Shown: piece by piece, positions 1 through 64,000 of the stretch
How the letters are laid out: each line of letters opens with the position of its first letter
How positions within the stretch are numbered: the stretch's first letter is position 1
Program-made: the position numbers and the translations under genes
Notes under the pieces: generated by a model
What the model was told of the DNA's origin: nothing
What the model saw: only the letters and a program-made list of their open reading frames with translations
Databases searched by the model: none
NCBI RefSeq assembly: GCF_044704955.1
Contig: NC_091995.1
Coordinates: forward strand, 11,160,001 to 11,224,000
Direction of reading: 5' to 3'
Origin: Pristiophorus japonicus
Taxonomy: Eukaryota
DNA length: 64,000 nucleotides

Positions 1-670
1 AGGAAAATGGAATGTTGGCCTTTCTTGCAAGGGGGATAGTGTATAAAAGCAGAGAAGTCCTGCTACAACTGTACAGGGTATTGGTGAGGCCACACCTGGA
101 GTACTGCGTACAGTTTTGGTCTCTGTATTTAAGGAAGGATATACTTTCATTGGAGGCTGTTCAGAGAAGGTTCACTAGATTGATTCTGGAGATGAGGGGG
201 TTGACTTATGAAGATAGGTTGAGTAGATTGGACTGTACTCATTGGAATCAGAAGAATGCGAGGTGACCTTATCGAAACACATATGATAATGAGAGAGCTG
301 AACCAGTTGGATGCAGAGAGGATATTTCCACTCAGAGGGGAAACTAAAACGAGGGGGCATAATCTCAGAATAAGGGGCCACCCATTCAAAATTGAGATGA
401 GGAGGAATTTCTTCTCTCAGAGAGTTGTAAATCTGTGGAATTCTCTGCCCCAGAGAGCTATGGAGGCTGGGTCATTGAATATATTTAAGGCGGAGATAGT
501 CACATTTTTGAGTGATAAGGGAGTCAAGGGTTATGGGGAGCAGGGAGGGAAGTGTAACTGAGTCCATGATCAGATCAGCCATGATCTTATTAAATGGCAG
601 AGCAGGCTCGAGGGACCGAATGGCCAACTCCTGCTCCTGTTTCTTGTATTCTTGTGCCTTGTGTTCTTGT
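1..670 (+). mobile_element. CR1 LINE 3' fragment
   Basis: RT C-terminus LYRVLVRPHLEYCVQFWS...RGDLIET...FFSQRVVNLWNSLP, CR1 3'UTR and tail. Confidence 0.9.
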
Positions 671-703
671 GGGAGAGGATGAGAATTTTCTTTTTGTTTT
701 GAT

Positions 704-2115
704 TATTGTGTTCCGAACACAGATGAGACTGCACACAGGGAGGTTAAAGTAAGTGACTTCAGTCTTTATTAAGACACTCCAGAGTGAGGAACAGGCCTTA
801 GGGGCCGGCTTAAATACAGTGCTCCCAAGGGATACTAGGATTCCTTGGGACTTCAGGGGATGCGCTCCCTGGTGGGGGAACATGGGAGTGCATGCTTTAC
901 ACATACACAACATCACTCCCACCCAAAGTCAAAGTGAAAACTATTTACAAGGTGAGGCGGTCAGGAGCCTTTCTTTCCCTGGTGGACCGCCTCGGTACAA
1001 ATGTCTGTTCTGGTGTGTTGGCTGTGCCCTCGCTGGGCTGGCGTGTTGTTGGCCCTGCAGGGCTGCTGGGTGAGCCTGGCCTTGCTGGGCTGTTGTGCGT
1101 GATGGGTTCAATTTCCTGGTCCGGGGTGGTGTCGTTGATCCTTTGGGTGTGTGTTGTGGGTTCGTAAAAGGTGGTGTCTGCTGTGGGTTGTTCAGGGCAG
1201 TCTGTGAACCGCAGCCTCGTTTGGTCCAGGTGCTTTTTGCAAATTTGTCCATTGTCCAGTTTGACTACAAACACCCTACTCCCTTCTTTAGCTATCACCG
1301 TGCCCACGATCCACTTGGGACCATGTCCATAGTTTAGCACATGCAGAGGTTCATTCAGATCAATTTCCCGTGACACAGTGGCGCGACCATCGTTTACATT
1401 TTGTTGCTGCCGTCTGCTCTCTAACTGATCACACAGGTTGGGGTGAACCAGCGTGAGTATGGTTTTAAGTGTCCTTTTCATGAGTAGCTCAGCTGGGGGC
1501 ACCCCTGTGAGCGAGTGGGGTCTCGTGCGGTAGCTGAGCAGTACTCAGGACAGGCGGGTTTGGAGTGAGCCTTCTGTGACTCATTTAAGGCTCTGTTTGA
1601 TGGTTTGTACTGCCCGCTCTGCCTGCCCATTGGAGGCTGGTTTAAATGGGGCCGAGGTGACATGTTTGATCCCATTGCGGGTCGTGAATTCTTTAAATTC
1701 GGCACTGGTGAAACATGGCCCGTTGTCACTGACCAGTATGTCAGGCAGGCCGTGGATGGCAAACATGGTCCTCAGGCTTTCAATGGTGGCGGTGGCGGTG
1801 CTTCCCGAAATTATTTCACATTCAATCCATTTTGAAAAAGCATCCACCACCACCAGGAACATTTTACCGAGAAACAGGCCCTCATAGTCGACATGGATCC
1901 TCGACCGTGGTCTGGAGGGCCAGGACCACAAACTTAGTGGTACCTCTCTTGGCGTGTTACTCAACTGAACACACACGCTGCATTGCTCAACTGAGCACAC
2001 ACGCTGCATTGCCATACACAGGACTCTAAGTCAGAGTCGATACCGGGCCACCAAACATGGGATCTGGCTATCCAAACCCAGAACATGGGAGTGCATGCTT
2101 TACAGATACACAACA
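704..2115 (-). mobile_element. Internally deleted Gypsy LTR retrotransposon (3' LTR 704-912, integrase, ~35 bp remnant of 5' LTR)
   Basis: Integrase motifs VVVDAFSKW, SDNGPCFTS, NGQAERAVQ; PPT beside the LTR; LTR start repeated at 2081-2115; flanks TTGAT/GTGAT. Confidence 0.85.
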
Positions 2116-2813
2116 GTGATAACATAAGAACATAGGAAATAGGAGCAGGAGTAGGCCATACGGCCCCTCAAGCCTGCTCCGTCATTCAAATCTGATGTAA
2201 ATCTGTGGAATTCTCTGCCCCAGAGAGCTGTGGAGGCTGGGTCATTGAATATATTTAAAGCGGAGATAGACAGATTTTTGAGCAGGTCGTGTGCTGGACA
2301 AAGGTGGGCTCTATGCCTTGTGGGAAATATACTTCCTCCATAGCAACCACTCATGGTTGGTAAAGGAGAAGAGCCCTCCCACAATGTGCTAGGTGCCCCA
2401 ATGCAGACTTGAGGGACTGAATGGCTTACTCCTGTAGCTATGCTCCTAATGGGCTCAATTTTGGCCAAGCCCGTTTTTCGGTGCTCTTACCGGAATTGCA
2501 GCACTTATGTACTTTCAGAGATGCGCCGGAAAAAAATGTTGCAACTTTGGCCGCTGTCTGGCCTCTTCACTGCAGTCACACAGAGTGGCCAATCGACTCA
2601 GGGGGGTGGAACCTGTGTTCTGAGCTGGAAAATGTGCCGGGATATCTGCACATGCACAGTGGAGAATGGTGATGGCCGCGCGTGTGCACCCACAAGTGTC
2701 AGGTGGTCAAATAATGGAGGAGGCAAGATTTTGAGATCTGAGGGCTGGGCCTCAAAGAATCAAGGAAGCTGGAATGGACACATGGGAACTAGACCTTAAT
2801 CAAAATAGGGTTC

Positions 2814-5800
2814 TGTCATGTATGTAACACCACTGTATTACTGTATACACTCAACCTAGATGCACACCTTGACCACAAGGGGTGAACTTGTGGGAGACAC
2901 TCCTTACCTGATCTCCCAGGTATAAAAAGGGATGTCCCACGCAGGGTCATCGTCATTGGAGTCCTGTGAATAAAGAGTTACGGTCACAGAGTGACCTTGT
3001 CTCCAGAATGTGCCTCGTGTGGTTTCATATTGTAGAGTAAGGACTTTACATTGGCGACGAGAAACGGGAATTCACAACCCATGAGAATAGCTACCGGTAG
3101 CACAGAGGAACGGTACTTTGTTGGGGAAGACTGGGACAATTTTGTCGAGAGGCTTCAGCAAAGCTTCATTACGAAAGAATGGCTGGGGGTTGTACGGTCT
3201 GGCATCAGGTCGGCAGCTGCTATATTCCAGCGCAACATGGAGAGTTTGCTTAAGTCCATCCTGGGGACGGTTGTGTTTCAAGATGACATACTGATCATGG
3301 GCAGGGACACCGACTCCCATCTCTGCAATTTGGAGGAAGTATTAAGTCGATTGGATCGGGTAGGCCTACGAGTCAAGAAATCCAAGTGCCTGTTTCTCGC
3401 ACCTAAGGTTGAATCTTTGGGCAGAAGGATTGCCGCTGATGGAATCTGCCCGACAGAGTCCAAAACAGAAGCAATTCGCCTGGCACCCAGGCCCCGGAAT
3501 GTCTCAGAACTGCGCGCCTTTCTTGGGCTACTCAATTACTTTGGGAACTTTATGCAGAACTTAAGCACGCTGCTGGAGCCTCTCCATGTGCTACTCAGGA
3601 AGGGGTGCAATTGGTTTTGGGGGGACGCCCAGGAACGCGCCTTCAATAAGGCACGCAACCTTCTGTGTTGCAACAGTGTTTTGACTTTCTTTGATCCAGG
3701 TAAAAAGCTAGTTCTCACATGTGATGCGTCAGCGTATGGGGTCAGGTGCGTTTTGCAACATGTCAATAGTGCGGGCAAATTACAACCCATAGCTTATGCC
3801 TCCAGGTCACTTTCGCGGGCAGAGCGCGGGTACGGAATGGTAGAGAAGGAGACGCTCGCGTGCATGTACGGTGTCAAAAAGATGCGCCAATATCATTTTG
3901 GGGCCAAGTTCGCGTTAGAAACTGACAACAAGCCCCTCACATCCCTCCTATCCGAGAGCAAGGCAATAAACGCCAATGCCTCGGCGCGAATTCAACAGTG
4001 GGCACTCATGCTGGCGTCCTACAACTATACCATAATGCACAGACCAGGCACAGACAACTGTGCCGACGTGCTCAGCAGGCTAACCCTGGTGACCATGGAA
4101 GGGTCTGATGAACAGGACTGTGAGATAGTCATGGCAATCAATGTCTTTGAGTCCACAGGTTCGCCCATGACGGCTCGCCAAATCAGAGCCTGGATGGCCA
4201 GCGACCCCACGTTATCCTTAGTAAAAAGATGTGTCCTAACCGGTGACTGGGCAGAGGCTCGTGATGCCTGCACCGAGGAATTCAAACTCTTTCACAGGCG
4301 CATGCATGAGCTATCACTACAAGCAGACTGCCTGATGTGGGGCAGCCGAGTAGTCATGCCTCTGCGAGGCAGAGAGGCATTTGTCTGGGAGCTCCACCGC
4401 GAGCACCCGGGGATCGTTCTCATGAAGGCCATAGCCAGATCCCACATCTGGTGGCCTGGTATTGATGTGGACTTGGAGCTCTGCGTCCGATGGTGCACCA
4501 TTTGTGCCCAACTCAGCAATGCCCCCAGGGAGGCTCCCCTGAGCCCCTGGCCCTGGCCTACCAAACTGTGGTTGCAGGTGCACATAGACTATGCGGGCCC
4601 ATTCATGGGCAAAATGTTCCTCGTAGTTGTCGATGCATTTTCAAAGTGGATTGAATGCACCATTTTAAACTCAAGCACAACCTCTACCACTTGGAGAGCC
4701 TCGTAACCATGTTTGCAATGCACGAAATCCCTGACATATTGGTCAGTGACAATGGTCCGTTCTTCACCAGCGCAGAATTCCAAGATTTTATAACTGACCA
4801 CGGCATAAATCATGTCAAGACGGCACCGTTCAAGCCAGCCTCCAACGGCCAGGCGGAGAGAGCAGTACAAATCATTAAACAAGGCATGCTTAAAATCCAA
4901 GGTCCCACGCTGCAGGGTCGCCTGTCGCGACTGCTGCAGGCATACAGATCTCGTCCGCACTCATTGACTGGAGTTCCCCCCCGCGCAACTGTTGATGAAA
5001 AGGACTTTAAAAACAAGGCTCTTATTAATCCTCCCAGACATACACAAAATCGTTGAGGCAAAGCACCGTAAGCTGACTGAGTACCATGACAGAAATTCGA
5101 GGGGGAGATGGAATGAGATAGGGGACAAAGTGTTTGTACTAAACTATGGCAGGGGTCCCAAATGGCTTGCAGGGACAGTAACGGGCAAGGAAGGAAACAG
5201 GCTACTGGTAGTACAAATGGACAATGGCCAAACCTGTCGGAGGCATGTAGACCAAGTCAAAAGCAGAGTTACCAACAACACTGCAGAACCAGAGGCAGAC
5301 TACAATGTGGAACTCGCACCACACCTGGTGGACAGACAGAGGGAACAACCTGAGGAAAGGGCAATCCCAACAGACAGCCCAGGCGAGTCAACAACAATCA
5401 CACCAATCGAAACAGACAGCCCAGGCGAGATACCAGCAACCACACCCAAAGAAAAACAGACACCAAGGCAAACAACTGAACCACAACTCAGACACTCCAC
5501 GCGAGAGCGTAGACCACCTGAGAGACTGAATCTATAAAGACAATAAGACCTTGGGGGAGGGTGATGTCATGTATCTTACATTATTATATATAACTGTATC
5601 CTAACATGCTATACATGACTGTAATAAGATATGACCTGTAACCACCAGCATACCTTACCACCAGGGGTGCACTTGCAGGAGACACTGGATACCTGTCCCA
5701 CACAGGTATATAAGGACAGGGCTCAGACAAGTGCAGCATTCCAGAGCTGTGAAATAAAGGTGCAGGTCCAGAGTGACCTTGACTTCACTACATGCCTCGT

Positions 5801-6916
5801 GTGAATCTGTACTGAGGGGACAGGACTTTCCAATGCACGTCATCCACCACCGTGGAAAGCCAACATGCGATCTTTGCAACCCATGGCTTGTCGGACATCC
5901 TGGTTAGTGATAATGGCCCATGTTTCACAAGCTACAAATTCCTGAAGTTTATGTCGGGCAATGGCATCAACCATGTCAGGACTGTGCCGTTCAAGCCAGC
6001 CTCCAATAGCCAGGCGGAACATGCGGTCCAAATCATTAAGGCAAGGTATGTTCAAGATTCGAGGACCCTCCCTACAATGCTGCCTATCGCGCCTCCTGCT
6101 GGCCTATAGGTCCCGACCGCACTCGCTCATGGGGGTCCTGCCCGCAGAGTTACTAATGAAACGGACACTCAAAACTCGGTTGTCCTTCATTCACCCAGTC
6201 CTGACCGACATAGTTGAGGGCAAGCGCAAGTCACAAAATGAGTACCATGACCGTAATTCGAGGGGGAGATATATAGAAATAAATGATCCTGTATTCATCC
6301 TCAATCATGCCATGGGGCCCAAATGGCTTGAGGGTACTGTAATTGACAAAGAGGGGAATAGGGTCATTGTGGTAAAACTCAACAATGGTCAGATATGCCG
6401 TAAGCATCTGGACCAAGTAAAAAAAAGGTTCAGCATCGACACGGAGGAACCTGAAGAAGACCATGAGATGGAGCTCACAACACCGCCAGTGAACGAGCAA
6501 CAAGAGCAATCAGAAGAATGCACAGTCCCTGCGGTCCGGACAGGCCGGAATCACCACAGGTGACAGACACTCACGCCAGCGTCTAACAACCAGAGCCCCA
6601 ACTGCGGTGCTCCACGAGGGAGCGTAGACCACCTGAAAGGCTAAACCTATGATCCCAATAAGACTTTGGTGGGGGGGGGAGGTGATGTCATTTATGTAAT
6701 ACCACTGTATTACTGTATACACTCAACTTAGATGCACACCTTGACCACAAGGGGTGAACTTGTGGGAGACACTCCTTACCTGATCTCCCAGGTATAAAAA
6801 GGGAGGTCCCACGCAGAGTCATCGTCTTTGGAGTCCTGTGAATAAAGAGTTAAGGTCACAGCTTGTCTCCAGAATATGCCTCGTGTGGTTTCATGCTGCA
6901 GAGTAAGGACTTTACA
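2814..6916 (+). mobile_element. Nested/deleted Gypsy element: LTRs 2814-3050 and 6686-6916, inner element RT-RNaseH-IN with its own LTR 5565-5832
   Basis: TG...CA LTR pair, PBS TTGGCGACGA at 3051, FQDDILI RT motif, CDAS RNase H, integrase, PPTs before both 3' LTRs, flanks GGTTC/GTTTC. Confidence 0.9.
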
Positions 6917-7334
6917 GTTTCAACCGTGGAATTTATTTCAGTGTGTGTGTGTGCATGGATAGATTGGAGAAAAAAGAAAAATGAGCATCATACAAGCTAT
7001 ACACTCCCAGTATCTCTGTCTGCTTTCAACTTTGCAAAACAGAATCAGGTCTAATGTGTTTTTGTTGTTACTTTGTTTCCTGGAGAGTTTTGTAAAAACC
7101 CGGGATTTTTGTTTAATGCACTGCATTACTCAGCTTAGCTGAGACTGCTTGTTGGCTGGACTTTGAAGAAGACTGTTTTCTTATACAAGGCAGTTTATGG
7201 CATCATTCTGTCAGACTAATTCTAACCTCCTAACTGAACAGTTGTTGAGTGATTAGCTCTGTGCATTAAATGTTCCTTTTCCAGCCTCTCCGTTGATTTG
7301 CAGCCTCTCCGTTCAATCCGATGCCAACCAGTTC

Positions 7335-10300
7335 GCTCCCTCCCGCCCCCTAGCCCAGGCCGAGTGGTCTCCCAGTGTGTTGTCCTTCCCCTAGCCCAGG
7401 TCGAATGGCCTCCTGGTGTGTTGTCCCACTCCGAGCCCAGGCCGAGTGGTCTCCCAGTGTGTTGTCCCATTCCTAGCCCAGGCCGAGTGGTCTCCCAGTG
7501 TGTCGTCCCATTCCTAGCCCAGGCCGAGTGGTCTCCCAGTGTGTTGTCCCATTCCTAGCCCAGGCCGAGTGGTCTCCCAGTGTGTTGTCCCATTCCTAGC
7601 CCAGGCTGAGTGGTCTCCCAGTGTGTTGTCCTTCCCCTAGCCCTGGCCGAGTGGCCTCCTGGTGTGTTGTCCCACTCCTAGCCCAGGCCGAGTGGCCTCC
7701 TGGTGTGTTGTCCCACTCCTAGCCCAGGTCGAGTGGCCTCCCAGTGTGTTGTCCCGCCCCTAGCCAAGGCCGAGTGGTCTCCAGGTGTGTTGTCCTGCCC
7801 CTAGCCTAGGCCGAGTGGCCTCCCGGTGTGTTGTCCCACTTCTAGCCCAGGCCTAGTGGTCTCCAGGTGTGTTGTCCCGCCCCTAGCCCAGGCCGAATGG
7901 TCTCCAGGTGTGTTGTCCCGCCCCTAGCCCAGGCCGAGTGGTCTCCCAGTGTGTTGTCCCACTCCTAGCCCAGGCTGAGTGGCCTCCCGGTGTGTTGTCC
8001 CACTCCTAGCCCAGGCCGAGTAGCCTCCCGGTGTGTTGTCCCACTCCTAGCCCAGGCCGAGTGGTCTCCCAGTGTGTTGTCCCACTCCTAGCCCAGGCCG
8101 AGTGGTCTCCAGGTGTGTTGTCCCACTCCTAGCCCAGACCGAGTGGCCTCCCGGTGTGTTGTCCCACTCCTAGCCCAGGCCGAGTGGCCTCCCGGTGTGT
8201 TGTCCCACTCCTAGCCCAGGCCGAGTGGCCTCCCGGTGTGTTGTCCCACTCCTAGCCCAGGCCGGGTGGTCTCCCAGTGTATTGTCCCACTCCTAGCCCA
8301 GGCCGAGTGGCCTCCCGGTGTGTTGTCCCACTCCTAGCCCAGGCCGAGTGGCCTCCCAGTGTGTTGTCCCACCCTTAGCCCAGACCGAGTGGTCTCCCAG
8401 TGTGTTGTCCCACCCTTAGCCCAGACCGAGTGGTCCCCTTCAGGTGTGTTGTCCCACTCCTAGCCCAGGCCGAGTGGTCTCCAGGTGTGTTGTCCCACTC
8501 CTAGCCCAGACCGAGTGGCCTCCCAGTGTGTTGTCCCACCCTTAGCCGAGACCGAGTGGTCTCCTTCAGGTGTGTTGTCCCACTCCTAGCCCAGGCCGAG
8601 TGGCCTCCCGGTGTGTTGTCCCACTCCTAGCCCAGACCGAGTGGTCTCCTTCAGGTGTGTTGTCCCACTCCTAGCCCAGGCCGAGTGGCCTCCCGGTGTG
8701 TTGTCCCACTCCTAGCCCAGGCCGAGTGGTCTCCCAGTGTATTGTCCCACTCCTAGCCCAGGCCGAGTGGCCTCCCGGTGTGTTGTCCCACTCCTAGCCC
8801 AGGCCGAGTGGCCTCCCAGTGTGTTGTCCCACCCTTAGCCCAGACCGAGTGGTCTCCCAGTGTGTTGTCCCACCCTTAGCCCAGACCGAGTGGTCCCCTT
8901 CAGGTGTGTTGTCCCACTCCTAGCCCAGACCGCGTGGCCTCCCGGTGTGTTGTCCCACTCCTAGCCCAGGCCGAGTGGCCTCCCGGTGTGTTGTCCCACT
9001 CCTAGCCCAGGCCGAGTGGTCTCCAGATGTGTTGTCCCACTCCTAGCCCAGGCCGAGTGGCCTCCCGGTGTGTTGTCCCACTCCTAGCCCAGGCCGAGTG
9101 GCCTCCCGGTGTGTTGTCCCACTCCTAGCCCAGGCCGAGTGGTCTCCAGGTGTGTTGTCCCACTCCTAGCCCAGGCCGAGTGGCCTCCCGGTGTGTTGTC
9201 CCACTCCTAGCCTAGGCCGAGTGGCCTCCCGGTGTGTTGTCCCACTCCTAGCCCAGGCCGAGTGGTCTCCAGGTGTGTTGTCCCACTCCTAGCCCAGGCC
9301 GAGTGGCCTCCCGGTGTGTTGTCCCACTCCTAGCCCAGGCCGAGTGGTCTCCAGGTGTGTTGTCCCACTACTAGCCCAGGCCGAGTGGTCTCCCAGTGTG
9401 TTGTCCCACTCCTAGCCCAGGCCGAGTGGCCTCCAGGTGTGTTGTCCCACTCCTAGCCCAGGCCGAGTGGCCTCCAGGTGTGTTGTCCCACTCCTAGCCC
9501 AGGCCGAGTGGCCTCCAGGTGTGTTGTCCCACTCCTAGCCTAGGCCGAGTGGCCTCCCGGTGTGTTGTCCCACTCCTAGCCCAGGCCGAGTGGTCTCCAG
9601 GTGTGTTGTCCCACTCCTAGCCCAGGCCGAGTGGCCTCCCGGTGTGTTGTCCCACTCCTAGCCCAGGCCGAGTGGTCTCCAGGTGTGTTGTCCCACTCCT
9701 AGCCCAGGCCGAGTGGCCTCCAGGTGTGTTGTCCCACTCCTAGCCCAGGCCGAGTGGCCTCCCGGTGTGTTGTCCCACTCCTAGCCTAGGCCGAGTGGCC
9801 TCCCGGTGTGTTGTCCCACCCCTAGCCCAGGCCGAGTGGCCTCCAGGTGTGTTGTCCCACTCCTAGCCCAGGCCGAGTGGCCTCCCGGTGTGTTGTCCCA
9901 CTCCTAGCCTAGGCCGAGTGGCCTCCCGGTGTGTTGTCCCACTCCTAGCCCAGGCCGAGTGGTCTCCAGGTGTGTTGTCCCACTCCTAGCCCAGGCCGAG
10001 TGGCCTCCCGGTGTGTTGTCCCACTCCTAGCCCAGGCCGAGTGGTCTCCAGGTGTGTTGTCCCACTACTAGCCCAGGCCGAGTGGTCTCCCAGTGTGTTG
10101 TCCCACTCCTAGCCCAGGCCGAGTGGCCTCCAGGTGTGTTGTCCCACTCCTAGCCCAGGCCGAGTGGCCTCCAGGTGTGTTGTCCCACTCCTAGCCCAGG
10201 CCGAGTGGCCTCCAGGTGTGTTGTCCCACCCTTAGCCCAGACCGAGTGGTCCCCTTCAGGTGTGTTGTCCCACTCCTAGCCCAGACCGCGTGGCCTCCCG

Positions 10301-11735
10301 GTGTGTTGTCCCACTCCTAGCCCAGGCCGAGTGGCCTCCCGGTGTGTTGTCCCACTCCTAGCCCAGGCCGAGTGGTCTCCAGATGTGTTGTCCCACTCCT
10401 AGCCCAGGCCGAGTGGCCTCCCGGTGTGTTGTCCCACTCCTAGCCCAGGCCGAGTGGCCTCCCGGTGTGTTGTCCCACTCCTAGCCCAGGCCGAGTGGTC
10501 TCCAGGTGTGTTGTCCCACTCCTAGCCCAGGCCGAGTGGCCTCCCGGTGTGTTGTCCCACTCCTAGCCTAGGCCGAGTGGCCTCCCGGTGTGTTGTCCCA
10601 CTCCTAGCCCAGGCCGAGTGGTCTCCAGGTGTGTTGTCCCACTCCTAGCCCAGGCCGAGTGGCCTCCCGGTGTGTTGTCCCACTCCTAGCCCAGGCCGAG
10701 TGGTCTCCAGGTGTGTTGTCCCACTACTAGCCCAGGCCGAGTGGTCTCCCAGTGTGTTGTCCCACTCCTAGCCCAGGCCGAGTGGCCTCCAGGTGTGTTG
10801 TCCCACTCCTAGCCCAGGCCGAGTGGCCTCCAGGTGTGTTGTCCCACTCCTAGCCCAGGCCGAGTGGCCTCCAGGTGTGTTGTCCCACTCCTAGCCTAGG
10901 CCGAGTGGCCTCCCGGTGTGTTGTCCCACTCCTAGCCCAGGCCGAGTGGTCTCCAGGTGTGTTGTCCCACTCCTAGCCCAGGCCGAGTGGCCTCCCGGTG
11001 TGTTGTCCCACTCCTAGCCCAGGCCGAGTGGTCTCCAGGTGTGTTGTCCCACTCCTAGCCCAGGCCGAGTGGCCTCCAGGTGTGTTGTCCCACTCCTAGC
11101 CCAGGCCGAGTGGCCTCCCGGTGTGTTGTCCCACTCCTAGCCTAGGCCGAGTGGCCTCCCGGTGTGTTGTCCCACCCCTAGCCCAGGCCGAGTGGCCTCC
11201 AGGTGTGTTGTCCCACTCCTAGCCCAGGCCGAGTGGCCTCCCGGTGTGTTGTCCCACTCCTAGCCTAGGCCGAGTGGCCTCCCGGTGTGTTGTCCCACTC
11301 CTAGCCCAGGCCGAGTGGTCTCCAGGTGTGTTGTCCCACTCCTAGCCCAGGCCGAGTGGCCTCCCGGTGTGTTGTCCCACTCCTAGCCCAGGCCGAGTGG
11401 TCTCCAGGTGTGTTGTCCCACTACTAGCCCAGGCCGAGTGGTCTCCCAGTGTGTTGTCCCACTCCTAGCCCAGGCCGAGTGGCCTCCAGGTGTGTTGTCC
11501 CACTCCTAGCCCAGGCCGAGTGGCCTCCAGGTGTGTTGTCCCACTCCTAGCCCAGGCCGAGTGGCCTCCAGGTGTGTTGTCCCACTCCTAGCCCAGACCG
11601 AGTGGTCTCCAGGTGTGTTGTCCCACTACTAGCCCAGGCCGAGTGGTCTCCAGGTGTGTTGTCCCACTACTAGCCCAGGCCGAGTGGCCTCCAGGTGTGT
11701 TGTCCCACTCCTAGCCCAGGCTGAGTGGCCTCCCG
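7335..11735. repeat. 41-bp tandem satellite (~107 units; CCCACTCCTAGCCCAGGCCGAGTGGCCTCCCGGTGTGTTGT)
   Basis: Period measured directly (e.g. 8162 to 8203). Confidence 0.97.
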
Positions 11736-12112
11736 CTCCGACCCGCTGCCTTCGCGAACTGAGTGCAGAAAGGTGAATTGCAGTTTTATGATGAAGGTAG
11801 GACTTCAAATGTTTATTTCTTATAGAATTGTTGGTAGTTTTTGTTTGCAAGTGTTGCTAAGGATAAGGCTTGGTTGGTTCAAGTCCAGGTCCCGCTCAGC
11901 TTCCCACCCCTATCCCAGGCTGAATGGCCTCCGATGTACCTACCTGCGCCAATTTCTTTAACTCTCTGCAAGGGTTTTCTCAAGTGGCCACATACACTGG
12001 CCTAAGTAGAAATGGAGCAACTATTAGCTGGCCAAAGTTGCCTAAATGGCCAGAACTGGTGTCGGTGGCTGGTAACACCCCCTTTTGAAAAAAAAAACTA
12101 ATCTAAAAAAAC
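11736..12112. mobile_element. Remnant of a Harbinger-type non-autonomous element flanking the satellite
   Basis: Shares motifs (CCCCTTTTGAAAAAAAA, CCCAGGCTGAATGGCCTC) with the reverse complement of the TIR element at 19765-21317. Confidence 0.5.
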
Positions 12113-12259
12113 ATTTTCAAAACTGAGATTGATAGAGTTTTGTTAGATGAAGATGTTCAGCGTTACTGAACCAAGGAGTGAGCTCGAATAGGGATTGTCT
12201 GTGTTTACTCCCGCTGTGTTTCCAGAGGAGAAACTTAATCAAACCTTAAGCTCAATACG

Positions 12260-12730
12260 AAACATAGAAACAGGAGGGGGCCATTCAGCCCCTCGAGCCT
12301 GTTCTGCCATTCGATTACCATATGGGCTGAATGGCCTCTTTCTGTGCTGTAAATTTCTATGATTCTATGATCATGGCTGATCTGTATCGTAACTATCTCT
12401 CCGCCTTGGCTCCATATCCCTTAATACACTTGCCCAACATTCTCAGTGAAACTGACTCTATCAGTCAATTTTCAATTGACCCCCAACCTCATCGAGTTTT
12501 TGGGGAGAGAGTTCCAGATTTACACTACTGTGTGTGAAGAAGTGCTTCCTGACATCAACCCTGAATAGCCTGGCTCTAATTTTAAGGTGAGGCCCTCTTG
12601 TTCCAGACTCCCCCCACCCCCTCCCCTCACCCACCAGAAGAGTTTCTCTCTATGTACCCTATCAACTCCTGTTAGTCACCTTAAACACCTCAATTAGATC
12701 ATCCTTGGATCTTTGATATTCGAGGGACTA
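12260..12730 (-). mobile_element. CR1 3' fragment
   Basis: CR1 tail GAAACATAGAAAC and 3'UTR in reverse orientation. Confidence 0.75.
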
Positions 12731-13353
12731 TCGATGCATTAGTATATGTGGTAGCTTTAGTTTTCCCATAACATGTATTTGCAAGCAATACCTAGAGAAA
12801 ACAGCTGAACAGGTACCAACAGATAAATAACACATAAAACCATTCCAGATAAAGAATAATTTAAACACATAATTATAGTAAATGGTAATGTGAGGCACAT
12901 AATTCTATGGGTGTAAAATAGTCAACAGCTTAACCAGTTTTGATAGCTTTTTGATTGATCTGTTCCCTGAGAAGGACCAGTTTAAATAACACTGGTCATA
13001 AATTAAATCGGGGTCTCCTTAAAGGAGAACAATCAGTTTATGCAGAGTGGGATTATCATCCCGGGGCCCCGTTAACATGCCGACCGCAGCACGTCCCAAA
13101 GTGCTTTACAGCCAATGTCTTATTAGGCTGGGGCCTAGGTGCAAATGGTGAATGAATAGTGTTGGATCCCCCTGCACTAACCCAATCAATTTTACATGTT
13201 CAATATCTGTATAGCCTTGAAATGACTGTTTACCATAAGCCTGCGTGAACATTCAATACCGCCACAGCACCTTACCCAACCTGCTCCCACAGAGGCCTAA
13301 ACGGATTTATTTTGAGCCGGTTGATTCTTGCATTGAAAGCAAATAAAATAAAG

Positions 13354-13690
13354 CACTTGCATTTACGTAGCGCCTTTCACGACCTAAGGATGTCCCAAAG
13401 CACTTTACAGCCAATTAAGTACTTTTGAAATGTAGTCACTGTTGTAATGTGGGAAACGCGGCAGACAATTTGTGCACAGCAAGCTCCCGCAAACAACAAT
13501 ATGATAATGACCAGGTTATCTGTTCTTTAGTGACATTGGTTGAAGGATAAATATTGGCCTCAGGAGACTGGGGATAACTCCATTGCTTTTGTTCCAAACA
13601 GTGCCATGGGATCTTTTAGGTCCACCTGAGACAGCAGACAGGACCTCAGTTTAACATCTCATCCTAAAGACGTCACCTCCGACAGTGCAG
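13354..13690 (-). mobile_element. DeuSINE (SacSINE1/AmnSINE1-like)
   Basis: Deu-domain motifs GCACAGCAAGCTCCC, ATATTGGCC, GCCATGGGATCTTT, CTCCGACAGTGCAG recurring across the window; family assigned from recall. Confidence 0.75.
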
Positions 13691-13926
13691 TAAGGCAGTG
13701 CATGAAGCAATGTCATAAACTTTCATATACAAATGTCGCAAACAACAATATTTGGGTTGGATAGCATTTAAATAGCAAGACAGAGCTAAATTATTGGAGA
13801 GATTAGTCGCTTTGTCCACTTAGTGCCGGATGGACAATGTGCCCTGAACAGTTCCCACTGTATTTCAGTTTGAAATTCTCCATCAGTCATTGTTGTTGGC
13901 CATTCGCTGGAAGTAACTCGGGTTCC

Positions 13927-14339
13927 TCACAAAGCGAATATTCCAAAGAAGCTCTTTCCTTGGGAGGCGTCCACATATCCCACAGACTTCTCACTCACCC
14001 TGGAGAAGATCTGATCTCCTGCTTCAAACTCAAAGACAGCTCCCTGGTAGGAGGTCTTGTACCAGGTTTCTGTGCGTGGACCATATTGGCAGGCGGACTT
14101 GATGGCTTTCAGGAGCAAAGCTTCCTCCGGATAGCTCGGTGAGAACTTGACGAGTTCGTGGCTCAGGAAGATGCTGTTGCCCTGGCAGTCCCCGCTGTAG
14201 AAGACCACCTGGGTGTAGACAAAGTACTGACCGGGGGTCTTGATAATGAATCTGTTGTCCCTGAACTCCACCCTCTCGACGAAGGTGGAGTCTACCAGAT
14301 CCTGCCAAATCACCTTCTCTCCTTTTAAGGTCTTAGATG
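13927..14339 (-). CDS. TNF: TNF copy A exon 4 (TNF homology domain)
   Basis: Acceptor CTCTCAG|CA, ASKTLKGEKVIWQD...FFGIFAL*. Confidence 0.92.
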
Positions 14340-17300
14340 CTGAGAGGAGGTGAGAGAGACAGAGGGAACATTGTAAGAATGGATTAAGTTACATGGTTGG
14401 TTAATATTCTTCCTGTTACAACATTTTCTCAAAGGATGTTGTCATGTATGCACCTGTGAATATGCTCATAGGTTTATGGAGCTGTTGCAGGTGGCCATTA
14501 ACTGGTCTAGGTAGCGGGCGGTCGAGGGGGCCGTTCAGCATGAATGCCTACGTCTCTTCCACGGCTACGTTCGCGCCAGGGCGTCCCTGGAGATGGAGCA
14601 CTCGGTGTCCACCGGTACGCTCGCGGCCTTCCGCGAGAGGTGATCGCCGGAGGGACTGGAGTGCATCATCACCCCCGGCAACCAAATTTGAATTTGATTT
14701 AATGTTTTAAAGTTTAATTTGTTTTAATTGCCGGGTTTTAGTGTCCCCCTCCCCTTTTATAGGGGGCACTTGTAAATTAGATGATTTTAATGCCCACAAA
14801 AAAAATCACAAAAAACCCCCCCAAATAAACCACAAAAAAAAACAAAATAAAAAGAGGGCAGTTAAAAGTGTCTGGAGTGTCCCCCAGATTGGGGGGCATT
14901 CGATCTAATGTTTATTGTGTGCCCCCCCCCCCCCAAAAGAGTTATAGAGCTGTTGCAGGTGGCCATTAACTGGTCCAGGTAGCGGGCGGTCGAGGGGGTC
15001 GTTCAGCACAAATGCCTACGTCTCTTCCACGGCTACTTTCGCGCCAGGGCGTCCCTGGAGATGGAGCATGCGGTGTCCACCGGTACACTTGTGGCCTTCT
15101 GCAAGAGGTGGTCGCAGGAGGGACTGGAGTGCTTCATCACCCCGGCAACCAAATTTTACTTTTAAGGTTCACTTGTTTAAGGTTCATAAGGTTTTATTGT
15201 TAATTTGTGTGTTCTAGTGCCCCTTTAATGAGGGGGCACTCGGCTTTATCCGTTAACCAAAATAGTTGTAGAGCAGTTGCATTGTGAGTGGCTTAGCCAG
15301 TCATGTGATGTTCACAAGCCTCAATAAAACCCCAATCAGTTGGGTCTAGGTCATCCATGATGAGGTATGCGGTTGTGAGCCTGGTGGATGAGCTGGTAAT
15401 GTGTAGTGTGATTGTTAAACCTTTGTTAATAAAACCAATTAATTCTTGATAGCAATGTGTTGCTATGAATTCTTAAGCAAAGAACCCATGAAGCAAATAC
15501 ATTACAGATGTGCTGCCACATTTGTATCTGTTTTATATTAAGGTCTCTTTCATGGCTCTTTCGAAACTATTCTGGCCCCTACTGCCAAAATGCAAGAGCT
15601 TTCCATTTCCAATGCAAGCTATCTTAGGTCTCCTCAAAACAAAACTGGCAACTTGTGCTAAATAATGGGCTATTTTCTGCCACGAACAATTGGATTAAGG
15701 CCACCCAATCTCATTTCACATTGGTTCCTTAAAGGCAGCATAGGAAAAGAAAGAAAGACTTGGATTTATACAGTGCCTTTCATGAACATCGGATGTCCCA
15801 AAGTGATTTACAGCAAATGAAGTACTTTTTTGGAGTGTGGGAATGTGGGAAATGCGGCAGCAATTTGCGCACAGCAAGCTCCAAGCCGACAGCAATGCGA
15901 TAATGACCAGATAATCTGATCTTGTTATATTAATTGAGGGATAAATATTGGCCAGGACACCGGTGATAATCCGATAATTATGAGGTAATTGCATTTGGTG
16001 AGGTCTAACAAGGCACAGGAATACACATTAAATGGTATGATGCTGAAAAATGTAGAGGAACAAAGGGTCCTTGGAGTACAGGTCCACAGATCCCTGAAGG
16101 TAGAAGGCCAGGTAGGTAAAGTGATTAAGAAGGCATGGAATGCTTGCCTTTATTAGTCGAGGCATGGAATACAAGAGCAAGGAGGTTATACTTCAACTAC
16201 ATAAAACACTGGTTAGGCCGCAGCTGGAGTACTGCGTGCAGATCTGGTCACCACGTTGCAGGAAAGATCTGATTGCACTGGAAAGGGTGCAGAGGAGATT
16301 TACAAGACTATTGCCTGGACTGGATAATTTTGGCTATGAGGAAAAATTGGAGATGCTGGGTCTGTTTTCTTTGGAACAGAGGAGGCTGAGGGGAGACCTG
16401 ATTGAGGTGTATAAAATTATGAGGGGCCTGGATAGAGTGGATAGGACGGACCTGTTTCCCTTGGCAGAGGGGTCATTAACCAGGGAGCATCGATTTAAAG
16501 TAATTGGGGGGAGGTACAGAGGAGATATGGGGGGAAATTGCATTACCCAGAGGGTGGTGGGGGTCTGGAACTCACTGCCTGAAGGGGTGGTAGAGGCAGA
16601 AACCCTCACCACATTTATAAAATACTTGGATGTGCACTTGAAGTGCCGTAACCTACAGGGCTGTGGACCAAGAGCTGGAAAGTGAGATTAGGCTGGATAG
16701 CTGTTGGTCGGCTGGCGCGGACACAATGGGCCGAAATGACCTCCTTCCGTGCTGTAAATTTCTAATATGATTCTATGATAGCTCCCGCACTCTTCTTCAA
16801 AATAGTGCCATGGGATCCTTTACATCCACTTGAGAGAGCAGACGGGGCCTCGGTTTAACGTTTCATCCGAAAGACGGCACCTCCGACAGTGCAGCGCTCC
16901 CTCAGTCCTGCGCTGAAAGAGGAAATCAGAGTTGCACCCCAGACCTGACGCAACAATGCGTAAAACAGCGGGCCATCCAGCACCCCCAGGCTTTTCAGGG
17001 TATTTTCCCAACCCTGACCTCCCTTTCAGTATACCTCATCCATGTGCCATTTGTGGTCAATATACGAGTGCGGATAGGAAAATAGTTTGGAGACTGACGG
17101 GTAGATTTCCCTATTCCTACATCGTGGCTTATTGGGTTCCCTGGGCATAGAATATACAGGAGCTACATGGACAGAACTGTAGAGGTTCATAGCACTGAAG
17201 GGGACCATTCGGCCCATCGTTTCGGTGTCGGCTCTTTGCTAGAGTAAACTAACAACAATAAGTAGTATTTATATAGCGCCTTTCACAGGAGTATTATGAG

Positions 17301-19373
17301 ATTACAAATTTGACACCGAGACGCATAAGTAGAAATTAGCGCAGGTGACCAACAGCTTGGTCAAAGAGGTAGGTTTTAAGGAGCGTCTTGAAGGAGGAAA
17401 GAGAGGTAGAGAGGCGGAGAGGTTTAGGCAGATAGTTCCACAGCTTGGGGCCCAGGCAACACCGATGGTTGAGTGATTATAATCAGGGATGCTCAAGAGG
17501 GCAGAATTAGAGGAGCGCAGACATCTCGGGGGAAGGGTTGTGGGAATGGAGGAGAATACAGAGATAGGGAGATGCGAGGCCTTGGAGGGATTTGAAAATA
17601 AGGATAAGAATTTTTAAATCGAGGCGTTGCTGAACCAGAATCCAATGTAGGTCAGAGAGCACAGGGGTGAGGGGTGAGCGGGACTTGGTGTGAGTTAGGA
17701 CATGGGCAGCCAAGTTTTGGATCACCTGTAGTTTACATAGGGTAGAATGTGGGAGGCCGGCCAGGAGCGCATTGGACTTGTCATGTCCAGAGGTAACAAG
17801 GGTGTGGATGAGGGCTTCAGCAGCGGATGAGCTGAGGCAAGGGCGGAGACGGGCAATTTTATGGAGATGGAAGTAGGTGGTCTTAGTTATGCTGCGGATA
17901 TGTGGTTGAAAGCTCATTTCAGGGTCAAATATGACACCAAGGTTATGAACCAAGCTAACTCCGTCCGCCCCATTCTCTCCCCATAGCTTCTGCACCAATT
18001 CCATTTTTTAATTAAGAGATGCAACGGTCTCTATTGCCTGTGGGAAATCATTCCATGCTCCATTGACCAATGGATTACAGAAGTTCTTCGAACCTCTCTC
18101 ACTCAATGTCAATTTTACACTGATGATCCCTCATTTCTGACTTCCCATTTCGGCCTGTGAAAACCCTGCAGAATTTAATGATCTACAACCTCTAAATTAG
18201 CAGCTGACTTGTCCGGAGATGGTTCACCCTCTGATGTGCCCGAGCCTCCCAATGCAGTAGAGCTGGACCTCAGCTTCCCATGTGCCCCACAGTAACGAGA
18301 CTGAGATAGGAAATGCAACCTGTGGCTAGCATTCCAATACACCATGTGACAAGCTGATGTTATCTGTGAGAAAAATCTTCCTTATATTCCTTCATCAGAT
18401 AAGGACTTACATAGGAATAAGAGGAGGCCATTCAGCACGATGAGTCTGTCCCTTCAATTGGATCACGGTTGATCTGTACCTTAACTCCATCCACCAGTCT
18501 TGGTGCCATAACCCTTAATGCACTTGCCTAACAAAACTCTATCAATCTCAGTTTTGACATTTTTAATTGCCCCCACCCCAGCCTCAACAGGGTGGGTGGA
18601 GAGAGGCCCAGATTTCTGTTACCCTTTGTGTGAAGAAGTGCTTCCTGACATCACCCCCTGAACGGCCTGGCTCTCATTTTAAGGTTCTGCCCCCTTGTTC
18701 TGAACTCCGTTCTCCCCTCCACCCCACCCCCCACCTCACCAGAGGAAATAGTTTCTCTCTATCTACCCGATTTGCTTCAGTTCAAATACGTTGACGATTA
18801 TTGGCTAAAATGCACACCTTAGCCAGCAAAATAAATCCTCCATTGATAACTTTTGAAAAGCCCATTAATATTAAGAATAGCCTCTTACCTGTCAGGTGAG
18901 CTGCTATTTTCCCCCTCGGGTCGTTTCCCAACTGCTTCATGAGACGAGGCAGACCTGGAAAAGAAAAGCCGGACTCTCAGTCGCTATCAAGGTGCACATG
19001 GACCGAAAATGACTGATAACGAGAGAGGGAGAGAGAGAGAGAGAGAGATAAAGAGAGATAGAGAGAGAAATGAANNNNNNNNNNNNNNNNNNNNNNNNNN
19101 NNNNNNNNNNNNNNNNNNNNNNNNNNNNNNNNNNNNNNNNNNNNNNNNNNNNNNNNNNNNNNNNNNNNNNNNNNNNNNNNNNNNNNNNNNNNNNNNNNNN
19201 NNNNNNNNNNNNNNNNNNNNNNNNNNNNNNNNNNNNNNNNNNNNNAGAGCGATAGAGAGAGAGACAGAAAGAGAGAGAGAGAAAAAGAGAGAGAGAGCAA
19301 GAGAGATTGTTAGAGAGCTAGAGAGAATTAGAAAGTGATTGATAAAGGGTGAGAGAGCAAGATCGATAGATAG

Positions 19374-19440
<67 letters not shown>

Positions 19441-21809
19441 GAGAATTAGAGAGTGATTGATAGAGAAAGGGGGAGTGAGAGAAATAGATAGATAGATAGA
19501 TGGAATTAGAGAATAATTGATAGAGAAAGGGGAAGAGAAAGATAGATTGATAGAGAGAGCACTCACTTGTGTTAACAGAAACTGTTGTTACAGTTGAATG
19601 ATTCATTAAGTCCTGTGATTGGCTAATCTCTGAGTTCAATGATACTTCCTGAAGAGGAAAGAAATTAAAATGTGAAATTCACCGCAAATTTCCACGTAAC
19701 ACAAGGCGACCCTCTGTACAAGCTTTAAGCCAGATCTACAAGCAGATTATCTGCACCACACAGAGGGCCCAAGTTTCGGCCTCAGTTGCTCCTGATTTTT
19801 TAGAGCAACTGGTGTAGAACGGAGTATCTTAGAAATTCAAATTCTCAGCATTTAGTTTGCTCCAGTTCTAGTCAGTTAGAACAGTTTCACTTTGGAACAG
19901 AATTTTTTTTTCAAAAGGGGGCGTGTCCGGCCACTTAAGCCTGTTTTCAAAGTTTCGGCAGTGAAAACTTACTCCAAACTAACTTAGAATGGAGTAAGTG
20001 AAGATTTTTGTACGTTCGAAAAAACCTTGTCTACACTTTAGAAAATCAGGCGTAGGTTACAAATTAGGCGTAGGGAATGGGGGGGGTTTAAAGGGAAGTT
20101 TACAAACATTAAACACTTCAGTTTTACAAATAAAGAGCCATCATCAATAATAAATGATAAATACATCAATAAATCAACCAATAAATCAATCAAAAAAAAT
20201 TAATAAAAAATATATTTTTTTAAATCAATAAATAAAATATTTTCTACTTACCGACTGCAGCACTGGGAGTCCTCCAACAGCATGCTGGGACGGTCCCCCC
20301 AATGTGTCTCTGTCAGTGTCTCTATCTCTCTATCTGTCTGTGTCTCTCACTCTCTGTCTGTCAGTGTCTGTGTTTCTGACAGCGAGGGGAGGGGCAGAAG
20401 GGTGGGGGAGGGGGAGAAGGGGAGGGTGGGGGAGGGGGAGAAGGGAGGGAGGGAGGGTGGAGGGGGTACAAGGGGGAGAGGGGGAGAAGGAGAGAGGATG
20501 TAGGGCGGGAGGGAAGGGGAGAGGATGTAGGGAGGGAGGGAAGGAGGGAGGGAACGAGGGAGGAGGGAGGGAGGGAGAGACGGAAGCAGAGAGGGAAGGA
20601 GAGGGGGGGAGGGAGGGAAGGAGAGGGAGGGAGGGAAGGGGAGGGAGGGAAGGAGAGGTGGGGGAGGGAGAGAAGGAGGCTGAACGGCCGGGCCCAAGAC
20701 CTCGGGCTAGATTTACAGGTAGGTGGCATCGGGTCTCGGAGGTCCGGAGGAGGAAGGGTGAGAGAGAGTCGCGGAGGTCCGGGGGGGGGGGGCGGAGAGA
20801 GAGAGTCGCGGAGGTCCGGGGGAGAGAGAGAGTCGCGGAGGTCCCGGGGGGGGGGAAGGGAGAGAGTCGCGGAGGTCGGGTCGCCGGTGGGGGGGGGAAG
20901 AGTCGCGGAGGTCGGGTCGCCGGGGGGGGGGGGGGGGCCGGAGGGAAGCGGGAGTCGAGTCGGTGTCGGGAGGAAGCAGGAGCTGGGCGTGGGAGCCTTA
21001 TTCACGCATCCCCAGTGAGGCCATTCAGCCAGGGCGAGGGGTTGCATGCTTCGGGCCCCTCCCACACAGTTTTGGGCGTCTGGAGCTACTGCACACGCGC
21101 GCCCACTGTAGCGTGCATGTGCAGAGGTCCCGGCACTGCTTTCAGCGCAGGGACCTGGCTCCGCCCCCAACAGCTCGTGCTGCGCCGCACCTGGCTGCAG
21201 AAGACCTGCAGGGAGCCGGAGAATCTGGAAGTTTTTTTTAGGCGCACTTTCTGGCGCGAAAAGTGGGCGTCCAGGTCCGGGCTGCGCCGTTATAGGCGCG
21301 TCCCGAAACTTGGGTCCAGAGACACTGGTGCATCCCAGACTCTGACTGACTCACATTATCATGATTGACAGTAGATAAAGAGTTCATCAGATAACCGACA
21401 TCTGTTTTTTTTCCATTGTATCTGTAAATCAAATGTAAATCAAATGCCCCCTTATTAAAGGAGCACTAGCACTGACAGTTTAAACAAATTAAACTTTAAA
21501 CCTTAAACGGTGAAATTAAAATTTGGTTGCCCGGGGTGATGATGCACTCCAGTCCCTCCGGCACCCGACTGCAGTTAGCTAACTCGCACGGAGACAGCTG
21601 AGTAATATCACGCCCTGAACACGGTTACACACCTGGTTTGAAGGTGGAACTCCCAGCTGACAGAGTAACAGGTAGGAAGATACAGCCAGCAAGCCCAGAA
21701 CAGCCACCGCACACAGAGACTGCCAGAAACAGCTCCTCTTGGAGTCTGTCCGCCTGCCGACAGCCTCTCCTCCATTCTCAAGGTCCAGCGGCATCTTCTT
21801 AACACTCAT
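13927..21809 (-). CDS. TNF: TNF-alpha-like ligand, copy A (4 exons: 21809-21633, 19648-19567, 18954-18889, 14339-13927; 245 aa)
   Basis: Exon lengths 177+82+66+413=738 nt, in frame, all introns GT-AG with phases 0,1,1 as in vertebrate TNF. Type II TM segment in exon 1. THD motifs AAHLT, W, GQYFVYTQVVF, KSAC, WYKTSYQGAVFEF, FFGIFAL. Orthology (TNF vs LT) is not phylogenetically tested. Confidence 0.85.
14440..15506 (+). mobile_element. Solo LTR with 5-bp TSD GATGT, carrying two tandem Tx1-like LINE 3' ends (~14490-14945 and ~14958-15268)
   Basis: TG...CA ends, perfect TSD 14435-14439/15507-15511; inserts translate to ...LFHGYVRARASLEMEH...AFRER..., L1/Tx1 ORF2 C-terminus-like. Confidence 0.7.
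15757..16915. mobile_element. DeuSINE (minus) interrupted by a CR1 3' fragment (plus, ~15985-16780)
   Basis: SINE halves rejoin across the CR1; CR1 RT C-terminal ORF 16140-16685 and TTCTATGA tail. Confidence 0.85.
17260..17950 (-). mobile_element. L2-clade LINE 3' fragment
   Basis: NLGVIFD...SFQPHIRSITKTTYFHLHKIARLRP...LQVIQNLAAHVLT...LHW. Confidence 0.8.
18408..18770 (-). mobile_element. CR1 3' fragment
   Basis: CR1 3'UTR in reverse orientation. Confidence 0.65.
18889..18954 (-). CDS. TNF: TNF copy A exon 3
   Basis: Acceptor TTTTCCAG|GT, LPRLMKQLGNDPRGKIAAHLT, donor GTAAGA. Confidence 0.85.
19020..19560. repeat. (GA)n/(GATA)n microsatellite in copy A intron 2, containing assembly gap 19075-19245
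   Basis: Direct inspection; 171 N. Confidence 0.95.
19567..19648 (-). CDS. TNF: TNF copy A exon 2 (stalk)
   Basis: Acceptor CTCTTCAG|GAA, EVSLNSEISQSQDLMNHSTVTTVSVNT, donor GTGAGT; positionally homologous to exon 2 of B and C. Confidence 0.75.
19765..21317. mobile_element. Non-autonomous PIF/Harbinger-type element in copy A intron 1
   Basis: TIRs GGGCCCAAGTTTCGG / CCGAAACTTGGGTCC, 3-bp TSD AGA, empty site present in the B/C introns. Confidence 0.85.
21445..21565 (-). mobile_element. Short Tx1-like 3' end in copy A intron 1
   Basis: Reverse complement of GGAGGGACTGGAGTGCATCATCACCCCGGGCAACCAAATTT, seen also at ~14650 and ~15120. Confidence 0.65.
21633..21809 (-). CDS. TNF: TNF copy A exon 1 (cytoplasmic tail + TM)
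   Basis: ATG at 21809, MSVKKMPLDLENGG...LCAVAVLGLLAVSSYLLLC...PSNQ, donor CAG|GTGTGT. Confidence 0.85.
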
Positions 21810-21899
21810 GGTCTCAGGAGTCAGTTGCGGCTGTGTCAGGAGCAGATGTGTGTCTTATCCCCCAATCCTCTTGCTCTCACTTGTATGTGGGTCTGTGTC

Positions 21900-22130
21900 T
21901 GTATATACCACATGATTCTGGAAGAACCCATGAGTAGGTGTTAGGCAATCGGAAAAGAGAATACCAACCTAGCATTTGGAAAGTGTCGAGCTCCCCCACC
22001 TCCACATACAGGAAGTGAAAGCCCAGCCTCAGATCCCACACTGAATGAACAAGGCCCCCAAAATCTGCACTCTCGCACTTTTTGTATGGCAGGGAAACCC
22101 AGACATTGCAGGCTAGATGATAAACGAAAC
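21900..22130 (-). promoter_or_regulatory. Copy A putative promoter: TATATA (21902-21907), Ets-IRF composite GGAAGTGAAA (22011-22020), kB-like GGGAAACCC (22092-22100)
   Basis: Motif matches upstream of ATG 21809; region not alignable to the B/C promoters. Confidence 0.4.
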
Positions 22131-24248
22131 ACTGCCACTTCAGCAATGTTCTGCTGGCAGACGGTACGGGGGTGTGTGTGGGGTAGAGGCAGAGTCTAAC
22201 AACAGGAGAAAAAGGTGACAGGTCACCGCATGGTTGACAGCGTGTGACCAGATTGTGTGACGAGGCTACGGACCAAGAGCTGGAAAATGGAATCAGGCTG
22301 GATAGCTCTTTGTTGGCCGGCACGTATACGAAAGGCCGAAATGACCTCCTTCTGTGCAGGGCCGGAGGAAGGGCCTGGTGGGCCTGGCAAACTGATCCAA
22401 ATGGGCCGATAGTTATGTTTGCTCATGTTCATTACATTACATATATGATTCTGATTCTGAGTATGAAAATATAGACCAGTATATTCAACAATGAAAGCAT
22501 ATATATCAAATGCATAAATTTAATAATAAATTACTACGGTGGACTTATACTATAATATATTATATATTAACATATATTTTATATATTAAACATACTATAT
22601 AAAAACAGTTAACTAATAGCACAGATAAATAGTAAAGATCTTGGCCCCTAGTTTCACCACGATTATACGCCTTTTTGGGCGTCCAAACGTTTTTTGGCGT
22701 CAAATCCTCAGTTCCCAATTTTCACCAAAGTTTGCACATCGGCGTGGAACATGTGCGCCAGTTTGAAATTTTTTGGAGCAGACACGAGTGAAAACAGGCT
22801 CGGATACTGTTTTTGAGCAATTAGGCGATTTTGGCCGTCCACGATTTTATACAGTGAATGTAAGGAAATCGGCACGGCGCACAAAAGGATACTGGGGCCG
22901 GGCAAAAGAAGACAAAATAAAGTAAAAGTACATGGATTTTTTTTTAGAACAGGGTACTCTGAAAATAACTCAGAAAGTAACTTCTGAGTTTTTGGAGCGA
23001 GACAATTTAATAAAGAAGTTTTTCGGAGGGAGGGAATCTGAAATAATTTTGCTGGGTTAGGGTTTGGGTGGTTCTTTTTGACCCAAATCGCGACTGTCCA
23101 TCCCGACACAATCATTGCTGGCTGGGCTCCAGGCACGGGTCGGGGGAGTGCCGGCTGTGCAGGGTCGCGGGCTCGGCCGGACACCAGCACCAGAGCCCGG
23201 GGAGAATCACTGTAATCAGCATCCGAAACGGAACGTTTTGTGCACAGGCAGGGCAGCAAGCTAGAAATCACCATTTGTCACAGGTGACCCAAGACAGTCA
23301 CTGTACAAACAAACGCACCGCAGATCAGGGCGTAGTCCAATCTAGGGCGTCACCCAGCCTTGTGCAGCATAATGGAGAGGAGAGGTATCGGTGATTTATC
23401 TGCATAATAACAATAATAATGGGTGCAATTTTTAGCATGCCTGAGGTGATAAGGGTGTTGGCCATACATGGCATGCACATGCAGAGGCGACGCATAATTT
23501 GATGCAGATATCGGGGAGACAGTTTGATGGTGAGGAGGCTTTACCCTCAGCGAGTCTATAGGGAGAGGCGCTCATACCTGCAATTAAGTGAGGCAGACTG
23601 CGTTTGCAGGCTGTGATTCAGAAAGGAGGTCATCACGGAGATGTGCCAACTAATCAGGGCAGACATACGGGCAAGAAGTGGAAGGAGGACCGCCCTACGG
23701 GTAGAAGTAAAGGTAACAGCGGCACTTGCCTTCTATGCTACGGGATCATTTCAAGCTTCAACTGGGGACGTATGCTTGATCTCGCAACACGCCACACATT
23801 GCTGCATGCCCCAGGTGACTGCTGCACTGTATGCCAAAAGGGAACAGTTCTTCACTTTCCCTATGACCACGCAGGCAATGAGAGACATGGCTGTGGGGTT
23901 CTCCAGAATTGCTGTCTTCCCCCGGGTACAGGGTGCCATTGACTGTATCCACATCGTCTTCAGAGCACCCTTGCAAGATTCCGAAGTTTACCGCAACAGG
24001 AAAGGGTCCCACTCCCTAAAATGTGCAGCTGGTGTGTGCGACAATCTGCAGCGGATCATGGCAATGGATGACAAATATCCCGGTAGCATCCACGATGCTT
24101 TCACCCGCTGTGAGAGCGTTATATCTGCGATGTTTCAGGAGCTGCCAGAAGGGCAGAGCTGGTTGCTCGGAGACAAAGGTTACGGGCTCGCCACCTGACT
24201 TATGACCCCCCCCCCCCCCCCCCCCTGCCTTCGCAATCCCCGCACTGA

Positions 24249-25019
<771 letters not shown>

Positions 25020-25020
<1 letters not shown>

Positions 25021-25367
25021 AGGCAGAGAGGTTGTTTCCACTGGTCGGGGAGACTAGAACTAGGGGGCACAGCCTCAAAATACAGGGGAGCCAATTTAAA
25101 ACCGAGTTGAGAAGGAATTCCTTCTCCCAGAGGGTTGTGAATCTGTGGAATTCTCTGCCCAAGGAAGCAGTTGAGGCTAGCTCATTGAATGTATTCAAGT
25201 CACAGATAGATAGATTTTTAACCAATAAGGGAATTAAGGGTTACGGGGAGCGGGCGGGTAAGTGGAGCTGAGTCCACGGCCAGATCAGCCATGATCTTGT
25301 TGAATGGCGGAGCAGGCTCGAGGGGCTAGATGGCCGACTCCTGTTCCTAATTCTTATGTTCTTATGT
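25020..25367 (+). mobile_element. CR1 3' end fused to the hnRNP retrocopy
   Basis: [20 protein letters not shown]..., (TTCTTATG)n tail. Confidence 0.9.
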
Positions 25368-27153
25368 AGGTACTGGATATTGAAGATCCTCCTGAGAGGA
25401 GAAGGAGGGATGAGGATTCGGAGGATGCTGACAATGAGGAGGAGGAGGAGGACCAGCAGCAGGAGAAGGAATCACCTCAAGCCGCAGGACGATGGCGGAG
25501 GAGGGGACCTCTAGCCATTGCTAGAGACTTGTGTCAGTGGCTAATCCGTGAGCGTTTTTCTGCCTGAAGGCTAAACGGCGGCACGTTTGATTATAGTGTC
25601 GCACCATGCTGACTATTTACACCTGTTTGCACTTTTAATAATGTTGTGTTGGTTTATGTTGGTTAAATTCACACAATAATTAACTGATTCTGGTTAAATT
25701 AAAAGAATAGGTTTATTTGACATTTGTACATTTATACTTAACTTTAATAAAACATTTAATTTTTCAATGAAGAAATATCAAACTTTAAAATTTTCCATTA
25801 ACATGTATCAAACTTTAAACTTCTCGCAAACTTTAACATTTTCATTTAACAAAATTTGATTGTATCAAACTTTAACAAAACAAGTAGCAGCAAGATACAA
25901 GTATCTCTCCTCCCCCTTATTCAACGACCACTAGCGCGCAGTGCCCCTCTTGCCCACCCTGGTGCCTCCACCCTTAACCCCTTCTGTTAGCGCAGCAGAC
26001 TTCCTCAGCCCCCTGGTGAGCCCAAAGTTATATTTTTTTATTTTTCGTTGGTGGGGTTGGACAAGGGCAGACCTAGTAGACACCTTTCTGGAAGGCCCAG
26101 GTTTGTCTTCGTCTTCTTTTTCAAGCTGTGGACTACCCTGTGGCACAGTCCCTGAGGGTGGTCTGAGGGTGATTTGAGTGGCACCAGTTGATGCTGTCAA
26201 TTGGTGGTGTTGGATGACAACCTGGGTGTTGTTCCCTTATTGCAGCAGCGACCTGCAAATTTCCGTCGCATATGTCAGAAAATTTCCCCATCAGCTGTCC
26301 CGACAGTGCCTCAAGTGCATCCACCATTCCCTCCCTAATCTGCCCTGCCAGTGGTGATCCTATTCCTCCCGACAATGTTGCTACTTCTCCTGACAGTCCC
26401 ACAATTTCTAGCCTCACCTCACCCATGGTGTCCAGGAGCGACCTGGTTCACTGCATACTCTCCCCACTCATCCCGATGAGCTGTACCGTGTCTACCTGTG
26501 CTTGTGGTTCAGCTCTCATTTTCACCCTCCTTCGCCATCTCCCACCTGTGCCTTGCTCCTTGACCCTATTGGGCATCCCTCTCACAGGTGTGTATTGCTG
26601 GACCACACTGGGACACACATCCTGATCCATGGGCTCCACCGACTGCAGGTCTAATATGACCATCTGATCAGTGTGGGGGGATCTTCATGCTGACCTTCAT
26701 CCAGATCTTCCTGCCCAAAATCAGGAAACAATTCTGGACTCTCTCCTGGATGTCCTTTGGGTGCTACTTCTGCCGGTCCTTCTGGATCAACTTCTGCATC
26801 TTCCTGACGCGCAGCTGCTGTAAAAAAAAAAAAAATCGGAAAGATCCATTAAAGCCTAGCTAGTCCACGCAGTAATTAGCCAACCCACAGTGCAAATTGC
26901 AGGGCCTACCCCATCTCTTTGACCTGGGCCCGGTGTCCACTTTGGTGGTGGATCTTCTCCGGTGAGCTTTAATTGGATCAGAGATCCTCTGTTCCAGCTG
27001 GCTCAGTTGCAGCTTACTTGGTGGACCTCTACCAGGACGATCCCTGTGGTACCTGATCTTTGCATTCTTCAACTGTAAAGATGAAAATGGAACTTTTTAA
27101 GGGCGGGTCCTTCCGCTGTGGTGGCCACACACACACACATTTTCAAATATAAT

Positions 27154-27366
27154 TGTTATGTATGTAAACATTACCAATGTTTAAGACTTGTCACCAGGGG
27201 ACGCACCTGTGGGAGACCTAAGGGTCACCTGCACACCCTGGGCAAGCAGGTATAAAAGGCAGTCTACCATGCTGCTTCCTCAGTCTGGAGTTACATTAAA
27301 GAGACCAAGGTCACAACAGTTTGAGCTTACAATATACAGTCTTGTGGAGTTATTCTGAACATAACA
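27154..27366 (+). mobile_element. Solo LTR inside the Harbinger element
   Basis: TGTTATG...CATAACA, TATAAAA and ATTAAA; flanks ATAAT/GTAAT; same family as 56273-56488. Confidence 0.8.
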
Positions 27367-28337
27367 GTAATTGCAGTGCATACTTGAACTAATTGTCCTA
27401 GGTCCTGCCATGTCTTTTTCAGCTGCCCGCCGATTCTCCGACTGATGGCGACGGCATTGTGCTCTACAGCAACATCATCCCAACATTGAGCCATTGCAGA
27501 AGCTTTGACTTTTTTTCGTTTTTCCCCGAGTTGCCAGCAAATCCCATTTCCTCTCAATCATATCTGCCAGGGATACCACTTCATGTGGGAGAAATCGAAC
27601 GGCCCTTCCTTCTCCTCCTTCGAATTCCTCTTCCACTTCCCTCTCAGCCGTGTTTTGCAGGTTTTAATGCTCAAAATTGCAAAAAGATCTAGCCAGCAGG
27701 ATCCGATCACAAAAGGAAAAACGATCGGATCACAAAGGGCTTTTTAAATATGTCTGATCCAGACCAGGAAGTTTCTTTTCTCGCGTATGCACAGAGAGTT
27801 TTTAGCACAGACTTGAAACTCCGCCCCATCGCCCCATCGCCCCCGCCACCCCCCCCCCCCACTCCCTCCGCCAGACAACTTTGGAGAGTGCGGCGCCAAA
27901 TTCAAATATTTGTTTGCCGAAAGTCCTGATTTTGCTTTGTGGCGTAAACGTACAAAAAAAAATCGTACGTTAACATGTGCAGGCGCCAAAAATGCAGCAA
28001 GTGGAAAATAGGGGCCCTTGTCTCTGCAAAAATAGGTATGTACACGTTAGGCCAATAGACAATATTTTCCTCGGTCTTGTTTTTCCTCTCTTATTGTCTA
28101 TCCTATTCAGCCTATTTGGGAGGCCTGATATTTTTTGTCCGACGTTTATTTGGTGGACTGATGTGCTTTTGTGCCTGGGGCTGCAGCCCCATCCGCCCCA
28201 TGGTTAATCCACCCCTGGTTCCGTGCTGTAATTTCTATGATTCCATGATTCTATGAAGACAGCTGCCAGGCTTTGAGTGCGCTCCTCAAATGGTCTCAGG
28301 CCGGCCAGAATTAGAGGAGCGCAGAGATCTCGGAGGC

Positions 28338-30115
28338 TTATAGAATCATAGAATCATAGAAATTTACAGCACAGAAGGAGGTCATTTCGGTCCATCGTGT
28401 CCGTGCCGGCTGACCAAGAGCTATCCAGCCTAATCCCACTTCCCAGCTCTTGTTCGGTAGCCCTGTTATGGCACTTCAAGTGTACATCCAAGTATTTTTA
28501 AATGTGATGAGGATTTCTGTCTCTACCATCCTTTCAGGCAATGGGTTCCCTCTGGGTGAAGAAATTTCCCCTCAAATCTCCTCTAAACATTCTACCAAAT
28601 ACTTTAAAATCTATGCCCCCTGGTTTTGACCTCTCTACTAAGGGAAATAGGTCCTTCTTATCCACTCTATCCAGGCCCCTCTTAATTTTATACACCTCAA
28701 TAAGGTTTTCCCTCAGCCTCCTCTGTTCCAAAGGAAACAAACCCAGCCTATCCAATCTGTCCTCATAGCTTAGATTCTCCACTCCCGACAACATCCTTGT
28801 AAATCTCCTCTGTACCCTCTTTAGTGCAATTACATCGTTCCTGTAATGTGGTGACCAGAACTGCATGCAGTACTTCAACTGTGGCCTAACTAGTGTTTTA
28901 TACAGTTCAAGCATAACCTCCCTGTTCTTGTATTCTATGCCTCGGCTAATAAAGGCAATCATTCCATATGCCTTCTTAACCACCTTATCTACCTGGCCTG
29001 CTACCTTCAGGGATCTGTGGACATGCACTCCAAGGTCCCTTTGTTCATCTACACTTCTCAGCGTCCTACCATTTAATGTGTATTCCCTTTCCTTGTTAGC
29101 TCTCCCCAAATACATTACCTCACACTTCTCCAGACTGAATTTCATTTGCCACTGTTCTGCCCACCTGACCAGTTTATTGATATCTTCCTGCAGTCTACAG
29201 CTTTCTTCTTCATTATCAACCACATGGCTGATTGTAGTATCATCTGCAAACTTCTTAATCATACCCCTTACATTCTAGTCTCGTATTAGTATTAGGCAGT
29301 CTCTCGTATCAAGGATGACTTGCTTCCACACCAAAAAGGGATAAGTTCACAGGTGTTTCAATGAGGGCCCTGACATTCCAGATCCCGAACTACATCCTGA
29401 AGGGTGGAAGATGCCTGTGCATGGATTCTTTCAATGTGGGGTGGCCGTTGCACACCAGCCACCACACGGGCTTGATAGAGCTTGGTCTTGGTTCAGTGGC
29501 AAGGATTAACCAAGATGACTGGAGACCAGCTCTGCTGCATGGACCTAGTGTGCACACATACTCCTACTGTTCATAGATCGCAGTGTGGGCTGGCCCGTGC
29601 TGCCCCTGGGCCCTTGCCTCTTCTAAGCCCCTAGCCCTTGCCTCTCCTGGTCCCTGATCATTCAACGCACCTCCGCCACGATCTCTCGCTGCTCCTCCGC
29701 CCTGACCTCCCCGCTCCTCTGGATCCTGCACATGCTCCAATTGGCGAGCTGGGTTTCAGTGATGTCACCCAGTTGCCCTCCTCAAAGCTGTCACCTTCCT
29801 GGAAAGGCTCTCACTGCCATCACCATTCTAGTCTAGATCATTGATTTATACCACAAAAAGCAAGGGACTAGTACTGAGCCCTGTGGAACCACATTGGAAA
29901 TAGCCTTCCAGTCACAAAAACACCCAGCAACCATTATCCTTTGCTTCATGCCTCTGAGCCAATTTTGGATCCAACTTGCCACTTCAAACTGGATCCCATG
30001 TGCTTTTATTTTCATGACCAGTCTGCCATGTGGGACCTTATTAAAAACCTTGCTAAAATCCATATACACTACATCAAATGCTTTACCCTCATCGATCCTC
30101 CTCCAAAAATTCAAT
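28338..30115 (-). mobile_element. CR1 RT fragment interrupted by a 542-bp insertion (29282-29823)
   Basis: KFADDT RT motif, DFSKVFNKVPH; 11-bp TSD CATTCTAGTCT at 29271-29281 and 29824-29834. Confidence 0.88.
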
Positions 30116-30119
30116 CAAG

Positions 30120-30770
30120 TCAGATATTACACAGGCTTGTATGGCTGGCAGGAGTTAAAGGGACAGGGAGGGGCGAGGCCATGGAGGGATTTGAAAACCA
30201 GGATGAGAATTTCAAAATCAAGGCATTGCCAGACCGGGAGCCAATGTAGGTCGGCGAGCACAGGGTTGATGTGTGACCGGGACTTGGTGCGAGTTAGGAC
30301 ATGGGCAGCCGAGTTTTGGATGAGCTCCATTTAGAGAGGGTGCAAGGTGGGATTACGGCCAGGTGCTTTGTAATAATCATGTCTTGAGGTAACAAAGGTA
30401 TGGATGAGAGTTTCAGGAGCAGATGAGCTGAGATAGATGCGGAGACGGGCGATGTTACAGAGCTGGATGGAAATAGTTTTGGTGATGAAGTGGAAATGCG
30501 GTCGGAAGCTCATCTCGTGACACCAAGATTGCAAACGGTCTAGCAAGCTTCCGATGGTGGCCAGGAAGATGGATGGAGTCAATGGCCCGGGAATGGAGTT
30601 TGTGGAGGGGACCGAAGGCCGTGGTTTTCCTACAATTTAGTTGGAGGGAATTTACTTTTTCAGGAGCGTCTTAAAGGAGGAGAGAGAAGGAGCGAGGCGG
30701 AGAGGTTTAGGGAGGGAGTTCCAGAGCTTAGATCCTAGGCAGTTGAAGGCACGGCCGCCGATGATGGAAG
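30120..30770 (-). mobile_element. L2-clade LINE fragments
   Basis: IQNSAAHVLTRTKSRSHINPVLADLHWLPV. Confidence 0.75.
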
Positions 30771-30799
30771 GATGCTGCTACCTCTGTATGATGGGAAAA

Positions 30800-31150
30800 A
30801 CTTATTATGGGATGTCTAGTTTGGCTATCCATTCGACGGCCTCCTGAGACGCCGAGTGGAGAAATGAGGTGCCTCCCGCTACAGATCTCAGTGGACAAGT
30901 TGACGTGATGTATTCCGTGGTCTGGGACTCATGGCCAAAGTCTCCCTTCCGGTTGTCCCTCATCCTCCACTCGCGAACAGGTAGCCGCCTCGTCCATGCC
31001 CTGTGCAGATTGAGTCGAGCGCTGCCCACTGTCCTCGAGGGAGGTCAGAGCCAGGGACCTCACTGTTGGGTCAGTAATGAGGTGCAGGTTATTTATGTTG
31101 CAAGCATCCCACGCTTCCTCCATCTGGATAGTGGGTTGACAGCAGCTGCA
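30800..31150 (-). mobile_element. Vingi/Ingi-like LINE 3' end (further fragment at ~32750-32870)
   Basis: QTTEYITSTCPLRSVAGG...EAVEWIAKLDIP* and WLPVLSHIALPAIHR resemble the Vingi C-terminus (from recall). Confidence 0.5.
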
Positions 31151-31322
31151 TCAACATTGATGCCATTCCGCAAAATGTCCGGCGCAAATTTAAAAGCTGT
31201 CGTGGTGGGTTTTTCTAGTTTTCCTGAAAGGGAAAGTCGATGTTAGTCATGACTTTTTCCATCCCGCTGTAAAGGGTTAATATTTCCACAGAAACCAATC
31301 GTCACAAAAGCCACCTCTATTA

Positions 31323-31630
31323 ATGGCTTCGTTTCTGTAAAACGCAGGATATCTTCAAACAAAGGCCTCGCTCTCGAAGCCAGACTTGTCAAGGGTTGCA
31401 CGGAATCGGACGGTTAATTGTGTTCGATAGTTAATGGCTTCTTTCCTGTAAAACACAGAGACCAGTTTCTGGGATGGCTTCTTTCCTGTAAAACGCAGGA
31501 TATCTTCAAACAAAGGCCTCGCTCTCGAAGCCAGACTTGTCAAGGGTTGCACGGAATCAACTGGTTAATTGTGTTCGAGAGTTAATCGATTCTTTCCTGT
31601 AAAACATGGATACCAGTTTCTGTAAACGGC
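31323..31630. repeat. ~151-bp direct tandem duplication with repeated TTTCCTGTAAAAC submotif
   Basis: CTGTAAAACGCAGGATATCTTCAAACAAAGGCCTCGCTCTCGAAGCCAGACTTGTCAAGGGTTGCACGGAATC occurs twice. Confidence 0.9.
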
Positions 31631-32870
31631 ACTATACAGAGACCTTAGGCACGAACTTAGTGGCCTTACCACTTGCTGCCGCCGGCTGCCACCGAGTTTT
31701 TTCGGCACTCTCCCCTCGGTGCCAGTTTCCATTCGGCCTCCCGCTGGCGGGAGGGGGGAAACCCCTGCCGACGGCCGCTGGCACGCAAGCTGGGTAAGTG
31801 ACCTCCCGCCCGCCGAGCTGATAGGTTCCTCCGGGCGGGAGTCAGTGGCAGCAGGAGGCAGGTCTAACCCTGACGGTAAGTAAGAAGACCTGCAAAAAAA
31901 GGTTAGTGAACCTCTTTTATTTTTTTTCCGGCAATTTATGTGTATGGGGTCCCCTGAAGGTGTTCCAGTGGGGGGGGGGGGGTGTTTGTATCATTTTTTA
32001 TCTTATTGTGTTCCCCCCCTCGCTGGGCCCGACTCAATCCTCAGCGGAACTTTGGCGAGGATCGCATTTGCCGCCGAGATTGGGAGCTCCCGCCCGCTGC
32101 CGCCCAGATTCGCGGCGTAAGTCGGTTTTTTGCCACCGGGCGGTATTTCAAGGACTTTTTTTTCGCGAAACTCCTGCCCAAAGTACCGTCAGGTATCACG
32201 GCGGTCTTTTGGGCAGCACTTGGGTGGAACTTGGCTTCCACCAAGCTCAGGCCCTCGTCTTTAGTGTCAGATATGTTAATGAGCTTAAGAAAATGGCGAT
32301 TTGTAATTATGCTCGCTGGTTAATGCTCCCTGACTGGGAGACAGTCACAAAAGACAGAGGAGATGGGAACAGATCATAAGATTGGAACACGATAATTCAA
32401 TCATCAGTAGAACGAGGCAAAGCTCAGAGGGTTAAAGATTAAGAATGAGACGAGTGTATATTGAAGGAAGGTATAAGAACATTAACTTCCAAACCCCTCG
32501 TCACACAGAGGAGGCAATGTCAAGGAAGGAAGGGTGTCCAGCGAAGCATCACACGTCAACGCGTCCTTGGTTGTATGGGAAGTAAAGCCTGTATTTTGAC
32601 CATATCTGCACTGTCCAAGTTTATGTAATGTCTTTGTGTGTGTGTGTGTGTGTGTGTTCTTTAAACTGTTCTAGTTTACTAAAGCGAGTAACCTTGTCCT
32701 CACCATTTTCTGCCAGTCGAATCCAAGTAAATAAGGGCATTTAAAATAGCCTACACCACGGAGCACGTGGCGTCGCGGTGAATGGCAGGCAGTGCAATGT
32801 GGGACAGCACCGGGAGCCACTCAGTTAGTGTTGACTTGAGCATCCTGCATGCTGCACATCCATGATCTGC

Positions 32871-35652
32871 GGGCTCAATTTTCCCCAATGCCATTTTTTG
32901 GCGTATTGCCAGAGTTTCGCCCGTTTTTTTTCTGGCCCCGACCACTCCAAAAAGATAAGTACAGGCAACTCTCGATTATCCGCACACAGATGCAACGGGA
33001 AACCGTTGTAATGGCATTTAAAATTCCATGTGTGTGTGCGCGCTGCTACAGCCGCTGTCTCTCGCAGCCGCCGCTGACGTCAGAGTCCTTTCTCGGGCCG
33101 CTGACGTCAGGGTCCATTCGGCCTGGGAAGGCAGCGCGCTCCAGAACCCCGGAGCTAGACAATCTCCTCCTCGAGGCCACCTGCGTGCATGCTGGTAATG
33201 TCCATACTGAACTGCCTTGTTACTGTTTGCAGCTGATTGCACAGTATTTATTCATTGAAGTTTTAACTTTATAATGTCAACTCGCTTGAAAAGAGAAATC
33301 GTTTAGGACATAGCCCAATCCCCGAGGGACACGGATAATCAAGAGTTTCCTGTACAAGTTTCCACGTTTTATTTTTTGAAATTGGCGTCCCTGTAGCTTC
33401 GGGAGGGTGGAGCCTAATGCCTGCACCAAAAAAACGATACCTCCCCTTCTGCATATGCGCGCAAAAAAAAGAACGTTTTTGACGTGATTGCTATGGGCGC
33501 GCATTCCCAGTATAGCTCCTGTTCTGCATTTGGCCATTTTTAAAGAGCCAGTTGTGTGTGAGAACTTTAATTCCCATTGGAAAAATCAGAGCAGCAATAC
33601 AAGATGCAACGTGGCTCAAGGATCAAGAATTTCTTACAGGATGAAGTGGAGGCACTGGTTACTGTGATTGAGGGCAGGTGGCAGGAGCTGGACACCAGCA
33701 GAGGTCACATAAATGTTTCACCTAAACAAATGAAGGAATGCTGGGACCAACTTGCAGAAGATTACTGTGCAATGGTGACCACCCCGAGGTCTGGAGGCCA
33801 GTGCAAAAAGAAGTGGCAGGACCTTAGTCAAGTAGTTAGTGTAAGTAATATTTTCATTTATTCACTGGAATTGTAAATGTGACCAGCTGTATATGTCCCA
33901 CCCCGCAGAAAGACACCCTCTCTAAAAAGTTATGTTTTCATCTTTGCAGAGGAAGGTGGCACACAACAAAAGGGAAAGAACTTGAACAGGAGGAGGCCGG
34001 CCAAATCTGCACCCACTGACACCCTTGGAAGACAGGGTCGCTGCTTTGATGGGTCCTGCCTGGAGAAAAGCAACCACCACTGCACAAGCTGGGCCCACAC
34101 TCGAGGGAGAGGGTAGGTCCTGCAAATTCCACAGTCTGGCTTTGCTAAATGTTAAGTACTGCGCAGGCGAGCCATGCTTCGGTTCATGGGGATGTCTCCG
34201 TCAGCTACACTTTGGTTGATGCAATGTGCTATCCTACATTGTGGTCCTTCAAATCAGCCTGTTGCCTGCACTGTGTGACCCTACTCATGCCACCTACCCT
34301 GCCCCCTCCTCTTCTGCTGCTAACCATTTGTCTGTTGTGTTATATTTTGCAGAACTTGAGGCCAACCCGGACGATGCAGAAGAAGGTTCAGACGCCGATG
34401 GGCCTGAAGAGGAGAACATCTTCCAATCCCATCTTCCAGACCATGGGAGTGAGGGGGAGGGGGAGAGGATGGATGAAGCCCCCACTGTTATACTCACTTT
34501 GGAGGAGGTGCAGGTGCCGCCCATTTAGGTGAAAGCCTCTTTCCTGAGTGGTACGAGTATTAATAAATTCCATGGTTTATCACAGTCCAAGGTTGGGGAT
34601 TCTAGTGGGATGCAGCGAGTCACAACCAGGGCCCCACCTTCCGAGGCTGCGGGTCCCAGTGGGATGCAGCGAGTCACACCCAGGGTGAGGAGGGTTCAAA
34701 ACATCTCCCTCCCCAAGGTAGACGCCCTAGTATGGACTACACCCAGGTCTGAGCATGTGCAATGGGCTTGCTTAGATCGGGAACCCTCTGCCTGCCCCCA
34801 CCCCCTCACCCCTCCCCACCGGGCTTCATTTGATGCTGCTTGCTGCATAGTGGCATAGTGTAAAGGTTCTTATCCCTTCAGTTCAGCTTCCAAACCCACC
34901 CACCCCCCCGCCACCCAACCCCCTGGGCTTCATTTGATGCTGCTTGCTGAATAGTGTAAGGCTTCTCATGCCTTCAGTTCGGCTTCCACCCAGCAAACCA
35001 CCCCCCACAAACCCCAAGCCCGCACAAACCCCAAGCCCTCCGGGTTTTTTTGATGCATAGTGGCATAGCGTAAGGAGTCTCATCAGTTCGGCTTCCACAC
35101 ACCCCCACCTGCACCCACCCCGGGCTTCTTTTCAAGCTGAGATCCGAGGCCCTGTGTTCGGCCAAGGGACCGATTCTTCTGGCTCGAGCTCGGTTTGGAG
35201 CCGTTCGATGGTGGCATGGCGCTTTTTTTAAAAAGCCAAACTTCAAGAATTGCACGAAACTTCCATTTTTAGTTGAAAAAATTGAAGCTTGATGATGCAT
35301 ATTTATGCGTTCTTGACTCCCTCCAAAACTTCGCCTGAAAACAGTGGCGTCCTTCAGCTCCGATTTTTTGATGTGCGCTGGTTTTTCTTAAATGCCCAGG
35401 TTTTCCGGGAGGGATCACATACGTCATCCTAGGAGATTTGTAAGTTGGCCAAACTTGCATAATTGTGAAAAACTGGCAGAGGCATCAGATTACACCCCCT
35501 ATGACGCAAAAAAAAAACGAACCTAAAAAAATCGTATCTAACTGAGTTACGCTGGCGCACAATGTTTGGGGAAATTTAGATTTTTAAATTTAGACCAAAA
35601 AAATCGGCGCACACCAAAAAAACGGCGCAACTCACTGAGGAAAATTGAGCCC
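32871..35652 (+). mobile_element. Harbinger deletion derivative retaining the Myb/SANT-like gene, no transposase
   Basis: Perfect 14-bp TIRs GGGCTCAATTTTCC / GGAAAATTGAGCCC; NFLQDEVEALV...WDQLAE...RSGGQCKKKWQDL at 33604-33840; TSD not evident. Confidence 0.8.
32962..33352. mobile_element. Tc1/mariner (Tigger-like) MITE nested in the Harbinger element
   Basis: TIRs CAGGCAACTCTCGATTATCCG / CGGATAATCAAGAGTTTCCTG with TA TSD. Confidence 0.85.
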
Positions 35653-36307
35653 TTTGTGTGGTGGCTGAAGGAGCATTAGGCAGAGCAGTATTCTGCAGTA
35701 GAGTAGACTAGGACCAATGTTGCAGCGTGAAATGTTCTGGCTGTGCTTCCCCCATGATGTTCCAGCCAGTTTACGATGGAGGGATAAAAATTGGGAATGC
35801 GCAAGAGGCCATAATTAGAGGAACGCCGGAAGCTCGAAGGGTTGTGGGGGCTGGAGGAGGTTACAGAGACAGAAAGAGGTGCCTGCTAAAATTGCAAAGA
35901 TTCAAGTTCACTTCACTGAATTGCAGGTGTGAAAGTTAGGAGAGAATTGAATGTGGTAACTTTGGTCAGATATATGAGACACAGAGTGATGAGTGGAATG
36001 GGGAGCTTGCACACAAAATGCACGGGTGAAACGTCAGTGAGATATCCGGAAGTATCTCCTTTCTCTCAGGGTTGTGACCCACTGGAAACATGTTTGTCAA
36101 AGAATGTGGTCAGTGTGGGTACACTACAATCCTTTAAAAAAGGATATGACATGTTCCTGAGGGGCGACGGGGGGGCGGTCAGTCAACGGCGGATTTGGGG
36201 TTAGTTAGACATGCCAAGTTCTTTGACACAGTTCATTTCCCATGGAAAGCAATGAATGGAAACCGAAGGGCAATATTCAGAAAAATCATTTCATGTCATT
36301 GAAATAT

Positions 36308-36394
36308 TTTATTAATTCCCGTCCATCTGCTCAGCAGTAAATAATCATATAAATAAATAATGTAAATAAATAACATAAATAAATAATATAAATA
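36308..36394 (-). promoter_or_regulatory. Copy B 3'UTR AU-rich element cluster plus AATAAA (36308-36313)
   Basis: About eight overlapping ATTTA pentamers and TTATTTATT nonamers on the minus strand, typical of the TNF class II ARE. Confidence 0.8.
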
Positions 36395-37301
36395 CAACAA
36401 TTAATGAACCTATTTAAGTAATAGGTTAAGTTCGCCAGAAAAATCCTGAACATGACATTAATTATGCCACTGAAAGACATCTTTAAAACAGATGTCATAG
36501 AGTTACATGAAACAAATATTTTTGTCAATCTCTACGATTAATATTCAACAGTCGAATATTCGAGGTACTATATTATGGGATGATTTCGGTAGTACTTGTT
36601 GAATACTCTTTATTTTTAATTGGATAAGTTTCGACCAATCACGCTCCAGGAAAGTGGCATCCCGCGAAAAGACAACCAATCGCTTTGTAGAGATGGAAAG
36701 CCAGTTGACTGCTTGGAGCTTGGCTGGCCATCATCACCAGACAGAAAGCTCAGGGTCTTTCCATGAACACCATCACTGAAGGTCCACGGAGACATTGGAG
36801 AAATATTGGAACACAAATAGATGGCAGGGCAGAGCCCATACTCTTCAAAGACCAATAACTGGTCACACGGGCTAACCAGTCTGAATATCAGACCCGATAC
36901 CCCACTTGCTCGCTCTTGGGATTGTTTAATTACTCTCTCCCAGAGGAGTACCAGTTGAAATAACATGACTAACAATAAATATTGATTAAATATGAATATT
37001 AAATATTAAGGAGATGCACAGACTCCCTCCAATCAGTAATGATCTGTGCTGCATTTGAACTGGACTGGCAGAGAGGAAAGGTCAGTGTGATAACCCTCCA
37101 CACTACCCAATCCTCCAACCTCAATACATTTGATATTTTCTGTCTCTACAAATCTTTAAATAAAATGGTGGAGAGATTAGTCCCTTTGTCCACTTAGTGC
37201 CAGATAGGACAATGTGCCCTGAACAGTTCCCACTGTATTTCAGTTTGAAATTCTCCATCAGTCATTGTTGTTGGCCATTCGCTGGAAGTAACTCGGGCTC
37301 C

Positions 37302-37714
37302 TCACAAAGCGAATATTCCAAAGAAGCTCTTTCCTTCGGAGGCGTCCACATATCCCACAGCCTTCTCACTCACCCTGGAGAAGATCTGATCTCCTGCTTC
37401 AAACTCAAAGACAGCTCCCTGGTAGGAGGTCTTGTACCAGGTTTCTGCCCGTGGACCATATGGGCAGGCGGACTTGGTGGCTTTCAGGAGCAAGAATTCC
37501 TCCGGATAACTCGGTGAGAGCTTGGTGAGTTCATGGCTCAGGAAGATGGTGTTACCCTGGCAGTCCCCACTGTAGAAGACCACCTGGGTGTAGACAAAGT
37601 ACTGACCGGGGGTCTTGATGATGAAACGGTTGTCCCTGAACTCCACTCCCTCGACAAAGGTGGAGTCTGCCACATCCTGCCATATCACCTTCTCTCCTTT
37701 TAAGGTTTGTGAAG
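37302..37714 (-). CDS. TNF: TNF copy B exon 4 (THD)
   Basis: Acceptor CCTTCAG|CT, ASQTLKGEKVIWQD...FFGIFAL*. Confidence 0.92.
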
Positions 37715-39838
37715 CTGAAGGAACAGAGAGAGGGAACAACATAAGGATGGAATAAAGAGAAGACTTGCATTTATATAGTGCCTTTCACAACCACAAGACA
37801 TTCCTCAGTGCTTTACAGCGACTGAAGTACTTTTGGAGTGTAGTCACTGTTGTAATGTGGGAATTGCGACACAGCAAGCTCCCACATACAGCAATGTGAT
37901 AATGGCCAGACCATCTGTTTTAGTGATGAAGATTGAGGGATGTATATTGGCCCAGGACTGATTACTATCCAGTGAATCTTGTGCCATGTGAGAACAAGAT
38001 TGGGTTTGGGTCACATGCTTACTGCAATTAAATAGCCCACTGCCACTCTCAGCTCACACATCTAGAATGACCACTTCAGTGAAGCATTGAGCTCTCCTGC
38101 CGCACAGGAAATCATAGAATGATACAGCACAGAAGGAGGCCATTCGGCCCATCATGCCCATGCCGGCTCTTGGGTCGAGCTATCCAATTTCTCCCACTGC
38201 CCCTGCTTTTCCCCCATAGACCTGCAAATGTTTCCCGTGCTACAGTGGGAGTGGCTACCTTCAGGACATGGGGTTATTAATACCATTAAGAATAGCCTCT
38301 TACCTGTCAGGTGAGCTGCGATTTTCCCCCTCGGGTCATTTCCCAACTGCTTCATGAGACGAGGCAGACCTGGAAAAGAAAAGCCAGACTCTCAGTCGCT
38401 ATCGAAATACACATGGATCGAAAATGACATAACGAGAGAGGGAGAGAGAGTGAGAGAGAGAGATTGATAGAGAGAGAGATTGATAGAGTGTGAGATTGAT
38501 AGAGAGTGAGAGACAGATAGAGATAGATAGAGCATGAGATTGATATATAGATAGAGAGGGGGAGAAATCTAGAGAGAGAGATGGAGAAGGAGATTGATAG
38601 AGATATTGATAGAGCGAGAGATTGATAGAGTGAGAGAGATTGATAGAGAGACAGATAATGATGGATTGATAGTGAGATTGATAAAGAGAGATAGGAAGAT
38701 AGTGAGAGAGATGGAGGGAGAGAGATCGATAGAGAGAGAGAGATAGATAGAAATACATAGATAATGAGATTCATAGTGATAGATAGAGTGAGATGCAGAG
38801 AGAGAGACAGAGGCAGTAAGAGAGAGACAGAGAGAAAGGTAGAGAATGATAGCGATTGATTGATATATCGAGTTTGAGAGAGAGTTTGATGGAGAGACCA
38901 TGGGATGTACTGAGGGAGAGATACAGATAAAGAGAGAGTTGTTGATAGAGGTTGATAGGGAGCGATTGATAGAGTGATAGGGATAGATTGTTAGAGACAG
39001 ATGTTGTCAGAGAGAGAGATTGACAGAGAGAGAGAGATTGATAGACACATTGTTAGCGAGACAGATCGGTGGAGGAGATGGACAGAGATTGTCAGAGAGC
39101 ACTCACCACTGTTAACAGCGACTTTTGCCAGAGGCGAATGATTCCCTGAATCCTGTAATCGGGCTGTTTCCTTCAGAAATAGAACAAGGAAAGAGATTAA
39201 AATGTGAAATTCGCCCCAACTTTCCATGAAACACACCGCGACCCTCTGTACAAAGGTTCAGGCCGGATCTGCCGGCAGCTTATGTGCATTACACATAGAC
39301 ACAGGGCGACCCAGACCCTGACTGACTCTCACACTCCGGACTGACAGCAGACAGAGGCTTTGTCAGACAGTGAACTGCTGCTCACTAACTCGCTGGGCTG
39401 AAGCTGGATAAAATGCAGCATTGGTGACTGAGTCGCTGCATCTCTCCGATATAGAGCCGCCGAGATGTGGACAGCAGCAAAAGGCAACACCAGGATTGAC
39501 TGGGTGAACACAGATTGTGGCTTCACAGGAGGCGGAGCAGCTCAGGCAAACACTGCCATAACCCCACAGCTTCACAGCACACTTGGAGAAGCCTCTCCCA
39601 GGGCTGAGAGCAGCCGAGAAAAGGCAACAAGAGACCACTTGCTCTGGCGTTTCCAACGTACCTTGTTTGAAGGTAGAACTCCCAGCTGACAGAGTAACAG
39701 GTAGGAAGATACAGCCAGCAAGCCCAGAACAGCCACCGCACACAGAGACTGCCAGAAACAGCTCCTCTTGGAGTCTGCCCGCCAACCGACAGCCTCTCCT
39801 CCATTCTCAAGGTCCAGCGGCATCTTCTCAACACTCAT
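37302..39838 (-). CDS. TNF: TNF-alpha-like ligand, copy B (exons 39838-39662, 39170-39107, 38369-38304, 37714-37302; 239 aa)
   Basis: 177+64+66+413=720 nt in frame, GT-AG introns, TM + stalk + THD; ARE in 3'UTR, NF-kB and TATA in promoter. Confidence 0.88.
37761..37960 (-). mobile_element. DeuSINE 3' part in copy B intron 3 (same position in copy C, ~60950-61150)
   Basis: Same SINE motifs at the same intron position in B and C. Confidence 0.75.
38304..38369 (-). CDS. TNF: TNF copy B exon 3
   Basis: LPRLMKQLGNDPRGKIAAHLT with AG/GT boundaries. Confidence 0.85.
38430..39100. repeat. GA/GATA low-complexity repeat, copy B intron 2
   Basis: Direct inspection. Confidence 0.9.
39107..39170 (-). 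CDS. TNF: TNF copy B exon 2
   Basis: Acceptor TTCTGAAG|GAA, ETARLQDSGNHSPLAKVAVNS, donor GTGAGT. Confidence 0.78.
39662..39838 (-). CDS. TNF: TNF copy B exon 1
   Basis: MSVEKMPLDLENGG...PSNK, donor AAG|GTACGT. Confidence 0.85.
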
Positions 39839-39940
39839 GGTCTCAGGAGTCAGTTGTGGCTGTGTCAGGAGCAGATGTGTGTCTCCTCTCTCTCAGCTCT
39901 CTGAGTGCTTTGTGTGTCTGCTGTAGCTCCACACCAGCTC

Positions 39941-40150
39941 TATATAAAGATCAGCCCAGCACCACCGGAACTCTGATGTAATGGGGCAGGAAATCCCCAA
40001 AACCAAGCGATTGGAAGAAAGACACAAGTTTTCCTGAGCCGAAAGTAGCAATGATGTGAGGCTGCAACTCCCGAACTTTCACTGTGTCCGTTTTCCAAAG
40101 TTCAACTAAAACGTTAAACTAAACCAAAAGTGAACACGAAACTCCGCCCC
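39941..40150 (-). promoter_or_regulatory. Copy B proximal promoter: TATA-like (39941-39948), NF-kB site GGGGATTTCC (39989-39998), NFAT-like TGGAAAA (~40091), GC box (40144-40149)
   Basis: Motifs read directly, about 100-310 bp upstream of the ATG, and conserved in copy C. Confidence 0.7.
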
Positions 40151-40255
40151 ATCTAAATGTATTTTCACTGTACTTAAACATGAATGAAAGGAAACAAGCA
40201 GGAAGCTTGTAAAGAGATTAAAAACCAAGGAAACACTAAAGAACTGTTATGTCTA

Positions 40256-40766
40256 GAAACATAGAAACATAGAAAATAGGTGCAGGAGTAGGCCATTCGG
40301 TCCTTCGAGCCTGCACCACCATTCAATAAGATCATGGCTGATCATTCCCTCAGTACACTTTTCCTGCTTTCTCTCCATACCCCTTGATCCCTTTAGCCGT
40401 AAGGGCCATATCTAACTCTCTTAAATATATCGAACGAACTGTCATCAACAACTCTCTGTGGTAGAGAATTCCACAGGTTAACAACTCTCTGAGTGAAGAA
40501 GTGTATCCTCATCTCGGTCCCTTATGCTTAGTCTGTGTCCCCTGGTTCTGGACTTCCCCAACATCGGGAACATTCTTCCTGCATCTAACCTGTCCAGTCC
40601 CGTCAGAATTTTACATGTTTCTATGAGATCCCCTCTCATTCTTCTAAACTCCAGTGAATACAGACCCAGTTGATCCAGTCTTTCTTCATATTTCAGTCCT
40701 GCCATCCCTGGAATCAGTCTGGTGAACGTTCACTGCACTCCCTCAATAGCAAGAATGTTCTTCCTT
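40256..40766 (-). mobile_element. CR1 3' fragment immediately upstream of the copy B promoter
   Basis: (GAAACATA)n tail, RT C-terminus. Confidence 0.9.
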
Positions 40767-41299
40767 CTACAGTGCCTTTCGCCGCCTTCTGTTGTCTCAA
40801 AGCACTTTATAGTCAATGAATATGTTTTGAAGTGTAGTCACTGTTGTTATGTAGAAAACGGGCCAACAATTTGCGCACAGCAAGATCCCAGAAACAGCAA
40901 TGCGATACATGAGCAGATTATCTGTTTTGGTGATTTGGGTTGAGGGATCAATATTGATAGGCCACAGGTTGACCAATGTTGAGTAAGCACTTTTTCACAC
41001 AAAGATTATTGGAGCTCTGGAACTCACATCCCCCAAGAGGCTGTGGATCCTGGAGGAAAATTGGAGCTTTCAAGACTGAATTGGATGTCTTTTTATTGGG
41101 TTAGAGTGTCAAGCGATATGGAGAAAAAGCATCTAAATGGAGTTGAGATACAGATCAGCCATGATCTAACTGAATGACAGAACTGTCTCGACGGGCTAAA
41201 TAGCCTCCTCCTGTTCCTGTGTTCTCGGTGATCTTCACCAGGCAGTGTTATTCTACATCTAACCCGTGTTACACCTGACCTGGGACACTGCTGACTTTT

Positions 41300-41800
41300 T
41301 TTCATTCATTCCGGATGTGGGCATCGCTGGCAATGCCTACATTTATTGCCCATTCCTTATTGCCCTTGAGAAGGTGGTGGTGAGCTGCCTTCTTGAACTG
41401 CTGCAGTCTGTGTGCTGAAGATTCTCCCACAGTGCTGTTAGGGAGGGAGCTCCAGGATTTTGACCCAGCGATGATGAAGGAATGGTGATATACTTCCAAG
41501 TCAGGATGGTGTGTAACTTGGAGGGGTACTTGGAGATGGTGGTGTTTCCATCCGTCTGCTGCCCATGGTGTGCCGGTGGTGGAGGGAGTGAATGTTGAAG
41601 GTGGTGGATGGGGTGCCAATCAAGCGGGCTGCTTTGTCCTGGATGGTGTCGACCTTCTTGTGTGCTGTTGGAGCTGCACTCATCCAGGCATGTGGAGAAT
41701 ATTCCATCACACTCCTGACTTGTGCCTTGTAGATGATGGAAAAGCTTTGGCGAGACAGGAGGTGAGACACTTGCTACAGAATACCTAGCCTCTGACCTGG
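41300..41800 (-). mobile_element. LINE 3' fragment (CR1/L2 group, different family)
   Basis: IYKAQVRSVMEYSPHAW...DTIQDKAARLI. Confidence 0.7.
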
Positions 41801-41804
41801 CTAC

Positions 41805-44392
41805 AGAAACATAGAAACATAGAAAATAAGTGCAGGAGTAGGCCCTTCGAGCCTGCACCACCATTCAATAAGATCATGACTGATCATTCACCTCAGTACC
41901 CCTTTCCTGCTTTCTCTCCATACCTCTTGATCTCTTTAGCCATAAGGACCATATCTAACTCCCTCTTCAATATATCCAATGAACTGGCATCTACAACTCT
42001 CTGCGGTAGGGAATTCCACAGGTTAACACCTCTCTGAGAGAAGGAGTTTCTCCTCATCTCAGTCCTAAATGGCTTACCCCTTATTCTTAGACTTTGTCCA
42101 CTGGTTTTGGACTTCCCCAACATCGGGAACATTCTTCCTGCATCTAACCTGTCCAGTCCTGTCAGAATCTTATATGTTTCTATGAGATCCCCTCTCATTC
42201 TTCTAAACTCCAGGAAATGCAGGCCCAGTCGATCCAGTCTCTCCTCATATGTCAGTCCTGCCATCCCCCGCGCGAATCAGTCTGGTGATTCGCTGCACTC
42301 CCTAAATAGCAAGAATGTCCTTCCTCAGATTAGGAAACCAAAACTGAACACAAAATGCTAGATGAGGCCTCACTAAGGCCCTGTACTAATGCAGTAAGAC
42401 CTCCCTACTCCTATACTCAAATCCCCTAGCTATGAAGGCCAACGTACCATTTGCTTTCTTCACCGTCTGCTGTACCTGCATTCCAGCTTTCAATGACTGA
42501 TGTACCATGACACCCAGGACTCACTGCACCTCCCCTTTTCCTAATCTGCCACCATTCAGATCATATTCAGTCTTTGCGTTTTTGCCACCAAAGTGGATAA
42601 CCTCACATTTATCCACATTATACTGCATCTGCCACGTGTTTGCCCACTCACCTAACCTGTCCAAGTCACCCTGCAGCCTCTTAGCGTCCTCCTCACAGAT
42701 CACACTGTCACGCAGCTTGGTGTCATCTGCAAACTTGGAGATATTACAGTCAATTCCCTCATCCAAATCATTGATGTATATTGTAAGTAGCTGGGGTCCC
42801 AGCACTGAGCCCTGCGGTACCCCACTAGTCACTGCCTGCCATTCTGAAAAGGAGCCATTTATCCCAACTCTCTGCTTCCTGTCTGCCAACCAGTTCTCTA
42901 TCCATGTCAGTACATTACCCCCAATACCATGTGCTTTAATTTTGTAAACCAATCTCTTGTGTGGGACCTTGTCAAAAACCTTTTGAAAGTCCAAATACAC
43001 CACATCCACTGGTCCTCCCTTGTCCACTCTACCAGTTACATCCTCAAAAAATTGCAGAAAATTTGTCAAGCAGGAATTCCCTTTCATAAATCCGTGCTGA
43101 CTTGGACCGATTCCCGCCACTGCTTTCCAAATGTGCTGCTATTTCACCTTTATTAATTGATTCCAACATTTTCCCCCGACTGATGTCAGGCTAACCGGTC
43201 TATAATTACCCGTTTTCTCTCTCCCTTCTTTCTTAAAAAGTGGTGTTACATTAGCTACCCTCGAGTCCATTGGAACCGATCCAGAGTCGATTGACTGTTG
43301 GAAAATGATCACCAATGCATCCACTATTTCTAGGGCTACCTCCTTAAGTACTCTGGGATGCACTATCCGGCCCTGGGGATTTATCAGACTTCAATTCCAT
43401 CAATTTCCCGAACACTATTTCCCGCCTAATAAGGATTTGCTTCAGTTCCTCCTTCTAATTAGACCCTCGGTTCCCCAGTATTTCCGGAAGTTTATTTGTG
43501 TCTTCCTTCGTGAAGACAGAACCAAAATATTTGTTAAACTGGTCCGCCATTTCTTTGTTCCCCATTGTAAATTCACCTGAATCTGACTGCAAGGGACCTA
43601 CATTTGTTTTCACTAATCTTTTTCTTTTTCTCTTCACATATCTATAGAAGCTTTTGCAGTCAGTTTTTATGTTCCCAGCAAGCTTCCTCTCATACTCTAT
43701 TTCCCCTTCCTAATTAAACCCTTTGTCCTCCTCTGCTGCATTACAAAATTCTCCCAGTCCTCAGCTTTGCTGCTTTTTCTGTCCTATTTATATGTCTCTT
43801 CCTTGGATTTAACACTATCTTTAATTTCCCTTGTTAGCCACGATTGAGCCACCTTCCCTGTTTTATTTTTACTCCAGACAGGGATGTACAATTGTTGAAG
43901 TTCATCCATGTGATCTTTCAATGTTTGCCATTGCCTATCCACCGTCAACCCTTTAAGTATCACTCACCAGTCTATTCTAGCCAATTCATGTCTCATACCA
44001 TCGAAGTTACCTTTCCTTAAGTTCAGGACCCTAGTCTCTGAATTAACTGTGTCACTCTCCATCTTAATAAAGAATTCTACCATATTATGGTCACTCTCCC
44101 CCAAGGGGCCTCGCACAACAAGATTGCTAATTAGTCCTTTTTCATTACACATCACCCAGCCGAGGATGGCCAGCCCACTAATTGGTTCCGCGACATATTG
44201 GTCTAAAAAAAAACATCTCTAATACACTCCAGAAAATCCTCCTCCACCACATTGCTACCAGTTTGGTTAGCCCAGTCAATATGTAGATTAAAGTCGCCCA
44301 TGATAACTGCCATACCTTTATTGCATGCATCACTAATTTCTTGTTTGATGCTATCCACAACCTCACTACTACTGTTTGGTGATCTGTACACC
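41805..44392 (-). mobile_element. 5'-truncated CR1 (EN + RT)
   Basis: [36 protein letters not shown], tail. Confidence 0.93.
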
Positions 44393-46865
44393 AACAGCAA
44401 AAAGCCTACTACGCACCAAGAATATAGTTGGCACCGAGTTTTTGTCCAACAAATAAGATATAACATGGAAAGGATGGTGAAGGCCCTGGAACTGGTAGCC
44501 AGGAAGACTGGTGGCAGAGGGCTCCCAGTGGTCCCGGAGCATGGCACTGCATGCCATTGCCAACCACCTCTGGACCGTCCACTCCCGTATCCATCCAAGC
44601 AGTGTTTCAGCCGTCATTCCCCCCGCCCCCCGCAATGAAGCATCACCTGAGGAGCTCCTTGGCCAGGTGGCTTGGAGTCAGGAGGGGAAGGGGAAGGGGT
44701 AGAGGTGAGGAGGAGAAGTGACGGAGGGGGCCAACAGTTGTTTTTTACAGAAATAGTGATGATTTCAGACAAATGTTCGGTTTAAATGGTTTTTATTTCA
44801 CAAAACCTTGTTGCGCATTGGCTCAGATAGTTGCACCGTTACACGTTGGTGAATCCTCAACATCAAAGGTTATAATGATACTTAACTTCAATCAACTTAA
44901 ACTTTAACTGGCACCAAGGTGATGGCCACCATTGATGTATCACCTACACACACAGCAGTGTGTCAGCCTTGTCAAGATCACCAACGTTCTTTCAGGCAAA
45001 GTGATCATTGATGAGCTCCTGACATAAAGTTCTTGCAGCTATCATGCCACCTTGGGCCCATTCATGCGGTCTACAGCGGGGTGGGGGTATGTCTTCAGCA
45101 TCAGCCTGATTGTCTTGGCCGATGTCAGCATCCGCCTTCTTGTCCTCCTCTACCTCTCTCTGGTTAGGTGGACTATCAGACTCATCAGGCAACTCTTGTC
45201 CCTCGTGATAGCCAAGTTGTGCAGTATGGAACACACCACCACGAATTGAGCTACCTGCTCAGGCTGGTATTGGAGCTCACCTCCTGAGTGGTCCAAGCAT
45301 CTAAAGCACTGCTTAAGCACTCCAATGGTTTTCTCCACGATATTGTGAATGGCTCTGTGGCTCTTGTTGTATCGCCTCTTGGCTTCGGTGTAGGTGTCAC
45401 GCAGGGTGGGTCATCAGCCAGGTGGCAAGGCCATATCCTTTTGTCACCAGCCATCCAACATTGACCTTGTGGCTGATTGTTGAACAAGTCAGATACAGTG
45501 CTGTCACACAGGATGTGAGCATCATGGATGCTGCCCGGAAATTGAGCGTTCACTGCCAACATGATTTGCTGGTGGTCGACAACCAGCATTCAGGGAGTGG
45601 ACATTCAGGGAGTGGATTCCATTGCGGTTCCTGAAAACCTCTGCATCCTGAAAAGCTGCCAACTTCACGATGTGCATGCAGTCTATTGCTCCCTAAACCT
45701 TAGGGAAGTTTACAATTCTGGACAATCCTCGAGCCCTCTCACTCTGTGCCTCCCTGGAAGCTGATCACGTCCCTTCTGTGTGCACACAGGGCTTCTAATG
45801 TTGCAATGTGTGGCATGCTGAGAAAGTCTGCATATGTCTCCAGCTGTGGCCTCTAAAGGACCCGACGCGTAGAACGACAGTGCGTGGTGACTTTGACCTC
45901 CACAGACAGTGCGGTACTGATGGTGCTGGCAGGCTGCAGATCTCCCCTTATGAGCTGGCATACCTCAGTGATAACCTCTTTGTGGAAGCGCAGTCCCCGA
46001 AGGCAGGTGGTGTGGCAAATCAAGGTAAGAATGCTTCTCCCTGTATTTGCGGGGAGTGTAATGTCTGGTCCTTCGCATCTGTCCGTCACGTCTTACATTG
46101 GGCACATAATGCTGTGGAGCGTAACTTCGGGTCTGAGTCTGCTGCATGTAATTGGGCATCAAGAGAGGGTGAAAAAGGACAGGCCCCATTGCAGTAGCTC
46201 TCTGTTTTCACCGATTGGTCACAAACAATGAATGTCCCGACGAATGCACCTATTCAATTCCAATTGGTCACAGTATGGCCAAGATGTTTGTAGAGATGTT
46301 CACATCAACTCCAACAACCTCCAGAGTACATCCAAACTCTCCCGAGGTTGAAGCAAAGCAGCCTTTTAAAGGATGCGACATGTGATGTAGAACATGGCGT
46401 CCAAAACGCGGTGATTAGTTCCAGTTCGTTCCACATTTTCTGGTCTTTTTTTTGGATGAGCGATATTGTGGGTGATATGTGTGTGAGGTCGTGAAAGTGA
46501 TGTTGGGCGATCTCATGACCGCTAGTTTCGGTAAATGTTCTCTTTACGATTAAAAAAAGTGGGTGGGTGGTATTATTGAATCTTGCTGTTAAATCAGTGC
46601 GGTAATTAACGCTGGCCGATATTATGGCCATTGATTTCGCCCATTCTGATGATTCCGCCCGAAAAAAGTGGGCGGGTGGTATTATTTTGTCACAGCATTA
46701 AGAATATGGGGAAAGTAATGCTCAGTGATAAGTTTATGAAAAAAGGGCATCAGTTTCCATTTTGTGGCTAAATGAGTGATTGTATCGGCGTTGTTCGTCA
46801 TTTCAGCGGTAAAATGGGCATTAAGTGGGTGTTCAGCATGCAAATAAAGTAGAGGTTTTAGCCCC
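44393..46865 (-). mobile_element. Degenerate Harbinger transposon (transposase on -)
   Basis: [39 protein letters not shown]; TIR-like end GGTTTTAGCCCC. Confidence 0.8.
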
Positions 46866-46924
46866 TAATGTCTGGGAATTAAATGGACAGAAATCAAGCA
46901 ATGCATTCTTGCAAGATATGCCTC

Positions 46925-47515
46925 TGTTTCAAAATAGCACCATGGAGTCTTTCACAATGGCCTGAAAATAGGAGGGCTTTGGTTTAACGTCTCATCTCAA
47001 CTCCGACAGTGCAGCACTCCATCGCGACTGCACTGGAGTGTTAGTCAAGATTTTCTGCTCAAATCTGGAGTGAGGATTAAACCCACGACCTTCTGACTCA
47101 GAGGTAAAAATCCTACCATTGAGCTAAGCTAACACTTGTATCCGTTGCATCCAGGTGATCCGACAGGTACAGGAACAACCCATCCCTCAGCCCCCTTACA
47201 GACAATTCTTCTCAAGTTTAGATCTGGATTGAATGAGTATGAAAAGGAATTGCATTTATATAGCACCTTTCACAACTTCAGGACAACCCAAAGCGCTTTA
47301 CAGCCAATGAAGTACTTTGAAGTGTAACCACCGTTGTAATTGATGTAGGAAATGCGGCAGCCAATTTGCGCACAGCAAGCTCCCATAAACAGGAATGTGG
47401 TAATGACCGGATTATCTGTTTAGGTGATGTGGATTGAGGGATAAATATTGGTCAGGACACCGGGGATAACTCCCCTGCTCTTCTGCAAAACATTGCCATG
47501 GGATCTTTTACGCCC
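46925..47515 (-). mobile_element. DeuSINE fragments (5' head ~46925-47135; 3' part ~47248-47515)
   Basis: Same SINE motifs as the other copies. Confidence 0.7.
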
Positions 47516-48054
47516 CAGTTTGGAAGGGGGCATCAGAGAATGAGACATTTAAAGGAGAGGCGAGAGGGGTGGAATAAGATGAAATGCTCGAAGGAGGAGA
47601 TGGTGCCTAAGGAATACGACAAGGGACCGAAGTGTGGTTGGGTGATGAGGGCCACACCGTCAACAAATATCTTTAAATGGGGCAGATGGTGGAACGTATA
47701 GCCATGCGGGAAGGGCTCAGTAAGGGGTAAGGTGGCGTCACCCATGAGCCAAGTTTCAGTCAAAGAAATGTTGTCGATGGAACCATCAAAAATAATGAGG
47801 TGGGACTTGGTTGCAGGTGGAGGGATATTCTGGAGGGAATTGTGGAGCAGGCCACTGATTGTTGAGTCACTGGCAGAGCCCAAGGAGACAGATGTGGGTG
47901 GAGTAAGCGGGATGGCCAATGAGGTTGGCGACATTAACCATCACCATTCCCCTCCCGTGCAGAGATGCCTATTGGGTGAGAAGGTTGGTAATTGAGGCAA
48001 TTGAGGCAGGGATTGCCCAAAAGGAGGCAGCGATGGGTGCCTCAATGGGCCCTT

Positions 48055-48700
48055 CATAAGAACATAAGAACTTGAGAAACATGAGCAGGAGTAGGCCATT
48101 TGGACCCTCGAGCCTGCTCCGCCATTCAATAAAATCATGGCTGATCTGATCCTGGCCTCAACTCCATTTCCCTGCCTGTTCCCCATAACCCTTGACTCCC
48201 TTATAGCTCAAAAATCTGTCTATCTCCACCTTAAATATATTCAGTGACCCAGCCTCCACAGCTCTCTGGGGCAGAGAATTCCACAGATTTACAACTCTCT
48301 GAGAGAAGAAATTCTTCATCATCTCCATTTTCAATGGGCGACCCCTTATTTTGACACTTTTCCCCCTAGTTCTCGATCCACCACGAGGGGAAACATCCTC
48401 TCTGCATCTACCTTGCCGAGCCCCCTCAGAATATTATACGTTTCAATAAGATCACCTCTCATGCTTCTAAACTCCAATGTATAGGTCCAACCTGCTCAAG
48501 CTTTCTTCATAAGACAACTTCCTCATCTCAGGAATCAACCTCGTGAACCTTCTCTGACTGCCTCCAATGCAAATATATCCGTCCTTAAATAAGGAGACCA
48601 AAAGTGTATGCAGTACTCCAGATGTGGTCTCACCAACATAACATACAGTTGTAGCAAGACTTTTATACTCCATCCCCTTTGCAATAAAGGCCAATGTTCA
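48055..48700 (-). mobile_element. CR1 3' fragment
   Basis: Tail and RT C-terminus in reverse orientation. Confidence 0.85.
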
Positions 48701-51700
48701 CAGAATACCGAGAACGACACTGTGGGCTTCTCCAAGGGGCTTTGAAGCCATGGGACAGCGGCAGGAGAGTGGGAAGGCAGAACAGTAATGGGGTTGTGGA
48801 AGGGTGGGCGAGGAAAGTACCGGAGAGAGGGGGATTAAGCGGCACTCGACGAGAGGCGGGTGCAACGTAGTGAGGCCTATAAAGACCCAGCGGATGTTCC
48901 ACAGGCAGCGGCAGTCGGCTAGAGGTGGGAGCAACGTGGTGAGGCCTAAAAAGGCCCAGCGGGTGTTCCACAGGCAGCGGCAGTCGGCGAGAGGTGGGAG
49001 CAGCGTTGTGAGGCCTATAAAGGCCCAGCGGGTGTTCCACAGGCAGCGGCAGTCGGCTAGAGGTGGGAGCAACGTGGTGAGGCCTATAAAGGCCCAGCGG
49101 GTGTTCCACAGGCAGCTCCAGCCGGGAGAAAAAGCAGAAAAGAAGTAGAAAGGAATGAAAAGGTGACGTCACAGCCAAAGGGGCAAATGATTGGCTGGTG
49201 ATTGGTAAGTAGTTTTTCTTTTTCTTTTTTATACCAGTAAGTAACCTGTAACAGTGTTGTCACCAATTTAAGGGTGTCTAAGGGTTAAGGCATGGCAGGA
49301 GAGCTCGGTCACATCATATGCTCCTCCTGTACCATGTGGGAACTCAGGGACACTTCCGGTGTCCCTGACGACTACATCTGCGGGTAGTGTATCTGCCTCC
49401 AGCTCCTGACGGAGCGCGTTGCGGAATTGGAGCTGAGGATAGATTCACTCTGGAGCATCCACGATGCTGAGAATGACGTGAGAAGCACATGTAGCGAGTT
49501 GGTCTTACCGCAGGAGAAGGGTCCACAGCCAGCTAGGGAATGGAAGACCAGCAGGAAGAGTAGTGCAAGGAAGGTAGTGCAGGGGTCCCCTGTGGTCATC
49601 CCCCTGCAAAACAGATACACTGCTTTGAGTGCTGTTGAGGGGGATGACTCATCAGAGCAGCAGCAGCCAAGTTCATGGCACCGTGGCTGGCTCTGTTGCA
49701 CAGGAGGGCAGGAAAAAGAGTGGGAGAGCGATAGTGATAGGGGATTCAATGGTGAGGGGAATAGATAGGCATTTCTGCGGCCGCAACCGAGACTCCAGGA
49801 TGGTATGTTGCCTCCCTGGTGCAAGGGTCATGGATGTCTCGGAGCGGGTGCAGGACATTCTGAAAAGGGAGGGTGAACAGCCAGTTGTCATGGTGCACAT
49901 TGGTGCCAACGACATAGGTAAAAAAAGGGATGAGGTCCTACGAAACGAATTTAAGGAGCTAGGAGCTAAATTAACAAGTAGGACCTCAAAAGTAGTAATA
50001 TCGGGATTGCTACCAGTGCCACGTGCTAGTCAGAGTAGGAATCGCAGGATAGCGCAGATGAATACGTGGCTTGAGCAGTGGTGCAGCAGGGAGGGATTCA
50101 AATTCCTGGGGCATTGGAACCGGTTCTGGGGGAGGTGGGACCAGTACAAACCGGACGGTCTGCACCTGGGCAGGACCGGAACCAATGTCCTAGGGGGAGT
50201 GTTTGCTAGTGCTGCTGGGGAGGAGTTAAACTAATATGGCAGGGGGATGGGAACCAATGAAGGGAGACAGAGGGAAACAAAAAGGAGACAAAAGCAAAAG
50301 ACAGAAAGGAGATGAGGAAAAGTGGAGGGCAGAGAAACCCAAGGCAAAGAACAAAAAGGGCCACTGTACAGCAAAATTCTAAAAGGAAAAAGGGTGTAAA
50401 AAAAACAAGCCTGAAGGCTTTATGTCTTAATGCAAGGAGCATCCGTAATAAGGTGGATGAATTAACTGTGCAAATAGATGTTAACAAATATGATGTGATT
50501 GGGATTACAGAGACATGGCTCCAGGATGATCAGGGCTGGGAACTCAACATCCAGGGGTACTCAACATTCAGGAAGGATAGAATAAAAGGAAAAGGAGGTG
50601 GGGTAGCATTGCTGTTTAAAGAGGAGATTAATGCAATAGTTAGGAAGGACATTAGCTTGGATGATGTGGAATCTATATGGGTACAGCTGCAGAACACCAA
50701 AGGGCAAAAAACGTCAGTGGGAGTTGTGTACAGACCTCCAAACAGTAGTAGTGATGTTGGGGAGGGCATCAAACAGGAAATTAGGGGTGCATGCAATAAA
50801 GGTGCAGCAGTTATAATGGGTGACTTTAATATGCACATAGATTGGGCTAACCAAACTGGAAGCAATACGGTGGAGGAGGATTTCCTGGAGTGCATAAGGG
50901 ATGGTTTTCGAGACCAATATGTTGAGGAACCAACTAGGGGGGAGGCCATCTTAGACTGGGTGTTGTGTAATGAGAGAGGATTAATTAGCAATCTCGTTGT
51001 GCGAGGCCCCTTGGGGAAGAGTGACCATAATATGATGGAATTCTGCATTAGGATGGAGAATGAAACAGTTAATTCAGAGACCATGGTCCAGAACTTAAAG
51101 AAGGGTAACTTTGAAGGTATGAGGCATGAATTGGCTAGGATAGATTGGCGAATGACACTTAAGGGGTTGACAGTGGATGGGCAATGGTAGACATTTAGAG
51201 ACCGCATGGATGAACTACAACAATTGTACATTCCTGTCTGGCGTAAAAATAAAAAAGGGAAGGTGGCTCAACCGTGGCTATCAAGGGAAATCAGGGATAG
51301 TATTAAAGCCAAGGAAGTGGCATACAAATTGGCCAGAAATAGCAGCGAACCCGGGGACTGGGAGAAATTTAGAACTCAGCAGAGGAGAACAAAGGGTTTG
51401 ATTAGGGTCGAGAAGAAGCTTGCAGGGAACATTAAGACGGATTGCAAAAGTTTCTATAGATAGGTAAAGAGAAAAAGGTTAGTAAAGATAAACATAGGTC
51501 GCCTGCAGTCAGAATCAGGGGAAGTCATAACGGGGAACAAAGAAATGGTGGATCAATTGAACAAGTACTTCGGTTCGGTATTCACTAAGGAGGACACAAA
51601 CAACCTTCCGGATATAAAAGGGGTCAGAGGGTCTAGTAAGGAGGAGGAATGAGGGAAATCCTTATTAGTCGGGAAATTGTGTTGGGGAAATTGATGGGAT

Positions 51701-53298
51701 TGAAGGCCGATAAATCCCCAGGGCCTGATGGATTGCATCCCAGAGTACTTAAGGAGGTGGCCTTGGAAATAGCGGATGCGTTGACAGTCATTTTCCATCA
51801 TTCTATTGACTCTGGATCAGTTCCTATGGAGTGGAGGGTAGCCAATGTAACCCCACATTTTAAAAAAGGAGGGAGAGAGAAAACAGGGAATTATAGATCG
51901 GTCAGCCTGACCTCAAGGTGGGTAAAATTATGGAATCAATTATTAAGGATGTCATAGCAGCGCATTTGGAAAGAGGTGACATGATAGGTCCAAGTCAGCA
52001 TGGATTTGTGAAAGGGAAATCATGCTTGACAAATCTTCTGGAATTTTTGAGGATGTTTCCAGTAGAGTGGACAAGGGAGAACCAGTTGATGTGGTATATT
52101 TCGACTTTCAGAAGGCTTTCGACAAAGTCCCACACAAGAGATTAATGTGCAAAGTTAAAGCACATGGGATTGGGGGTAGTGTGCTGACATGGATTGAGAA
52201 CTGGTTGTCAGACAGGAAGCAAAGAGTAGGAGTAAATGGGTACTTTTCAGAATGGCAGGCAGTGACTCGTGGGGTACCGCAAGGTTCTGTGCTGGTGCCC
52301 CAGCTGTTTACATTGTATATTAATGATTTAGACGAGGGGATTAAATGTAGTATCTCCAAATTTGCGGATGACACTAAGTTGGGTGGCAGTGTGAGATGCG
52401 AGGAGGATGCTGTGAGGCTGCAGAGCGACTTGGATAGGTTAGGTGAGTGGGCAAATGCATGGCAGATGAAGTATAATGTGGATAAATGTGAGGTTATCCA
52501 CTTTGGTGGTAAAAACAGAGAGACAGACTATTATCTGAATGGTGACAGATTAGGAAAAGGGGAGGTGCAACGAGACCTGGGTGTCATGGTACATCAGTCA
52601 TTGAAGGTTGGCATGCAGGTGCAGCAGGCGGTTAAGAAAGCAAATGGCATGTTGGCCTTCATAGCGAGGGGATTTGAGTATAGGGGCAGGGAGGTGTTAC
52701 TACAGTTGTACAGGGCCTTGGTAAAGCCACACCTGGAGTATTGTGTACAGTTTTGGTCTCCTTACTTGAGGAAGGACATTCTTGCTATTGAGGGAGTGCA
52801 GCGAAGGTTCACCAGACTGATTCCCGGGATGGCGAGACTGACCTATCAAGAAAGACTGGAACAACTGGCTTGTATTTTCTGGAGTTCAGAAGAATGAGAG
52901 GGGATCTCATAGAAACGTTTAAAATTCTGATGGGTTTAGACAGGTTAGATGCAGGAAGAATGTTCCCAATGTTGGGGAAGTCCCGAACCAGAGGTCACAG
53001 TCAAAGGATAAGGGGTAAGCCATTTAGGACCGAGATGAGGAGAAACTTCTTCACCCAGAGAGTGGTGAACCTGTGGAATTCTCTACCACAGAAAGTTGTT
53101 GAGGCCAATTCACTAAATATATTCAAAAAGGAGTTAGATGATGTCCTTACTACTAGGGGGATCAAGGGGTATGGCGAGAAAGCAGGAATGGGGTACTGAA
53201 GTTACATGTTCAGCCATGAACTCATTGAATGGCGGTGCAGGCTAGAAGGACCGAATGGCCTACTCCTGCACCTATTTTCTATGTTTCTATGTTTCTAT
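48701..53298 (+). mobile_element. Near full-length CR1 LINE: 5'UTR with 69-bp tandem repeats, ORF1 (~49292-50234, Cys motif + SGNH esterase), ORF2 (EN-RT, to 53199), disrupted
   Basis: GDSMVRG/HIGANDI/DGLHL esterase motifs; NARSIRNK, GITETWL, GDFN, SDHN, KFADDTKL; stop at ~51188 and frameshifts; (TTCTATGT)n tail. Confidence 0.95.
48839..49115 (+). repeat. ~4 x 69-bp tandem repeat in the CR1 5'UTR
   Basis: GTGAGGCCTATAAAGGCCCAGCGGGTGTTCCACAGGCAGCGGCAGTCGG recurs every 69 bp. Confidence 0.9.
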
Positions 53299-53899
53299 GA
53301 TTGAAAGTTAGTATGACTGGGCGACAGGAAAGCGAGCAGACAGGAGAGAAGTGCCTGCGACAGGCCGAGGGTTAAAGGAAGAACGGAGATGGAAGTCATG
53401 GTCTTGGGTGAAGCCAAAGTGTACGAGTGAATGGACACAGAGGGAAACCCAGGTTAGATCGGCAGGGCAGAGATTGGAAGAAATGTCCTTGTTGTAATGA
53501 GGGGATAATGAGTAGATTGAAACCTGAGACGGTTCTAACCCTGAGAGTGTTGTTGTGTGTTGAATGGTGACGAAGGAAGTGATCACATTACACCAGCCTC
53601 TGAGAATTCCAGTTTCTCCTGCGGGACTGTCCGTTCTCTGAGTAAAGCGGGTTTTACCCACTCTGAAGTAACAGTTTCAAACGATTTCCTCGACTGCCCC
53701 TCAAAATCAAAGCTGGACATCTTCTTGGTTTCTTGACTATTCCTTTAATCGGTCTCCGATTTTTAAACATTTATACGCCGGGCCTTATATGAACCGATGT
53801 TATTATGAATTTATTCAAGGCGCTTGGCTTGAAATACATTTTTCTGGATTCCTGGGGTTGAATGTGCCCCAGAACAGGGGAAGCTGCTTGAGCTGCTAA

Positions 53900-55290
53900 A
53901 AAGAAAGGTGTACGGGATCCTGGGCTTTATAAATAGAGGAATGCAGTACAAACACGAGGATTACATAGGATTATATACAGCACAGAAACAGACCATTCAG
54001 CCCAATCAGTCCACGCCGGCGTGTATGCTCCACTCGAGCCTCCTCCCATCTTTCCTCATCTTAATCATCAGCATAACCCTCTATTCCCTTCTCCCTCAGA
54101 TGCTTTACTGGCCTCCCCTTAAATACATCTGTACCATTCACTTCAACCATTCCCATTGGTAGTGAGTTCCACATTCTCACCACTTCCTGGGTAAAGAAGT
54201 TTCTTCTGAATTCCCGATTGGATTTCTCGGTGACTATCTTATTTATGGCCTTGTTTAGGGTCTTGTTCCCCTGTGTCGCTACGTTTAGTGATCTGTGTAT
54301 TTATACTCCAAGATCCCTTTGCTCTTCTACCTCACTTAGGAAGTTATGTTAATCCTTTATAAATCGTTCATTAGGCCTCAGCTGGAGTATTGTGTCCAAT
54401 TCTGGACACTGCACTTTAGGAAGGATGTGAATGCTGGGAGAAGGTGCTGAGGACATTTAGGAGAAAGGTCCCAGGGATGTGGGACTTCAGTTTTGTGGAG
54501 AGACTGAAGAAAATAATGTTGTACTCCATTTATACATTTAAATAGCGCCATTCACGACCAACGGACCTCCCAAAGCACTTAACAGCCAATGAAGTACATT
54601 TTGCAGTGTAGTCACTGTTATAATGTGGGAAATGCAGCAGCCCATTTGCGCACAGCAAGTTCCCCAAATAGCAATGTGATAATGACCAGATAATCTGTTT
54701 TAGTGATGTTGGTTGAAGGATACATATTGGCCAGGGCACAGCGGATATCGCCCCTACTCTTCTTCGAAATAATGCCATGGGATCTTTTCCATTCACCTGC
54801 GAGAGCAGACGTAGCCTCAGTTTAATATCTCACCTGAAAGACGGCACCTCCAACAGTGCAGAGCTCCCTTAGAGCTGAGAAGTTTATAAGGACATTTGAT
54901 AGAGGTGTTCAAAACCATGAATGCTTTTGGCAGAGTAAATAAGGATAAACTGTTTCCAGTGTCTGAAGGTCAGTAACCAGAGGACACAGATCAAAGGTGA
55001 TTGGCAAAAGAACCAGTGAGGACGATGAGAAGACAATTTTTCTACACAGCGCGTTGTTGTGATCTGGAATACACTGGCTGAAAAGGTGGTGGAGGATTGG
55101 CCGGGACACCGGGGATAACTCCCCTGCTCTTCTCCAAAGCAGTGCCGTGGGATCCTTTACATCCACCTGAATGGGCAGACGGCCTCCTTAACAGTGTAGC
55201 GCTCCCTCAGTACTGGCACTGGATTATGGACTCCCTTCTCTGGAGAGGTGCTTCAACCCACACCCTTCTGACTCAGAGTCGAGAGATGCG
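53900..55290. mobile_element. Interleaved old CR1 fragments and DeuSINEs (SINE ~54528-54870, ~55097-55280)
   Basis: CR1 RT remnants and SINE motifs. Confidence 0.65.
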
Positions 55291-56044
55291 ACACACTGAC
55301 GAGACTGCACTGTCCAGGTCACAGCGACAGCAGAAGTGTCAAGGTGGCAAGTGTGTAAATTCCAAAAGCAGCCTTCAGTACTGAGCTATTTCGGTCCGAT
55401 CAGTGAGTGATGGTGAGCTCATCGGGGCAGCTGAGCTGGAGGAGTAATGAGCGAGTGAGCTGAGTTGGCCAAGAGTAAAGCAACGTGTGGGTGGTGACGT
55501 TATGATGACTATCAGTCCCTTCCTGTTCCAAACGGAGTGTCCCCCTCTTTATTCGGATGTCTGCTCATTTTAGCCTCTGTTTTATTTTGATCTACAAGGG
55601 CTCATGATATCATCAGTCCTCATGTTTATTCCCCTTCAGTTCCCTCCTCTCCTGAAGGTGCAAATGGACAGTGGACAGGGGATGCAGAGCGGGCAGGTGT
55701 CACAGCGGACCCCTGTTGTACGCCCGGCCCCATATTCGGTTCCGTTGACTTGCGTAGATTCGAATATCGGGCCATCTGGTCTAACAGCCGGCAAGGGCAA
55801 TTCTGTCTGTTTCACCTCCCCCGCCCAATGTTCAATTTCACTCCCATGTCTCTGGCTTGAAAGACACTTCCAACAGTGGCACCTCCCCACCCAAGCAACC
55901 ATTGTTCGTGTGCGAGCCGAAACAGTGAGAGTCAGTCCATCATTCAACCGCACGGAGCACATTTTGTCCTCACCCAATGTCGAGACACACGTACAGTTCA
56001 CATCAGGGCGACAATCAGATATAAACATGAGGGTGAAGATTTTA

Positions 56045-57345
56045 TAAGAACATAAGAAATAGGAGCAGAAGTAGGCCATACGGCGCCTCAACCTTGCTCC
56101 GCCATTTAGTACGACCTTGGCTGATCCGATCATGGACTCGGGTCCACTTCGCTGCCCGCTCCTCATAACTCCTTATTCCCTTATCGGTGAAGAAACTGTC
56201 TATCTCTGTCTTAAATTTATTCAATGTCCCAGCTTCCACAGCTCTCTGAGGCAGTGAATTCCACAGATTTACTGTTATGTTCAGAATAAATCCACAGGAC
56301 TATATCGCAAGCTCAATCTGTTGTGACCTTGGTCTCTTTATTCAGGCTCCAGAGTGAGGAAGCAGCATGTTAAATCATTTTTTATACCTGCTTGCCCCAG
56401 GGTTCACAGGTGACCCTTAGATCTCCCACAGGTGTGCCCCCTAGTGGCAAGTCTTACATTTTGGTAAGGTTCACGTACATGCATAACATTTACAACCCTC
56501 TGAGAAAACAAATTTCTCCTCATCGCAGTTTTAAATGGGCGGCCCCTTGGTCTAAGATTATGCCCCCTAGTTCTAGTCTCCCCCATCAGTTGCAACATTC
56601 TCTCTGCATCCACCTTGCCAAGCCCCATCATAATCTTATACGTTTTGATAATATCACGTCTCAATCTTCTGAATTCCAATGAGTCGAGGCCCAACCTACT
56701 CAACCTTTCCTCATAAGTCATCCCCCTCATCTTCGAAATCAACCGAGTAAACCTTCTCTGAACTTTCTCCAAAGCAAGTATATCCTTTCGTAAATATGGA
56801 AACCAAAACTGCACGCAGTATTCCAGGTGTGGCCTCACCAATACCCTGTATAACTGTAGCAAGAATTCCCTGCTTTTATACACCATCCCCTTTGCAGTAA
56901 AGGCCAAGATTCCATTGGCCTTCCTGATCACTTGCTCTACCTGCATACAAACCTTTTGTGTTTTATGTACAAGTACCCCCAGATCCGGCTGTACTGCGGC
57001 ACTTTGCAATCTTTCTCCATTTAAATAATAACTTGCACTTTGATTATTTTTCTGCCAAAGTGCATGACCTTACACTTTCCAACATTATACTCCATCTGCC
57101 AAATTTTTGCCCACTCACTTAACTTGTCTATGTCCTTTTGCAGATTTTTTGTGTCCTCCTCATACATTGCTTTTCCTCCCATCTTTGTATCATCAGCAAA
57201 CTTGGCTACGTTTTACTCAGTCCCTTCTTCCAAGTCGTTAATACAACTTGTAAATAGTTGGGGTCCCAGCACTGATCCCTGTGGCACCCCACTAGTTAAT
57301 GATTGCCAACCGCAGAATGAACCATTTATCCCGACTCTGTTTTCT
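56045..57345 (-). mobile_element. CR1 RT/3' fragment with nested solo LTR
   Basis: RT C-terminal ORF 56404-57009, tail at ~56045. Confidence 0.9.
56273..56488 (-). mobile_element. Solo LTR with perfect 5-bp TSD TTTAC
   Basis: TG...CA ends; TSD at 56268-56272 and 56489-56493. Confidence 0.88.
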
Positions 57346-57379
57346 GTTTTTGGTCTTCACAATCTTTAATTGGAGGCAT

Positions 57380-58800
57380 TAGAAGACCGGGAGCCAATGT
57401 AGGTCAGCAAGCATTAGCCGTGATATGTGAATGGGTCTTGGTATTGGGTAGGATAGAGCTCGGGGAGTTTTGGATGAGTTCCAGTTTACAGAGTGTGGAA
57501 GGTGGGAGGCTGGCCAGGAGAACGTTGGAATAGTCAAGTCTAGAGGTGATGGATCAGAGATTCAGGAGCAGATGAGCTGAGGCAAGGGTGGAGATGGACG
57601 ATGTTTACGGAGGTGGAAGTTGATGGTCTTCAGGTCTTTTTGATTGAGAGAATCAGGTGTCAGAAACTCAGCTCCAATTGTAGATCGAGGTTGTTAACAA
57701 TCTGGTACAACCTAAGACACTGGCCAGGGATGGAACCAGTGGCGAGGGTACAGCGTTTGTGGCAGGGGCCGAAGGTCATTGGCTTTGGACTTCCCAATCT
57801 TTAACTGGAGGAAATTGTGCTCGATCGAGGATTGGCTGTCGGGCAAGCAATCGGACGTGACAGGGTCAGTGCATGGGTCGAGTGAGGTGATGGAGAGATA
57901 TAGCTGCTGTCACCAGCGTACAAGTGGATCCTGACGTCATGGCTTTGGATGATGTTGCTGAGTGTCAGCATGTAGATGAGGAAGAGGAAGGGACCAAGAA
58001 CAGATTCTTGGTGAACGTTGGAGGTAACAGTGCAGGGACTAGACGAGAAGCCATTGCTGGAATTGCGCTGGCTATAATTGAATAGATTAGTGTGGAATCA
58101 AGTGAAGGCAGATCCACTGAGCTGGACAATAAGTGAGAGGTGTTGAAGGAGAATGGTGTGATCGAACGTGTCAAAGGCTGCAGAGACGTCGAGGAGGATG
58201 AGGTAGAAAATGCACCAAAGTCACAATCATAAAGGATACAATTTGTGACTTTGATAAGGGCCACTTCAGTGTTGTGGTGGGGCTGAAACCTGATTGGACA
58301 GATTCAAACATGGAGTTGCAGGAAAGATGAACACGAACTTGGGAAGGAACAACATAATCAAGTGCTTTGGAGAGGGAAGGGAGGTTGGAGATATGGCGGT
58401 AAGATGGCAGGACAGAGGGGTCAAGGGCAGTTTTTTTGAGAAGAAGGTAATGGGGCAGATTTGAAAGGGAGCTGGGACAGACCCTGAGGAGGGGGACCCA
58501 TTTGCCATGTCAGCTAACGTGCGGGCCAGGATGGGAAGTTGGATGGTCAGCAGTTCAGTGAGAATGAGATCAAGGGAACAGGAGGGACAGGTGAACAGAA
58601 TGAGCTTGGAGAAAGCGGGAGGGAAGATCAGAGAGAAACATGAGAATGACGTGGGATCAGGACCAGCACGGGGTGTGCAGTGGGGGGAGCCTGAAGAATG
58701 GCTTGGCTTGACGGGGAATGGGAACAGTTCAAGAAGACATGGACAGGCTGATGGAATGGGTGGGCACCGGGCAGCTGAAATTCAACGCAGAGAAGTGAGG
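57380..58800 (-). mobile_element. Old L2-clade LINE RT region
   Basis: Degenerate ALIKVTN..., homology with the 17.3-17.9 kb and 30.1-30.8 kb fragments. Confidence 0.65.
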
Positions 58801-59206
58801 GCTGATACGTTTGGTGGGAAGAATGAGCAGAGACCATACACACTAAAAGTCCAATATTAAAGGGGCTGCAAGAGCAGAGAGATCTGGGGTCTGGAAGTAT
58901 CTCCTTTTTCTCAGGGTTCTGACCCACTGCAAACATGTTTATCAAAAGGTGTGGTCAGTGTGGGTACACTACAATCCTTTTTAAAAGGATATGACATGTT
59001 GCTGAGAGCCAGGGGGTAGGGTCATCGAGGGATTTGGGGTTAGATAGACTTGCCGAGATCTTTAACATGGTTAAGCACATATCTCCTGCATCATTCTTCA
59101 TCGACTGATGGAGTACGGGAGGAATTTCCTACAGCTGGTTCCGCAATGGGAAACTTACCAGGACCTCGCACTCTCACAGAGACAACCCAGGCCTTGTAAA
59201 ATTACA

Positions 59207-59381
59207 CAGATTCCCGATCACTGATCCCTTTCTCAGATTCCCAATCACTGATCCCACTCTCAGATTCCCAATCACTGATCCCACTCTCAGATTCCCAATC
59301 ACTGATCCCACTCTCAGATTCCCAATCACTGATCCCACTCTCAGATTCCCAATCACTGATCCCACTCTCAGATTCCCAATC
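59207..59381. repeat. 27-bp minisatellite (~6.5 x AGATTCCCAATCACTGATCCCACTCTC)
   Basis: Direct inspection. Confidence 0.95.
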
Positions 59382-59519
59382 TACTGGTACTCTATCTGAA
59401 TTGCAGGTTTGTAAACTTGTAAAATTCCTTCCCTCATCTGGAATCATTTCCCATGGAAAGCACTGAACAGAAACCAATGGGCAATACTCAGAAAGATTCA
59501 TTTCATGTCATTGAAATAT

Positions 59520-59620
59520 TTTATTTATTCCCGTCCATCAGCTCAGCAGTAAATAATCATATAAATAAATAACATAAATAAATAATATAAATACATCAAA
59601 TAATAAATATATTTAAATAA
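59520..59620 (-). promoter_or_regulatory. Copy C 3'UTR AU-rich element cluster plus AATAAA (59520-59529)
   Basis: Overlapping ATTTA repeats homologous to copy B. Confidence 0.8.
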
Positions 59621-60491
59621 TAAGTTAAAGCCACCAGAATTATCCTGAACATGACACTATCCACTGAATTTATGCGACTGAAAGACATCTTTTAAACAGA
59701 TATCATATATTTACATGAAACAAATATTTTTGTCAATCTCTGCAATTAATATTCAAAGTCGAACATTCATGGTTCTTTCTTATGGGATGATTTCGGTAGT
59801 GCTTGTTGAATAATTGAATAAGTGTCGACCAATCACGCTCTAGAACAGTAGCATCCCAGCAAAAGACAACCAATTGCTTTGTAGAGGTGGAAAGCCAGTT
59901 GACTGCTGGGAGCTTGGCTGGCCATCATCACCAGACAGAAAGCTCAGGGTCTTTCCATGAACACCATCACTGAAGGTCCACGGAGACACTGGAGAAATAT
60001 TGGAACACAAATAGATGGCAGGGCAGAGCCCATACTCTTCAAAGACCAATAACTGGTCACACGGGCTAACCAGTCTGAATATCAGACCTGATACCCCACT
60101 TGCTCGCTCTTGGGATTGTCTAATTACTCTCTCCCAGAGGAGTACCAGTTGAAATAACATTACTAACAATAAATACTGATTAAATATGAATTAAATTAAG
60201 GAGATGCACAGACTCCCTCCAATCAGTAATGATCTGTGCTTCATTTGAACTGGACTGGCAGAGATGAAAGGTCAGTGTGATAACCCTCCACACTACTCAA
60301 TCCTCCAACCTCAATACATTTTATATTTTCTGTCTCTACAAATGTTTAAATAAAATGGTGGAGAGATTAGTCCCTTTGTCCACTTAGTGCCGGATAGGAC
60401 AATGTGCCCTGAACAGTTCCCACTGTATTTCAGTTTGAAATTCTCCATCAGTCATTGTTGTTGGCCATTCGCTGGAAGTAACTCGGGCTCC

Positions 60492-60904
60492 TCACAAAGC
60501 GAATATTCCAAAGAAGCTCTTTCCTTGGGAGGCGTCCACATATCCCACAGCCTTCTCACTCACCCTGGAGAAGATCTGATCTCCCGCATCAAACTCAAAG
60601 ACAGCTCCCTGGTAGGAGGTCTTGTACCAGGTTTCTGCGCGTGGACCATATTGGCAGGCGGACTTGGTGGCTTTCAGGAGCAAGAATTCCTTCGGATAGC
60701 TCGGTGAGAGCTTGGTGAGTTCATGGCTCAGGAAGATGCTGTTGCCCTGGCAGTCCCCGCTATAGAAGACCACCTGGGTGTAGACAAAGTACTGACCGGG
60801 GGTCTTGATGATGAAACGGTTGTCCCTGAACTCCAGCCCCTCGACAAAGGTGGAATCTGCCTCATCCTGCCAAATCACCTTCTCTCCTTTTAAGGTTTGT
60901 GAAG
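60492..60904 (-). CDS. TNF: TNF copy C exon 4 (THD)
   Basis: ASQTLKGEKVIWQDEADS...FFGIFAL*. Confidence 0.92.
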
Positions 60905-63041
60905 CTGAAGGAAAAGAGAGAGGAAACAACATAAGGATGGAATAAAGAGAAGAATTGCATTTATATAACGTCTTTCACAACCACAAGTAATTCCTCAGTG
61001 CTTCACAGCCAATGAAGTACTTTTGGAGTGTCGCCACAGTTGTAACGTGGGATTTGCGACACAGCAAGCTCCCACATACAGCAATGTGATAATGGCCAGA
61101 CCATCTGTTTTAGTGACAATGATTGAGGGATGTATATTGGCCAGGACTGATTACTATCCAGTGAATCTTGTGCCATGTGAGAACAAGATTGGGTTTGGGG
61201 CATATACTCACTGCAATTAAATAGCCCACTGCCACTCTCAGCTCACACATCTAGAATGACCACTTCAGTGAAGCATTGAGCTCTCCTGCCACAGGGGAAA
61301 TCATAGAATGATACAGCACAGAAGGAGGCCATTTGGCCCATCATGCCAGTGCCGGGTCTTGGGTCGAGCTATCCAATTTCTCCCACTGCCCCTGCTTTTC
61401 CTCCACAGACCTGCAAATGTTTCCTGTGCTACAGTGGGAGTGGCTACCTTCAGGGCACAGAGTTATTAATACCGTTAAGAATAGCCTCTTACCTGTCAGG
61501 TGAGCTGCCATTTTCCCCCTCGGGTCGTTACCCAACTGCTTCATCAGACGAGGCAGACCTGGAAAAGAAAAGCCGGACTCTCAGTTGCTATCGGGATATA
61601 CATGGACCGAAAATGACTGATAACGGGAGAGAGAGAGAGAGGGAGAGAGAGAGAGATTGAAAGAGAGAGAGATTGATAGAGAGTGAGAGACAGATAGAGA
61701 TAGATAGAGAGACAGTGAGATCAATATATAGAGAGGGGGAGAAATCTAGAGAGAGAGAGATGAAGAGGGGTATTGATAGGGAGATTGATAGAGAGAGAGA
61801 TTGATAGAGTGAGAGAGATTGAGAGTGAAAGAGAGATAATGATGGATAGATAGTGTGATTGATAGAGAGATTGAAAGATAGTGAGAGAGATGGAGAGAGA
61901 GAGATCGATAGAGACAGACAGAAATACATAGATAATGAGATTCATAGTGACAGATGGAGAGAGTGAGATAGAGAGAGAGACAGAGGTAGAGAGGTAGAGC
62001 GAGAGAAAGGGAGATAATGATAGAGATTGATAGATATATAGAGTTTGAGAGAGAGGATGATGGAGAGACCATGAGATGTACTGAGGGAGAGATACAGAGA
62101 AAGAGAGAGATGGTGATAGAGGGTGATAGGGAGCGATTGATAGAGAGAGAGATCGGGATAGATTGATAGAGACAGATGTTGTTAGAGAGAGAGATTAATA
62201 CAGAGATTGATAGTGAGAGAGAGATTGACAGAGAGAGAGGTTGATAGACACATTGTTAGCGAGAGAGATCGGTGGAGGAGATGGACAGAGATTGTCAGAG
62301 AGCACTCACCACTGTTAACAGCGACTTTTGCCAGAGGCGAATGATTCCCTGAATCCTGTAATCGGGCTGTTTCCTTCAGAAATAAAACAAGGAAAGAGAT
62401 TAAAATGTGAAATTCGCCCCAACTTTCCATGAAACACACCGCGACCCTCTGTACAAAGGTTCAGGCCGGATCTGCCGGCAGCTTATGTGCATTACACAGA
62501 GACACAGGGCGACCCAGACCCTGACTGACTCTCACACTCCGGACTGACAGCAGACAGAGGCTTTGTCAGACAGTGAACTGCTGCTCACTAACTCGCTGGG
62601 CTAAAGCTGGATAAAATGCAGCATTGGTGACTGAGTCGCTGCATCTCTCCGATATAGAGCCGCCGAGATGTGGACAGCAGCAAAAGGCAACACCTGGATT
62701 GACTGGGTGAACACAGATTGTGGCTTCACAGGAGGCGGAGCAGCTCAGGCAAACACTGCCATAACCCCACAGCTTCACAGCACACTTGGAGAAGCCTCTC
62801 CCAGGGCTGAGAGCAGTCGAGTAAAGGCAACAAGAGACCACTTGCTCTGGCGTTTCCAACATACCTGGTTTGAAGGTAGAACTCCCAGCTGACAGAGTAA
62901 CAGGTAGGAAGATACAGCCAGCAAGCCCAGAACAGCCACCGCACACAGAGACTGCCAGAAACAGTTCCTCTTGGAGTCTGCCCGCCTGCCGACAGCCTCT
63001 CCTCCATTCTCAAGGTCCAGCGGCATCTTCTCAACACTCAT
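60492..63041 (-). CDS. TNF: TNF-alpha-like ligand, copy C (exons 63041-62865, 62373-62310, 61558-61493, 60904-60492; 239 aa)
   Basis: Same exon sizes as copy B, intact frame, GT-AG introns; 7 aa differences from B in exon 4. Confidence 0.88.
61493..61558 (-). CDS. TNF: TNF copy C exon 3
   Basis: LPRLMKQLGNDPRGKMAAHLT, AG/GT boundaries. Confidence 0.85.
61625..62300. repeat. GA/GATA low-complexity repeat, copy C intron 2
   Basis: Direct inspection. Confidence 0.9.
62310..62373 (-). CDS. TNF: TNF copy C exon 2
   Basis: ETARLQDSGNHSPLAKVAVNS, AG/GT boundaries. Confidence 0.78.
62865..63041 (-). CDS. TNF: TNF copy C exon 1
   Basis: MSVEKMPLDLENGG...PSNQ, donor CAG|GTATGT. Confidence 0.85.
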
Positions 63042-63143
63042 GGTCTCAGGGGTCAGTCGCGGCTGTGTCAGGAGCAGATGTGTATCTCCTCTCTCTCAGC
63101 TCTCTGAGTGCTTTGTGTGTCTGCTGTAGCTCCACACCAGCTC

Positions 63144-63355
63144 TATATAAAGATCAGCCCAGCACCACCCGCAACTCTGATGTAATGGGGCAGGAAATCC
63201 CCAACACCAAGCGATTGGAAGAAAGACACAAGTTTTCCTGAGCCGAAAGTAACAATGATGTGAGGTTGCAACTCCCGAACTTTCACTGTGTCCGTTTTCC
63301 AAAGTTCAACTAAAACGTTAAACTAAACCAAAAGTGGACACGAAACTCCGCCCCA
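63144..63355 (-). promoter_or_regulatory. Copy C proximal promoter: TATA-like (63144-63151), NF-kB GGGGATTTCC (63193-63202), GC box (63348-63353)
   Basis: Same motifs and near-identical spacing as copy B. Confidence 0.7.
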
Positions 63356-63459
63356 TCTAAATGTATTTTCACTGTACGGCAAACATGAACGAGTTGAAAC
63401 AAGCAGGAAGCTTGTAAAGAGATTAAAAACCACGGAAACACGAAAGAACTGTCATGTCT

Positions 63460-64000
63460 AGAAACGTAGAAACATAGAAAATAGGTGCAGGAGTCGGCCA
63501 TTCGGCCCTTCGAGCCTGCACCGCCATTCAATAAGATCATGGCTGATCATTCACCTCAGTACCCCTTTCCTGCTTTCTCTCCATACCCCTTGATCCCTTT
63601 CGTCATAAGGGCCATATCTAACTCTCTCTTGACTATATCCAATGAAGTGGCATCTGCAACTCTCTGCGGTAGGGAATTCCACAGGTTAACAACTCTCTGA
63701 GTGAAGTAGTTTCTCCTCATCTCAGTTCTAAATGGCTTACCCCTTATCCTTAGACTATGTCCACTGGTTCTGGACTTCCCCAACATCAGGAACATTCGTC
63801 CTGCATCTAACCTGTCCAGTCCGGTCAGAATTTTATATGTTTCTATGAGATCCCCTCTCATCCTTCTCAACTCCAATGAATACAGGCCCAGTCGATCCAG
63901 TCTCTCCTCATATGTCAGTCCTGCCATCCCTGGAATCAGTCTGGTGAACCTTCGCTGCACGCCCTCAATAGCAAGAACGTGCTTCCTCAGATTAGGAAAC
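63460..64000 (-). mobile_element. CR1 3' fragment upstream of copy C (same insertion point as in copy B)
   Basis: ATGTCTAGAAAC junction shared with ~40250. Confidence 0.9.

Follow-up and report, generated by a model that had tools for sequence, protein, structure and literature searches.

Three TNF-like genes and their array

Three intact genes of four exons lie head to tail on the minus strand of the analyzed sequence (a window of 64,000 nt from the sawshark Pristiophorus japonicus), as had been predicted. All their introns follow the GT-AG rule, and the open frames comprise 245 aa (gene A), 239 aa (gene B) and 239 aa (gene C). In gene A, the coding part of exon 1 (positions 21633–21809), specifying the cytoplasmic tail and the membrane anchor, is followed by exon 2 (19567–19648), which codes for a long, Ser/Thr-rich stalk of 27 aa, exon 3 (18889–18954), and the coding part of exon 4 (13927–14339), containing the TNF homology domain. 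The equivalent exons are at 39662–39838, 39107–39170, 38304–38369 and 37302–37714 in gene B, and at 62865–63041, 62310–62373, 61493–61558 and 60492–60904 in gene C; exon 2 is the same in both genes and codes for a short stalk of 21 aa, and exon 4 again contains the TNF homology domain. The original prediction also held for the contrast in size, with 7,883 nt from ATG to stop in A and 2,537 and 2,550 nt in B and C, and for the near identity of the ligand exon: the exon-4 peptides differ at 13/136 positions between A and B, 13/136 between A and C, and 7/136 between B and C, and all three match the Pfam family TNF (PF00229) with 99–102 bits (cut-off of 23). Models in the database coincide with ours for A and for two further copies, E and F, whereas those of B, C and another copy, D, splice the stalk otherwise. 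The long and short forms of exon 2 were considered as mutually exclusive exons, which was rejected: both types align as a single exon, and the flanks are common to them.

The trio represents half of the six near-identical copies in an eight-gene TNF-like array, on a contig that bears the MHC; the rest is hidden by the window edge, with three further copies (93–94% identity) and two older genes within 125 kb, and no additional copy in the 200 kb beyond F. The six copies lie beside the two older TNF/LTA genes, an LTB-like gene at 0.6 Mb (best match LT-beta, E 1.6e-20) and two further TNFSF genes. A check for MHC synteny was positive, with MHC class I matches at 40–57 Mb of the same contig; additionally, there is a weak match to a sialidase (neu1-like) 1.8 Mb from the array. 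Copies E and B have in common an inverted block of 9 kb, and C and F share 6 kb downstream, so that these copies appear recent. All six copies show a type II anchor after a short cytoplasmic tail (hydropathy peak of 2.3–2.6 from residue 32), and none has a signal-peptide-type start, their N-terminal windows being hydrophilic. The assembly is 5.9 Gb and rich in repeats, and a satellite of at least 100 kb lies around 120 kb past the last copy.

Control regions and the patchwork of identity

The inducible-type motifs (TATA, NF-kB, ARE) ascribed to B and C are present. Their proximal promoters (39941–39998 and 63144–63202, respectively, minus strand) contain a kB-consensus site, a CRE-like site and a TATA-like box; the TATA-like box is 108 nt and the kB-consensus site around 160 nt upstream of the ATG, although by our rough estimate a match to the kB consensus is expected by chance in about one of ten such promoters. 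Likewise, motif scans located an AU-rich cluster preceding a polyA signal downstream of both genes (36308–36393 in B and 59524–59620 in C, minus strand). The human TNF gene has four exons, a type II anchor, a kB site and an AU-rich UTR; it is thus resembled in exon number and anchor by the sawshark genes, and in the kB site and the AU-rich UTR by B and C.

On the same strand, gene A has a TATA-like box (TATATA) at −98 (21902–21907) and a kB-like 9-mer at −291 (22092–22100), lacks a proximal kB site, and shows a weak AU-rich region. Its promoter aligns with that of copy D (z = 7.5) and weakly with that of C (z = 2.0–2.5). The first 140 nt of its 3′UTR (13787–13926, minus strand) are 96% identical to those of B and C, and the likeness then stops abruptly, at what we infer to be the end of a conversion tract. 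Further downstream there is a conserved 28-nt element (12964–12991, minus strand), which copies B to E and the older, LTA-B-type gene G1 also possess; in A, a repeat at 13336–13690 has displaced it. Folding of this element was no better than that of shuffled sequences in 3/3 comparisons (z from −0.96 to 0.45). The promoter and 3′ end of A are diverged homologues of those from the other copies and not replacements; the predicted divergence of its promoter, 3′UTR and stalk stands. The extra length of A, in turn, is due to transposon and repeat inserts, including a transposon-like element of 1,553 nt in intron 1 (19765–21317), bounded by terminal inverted repeats and flanked by a 3-bp target duplication, at a position where copy D has an empty site, and multi-copy DNA that makes up 66% of intron 3.

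Identity between A and B/C was distributed as a patchwork. It was 93–98% over the final 45 nt of the 5′UTR, 97–98% in exon 1, 95–97% in exon 3 and 93% in exon 4. By contrast, it fell to 66% in exon 2, which codes for the stalk, to 81% over the end of intron 1 and to 81% or less in the introns overall, and it was at or near shuffle level at the start of intron 1 and in the distal 3′UTR. The difference between A and B amounts to 4/90 four-fold sites versus 21/109 positions at the end of intron 1 (Fisher p = 0.002), and their identity breaks off sharply 46 nt upstream of the ATG and 140 nt downstream of the stop codon. Within exon 4, 29 of the 45 informative site pairs were incompatible by the four-gamete test, and copy D combines the 5′ half of the long type with the 3′UTR of the B type.

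It had been proposed that regulation and shedding, and not the ligand fold, had diverged. The ligand core is indeed shared, and the ligands of the copies are 90–96% identical; however, that of A did not remain unchanged. In the exon-4 tree it has the longest branch of the six, and its private changes comprise 13 non-synonymous versus 5 synonymous. These include G22R, at a site where 33/33 relatives have Gly, and T79I, at a site with Thr in 32 of the 33 other rows, where the Ile is the residue found in human TNF in the structure-match alignment.

Family assignment and comparison with other sharks

The TNF array from the MHC of the white shark contains LTA-B, LTA-A and four LTA-C genes (PMC10751288, supplementary file 1, whose LTA-C naming follows Redmond et al., 2022), the last designated lymphotoxin alpha-c1 to c4 in RefSeq. 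An exon-4 tree of 40 rows, from which, as from all our trees, partial or mis-modelled proteins were excluded, placed the six sawshark copies on a side of 34 rows with white shark c1–c4, and G1 in a separate LTA-B-type clade of 6 rows (100/100). The best matches among solved structures were TNF (E 1e-21) and LTA (E 1e-17 to 2e-15), with TNF scoring 10–20 bits above LTA. Gene C matched LT-beta with E 3e-4, so that LT-beta is not its closest relative. A separate profile search yielded one bony-vertebrate row among 70. Nor does the trio correspond to the secreted lymphotoxin-alpha of mammals, since its membrane anchor begins at about residue 32; a signal peptide is present in human LTA (PMC4929537), unlike any of the sawshark copies. 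In published work on the whale shark expansion (PMC7674686, PMC11762692), TNF and LTA orthology is considered unassignable by sequence, and elsewhere such shark genes are named LTA. Of the rapid induction and ADAM17/TACE shedding that mark TNF-alpha in the strict sense, the sequence shows motifs only.

The white shark array shows the same order as that of the sawshark, with an LTB-like gene, two other TNFSF genes, two older TNF/LTA-like genes and then the LTA-C copies; likewise, two LTA-C copies are on one strand and the remainder on the other, and both species have long and short stalks. Its exon 4 is 68–72% identical to those of the present copies. The arrays differ in the number of LTA-C copies, six in the sawshark and four in the white shark, and in the stalk order, which is long, short, long and three short in the sawshark and, as inferred from accession order only, long, long, short, short in the white shark; if c1–c4 are in chromosomal order, the latter difference could have arisen by inverting the middle pair once.

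Cross-species comparisons were done at the protein level, and DNA comparisons within the P. japonicus genome. Across sharks, exons 1 and 4 clustered by species, whereas stalks clustered by long or short type. Using 27 shark rows, without rays and LTA-A/B-type rows, neither exon 1 (p-AU 1e-5) nor exon 4 (1.4e-4) was compatible with a clade of long-stalk genes, and the horn shark pair was rejected as a clade for the stalks (p 0.024). A later stalk tree of 23 rows, without three ultra-short stalks and near-duplicates, also rejected a clade of lamniform rows (p 2.5e-4) and was borderline for an orectolobiform clade (p 0.053). A clade of the sawshark genome's own stalks was not rejected with either set (p-AU 0.32 with 27 rows and 0.33 with 23), and a single split between long and short stalks, on the small basis of 21–27 aa, had weak support (72/61) and emerged only once the three ultra-short rows had been removed post hoc; the short stalk of B may consequently be a separate deletion and not an orthologue of the galeomorph short type.

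Within the bamboo and epaulette sharks, proteins with long and short stalks differ at 1/59 and 3/59 positions of exon 1 versus 17/19 and 14/19 of the stalk, while between these species proteins of the same type differ at 6/59 and 8/59 versus 4/26 and 3/20. The ratio of stalk distance to that of the rest was 1.4–2.7 in seven cross-species pairs and 5.6–14.6 in six pairs of paralogues from the same lineage. The stalk of A was most similar to a horn shark long stalk (16/27 identical residues, versus 9/21 with B), being equally close to it and to copy D; for B, the best outside match scores 40, versus 37 for A. The six ligand domains formed one clade in the exon-4 tree (100/99), as did the six exon-1 peptides. 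Exon 4 is far less homogenised in the white shark and the cloudy catshark (28–31 differences in ~137 positions). Copy number varies widely among sharks, with four short-stalk copies in the sawshark, four distinct short-stalk proteins in the horn shark and ten in the brownbanded bamboo shark. The matches from the sevengill shark comprised three long stalks but none of the short type; long-stalk genes are kept in at least six other shark genera.

Origin of the copies and significance

Bounded tracts that are closer within a species, together with other parts that follow the gene type, are what concerted evolution leaves, and this pattern is seen in the shark copies. The trio makes up three of six intact, membrane-anchored TNF/LTA-like genes (shark LTA-C) in an MHC-linked array. 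We consider it reasonably probable that A and B/C are paralogues of old types, in which gene conversion kept exons 1, 3 and 4 nearly identical while promoter, stalk, introns and distal 3′UTR diverged. Conversion would be the homogenising cause, possibly helped by the inverted orientation of copies, and the short-stalk type, kB-bearing here, would have been amplified repeatedly and probably duplicated recently to four copies (B, C, E and F). This amplification is the only one within the array that looks recent, and the original idea of a lineage-specific origin is not sustained, because the array, its order, strand pattern and stalk types occur in other sharks. The prediction is that B and C would be NF-kB-inducible, with short-lived mRNAs raising the acute cytokine dose. 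A, and D, would be controlled differently and carry a nearly identical ligand on a stalk that is longer and probably glycosylated; mixed trimers may form where copies are expressed together. A bolder version, which we regard as possible but favour only tentatively, is that of a modular array in which conversion maintains a single TNF ligand and anchor in each species. Fixed cassettes of promoter plus stalk, predating the split of the two shark superorders, would set when and how this ligand is displayed or shed, the short cassette having been amplified repeatedly.

A recent expansion in the sawshark lineage, followed by fast change of the promoter, stalk and UTR of A, would agree with the single clades of ligand domains and exon-1 peptides, with the clade of own stalks that was not rejected, and with the blocks shared by E and B and by C and F; yet it appears unlikely, because the non-coding DNA of A and B diverged far beyond their silent sites, with sharp edges, the stalk of A is as near to that of the horn shark as to that of D, and the white shark has the same array layout. 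An equally low probability attaches to birth-and-death evolution, with mostly redundant copies contributing dosage and an isolated A under relaxed selection and heading for loss: the excess of non-synonymous private changes in A, with G22R and T79I, its transposon-swollen introns, missing proximal kB site and weak AU-rich region, and the copy-number variation among sharks all point this way, but A retains an intact frame and splice sites, its Ile79 matches human TNF, and long-stalk genes persist in other genera.

The genes of the human TNF/LTA/LTB trio diverged long ago and are not known to be homogenised. That A, B and C independently re-invented its division of labour, as originally suggested, is very improbable, even though promoter and stalk types differ between copies and three variable residues (14, 67 and 71) correspond in the alignment to R32, V85 and T89 of human TNF, listed as receptor-selectivity sites. 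An LTB-like gene already exists 0.6 Mb away and TNFSF3 has been reported for sharks; additionally, the ligands are 90–96% identical, and every copy has the same anchor from around residue 32, with no signal-peptide-type start. Finally, haplotype duplicates or another assembly artefact, for which the size and repeat content of the assembly and the nearby satellite could be invoked, are hardly credible, since all copy pairs differ by at least 3% in exon 4, each copy has its own flanks, and the strand pattern agrees with that of the white shark.

The cluster as such is not new, since the white shark LTA-A/B/C array and tandems of shark TNFSF1/2 genes have been published. Published work (PMC7674686, PMC11762692) describes eight TNFSF1/2 genes in the whale shark, six of them in tandem beside 6p-type genes, and expansions in ten vertebrate lineages, taking the copies as independent duplications where we propose conversion; the words 'conversion' and 'concerted' are absent from the main texts of both papers, and stalk or promoter types did not come up in the text consulted. 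Among the titles listed in our literature searches there was none on shark TNF genes evolving by conversion or in concert, although Redmond et al. (2022, J Immunol) may discuss conversion. Types I and II of teleost TNF-alpha have similar bioactivity and different cell types and kinetics (PMC4929537), resembling the division proposed here for the shark copies; however, they are separate phylogenetic groups, type II being teleost-specific (PMC4929537), whereas the shark copies are in tandem and exchange exons. What is likely new is that copies that are probably old have membrane and ligand exons homogenised by conversion, whereas promoter and stalk remain particular to each copy.

Should the copies indeed be old and homogenised, trees of the ligand domain would count too many lineage-specific duplications in the TNF/LTA family of sharks and obscure the true orthology; this would bear on the division of roles between TNF and lymphotoxin in the ancestor of jawed vertebrates. 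The array also offers a natural experiment, since almost the same ligand comes with stalks of either length and behind different promoters, whose effect on shedding and inducibility could thus be compared directly.

An array of TNF-like genes

The three genes A (13927-21809), B (37302-39838) and C (60492-63041) lie on the minus strand, each with four exons, GT-AG introns and an open frame, and code for 245, 239 and 239 aa, respectively. All three pass Pfam TNF, have human TNF as their best match among solved structures and show a membrane anchor beginning at around residue 32; B and C, which are 91.6% identical across 4.6 kb, each contain a kB-consensus (NF-kB-type) site, a CRE-like site, a TATA-like box and an AU-rich cluster. 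The original prediction had thus described these genes correctly. Their exon 4 peptides differ at 13/136 positions for A-B and for A-C, and at 7/136 for B-C.

A genome search revealed six copies at 90-100% identity, all six intact, plus two older ones at 57% and 64% (G1 and G2), all inside 190 kb and in the order G1+, G2+, D+, E+, A-, B-, C-, F-; no further TNF copies were found in the 200 kb past F. Database proteins labelled Pristiophorus japonicus are identical to our models of A, E and F, and those for B, C and D have the same exon 4 with a differently spliced stalk. The array is real. Gene A is flanked by copies E and B, which make up an inverted duplication of ca. 9 kb (89-93%; contig G000:C19:11146000-11156000 and window 36233-45580) on which inversion and conversion might act.

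Three additional TNFSF genes are located 0.2-0.6 Mb off, one TL1A-like, one LT-beta-like and one without a clear best match, and the contig also has a cluster of MHC class I matches at 40-57 Mb. A parallel of the TNF/lymphotoxin trio, as had been proposed, is unlikely because there is an LTB-like gene nearby and every copy is anchored; TNFSF3 (LTB) is confirmed in sharks in PMC11762692. The expansion itself is already known, since the white shark table in PMC10751288 shows a layout matching that of the sawshark (LTB-like, TNFSF32, TNFSF33, LTA-B, LTA-A and four LTA-C, two per strand), and PMC7674686 and PMC11762692 report, respectively, eight TNFSF1/2 (LTA/TNF-type) genes in whale shark, six of them in tandem, and TNFSF1/2 expansions in ten lineages.

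Several repeats accompany the genes. A 41-bp satellite (7349-11735; ca. 107 copies, 93% matches) lies 2 kb past gene A, and a 27-bp minisatellite (59207-59386), directly past the polyA signal of C, also occurs in D, E and F and is absent from B. Both strands carry broken Gypsy-like frames for pol and integrase at 945-6563, and Harbinger-like transposase frames at 23617-25057 (+) lead into a Gly-rich stretch that resembles part of a retrocopied hnRNP A1/A2-type gene. A repetitive array of at least 100 kb starts ca. 120 kb beyond the last TNF copy (G000:C19:11359000-11464000). Nine intronless, near-identical sequences that match the MHC class I alpha1-alpha2 domain over its full length lie off the MHC contig at G000:C3:316.6-319.3 Mb, within open frames of 419-777 aa.

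Gene A and the patchwork of identity

Gene A had been regarded as rewired, which holds only in part: A has neither a proximal kB site nor a dense AU-rich cluster, but it retains TATATA at -98, a kB-like 9-mer at -291 and, at +936, a conserved 3' element. Its extra length is due to repeats, as intron 1 contains an inverted-repeat element of 1,553 nt and 66% of intron 3 is repeat DNA. Since the proximal kB site is present in G2 and absent in D, which shares with A the long type of exon 2-encoded stalk, its loss in the long type is plausible. The stalk of A is longer and richer in Ser/Thr (10 vs. 4) and N-glycan sequons (two vs. one), and shedding could be slower as a result. Exon 3 is common to the copies, and no cut site for shedding was established from the sequence. 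The nearest functional analogue is the set of teleost TNF paralogues, with like activity and different kinetics according to PMC4929537.

Exon 1 of A is 97-98% identical to that of B/C, exon 3 95-97% and exon 4 93%; the similarity extends over 46 nt of the 5'UTR and 140 nt of the 3'UTR and breaks off there. Identity is only 81% at the end of intron 1 and 66% in exon 2, and it is no higher than in shuffled sequence at the start of intron 1 and in the distal 3'UTR; in the promoter it is barely higher. Differences affect 4/90 four-fold sites vs. 21/109 intron sites (p=0.002). Selection on the protein could not keep silent and UTR sites so close, and recent exchange between old genes would be the simplest cause. 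D is a mosaic that combines a long stalk with an intron 1 and a promoter resembling those of A and with a B-type 3'UTR. In exon 4, 29 of the 45 informative site pairs are incompatible by the four-gamete test. Among the copies B, C, E and F, identity is 98-100% over intron 1 and exon 2 (window 39171-39661 and 62374-62864) vs. only 90-94% in intron 3, which suggests that the former region either underwent exchange recently or contains an element under constraint.

Stalk types across sharks

Stalks of full-length homologs were long (26-27 aa), short (20-21 aa) or ultra-short (15-17 aa). Exons 1 and 4 cluster by species, and a long-stalk clade was rejected for both (p-AU 1e-5 and 1.4e-4), whereas stalks cluster by type: the stalk-type label needs 2 changes vs. 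8.6 when shuffled, and a single one after dropping three ultra-short rows (support 72/61). Grouping of stalks by lineage was rejected for the horn shark pair (0.024) and lamniforms (2.5e-4) and was borderline for orectolobiforms (0.053), the clearest conflict between exons and stalk being the bamboo and epaulette shark quartet. The stalk of A is closest to one from horn shark (16/27). Nevertheless, this test is weaker for the sawshark genome because the best outside match of the B stalk scores barely above A and a clade of own-species stalks was not rejected (p 0.32-0.33). Relative to the cross-species rate, the excess in the stalk reached significance for A-B (p 4e-4) and was mild in the case of A-D (0.02).

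The amplified type is the short one, with 4/6 copies in this genome, four distinct proteins vs. one long in horn shark, and ten vs. one full-length long in brownbanded bamboo shark. This pattern is not universal among sharks, because sevengill shark has only long stalks among the matches, and two long ones occur in white shark as well as in cloudy catshark.

Ligand domain and mode of evolution

None of the 21 variable exon 4 positions aligns with the human trimer-core residues, which we take to be L57, Y59, Y119, F124, Y151, I155 and L157; mixed trimers among the copies are therefore plausible judging from the alignment. Position 22 is Arg in A vs. Gly in 33/33 other rows, and positions 14, 67 and 71 align with human R32, V85 and T89, given as receptor-selectivity sites in PMC8781899. 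With Arg at position 22 and 13 non-synonymous vs. 5 synonymous private changes, A would fit tuning of its ligand as well as decay.

The literature searched, a scope outside which Redmond et al. 2022 falls, yielded no account of exon-wise concerted evolution of these genes. The likely new point is that they have probably evolved in concert exon by exon, while retaining their promoter and stalk types.

What the first reader, a model, noticed from the sequence alone, without database searches (positions are those of the whole stretch)
19567..19648. Copy A exon 2 has lost the putative ADAM17 cleavage motif and gained a glycosylatable Ser/Thr stalk
Seen: exon 2 of B/C encodes ...NHSPLAKVAVNS-G, strikingly like human TNF ...ISPLAQA|VRSS, the established TACE/ADAM17 site (Ala76-Val77). 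Copy A has an exon 18 nt longer encoding ...NHSTVTTVSVNT-S. It has no Ala-Val, is Ser/Thr-rich, and has two N-X-S sequons (NHS, and NTS across the exon 2/3 junction). In B/C the single NHS is followed by Pro. Exon 2 is by far the most diverged coding exon. Inference: A is shedding-resistant, membrane-retained TNF, functionally LT-beta-like or TNFR2-biased.
Basis: partly seen in the sequence, partly recalled or inferred. Interest (0 to 1): 0.8.

Follow-up and report, generated by a model that had tools for sequence, protein, structure and literature searches.

The report
Ancient two-type stalks in shark TNF
The odd stalk of this sawshark TNF copy is not a local loss of a cutting site: it is one of two old stalk types found across sharks, which stay distinct while the rest of the gene is kept nearly identical between copies, and it may tune how much of the cytokine is released from cells.

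Summary
The sequence facts are right. Copy A is a Pristiophorus japonicus TNF-like gene (245/245). The "lost/gained" story is not supported. A's 27-codon exon 2 is a long stalk type shared with Heterodontus, Carcharodon, Scyliorhinus, Hemiscyllium and Heptranchias; 8 of 10 long stalks carry the first sequon. B/C belong to a short type found in several of the same galeomorph sharks, also Ser/Thr-rich. Ala-Val occurs in 3 of 15 short stalks (all sawshark) and 5 of 10 long ones. Only the second sequon (NTS) is A-specific. Exons 1/3/4 group by species, exon 2 by type, which points to gene conversion that spares the stalk exon. Anchored on the TNF domain, human Val77 maps to Met92 in shared exon 3, though that bond lies far from the membrane. 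B/C have an AU-rich cluster and a kB-like site; A has neither. Best reading: an old glycosylated long-stalk paralog with reduced, not abolished, shedding. Shedding is untested; LT-beta likeness is unsupported.

The parts
19567..19648 (-). Copy A exon 2, long stalk type (82 nt, phase 0 to 1)
   Evidence: used by database model P0001; closest stalk is Heterodontus P0008, 17/28
19595..19603 (-). A first sequon N75-H-S(-T); conserved column of the long type
   Evidence: 8 of 10 long stalks have N-x-S here
19567..19573 (-). A second sequon N85-T-S, completed by exon 3; A-specific
   Evidence: 1 of 10 long stalks
21633..21809 (-). Copy A exon 1, coding part (cytoplasmic tail and transmembrane helix); homogenised with B/C
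   Evidence: 0 synonymous differences to C in 44.5 sites; helix 26-51 in a low-confidence model
18889..18954 (-). Copy A exon 3 (LPRLMKQLG...AAHLT); holds the bond positionally equal to human Ala76-Val77 (L91-M92, 18943-18938)
   Evidence: 22/22 identical to B
13927..14339 (-). Copy A exon 4, coding part, TNF homology domain
   Evidence: PF00229, 102 bits
39662..39838 (-). Copy B exon 1, coding part
39107..39170 (-). Copy B exon 2, short stalk type (64 nt) with SPLAKVAVNS
   Evidence: closest other-species stalk is Heterodontus short P0021, 11/19
38304..38369 (-). Copy B exon 3
37302..37714 (-). Copy B exon 4, coding part
62865..63041 (-). Copy C exon 1, coding part
62310..62373 (-). Copy C exon 2, short type, identical to B
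61493..61558 (-). Copy C exon 3
60492..60904 (-). Copy C exon 4, coding part
39989..39998 (-). kB-like site 160 nt before B's ATG, about 50 nt above a TATA box (same in C at 63193-63202; none in 950 nt above A)
   Evidence: the motif is not enriched in the window (20 found vs 32 expected), so only its position is suggestive
36350..36386 (-). AU-rich (UUAUUUAUUUA) cluster in B's presumed 3' UTR (C: 59562-59585); absent from A
   Evidence: 5 matches in the window, all in B and C, 0.03 expected

Best explanation
A and B/C are members of two old paralog lineages of the tandem shark TNFSF1/2 cluster: a long-stalk lineage with an N-glycan sequon, and a short-stalk lineage without a good one. Shown by sequence: the two exon-2 types cross species, while exons 1, 3 and 4 group by species. 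Inferred: repeated gene conversion keeps the tail, membrane helix and TNF domain alike within a species and spares exon 2, probably because selection keeps two stalks. Inferred mechanism: the long stalk places an N-glycan four residues before the conserved x|Val bond (T78|V79 in A), adds Ser/Thr that could carry O-glycans, and moves the shared exon-3 bonds 6 residues further from the membrane. ADAM17-type shedding of A is then slower or smaller than for B/C, but not abolished. B/C behave as the inducible, short-lived-mRNA, readily shed form; A as a differently regulated, more membrane-held form of nearly the same ligand.
For: On a gap-free 19-residue block that excludes the length difference, the nearest other-species stalk was of the same type for 19 of 19 sequences. 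The exon-2 tree needs 1 change of the long label (84/84; 0 of 500 shuffles as low) and rejects a Heterodontus long+short clade (p-AU 0.00175). The exon 1+3+4 tree needs 8 changes, groups the four sawshark rows at 100/100 and the Heterodontus pair at 100/98, and rejects A + Heterodontus long (p-AU 0.0002). The Heterodontus pair shows 57/59, 10/21 and 132/134 identity in exons 1, 2 and 4, like A/B at 54/59, 9/22 and 123/136. Exon 1 of A vs C has no synonymous difference in 44.5 sites while the next 100 intron bases align no better than shuffles. Sequon without a following Pro: 6 of 10 long, 0 of 15 short. AU-rich cluster only in B/C. Literature passages: O-glycan at Ser80 partly protects TNF from ADAM17 (PMC12228884); N-glycan at Asn86 lowers mouse TNF expression and secretion (PMC13580271); distance from the membrane limits ADAM17 (PMC4858764; about a 30-residue window, bioRxiv 2020.05.09.086264).
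Against: No shedding, glycan or cDNA data. The exon-2 tree has only 20 columns, the long clade is not starred, and a clade of the four sawshark stalks was not rejected (p-AU 0.131). The AU test for a long clade on exons 1+3+4 gave p 0.115 despite a 425 log-likelihood drop and 0 of 200 bootstrap trees. Exon 2 has dN 0.37 and dS 0.43 on only 19 codons, compatible with relaxed constraint. Two of 10 long stalks lack the sequon and 2 more have Pro after it. A still has Val/Leu bonds at 10, 12, 22 and 28 residues from the helix end. Homologues are gene-model proteins; I saw no DNA of other sharks. Near-copies make the counts non-independent.
Confidence: 0.6

Rival explanations
1. The stalk types are old but functionally equivalent. 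All copies are cut in shared exon 3 (around S/G|L-P-R|L|M-K). Exon 2 escaped conversion only because it is short, differs in length and sits beside a simple repeat.
For: Ungapped from the TNF domain, human mature residue 6 aligns with N97 of A, so Val77 maps to M92 in exon 3. Leu-Met at that place is kept in 30 of 39 sequences. Teleost TNF has a predicted TL site (PMC7003395, one passage); that TL lies at the matching place is recalled, not tested. Chicken TNF lacks the exact Ala-Val site (PMC5913325). Exon-2 dN is about equal to dS.
Against: The exon-3 bonds lie 31-38 residues from the helix end in B and 37-44 in A, at or past the reported 30-residue window. Exon 3 is as short as exon 2 yet is homogenised, and the 100 bases above exon 2 are more alike (75 of 89 aligned) than exon 2 itself. 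The sequon tracks the long type.
Confidence: 0.27
2. One reading: copy A specifically lost an ancestral Ala-Val ADAM17 site and became a shedding-resistant, LT-beta-like or TNFR2-biased ligand.
For: The B/C motif match is above shuffles (5-9 of 2000). By exon position, human Ala76-Val77 also falls at the end of exon 2 (human exon sizes recalled). A has the highest Ser/Thr share and a unique second sequon. Membrane TNF favours TNFR2 in mammals (PMC8196896, PMC13580271).
Against: Ala-Val is absent from all 12 non-sawshark short stalks and present in 5 of 10 long ones. A's stalk type is shared with galeomorph sharks. Non-cleavable mouse TNF alleles are named as deletions 1-9 with K11E, or 1-12 (PMC8196896); in mature numbering (recalled) these residues map to shared exon 3. 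LT-beta scores 26 bits vs 82 for TNF.
Confidence: 0.1
3. The copies arose by separate recent duplications in each shark, and similar long and short stalks evolved in parallel.
For: Exons 1+3+4 group by species; Marin 2020 (PMC7674686, section 7) reads the cluster as independent tandem duplications.
Against: It needs repeated convergence in length and sequence: A and Heterodontus long share 17 of 28 residues, and 19 of 19 nearest neighbours match by type.
Confidence: 0.03

Closest known systems
Shark tandem TNFSF1/2 cluster (Marin 2020, PMC7674686; eight genes in Rhincodon, six in tandem)
   Same: Tandem TNF/LT-alpha-like genes, equally related to TNF and LT-alpha; database names 'tumor necrosis factor-like' and 'lymphotoxin alpha-c1 to c4'.
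   Different: In the passages and section 7 that I read, the paper does not treat stalks, shedding or exon-level conversion. Its supplements were not opened.
Mammalian TNF (TNFSF2), ADAM17 cleavage at Ala76-Val77
   Same: Type II membrane precursor, four exons, TNF domain (82 bits); B/C carry SPLA-x-x-AV, a kB-like site and AU-rich elements.
   Different: Longer stalk (47-53 residues from helix end to the first strand); no RSSSR; cut site unknown; one-to-one orthology not assignable.
Glycan-tuned shedding: TNF Ser80 O-glycan, mouse TNF Asn86 N-glycan, CADM1 stalk exons (PMC12228884, PMC13580271, PMC5385562)
   Same: A small stalk exon and nearby glycans set susceptibility to shedding.
   Different: Here the alternatives would be fixed in paralogous genes rather than set by splicing or enzyme levels; untested.
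Lymphotoxin-beta (TNFSF3)
   Same: Membrane-anchored TNF-family ligand in the mammalian TNF cluster.
   Different: Weak sequence match (26 bits); Marin 2020 places its origin after the ray-finned/lobe-finned split; no sign of a distinct receptor-binding domain in A.

Membership tests
TNFSF1/2 (TNF/LT-alpha) group | C-terminal TNF homology domain | tested here: met
   PF00229 at 99-102 bits in all three copies, cut-off 23
TNFSF1/2 (TNF/LT-alpha) group | Closest solved relatives are TNF and LT-alpha | tested here: met
   TNF 82, LT-alpha 72, FasL 64 bits
TNFSF1/2 (TNF/LT-alpha) group | Type II topology with one transmembrane helix | tested here: met
   Hydrophobic run in exon 1; helix 26-51 in a model of mean pLDDT 54
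TNFSF1/2 (TNF/LT-alpha) group | Synteny with MHC-region genes | not testable with these tools
   Pfam hits in 8 of 10 other long ORFs scanned, nearly all transposon-type; no shark contig collection on hand
ADAM17-shed TNF | Val/Leu at P1' within about 30 residues of the membrane | tested here: met
   A has bonds at 10, 12, 22, 28; B at 13, 22, 25, 27. Met by both, so it does not separate them
ADAM17-shed TNF | Conserved Ala-Val site | tested here: not met
   3 of 15 short and 5 of 10 long stalks
ADAM17-shed TNF | Measured inhibitor-sensitive release | not testable with these tools
   Needs cell assays
Lymphotoxin-beta (TNFSF3) | LT-beta-type domain sequence | tested here: not met
   26 bits vs 82 for TNF; 123/136 identical to copy B
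Lymphotoxin-beta (TNFSF3) | Never shed; heterotrimer with LT-alpha; binds LT-beta receptor | not testable with these tools
   Feature partly recalled, partly PMC4929537 passage; no complex prediction was run

The most novel reading that the evidence does not exclude
Sharks split the membrane-versus-soluble TNF choice between genes. Gene conversion keeps one shared ligand domain, while selection has kept two stalk exons since before the main shark split: a glycan-shielded, weakly shed, non-ARE form (A type) and an NF-kB/ARE-controlled, freely shed form (B/C type). Mixed trimers of near-identical domains could then set the shed fraction. This would parallel the mammalian TNF/LT division of labour without a separate LT-beta gene.
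Probability: 0.25. Interest if true: 0.75.

Novelty: new variant of a known kind. Interest (0 to 1): 0.45.

Why it matters
Sharks are the oldest living group with adaptive immunity and, per Marin 2020, lack a clear LT-beta. How they divide membrane and soluble TNF signals is open. Paralogs that are about 90% identical in the ligand domain but carry old, distinct stalk exons give a natural swap experiment on what controls ADAM17 shedding. The result also warns that whole-protein trees of shark TNF genes mistake old paralogs for recent species-specific duplicates. As a claim about one sawshark copy losing a human-like motif, the finding is ordinary and mostly wrong.

Tried and rejected
1) Cluster membership look-up could not be made, so whether C has a database model with exon 2 stays unchecked. 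2) AlphaFold2 on an 18-row alignment gave mean pLDDT 54, with residues 53-128 under 50; used only for the helix end, and no fold search was run on it. 3) A profile search for bony-vertebrate stalks returned one such protein of 70 (axolotl), too little to test whether SPL is homologous to human SPL; left open. 4) Exon 3 alone against PDB: 0 hits. 5) A search for stray exon-2 copies in the window found none. 6) A sawshark-specific acceptor shift as the cause of the 18 nt was considered and dropped, because both lengths exist in other sharks. 7) The kB motif is not enriched in the window. 8) The AU test for the all-long clade on exons 1+3+4 did not reject (p 0.115), at odds with its likelihood gap; I rely on the two-row test and bootstraps. 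9) Scripts 34, 35 and 64 stopped on errors and were rerun. 10) Ten literature searches listed no paper on shark TNF stalks, shedding or conversion; most subscription journals are not covered. No complex prediction and no representative-library search were run; no shark DNA or read collection was available.

Full report
The locus. Self-comparison and translation show three four-exon TNF-family genes on the minus strand, A (21809-13927), B (39838-37302) and C (63041-60492), all with GT-AG introns and open frames of 245, 239 and 239 residues. All three exon 4 products match PF00229. A is identical to P0001, a Pristiophorus japonicus 'tumor necrosis factor-like' protein (245/245). The sawshark has further copies outside the window (P0002, P0020, P0014, P0045). 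Tandem TNFSF1/2 clusters are known in sharks (PMC7674686, passages and section 7).

The observation. Exon 2 cannot be skipped without a frameshift. The database model matching B (P0003) skips it by reading into introns, while P0001 and P0002 use it. I take P0003 as a modelling error, but no cDNA was seen. The likeness of B/C to the human motif beats 2000 shuffles at 5-9 hits, a post hoc test; Carcharodon c3 scores alike through SPLA alone.

Polarity. Of 62 sequences (60 hits plus B and C) I kept 39 full-length, plausibly modelled ones for alignment and dropped 23 partial or mis-modelled ones. A's exon 2 is closest to Heterodontus P0008 (17/28), then to Scyliorhinus, Carcharodon and Heptranchias stalks of the same length, all scoring above its neighbours B/C. 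B/C are closest to Heterodontus P0021 (11/19). For 19 sequences of this subfamily with long (27-28 residue) or short (21-22 residue) exon 2, the nearest other-species stalk on a gap-free 19-residue block was of the same type in 19 of 19. Two still shorter shark stalks (P0023, P0026), the rays and the distant paralogs were left out of that test, and near-copies are not independent. Pristiophorus is a squalomorph and Heterodontus a galeomorph, so both types predate that split. In a census picked by eye that included partial models (10 long, 15 short), the first sequon is in 8 of 10 long stalks (6 without a following Pro) and 2 of 15 short ones (both NHSP, copies B and C). Ala-Val is in 5 of 10 long stalks and 3 of 15 short ones, all three from sawshark. 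Ser/Thr counts in the block are 2-8 for long and 2-7 for short; B/C (3) are at the low end and A (8) at the top. Only the second sequon is unique to A. So A did not lose a motif that its orthologues have, and KVAV looks like a sawshark-lineage feature of the short type. No other squalomorph short stalk was found, so it cannot be dated further. Distant paralogs and rays have shorter stalks, so the long type may itself be derived at the base of sharks; that is inference.

Concerted evolution. A tree of exons 1+3+4 (23 rows, 217 columns) groups copies by species: four sawshark rows at 100/100 and the Heterodontus long and short pair at 100/98. It needs 8 changes of the long label and rejects A + Heterodontus long (p-AU 0.0002). 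The test of all eight long rows gave p 0.115 in spite of a 425-unit likelihood loss. The exon-2 tree (19 rows, 20 columns) needs one change (84/84, not starred), rejects the Heterodontus pair (p 0.00175) and does not reject a sawshark clade (p 0.131). In the window, A and C differ at no synonymous site of exon 1 (44.5 sites) while the following intron aligns no better than shuffles. dS of A vs B/C is 0.13-0.21 in exons 3-4 and 0.43 in exon 2, where dN is 0.37. Similarity between A and B/C comes in sharp blocks around exons 1, 3 and 4. Gene conversion that spares exon 2 is the simplest reading. Whether selection or mere loss of homology spares it is not settled.

Where is the cut? ADAM17 has no clear consensus and is limited by distance from the membrane (PMC4858764, passages; PMC5385562, passages). 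It prefers Val/Leu at P1' and cuts within about 30 residues (bioRxiv 2020.05.09.086264, passages; supplements closed). A keeps Val/Leu bonds at 10, 12, 22 and 28 residues; the one at 28 (T78|V79) is the column where other long stalks have A|V and short stalks mostly P/S|L, four residues after the sequon. Fish TNFs have a predicted TL site (PMC4929537, PMC7003395; passages), and chicken TNF lacks the exact site (PMC5913325). Glycans dampen TNF release rather than block it: Ser80 O-glycan (Goth 2015, seen only through PMC12228884) and mouse Asn86 N-glycan (Murakami 2024, seen only through PMC13580271). A graded effect is therefore the better bet.

Regulatory shell. B and C have a kB-like site about 50 nt above a TATA box and a dense AU-rich cluster about 900 nt past the stop. 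A has a different upstream region, no consensus kB site in 950 nt and no such cluster (5 matches of TTATTTATTTA in the window, all in B/C, 0.03 expected). The motif labels are recalled knowledge. This supports a division of labour between A and B/C but says nothing direct about shedding.

LT-beta or TNFR2 bias. A's domain is 123/136 identical to B, has 8 residues not seen in four other sawshark copies, and matches LT-beta at 26 bits against 82 for TNF. It is not an LT-beta. TNFR2 bias would follow only if A is membrane-held and shark receptors behave like mammalian ones (PMC8196896, passages); neither is shown. PMC6001812 (passages) had nothing on shark TNF.

Verdict. Observation confirmed; interpretation partly supported. 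The real feature is a trans-species pair of stalk exons inside otherwise homogenised shark TNF paralogs. Ten searches of an open-licence library listed no description of it; the database names c1-c4 suggest someone has catalogued the Carcharodon cluster in a source I could not find. New variant of a known kind; interest 0.45.

Noticed in passing
window 21810-22760 vs 39839-40790 and 63042-63990; 3' regions below 13927, 37302, 60492: A shares only about 46 nt of 5' UTR and about 135 nt of 3' UTR with B/C; beyond that its promoter and 3' UTR differ and lack the kB-like site and AU-rich cluster.
   Followed up: partly
P0020 (outside the window) vs window 21632-21585: A further sawshark copy has a model that reads into an intron 1 matching A's, yet lacks A's unique domain residues: a probable second A-type gene or a mosaic.
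   Followed up: partly
P0002 (outside the window): A short-type sawshark copy has YHSP instead of NHSP, so no stalk sequon at all.
   Followed up: yes
P0003, window 39661-39602 and 38388-38370: The database model for copy B skips exon 2 by extending exons 1 and 3 into introns; several other shark models look mis-built at this exon too.
   Followed up: partly
window 19766-21316: About 1.5 kb insertion in A's intron 1 (1984 nt vs 491 in B/C); A's intron 3 is also much longer (4549 vs about 589 nt).
   Followed up: no
window 19075-19245: A 171-base assembly gap in A's intron 2, inside a GA/GATA simple repeat; an extra small exon there cannot be excluded.
   Followed up: no
window 19627-19628: A possible in-frame GAG acceptor 21 nt into A's exon 2 would give a 61-nt exon of short-type length that keeps both sequons; GAG acceptors are rare (read).
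   Followed up: no
window 7349-11735: Tandem array of a 41-bp GC-rich unit, about 107 copies, 93% matches.
   Followed up: no
window 3036-4706; 24199-24864; 28534-29274; 42521-43138; 49629-52897: Transposon remnants: an LTR-type RT/RNase H/integrase frame, a DDE_Tnp_4 piece, and LINE-type RT, endonuclease and esterase-like pieces.
   Followed up: partly
P0005/P0007 (Carcharodon), P0004/P0010 (Scyliorhinus): These long-type pairs share identical or near-identical exon 2 but differ more in exons 3-4, so conversion does reach exon 2 within a type.
   Followed up: partly
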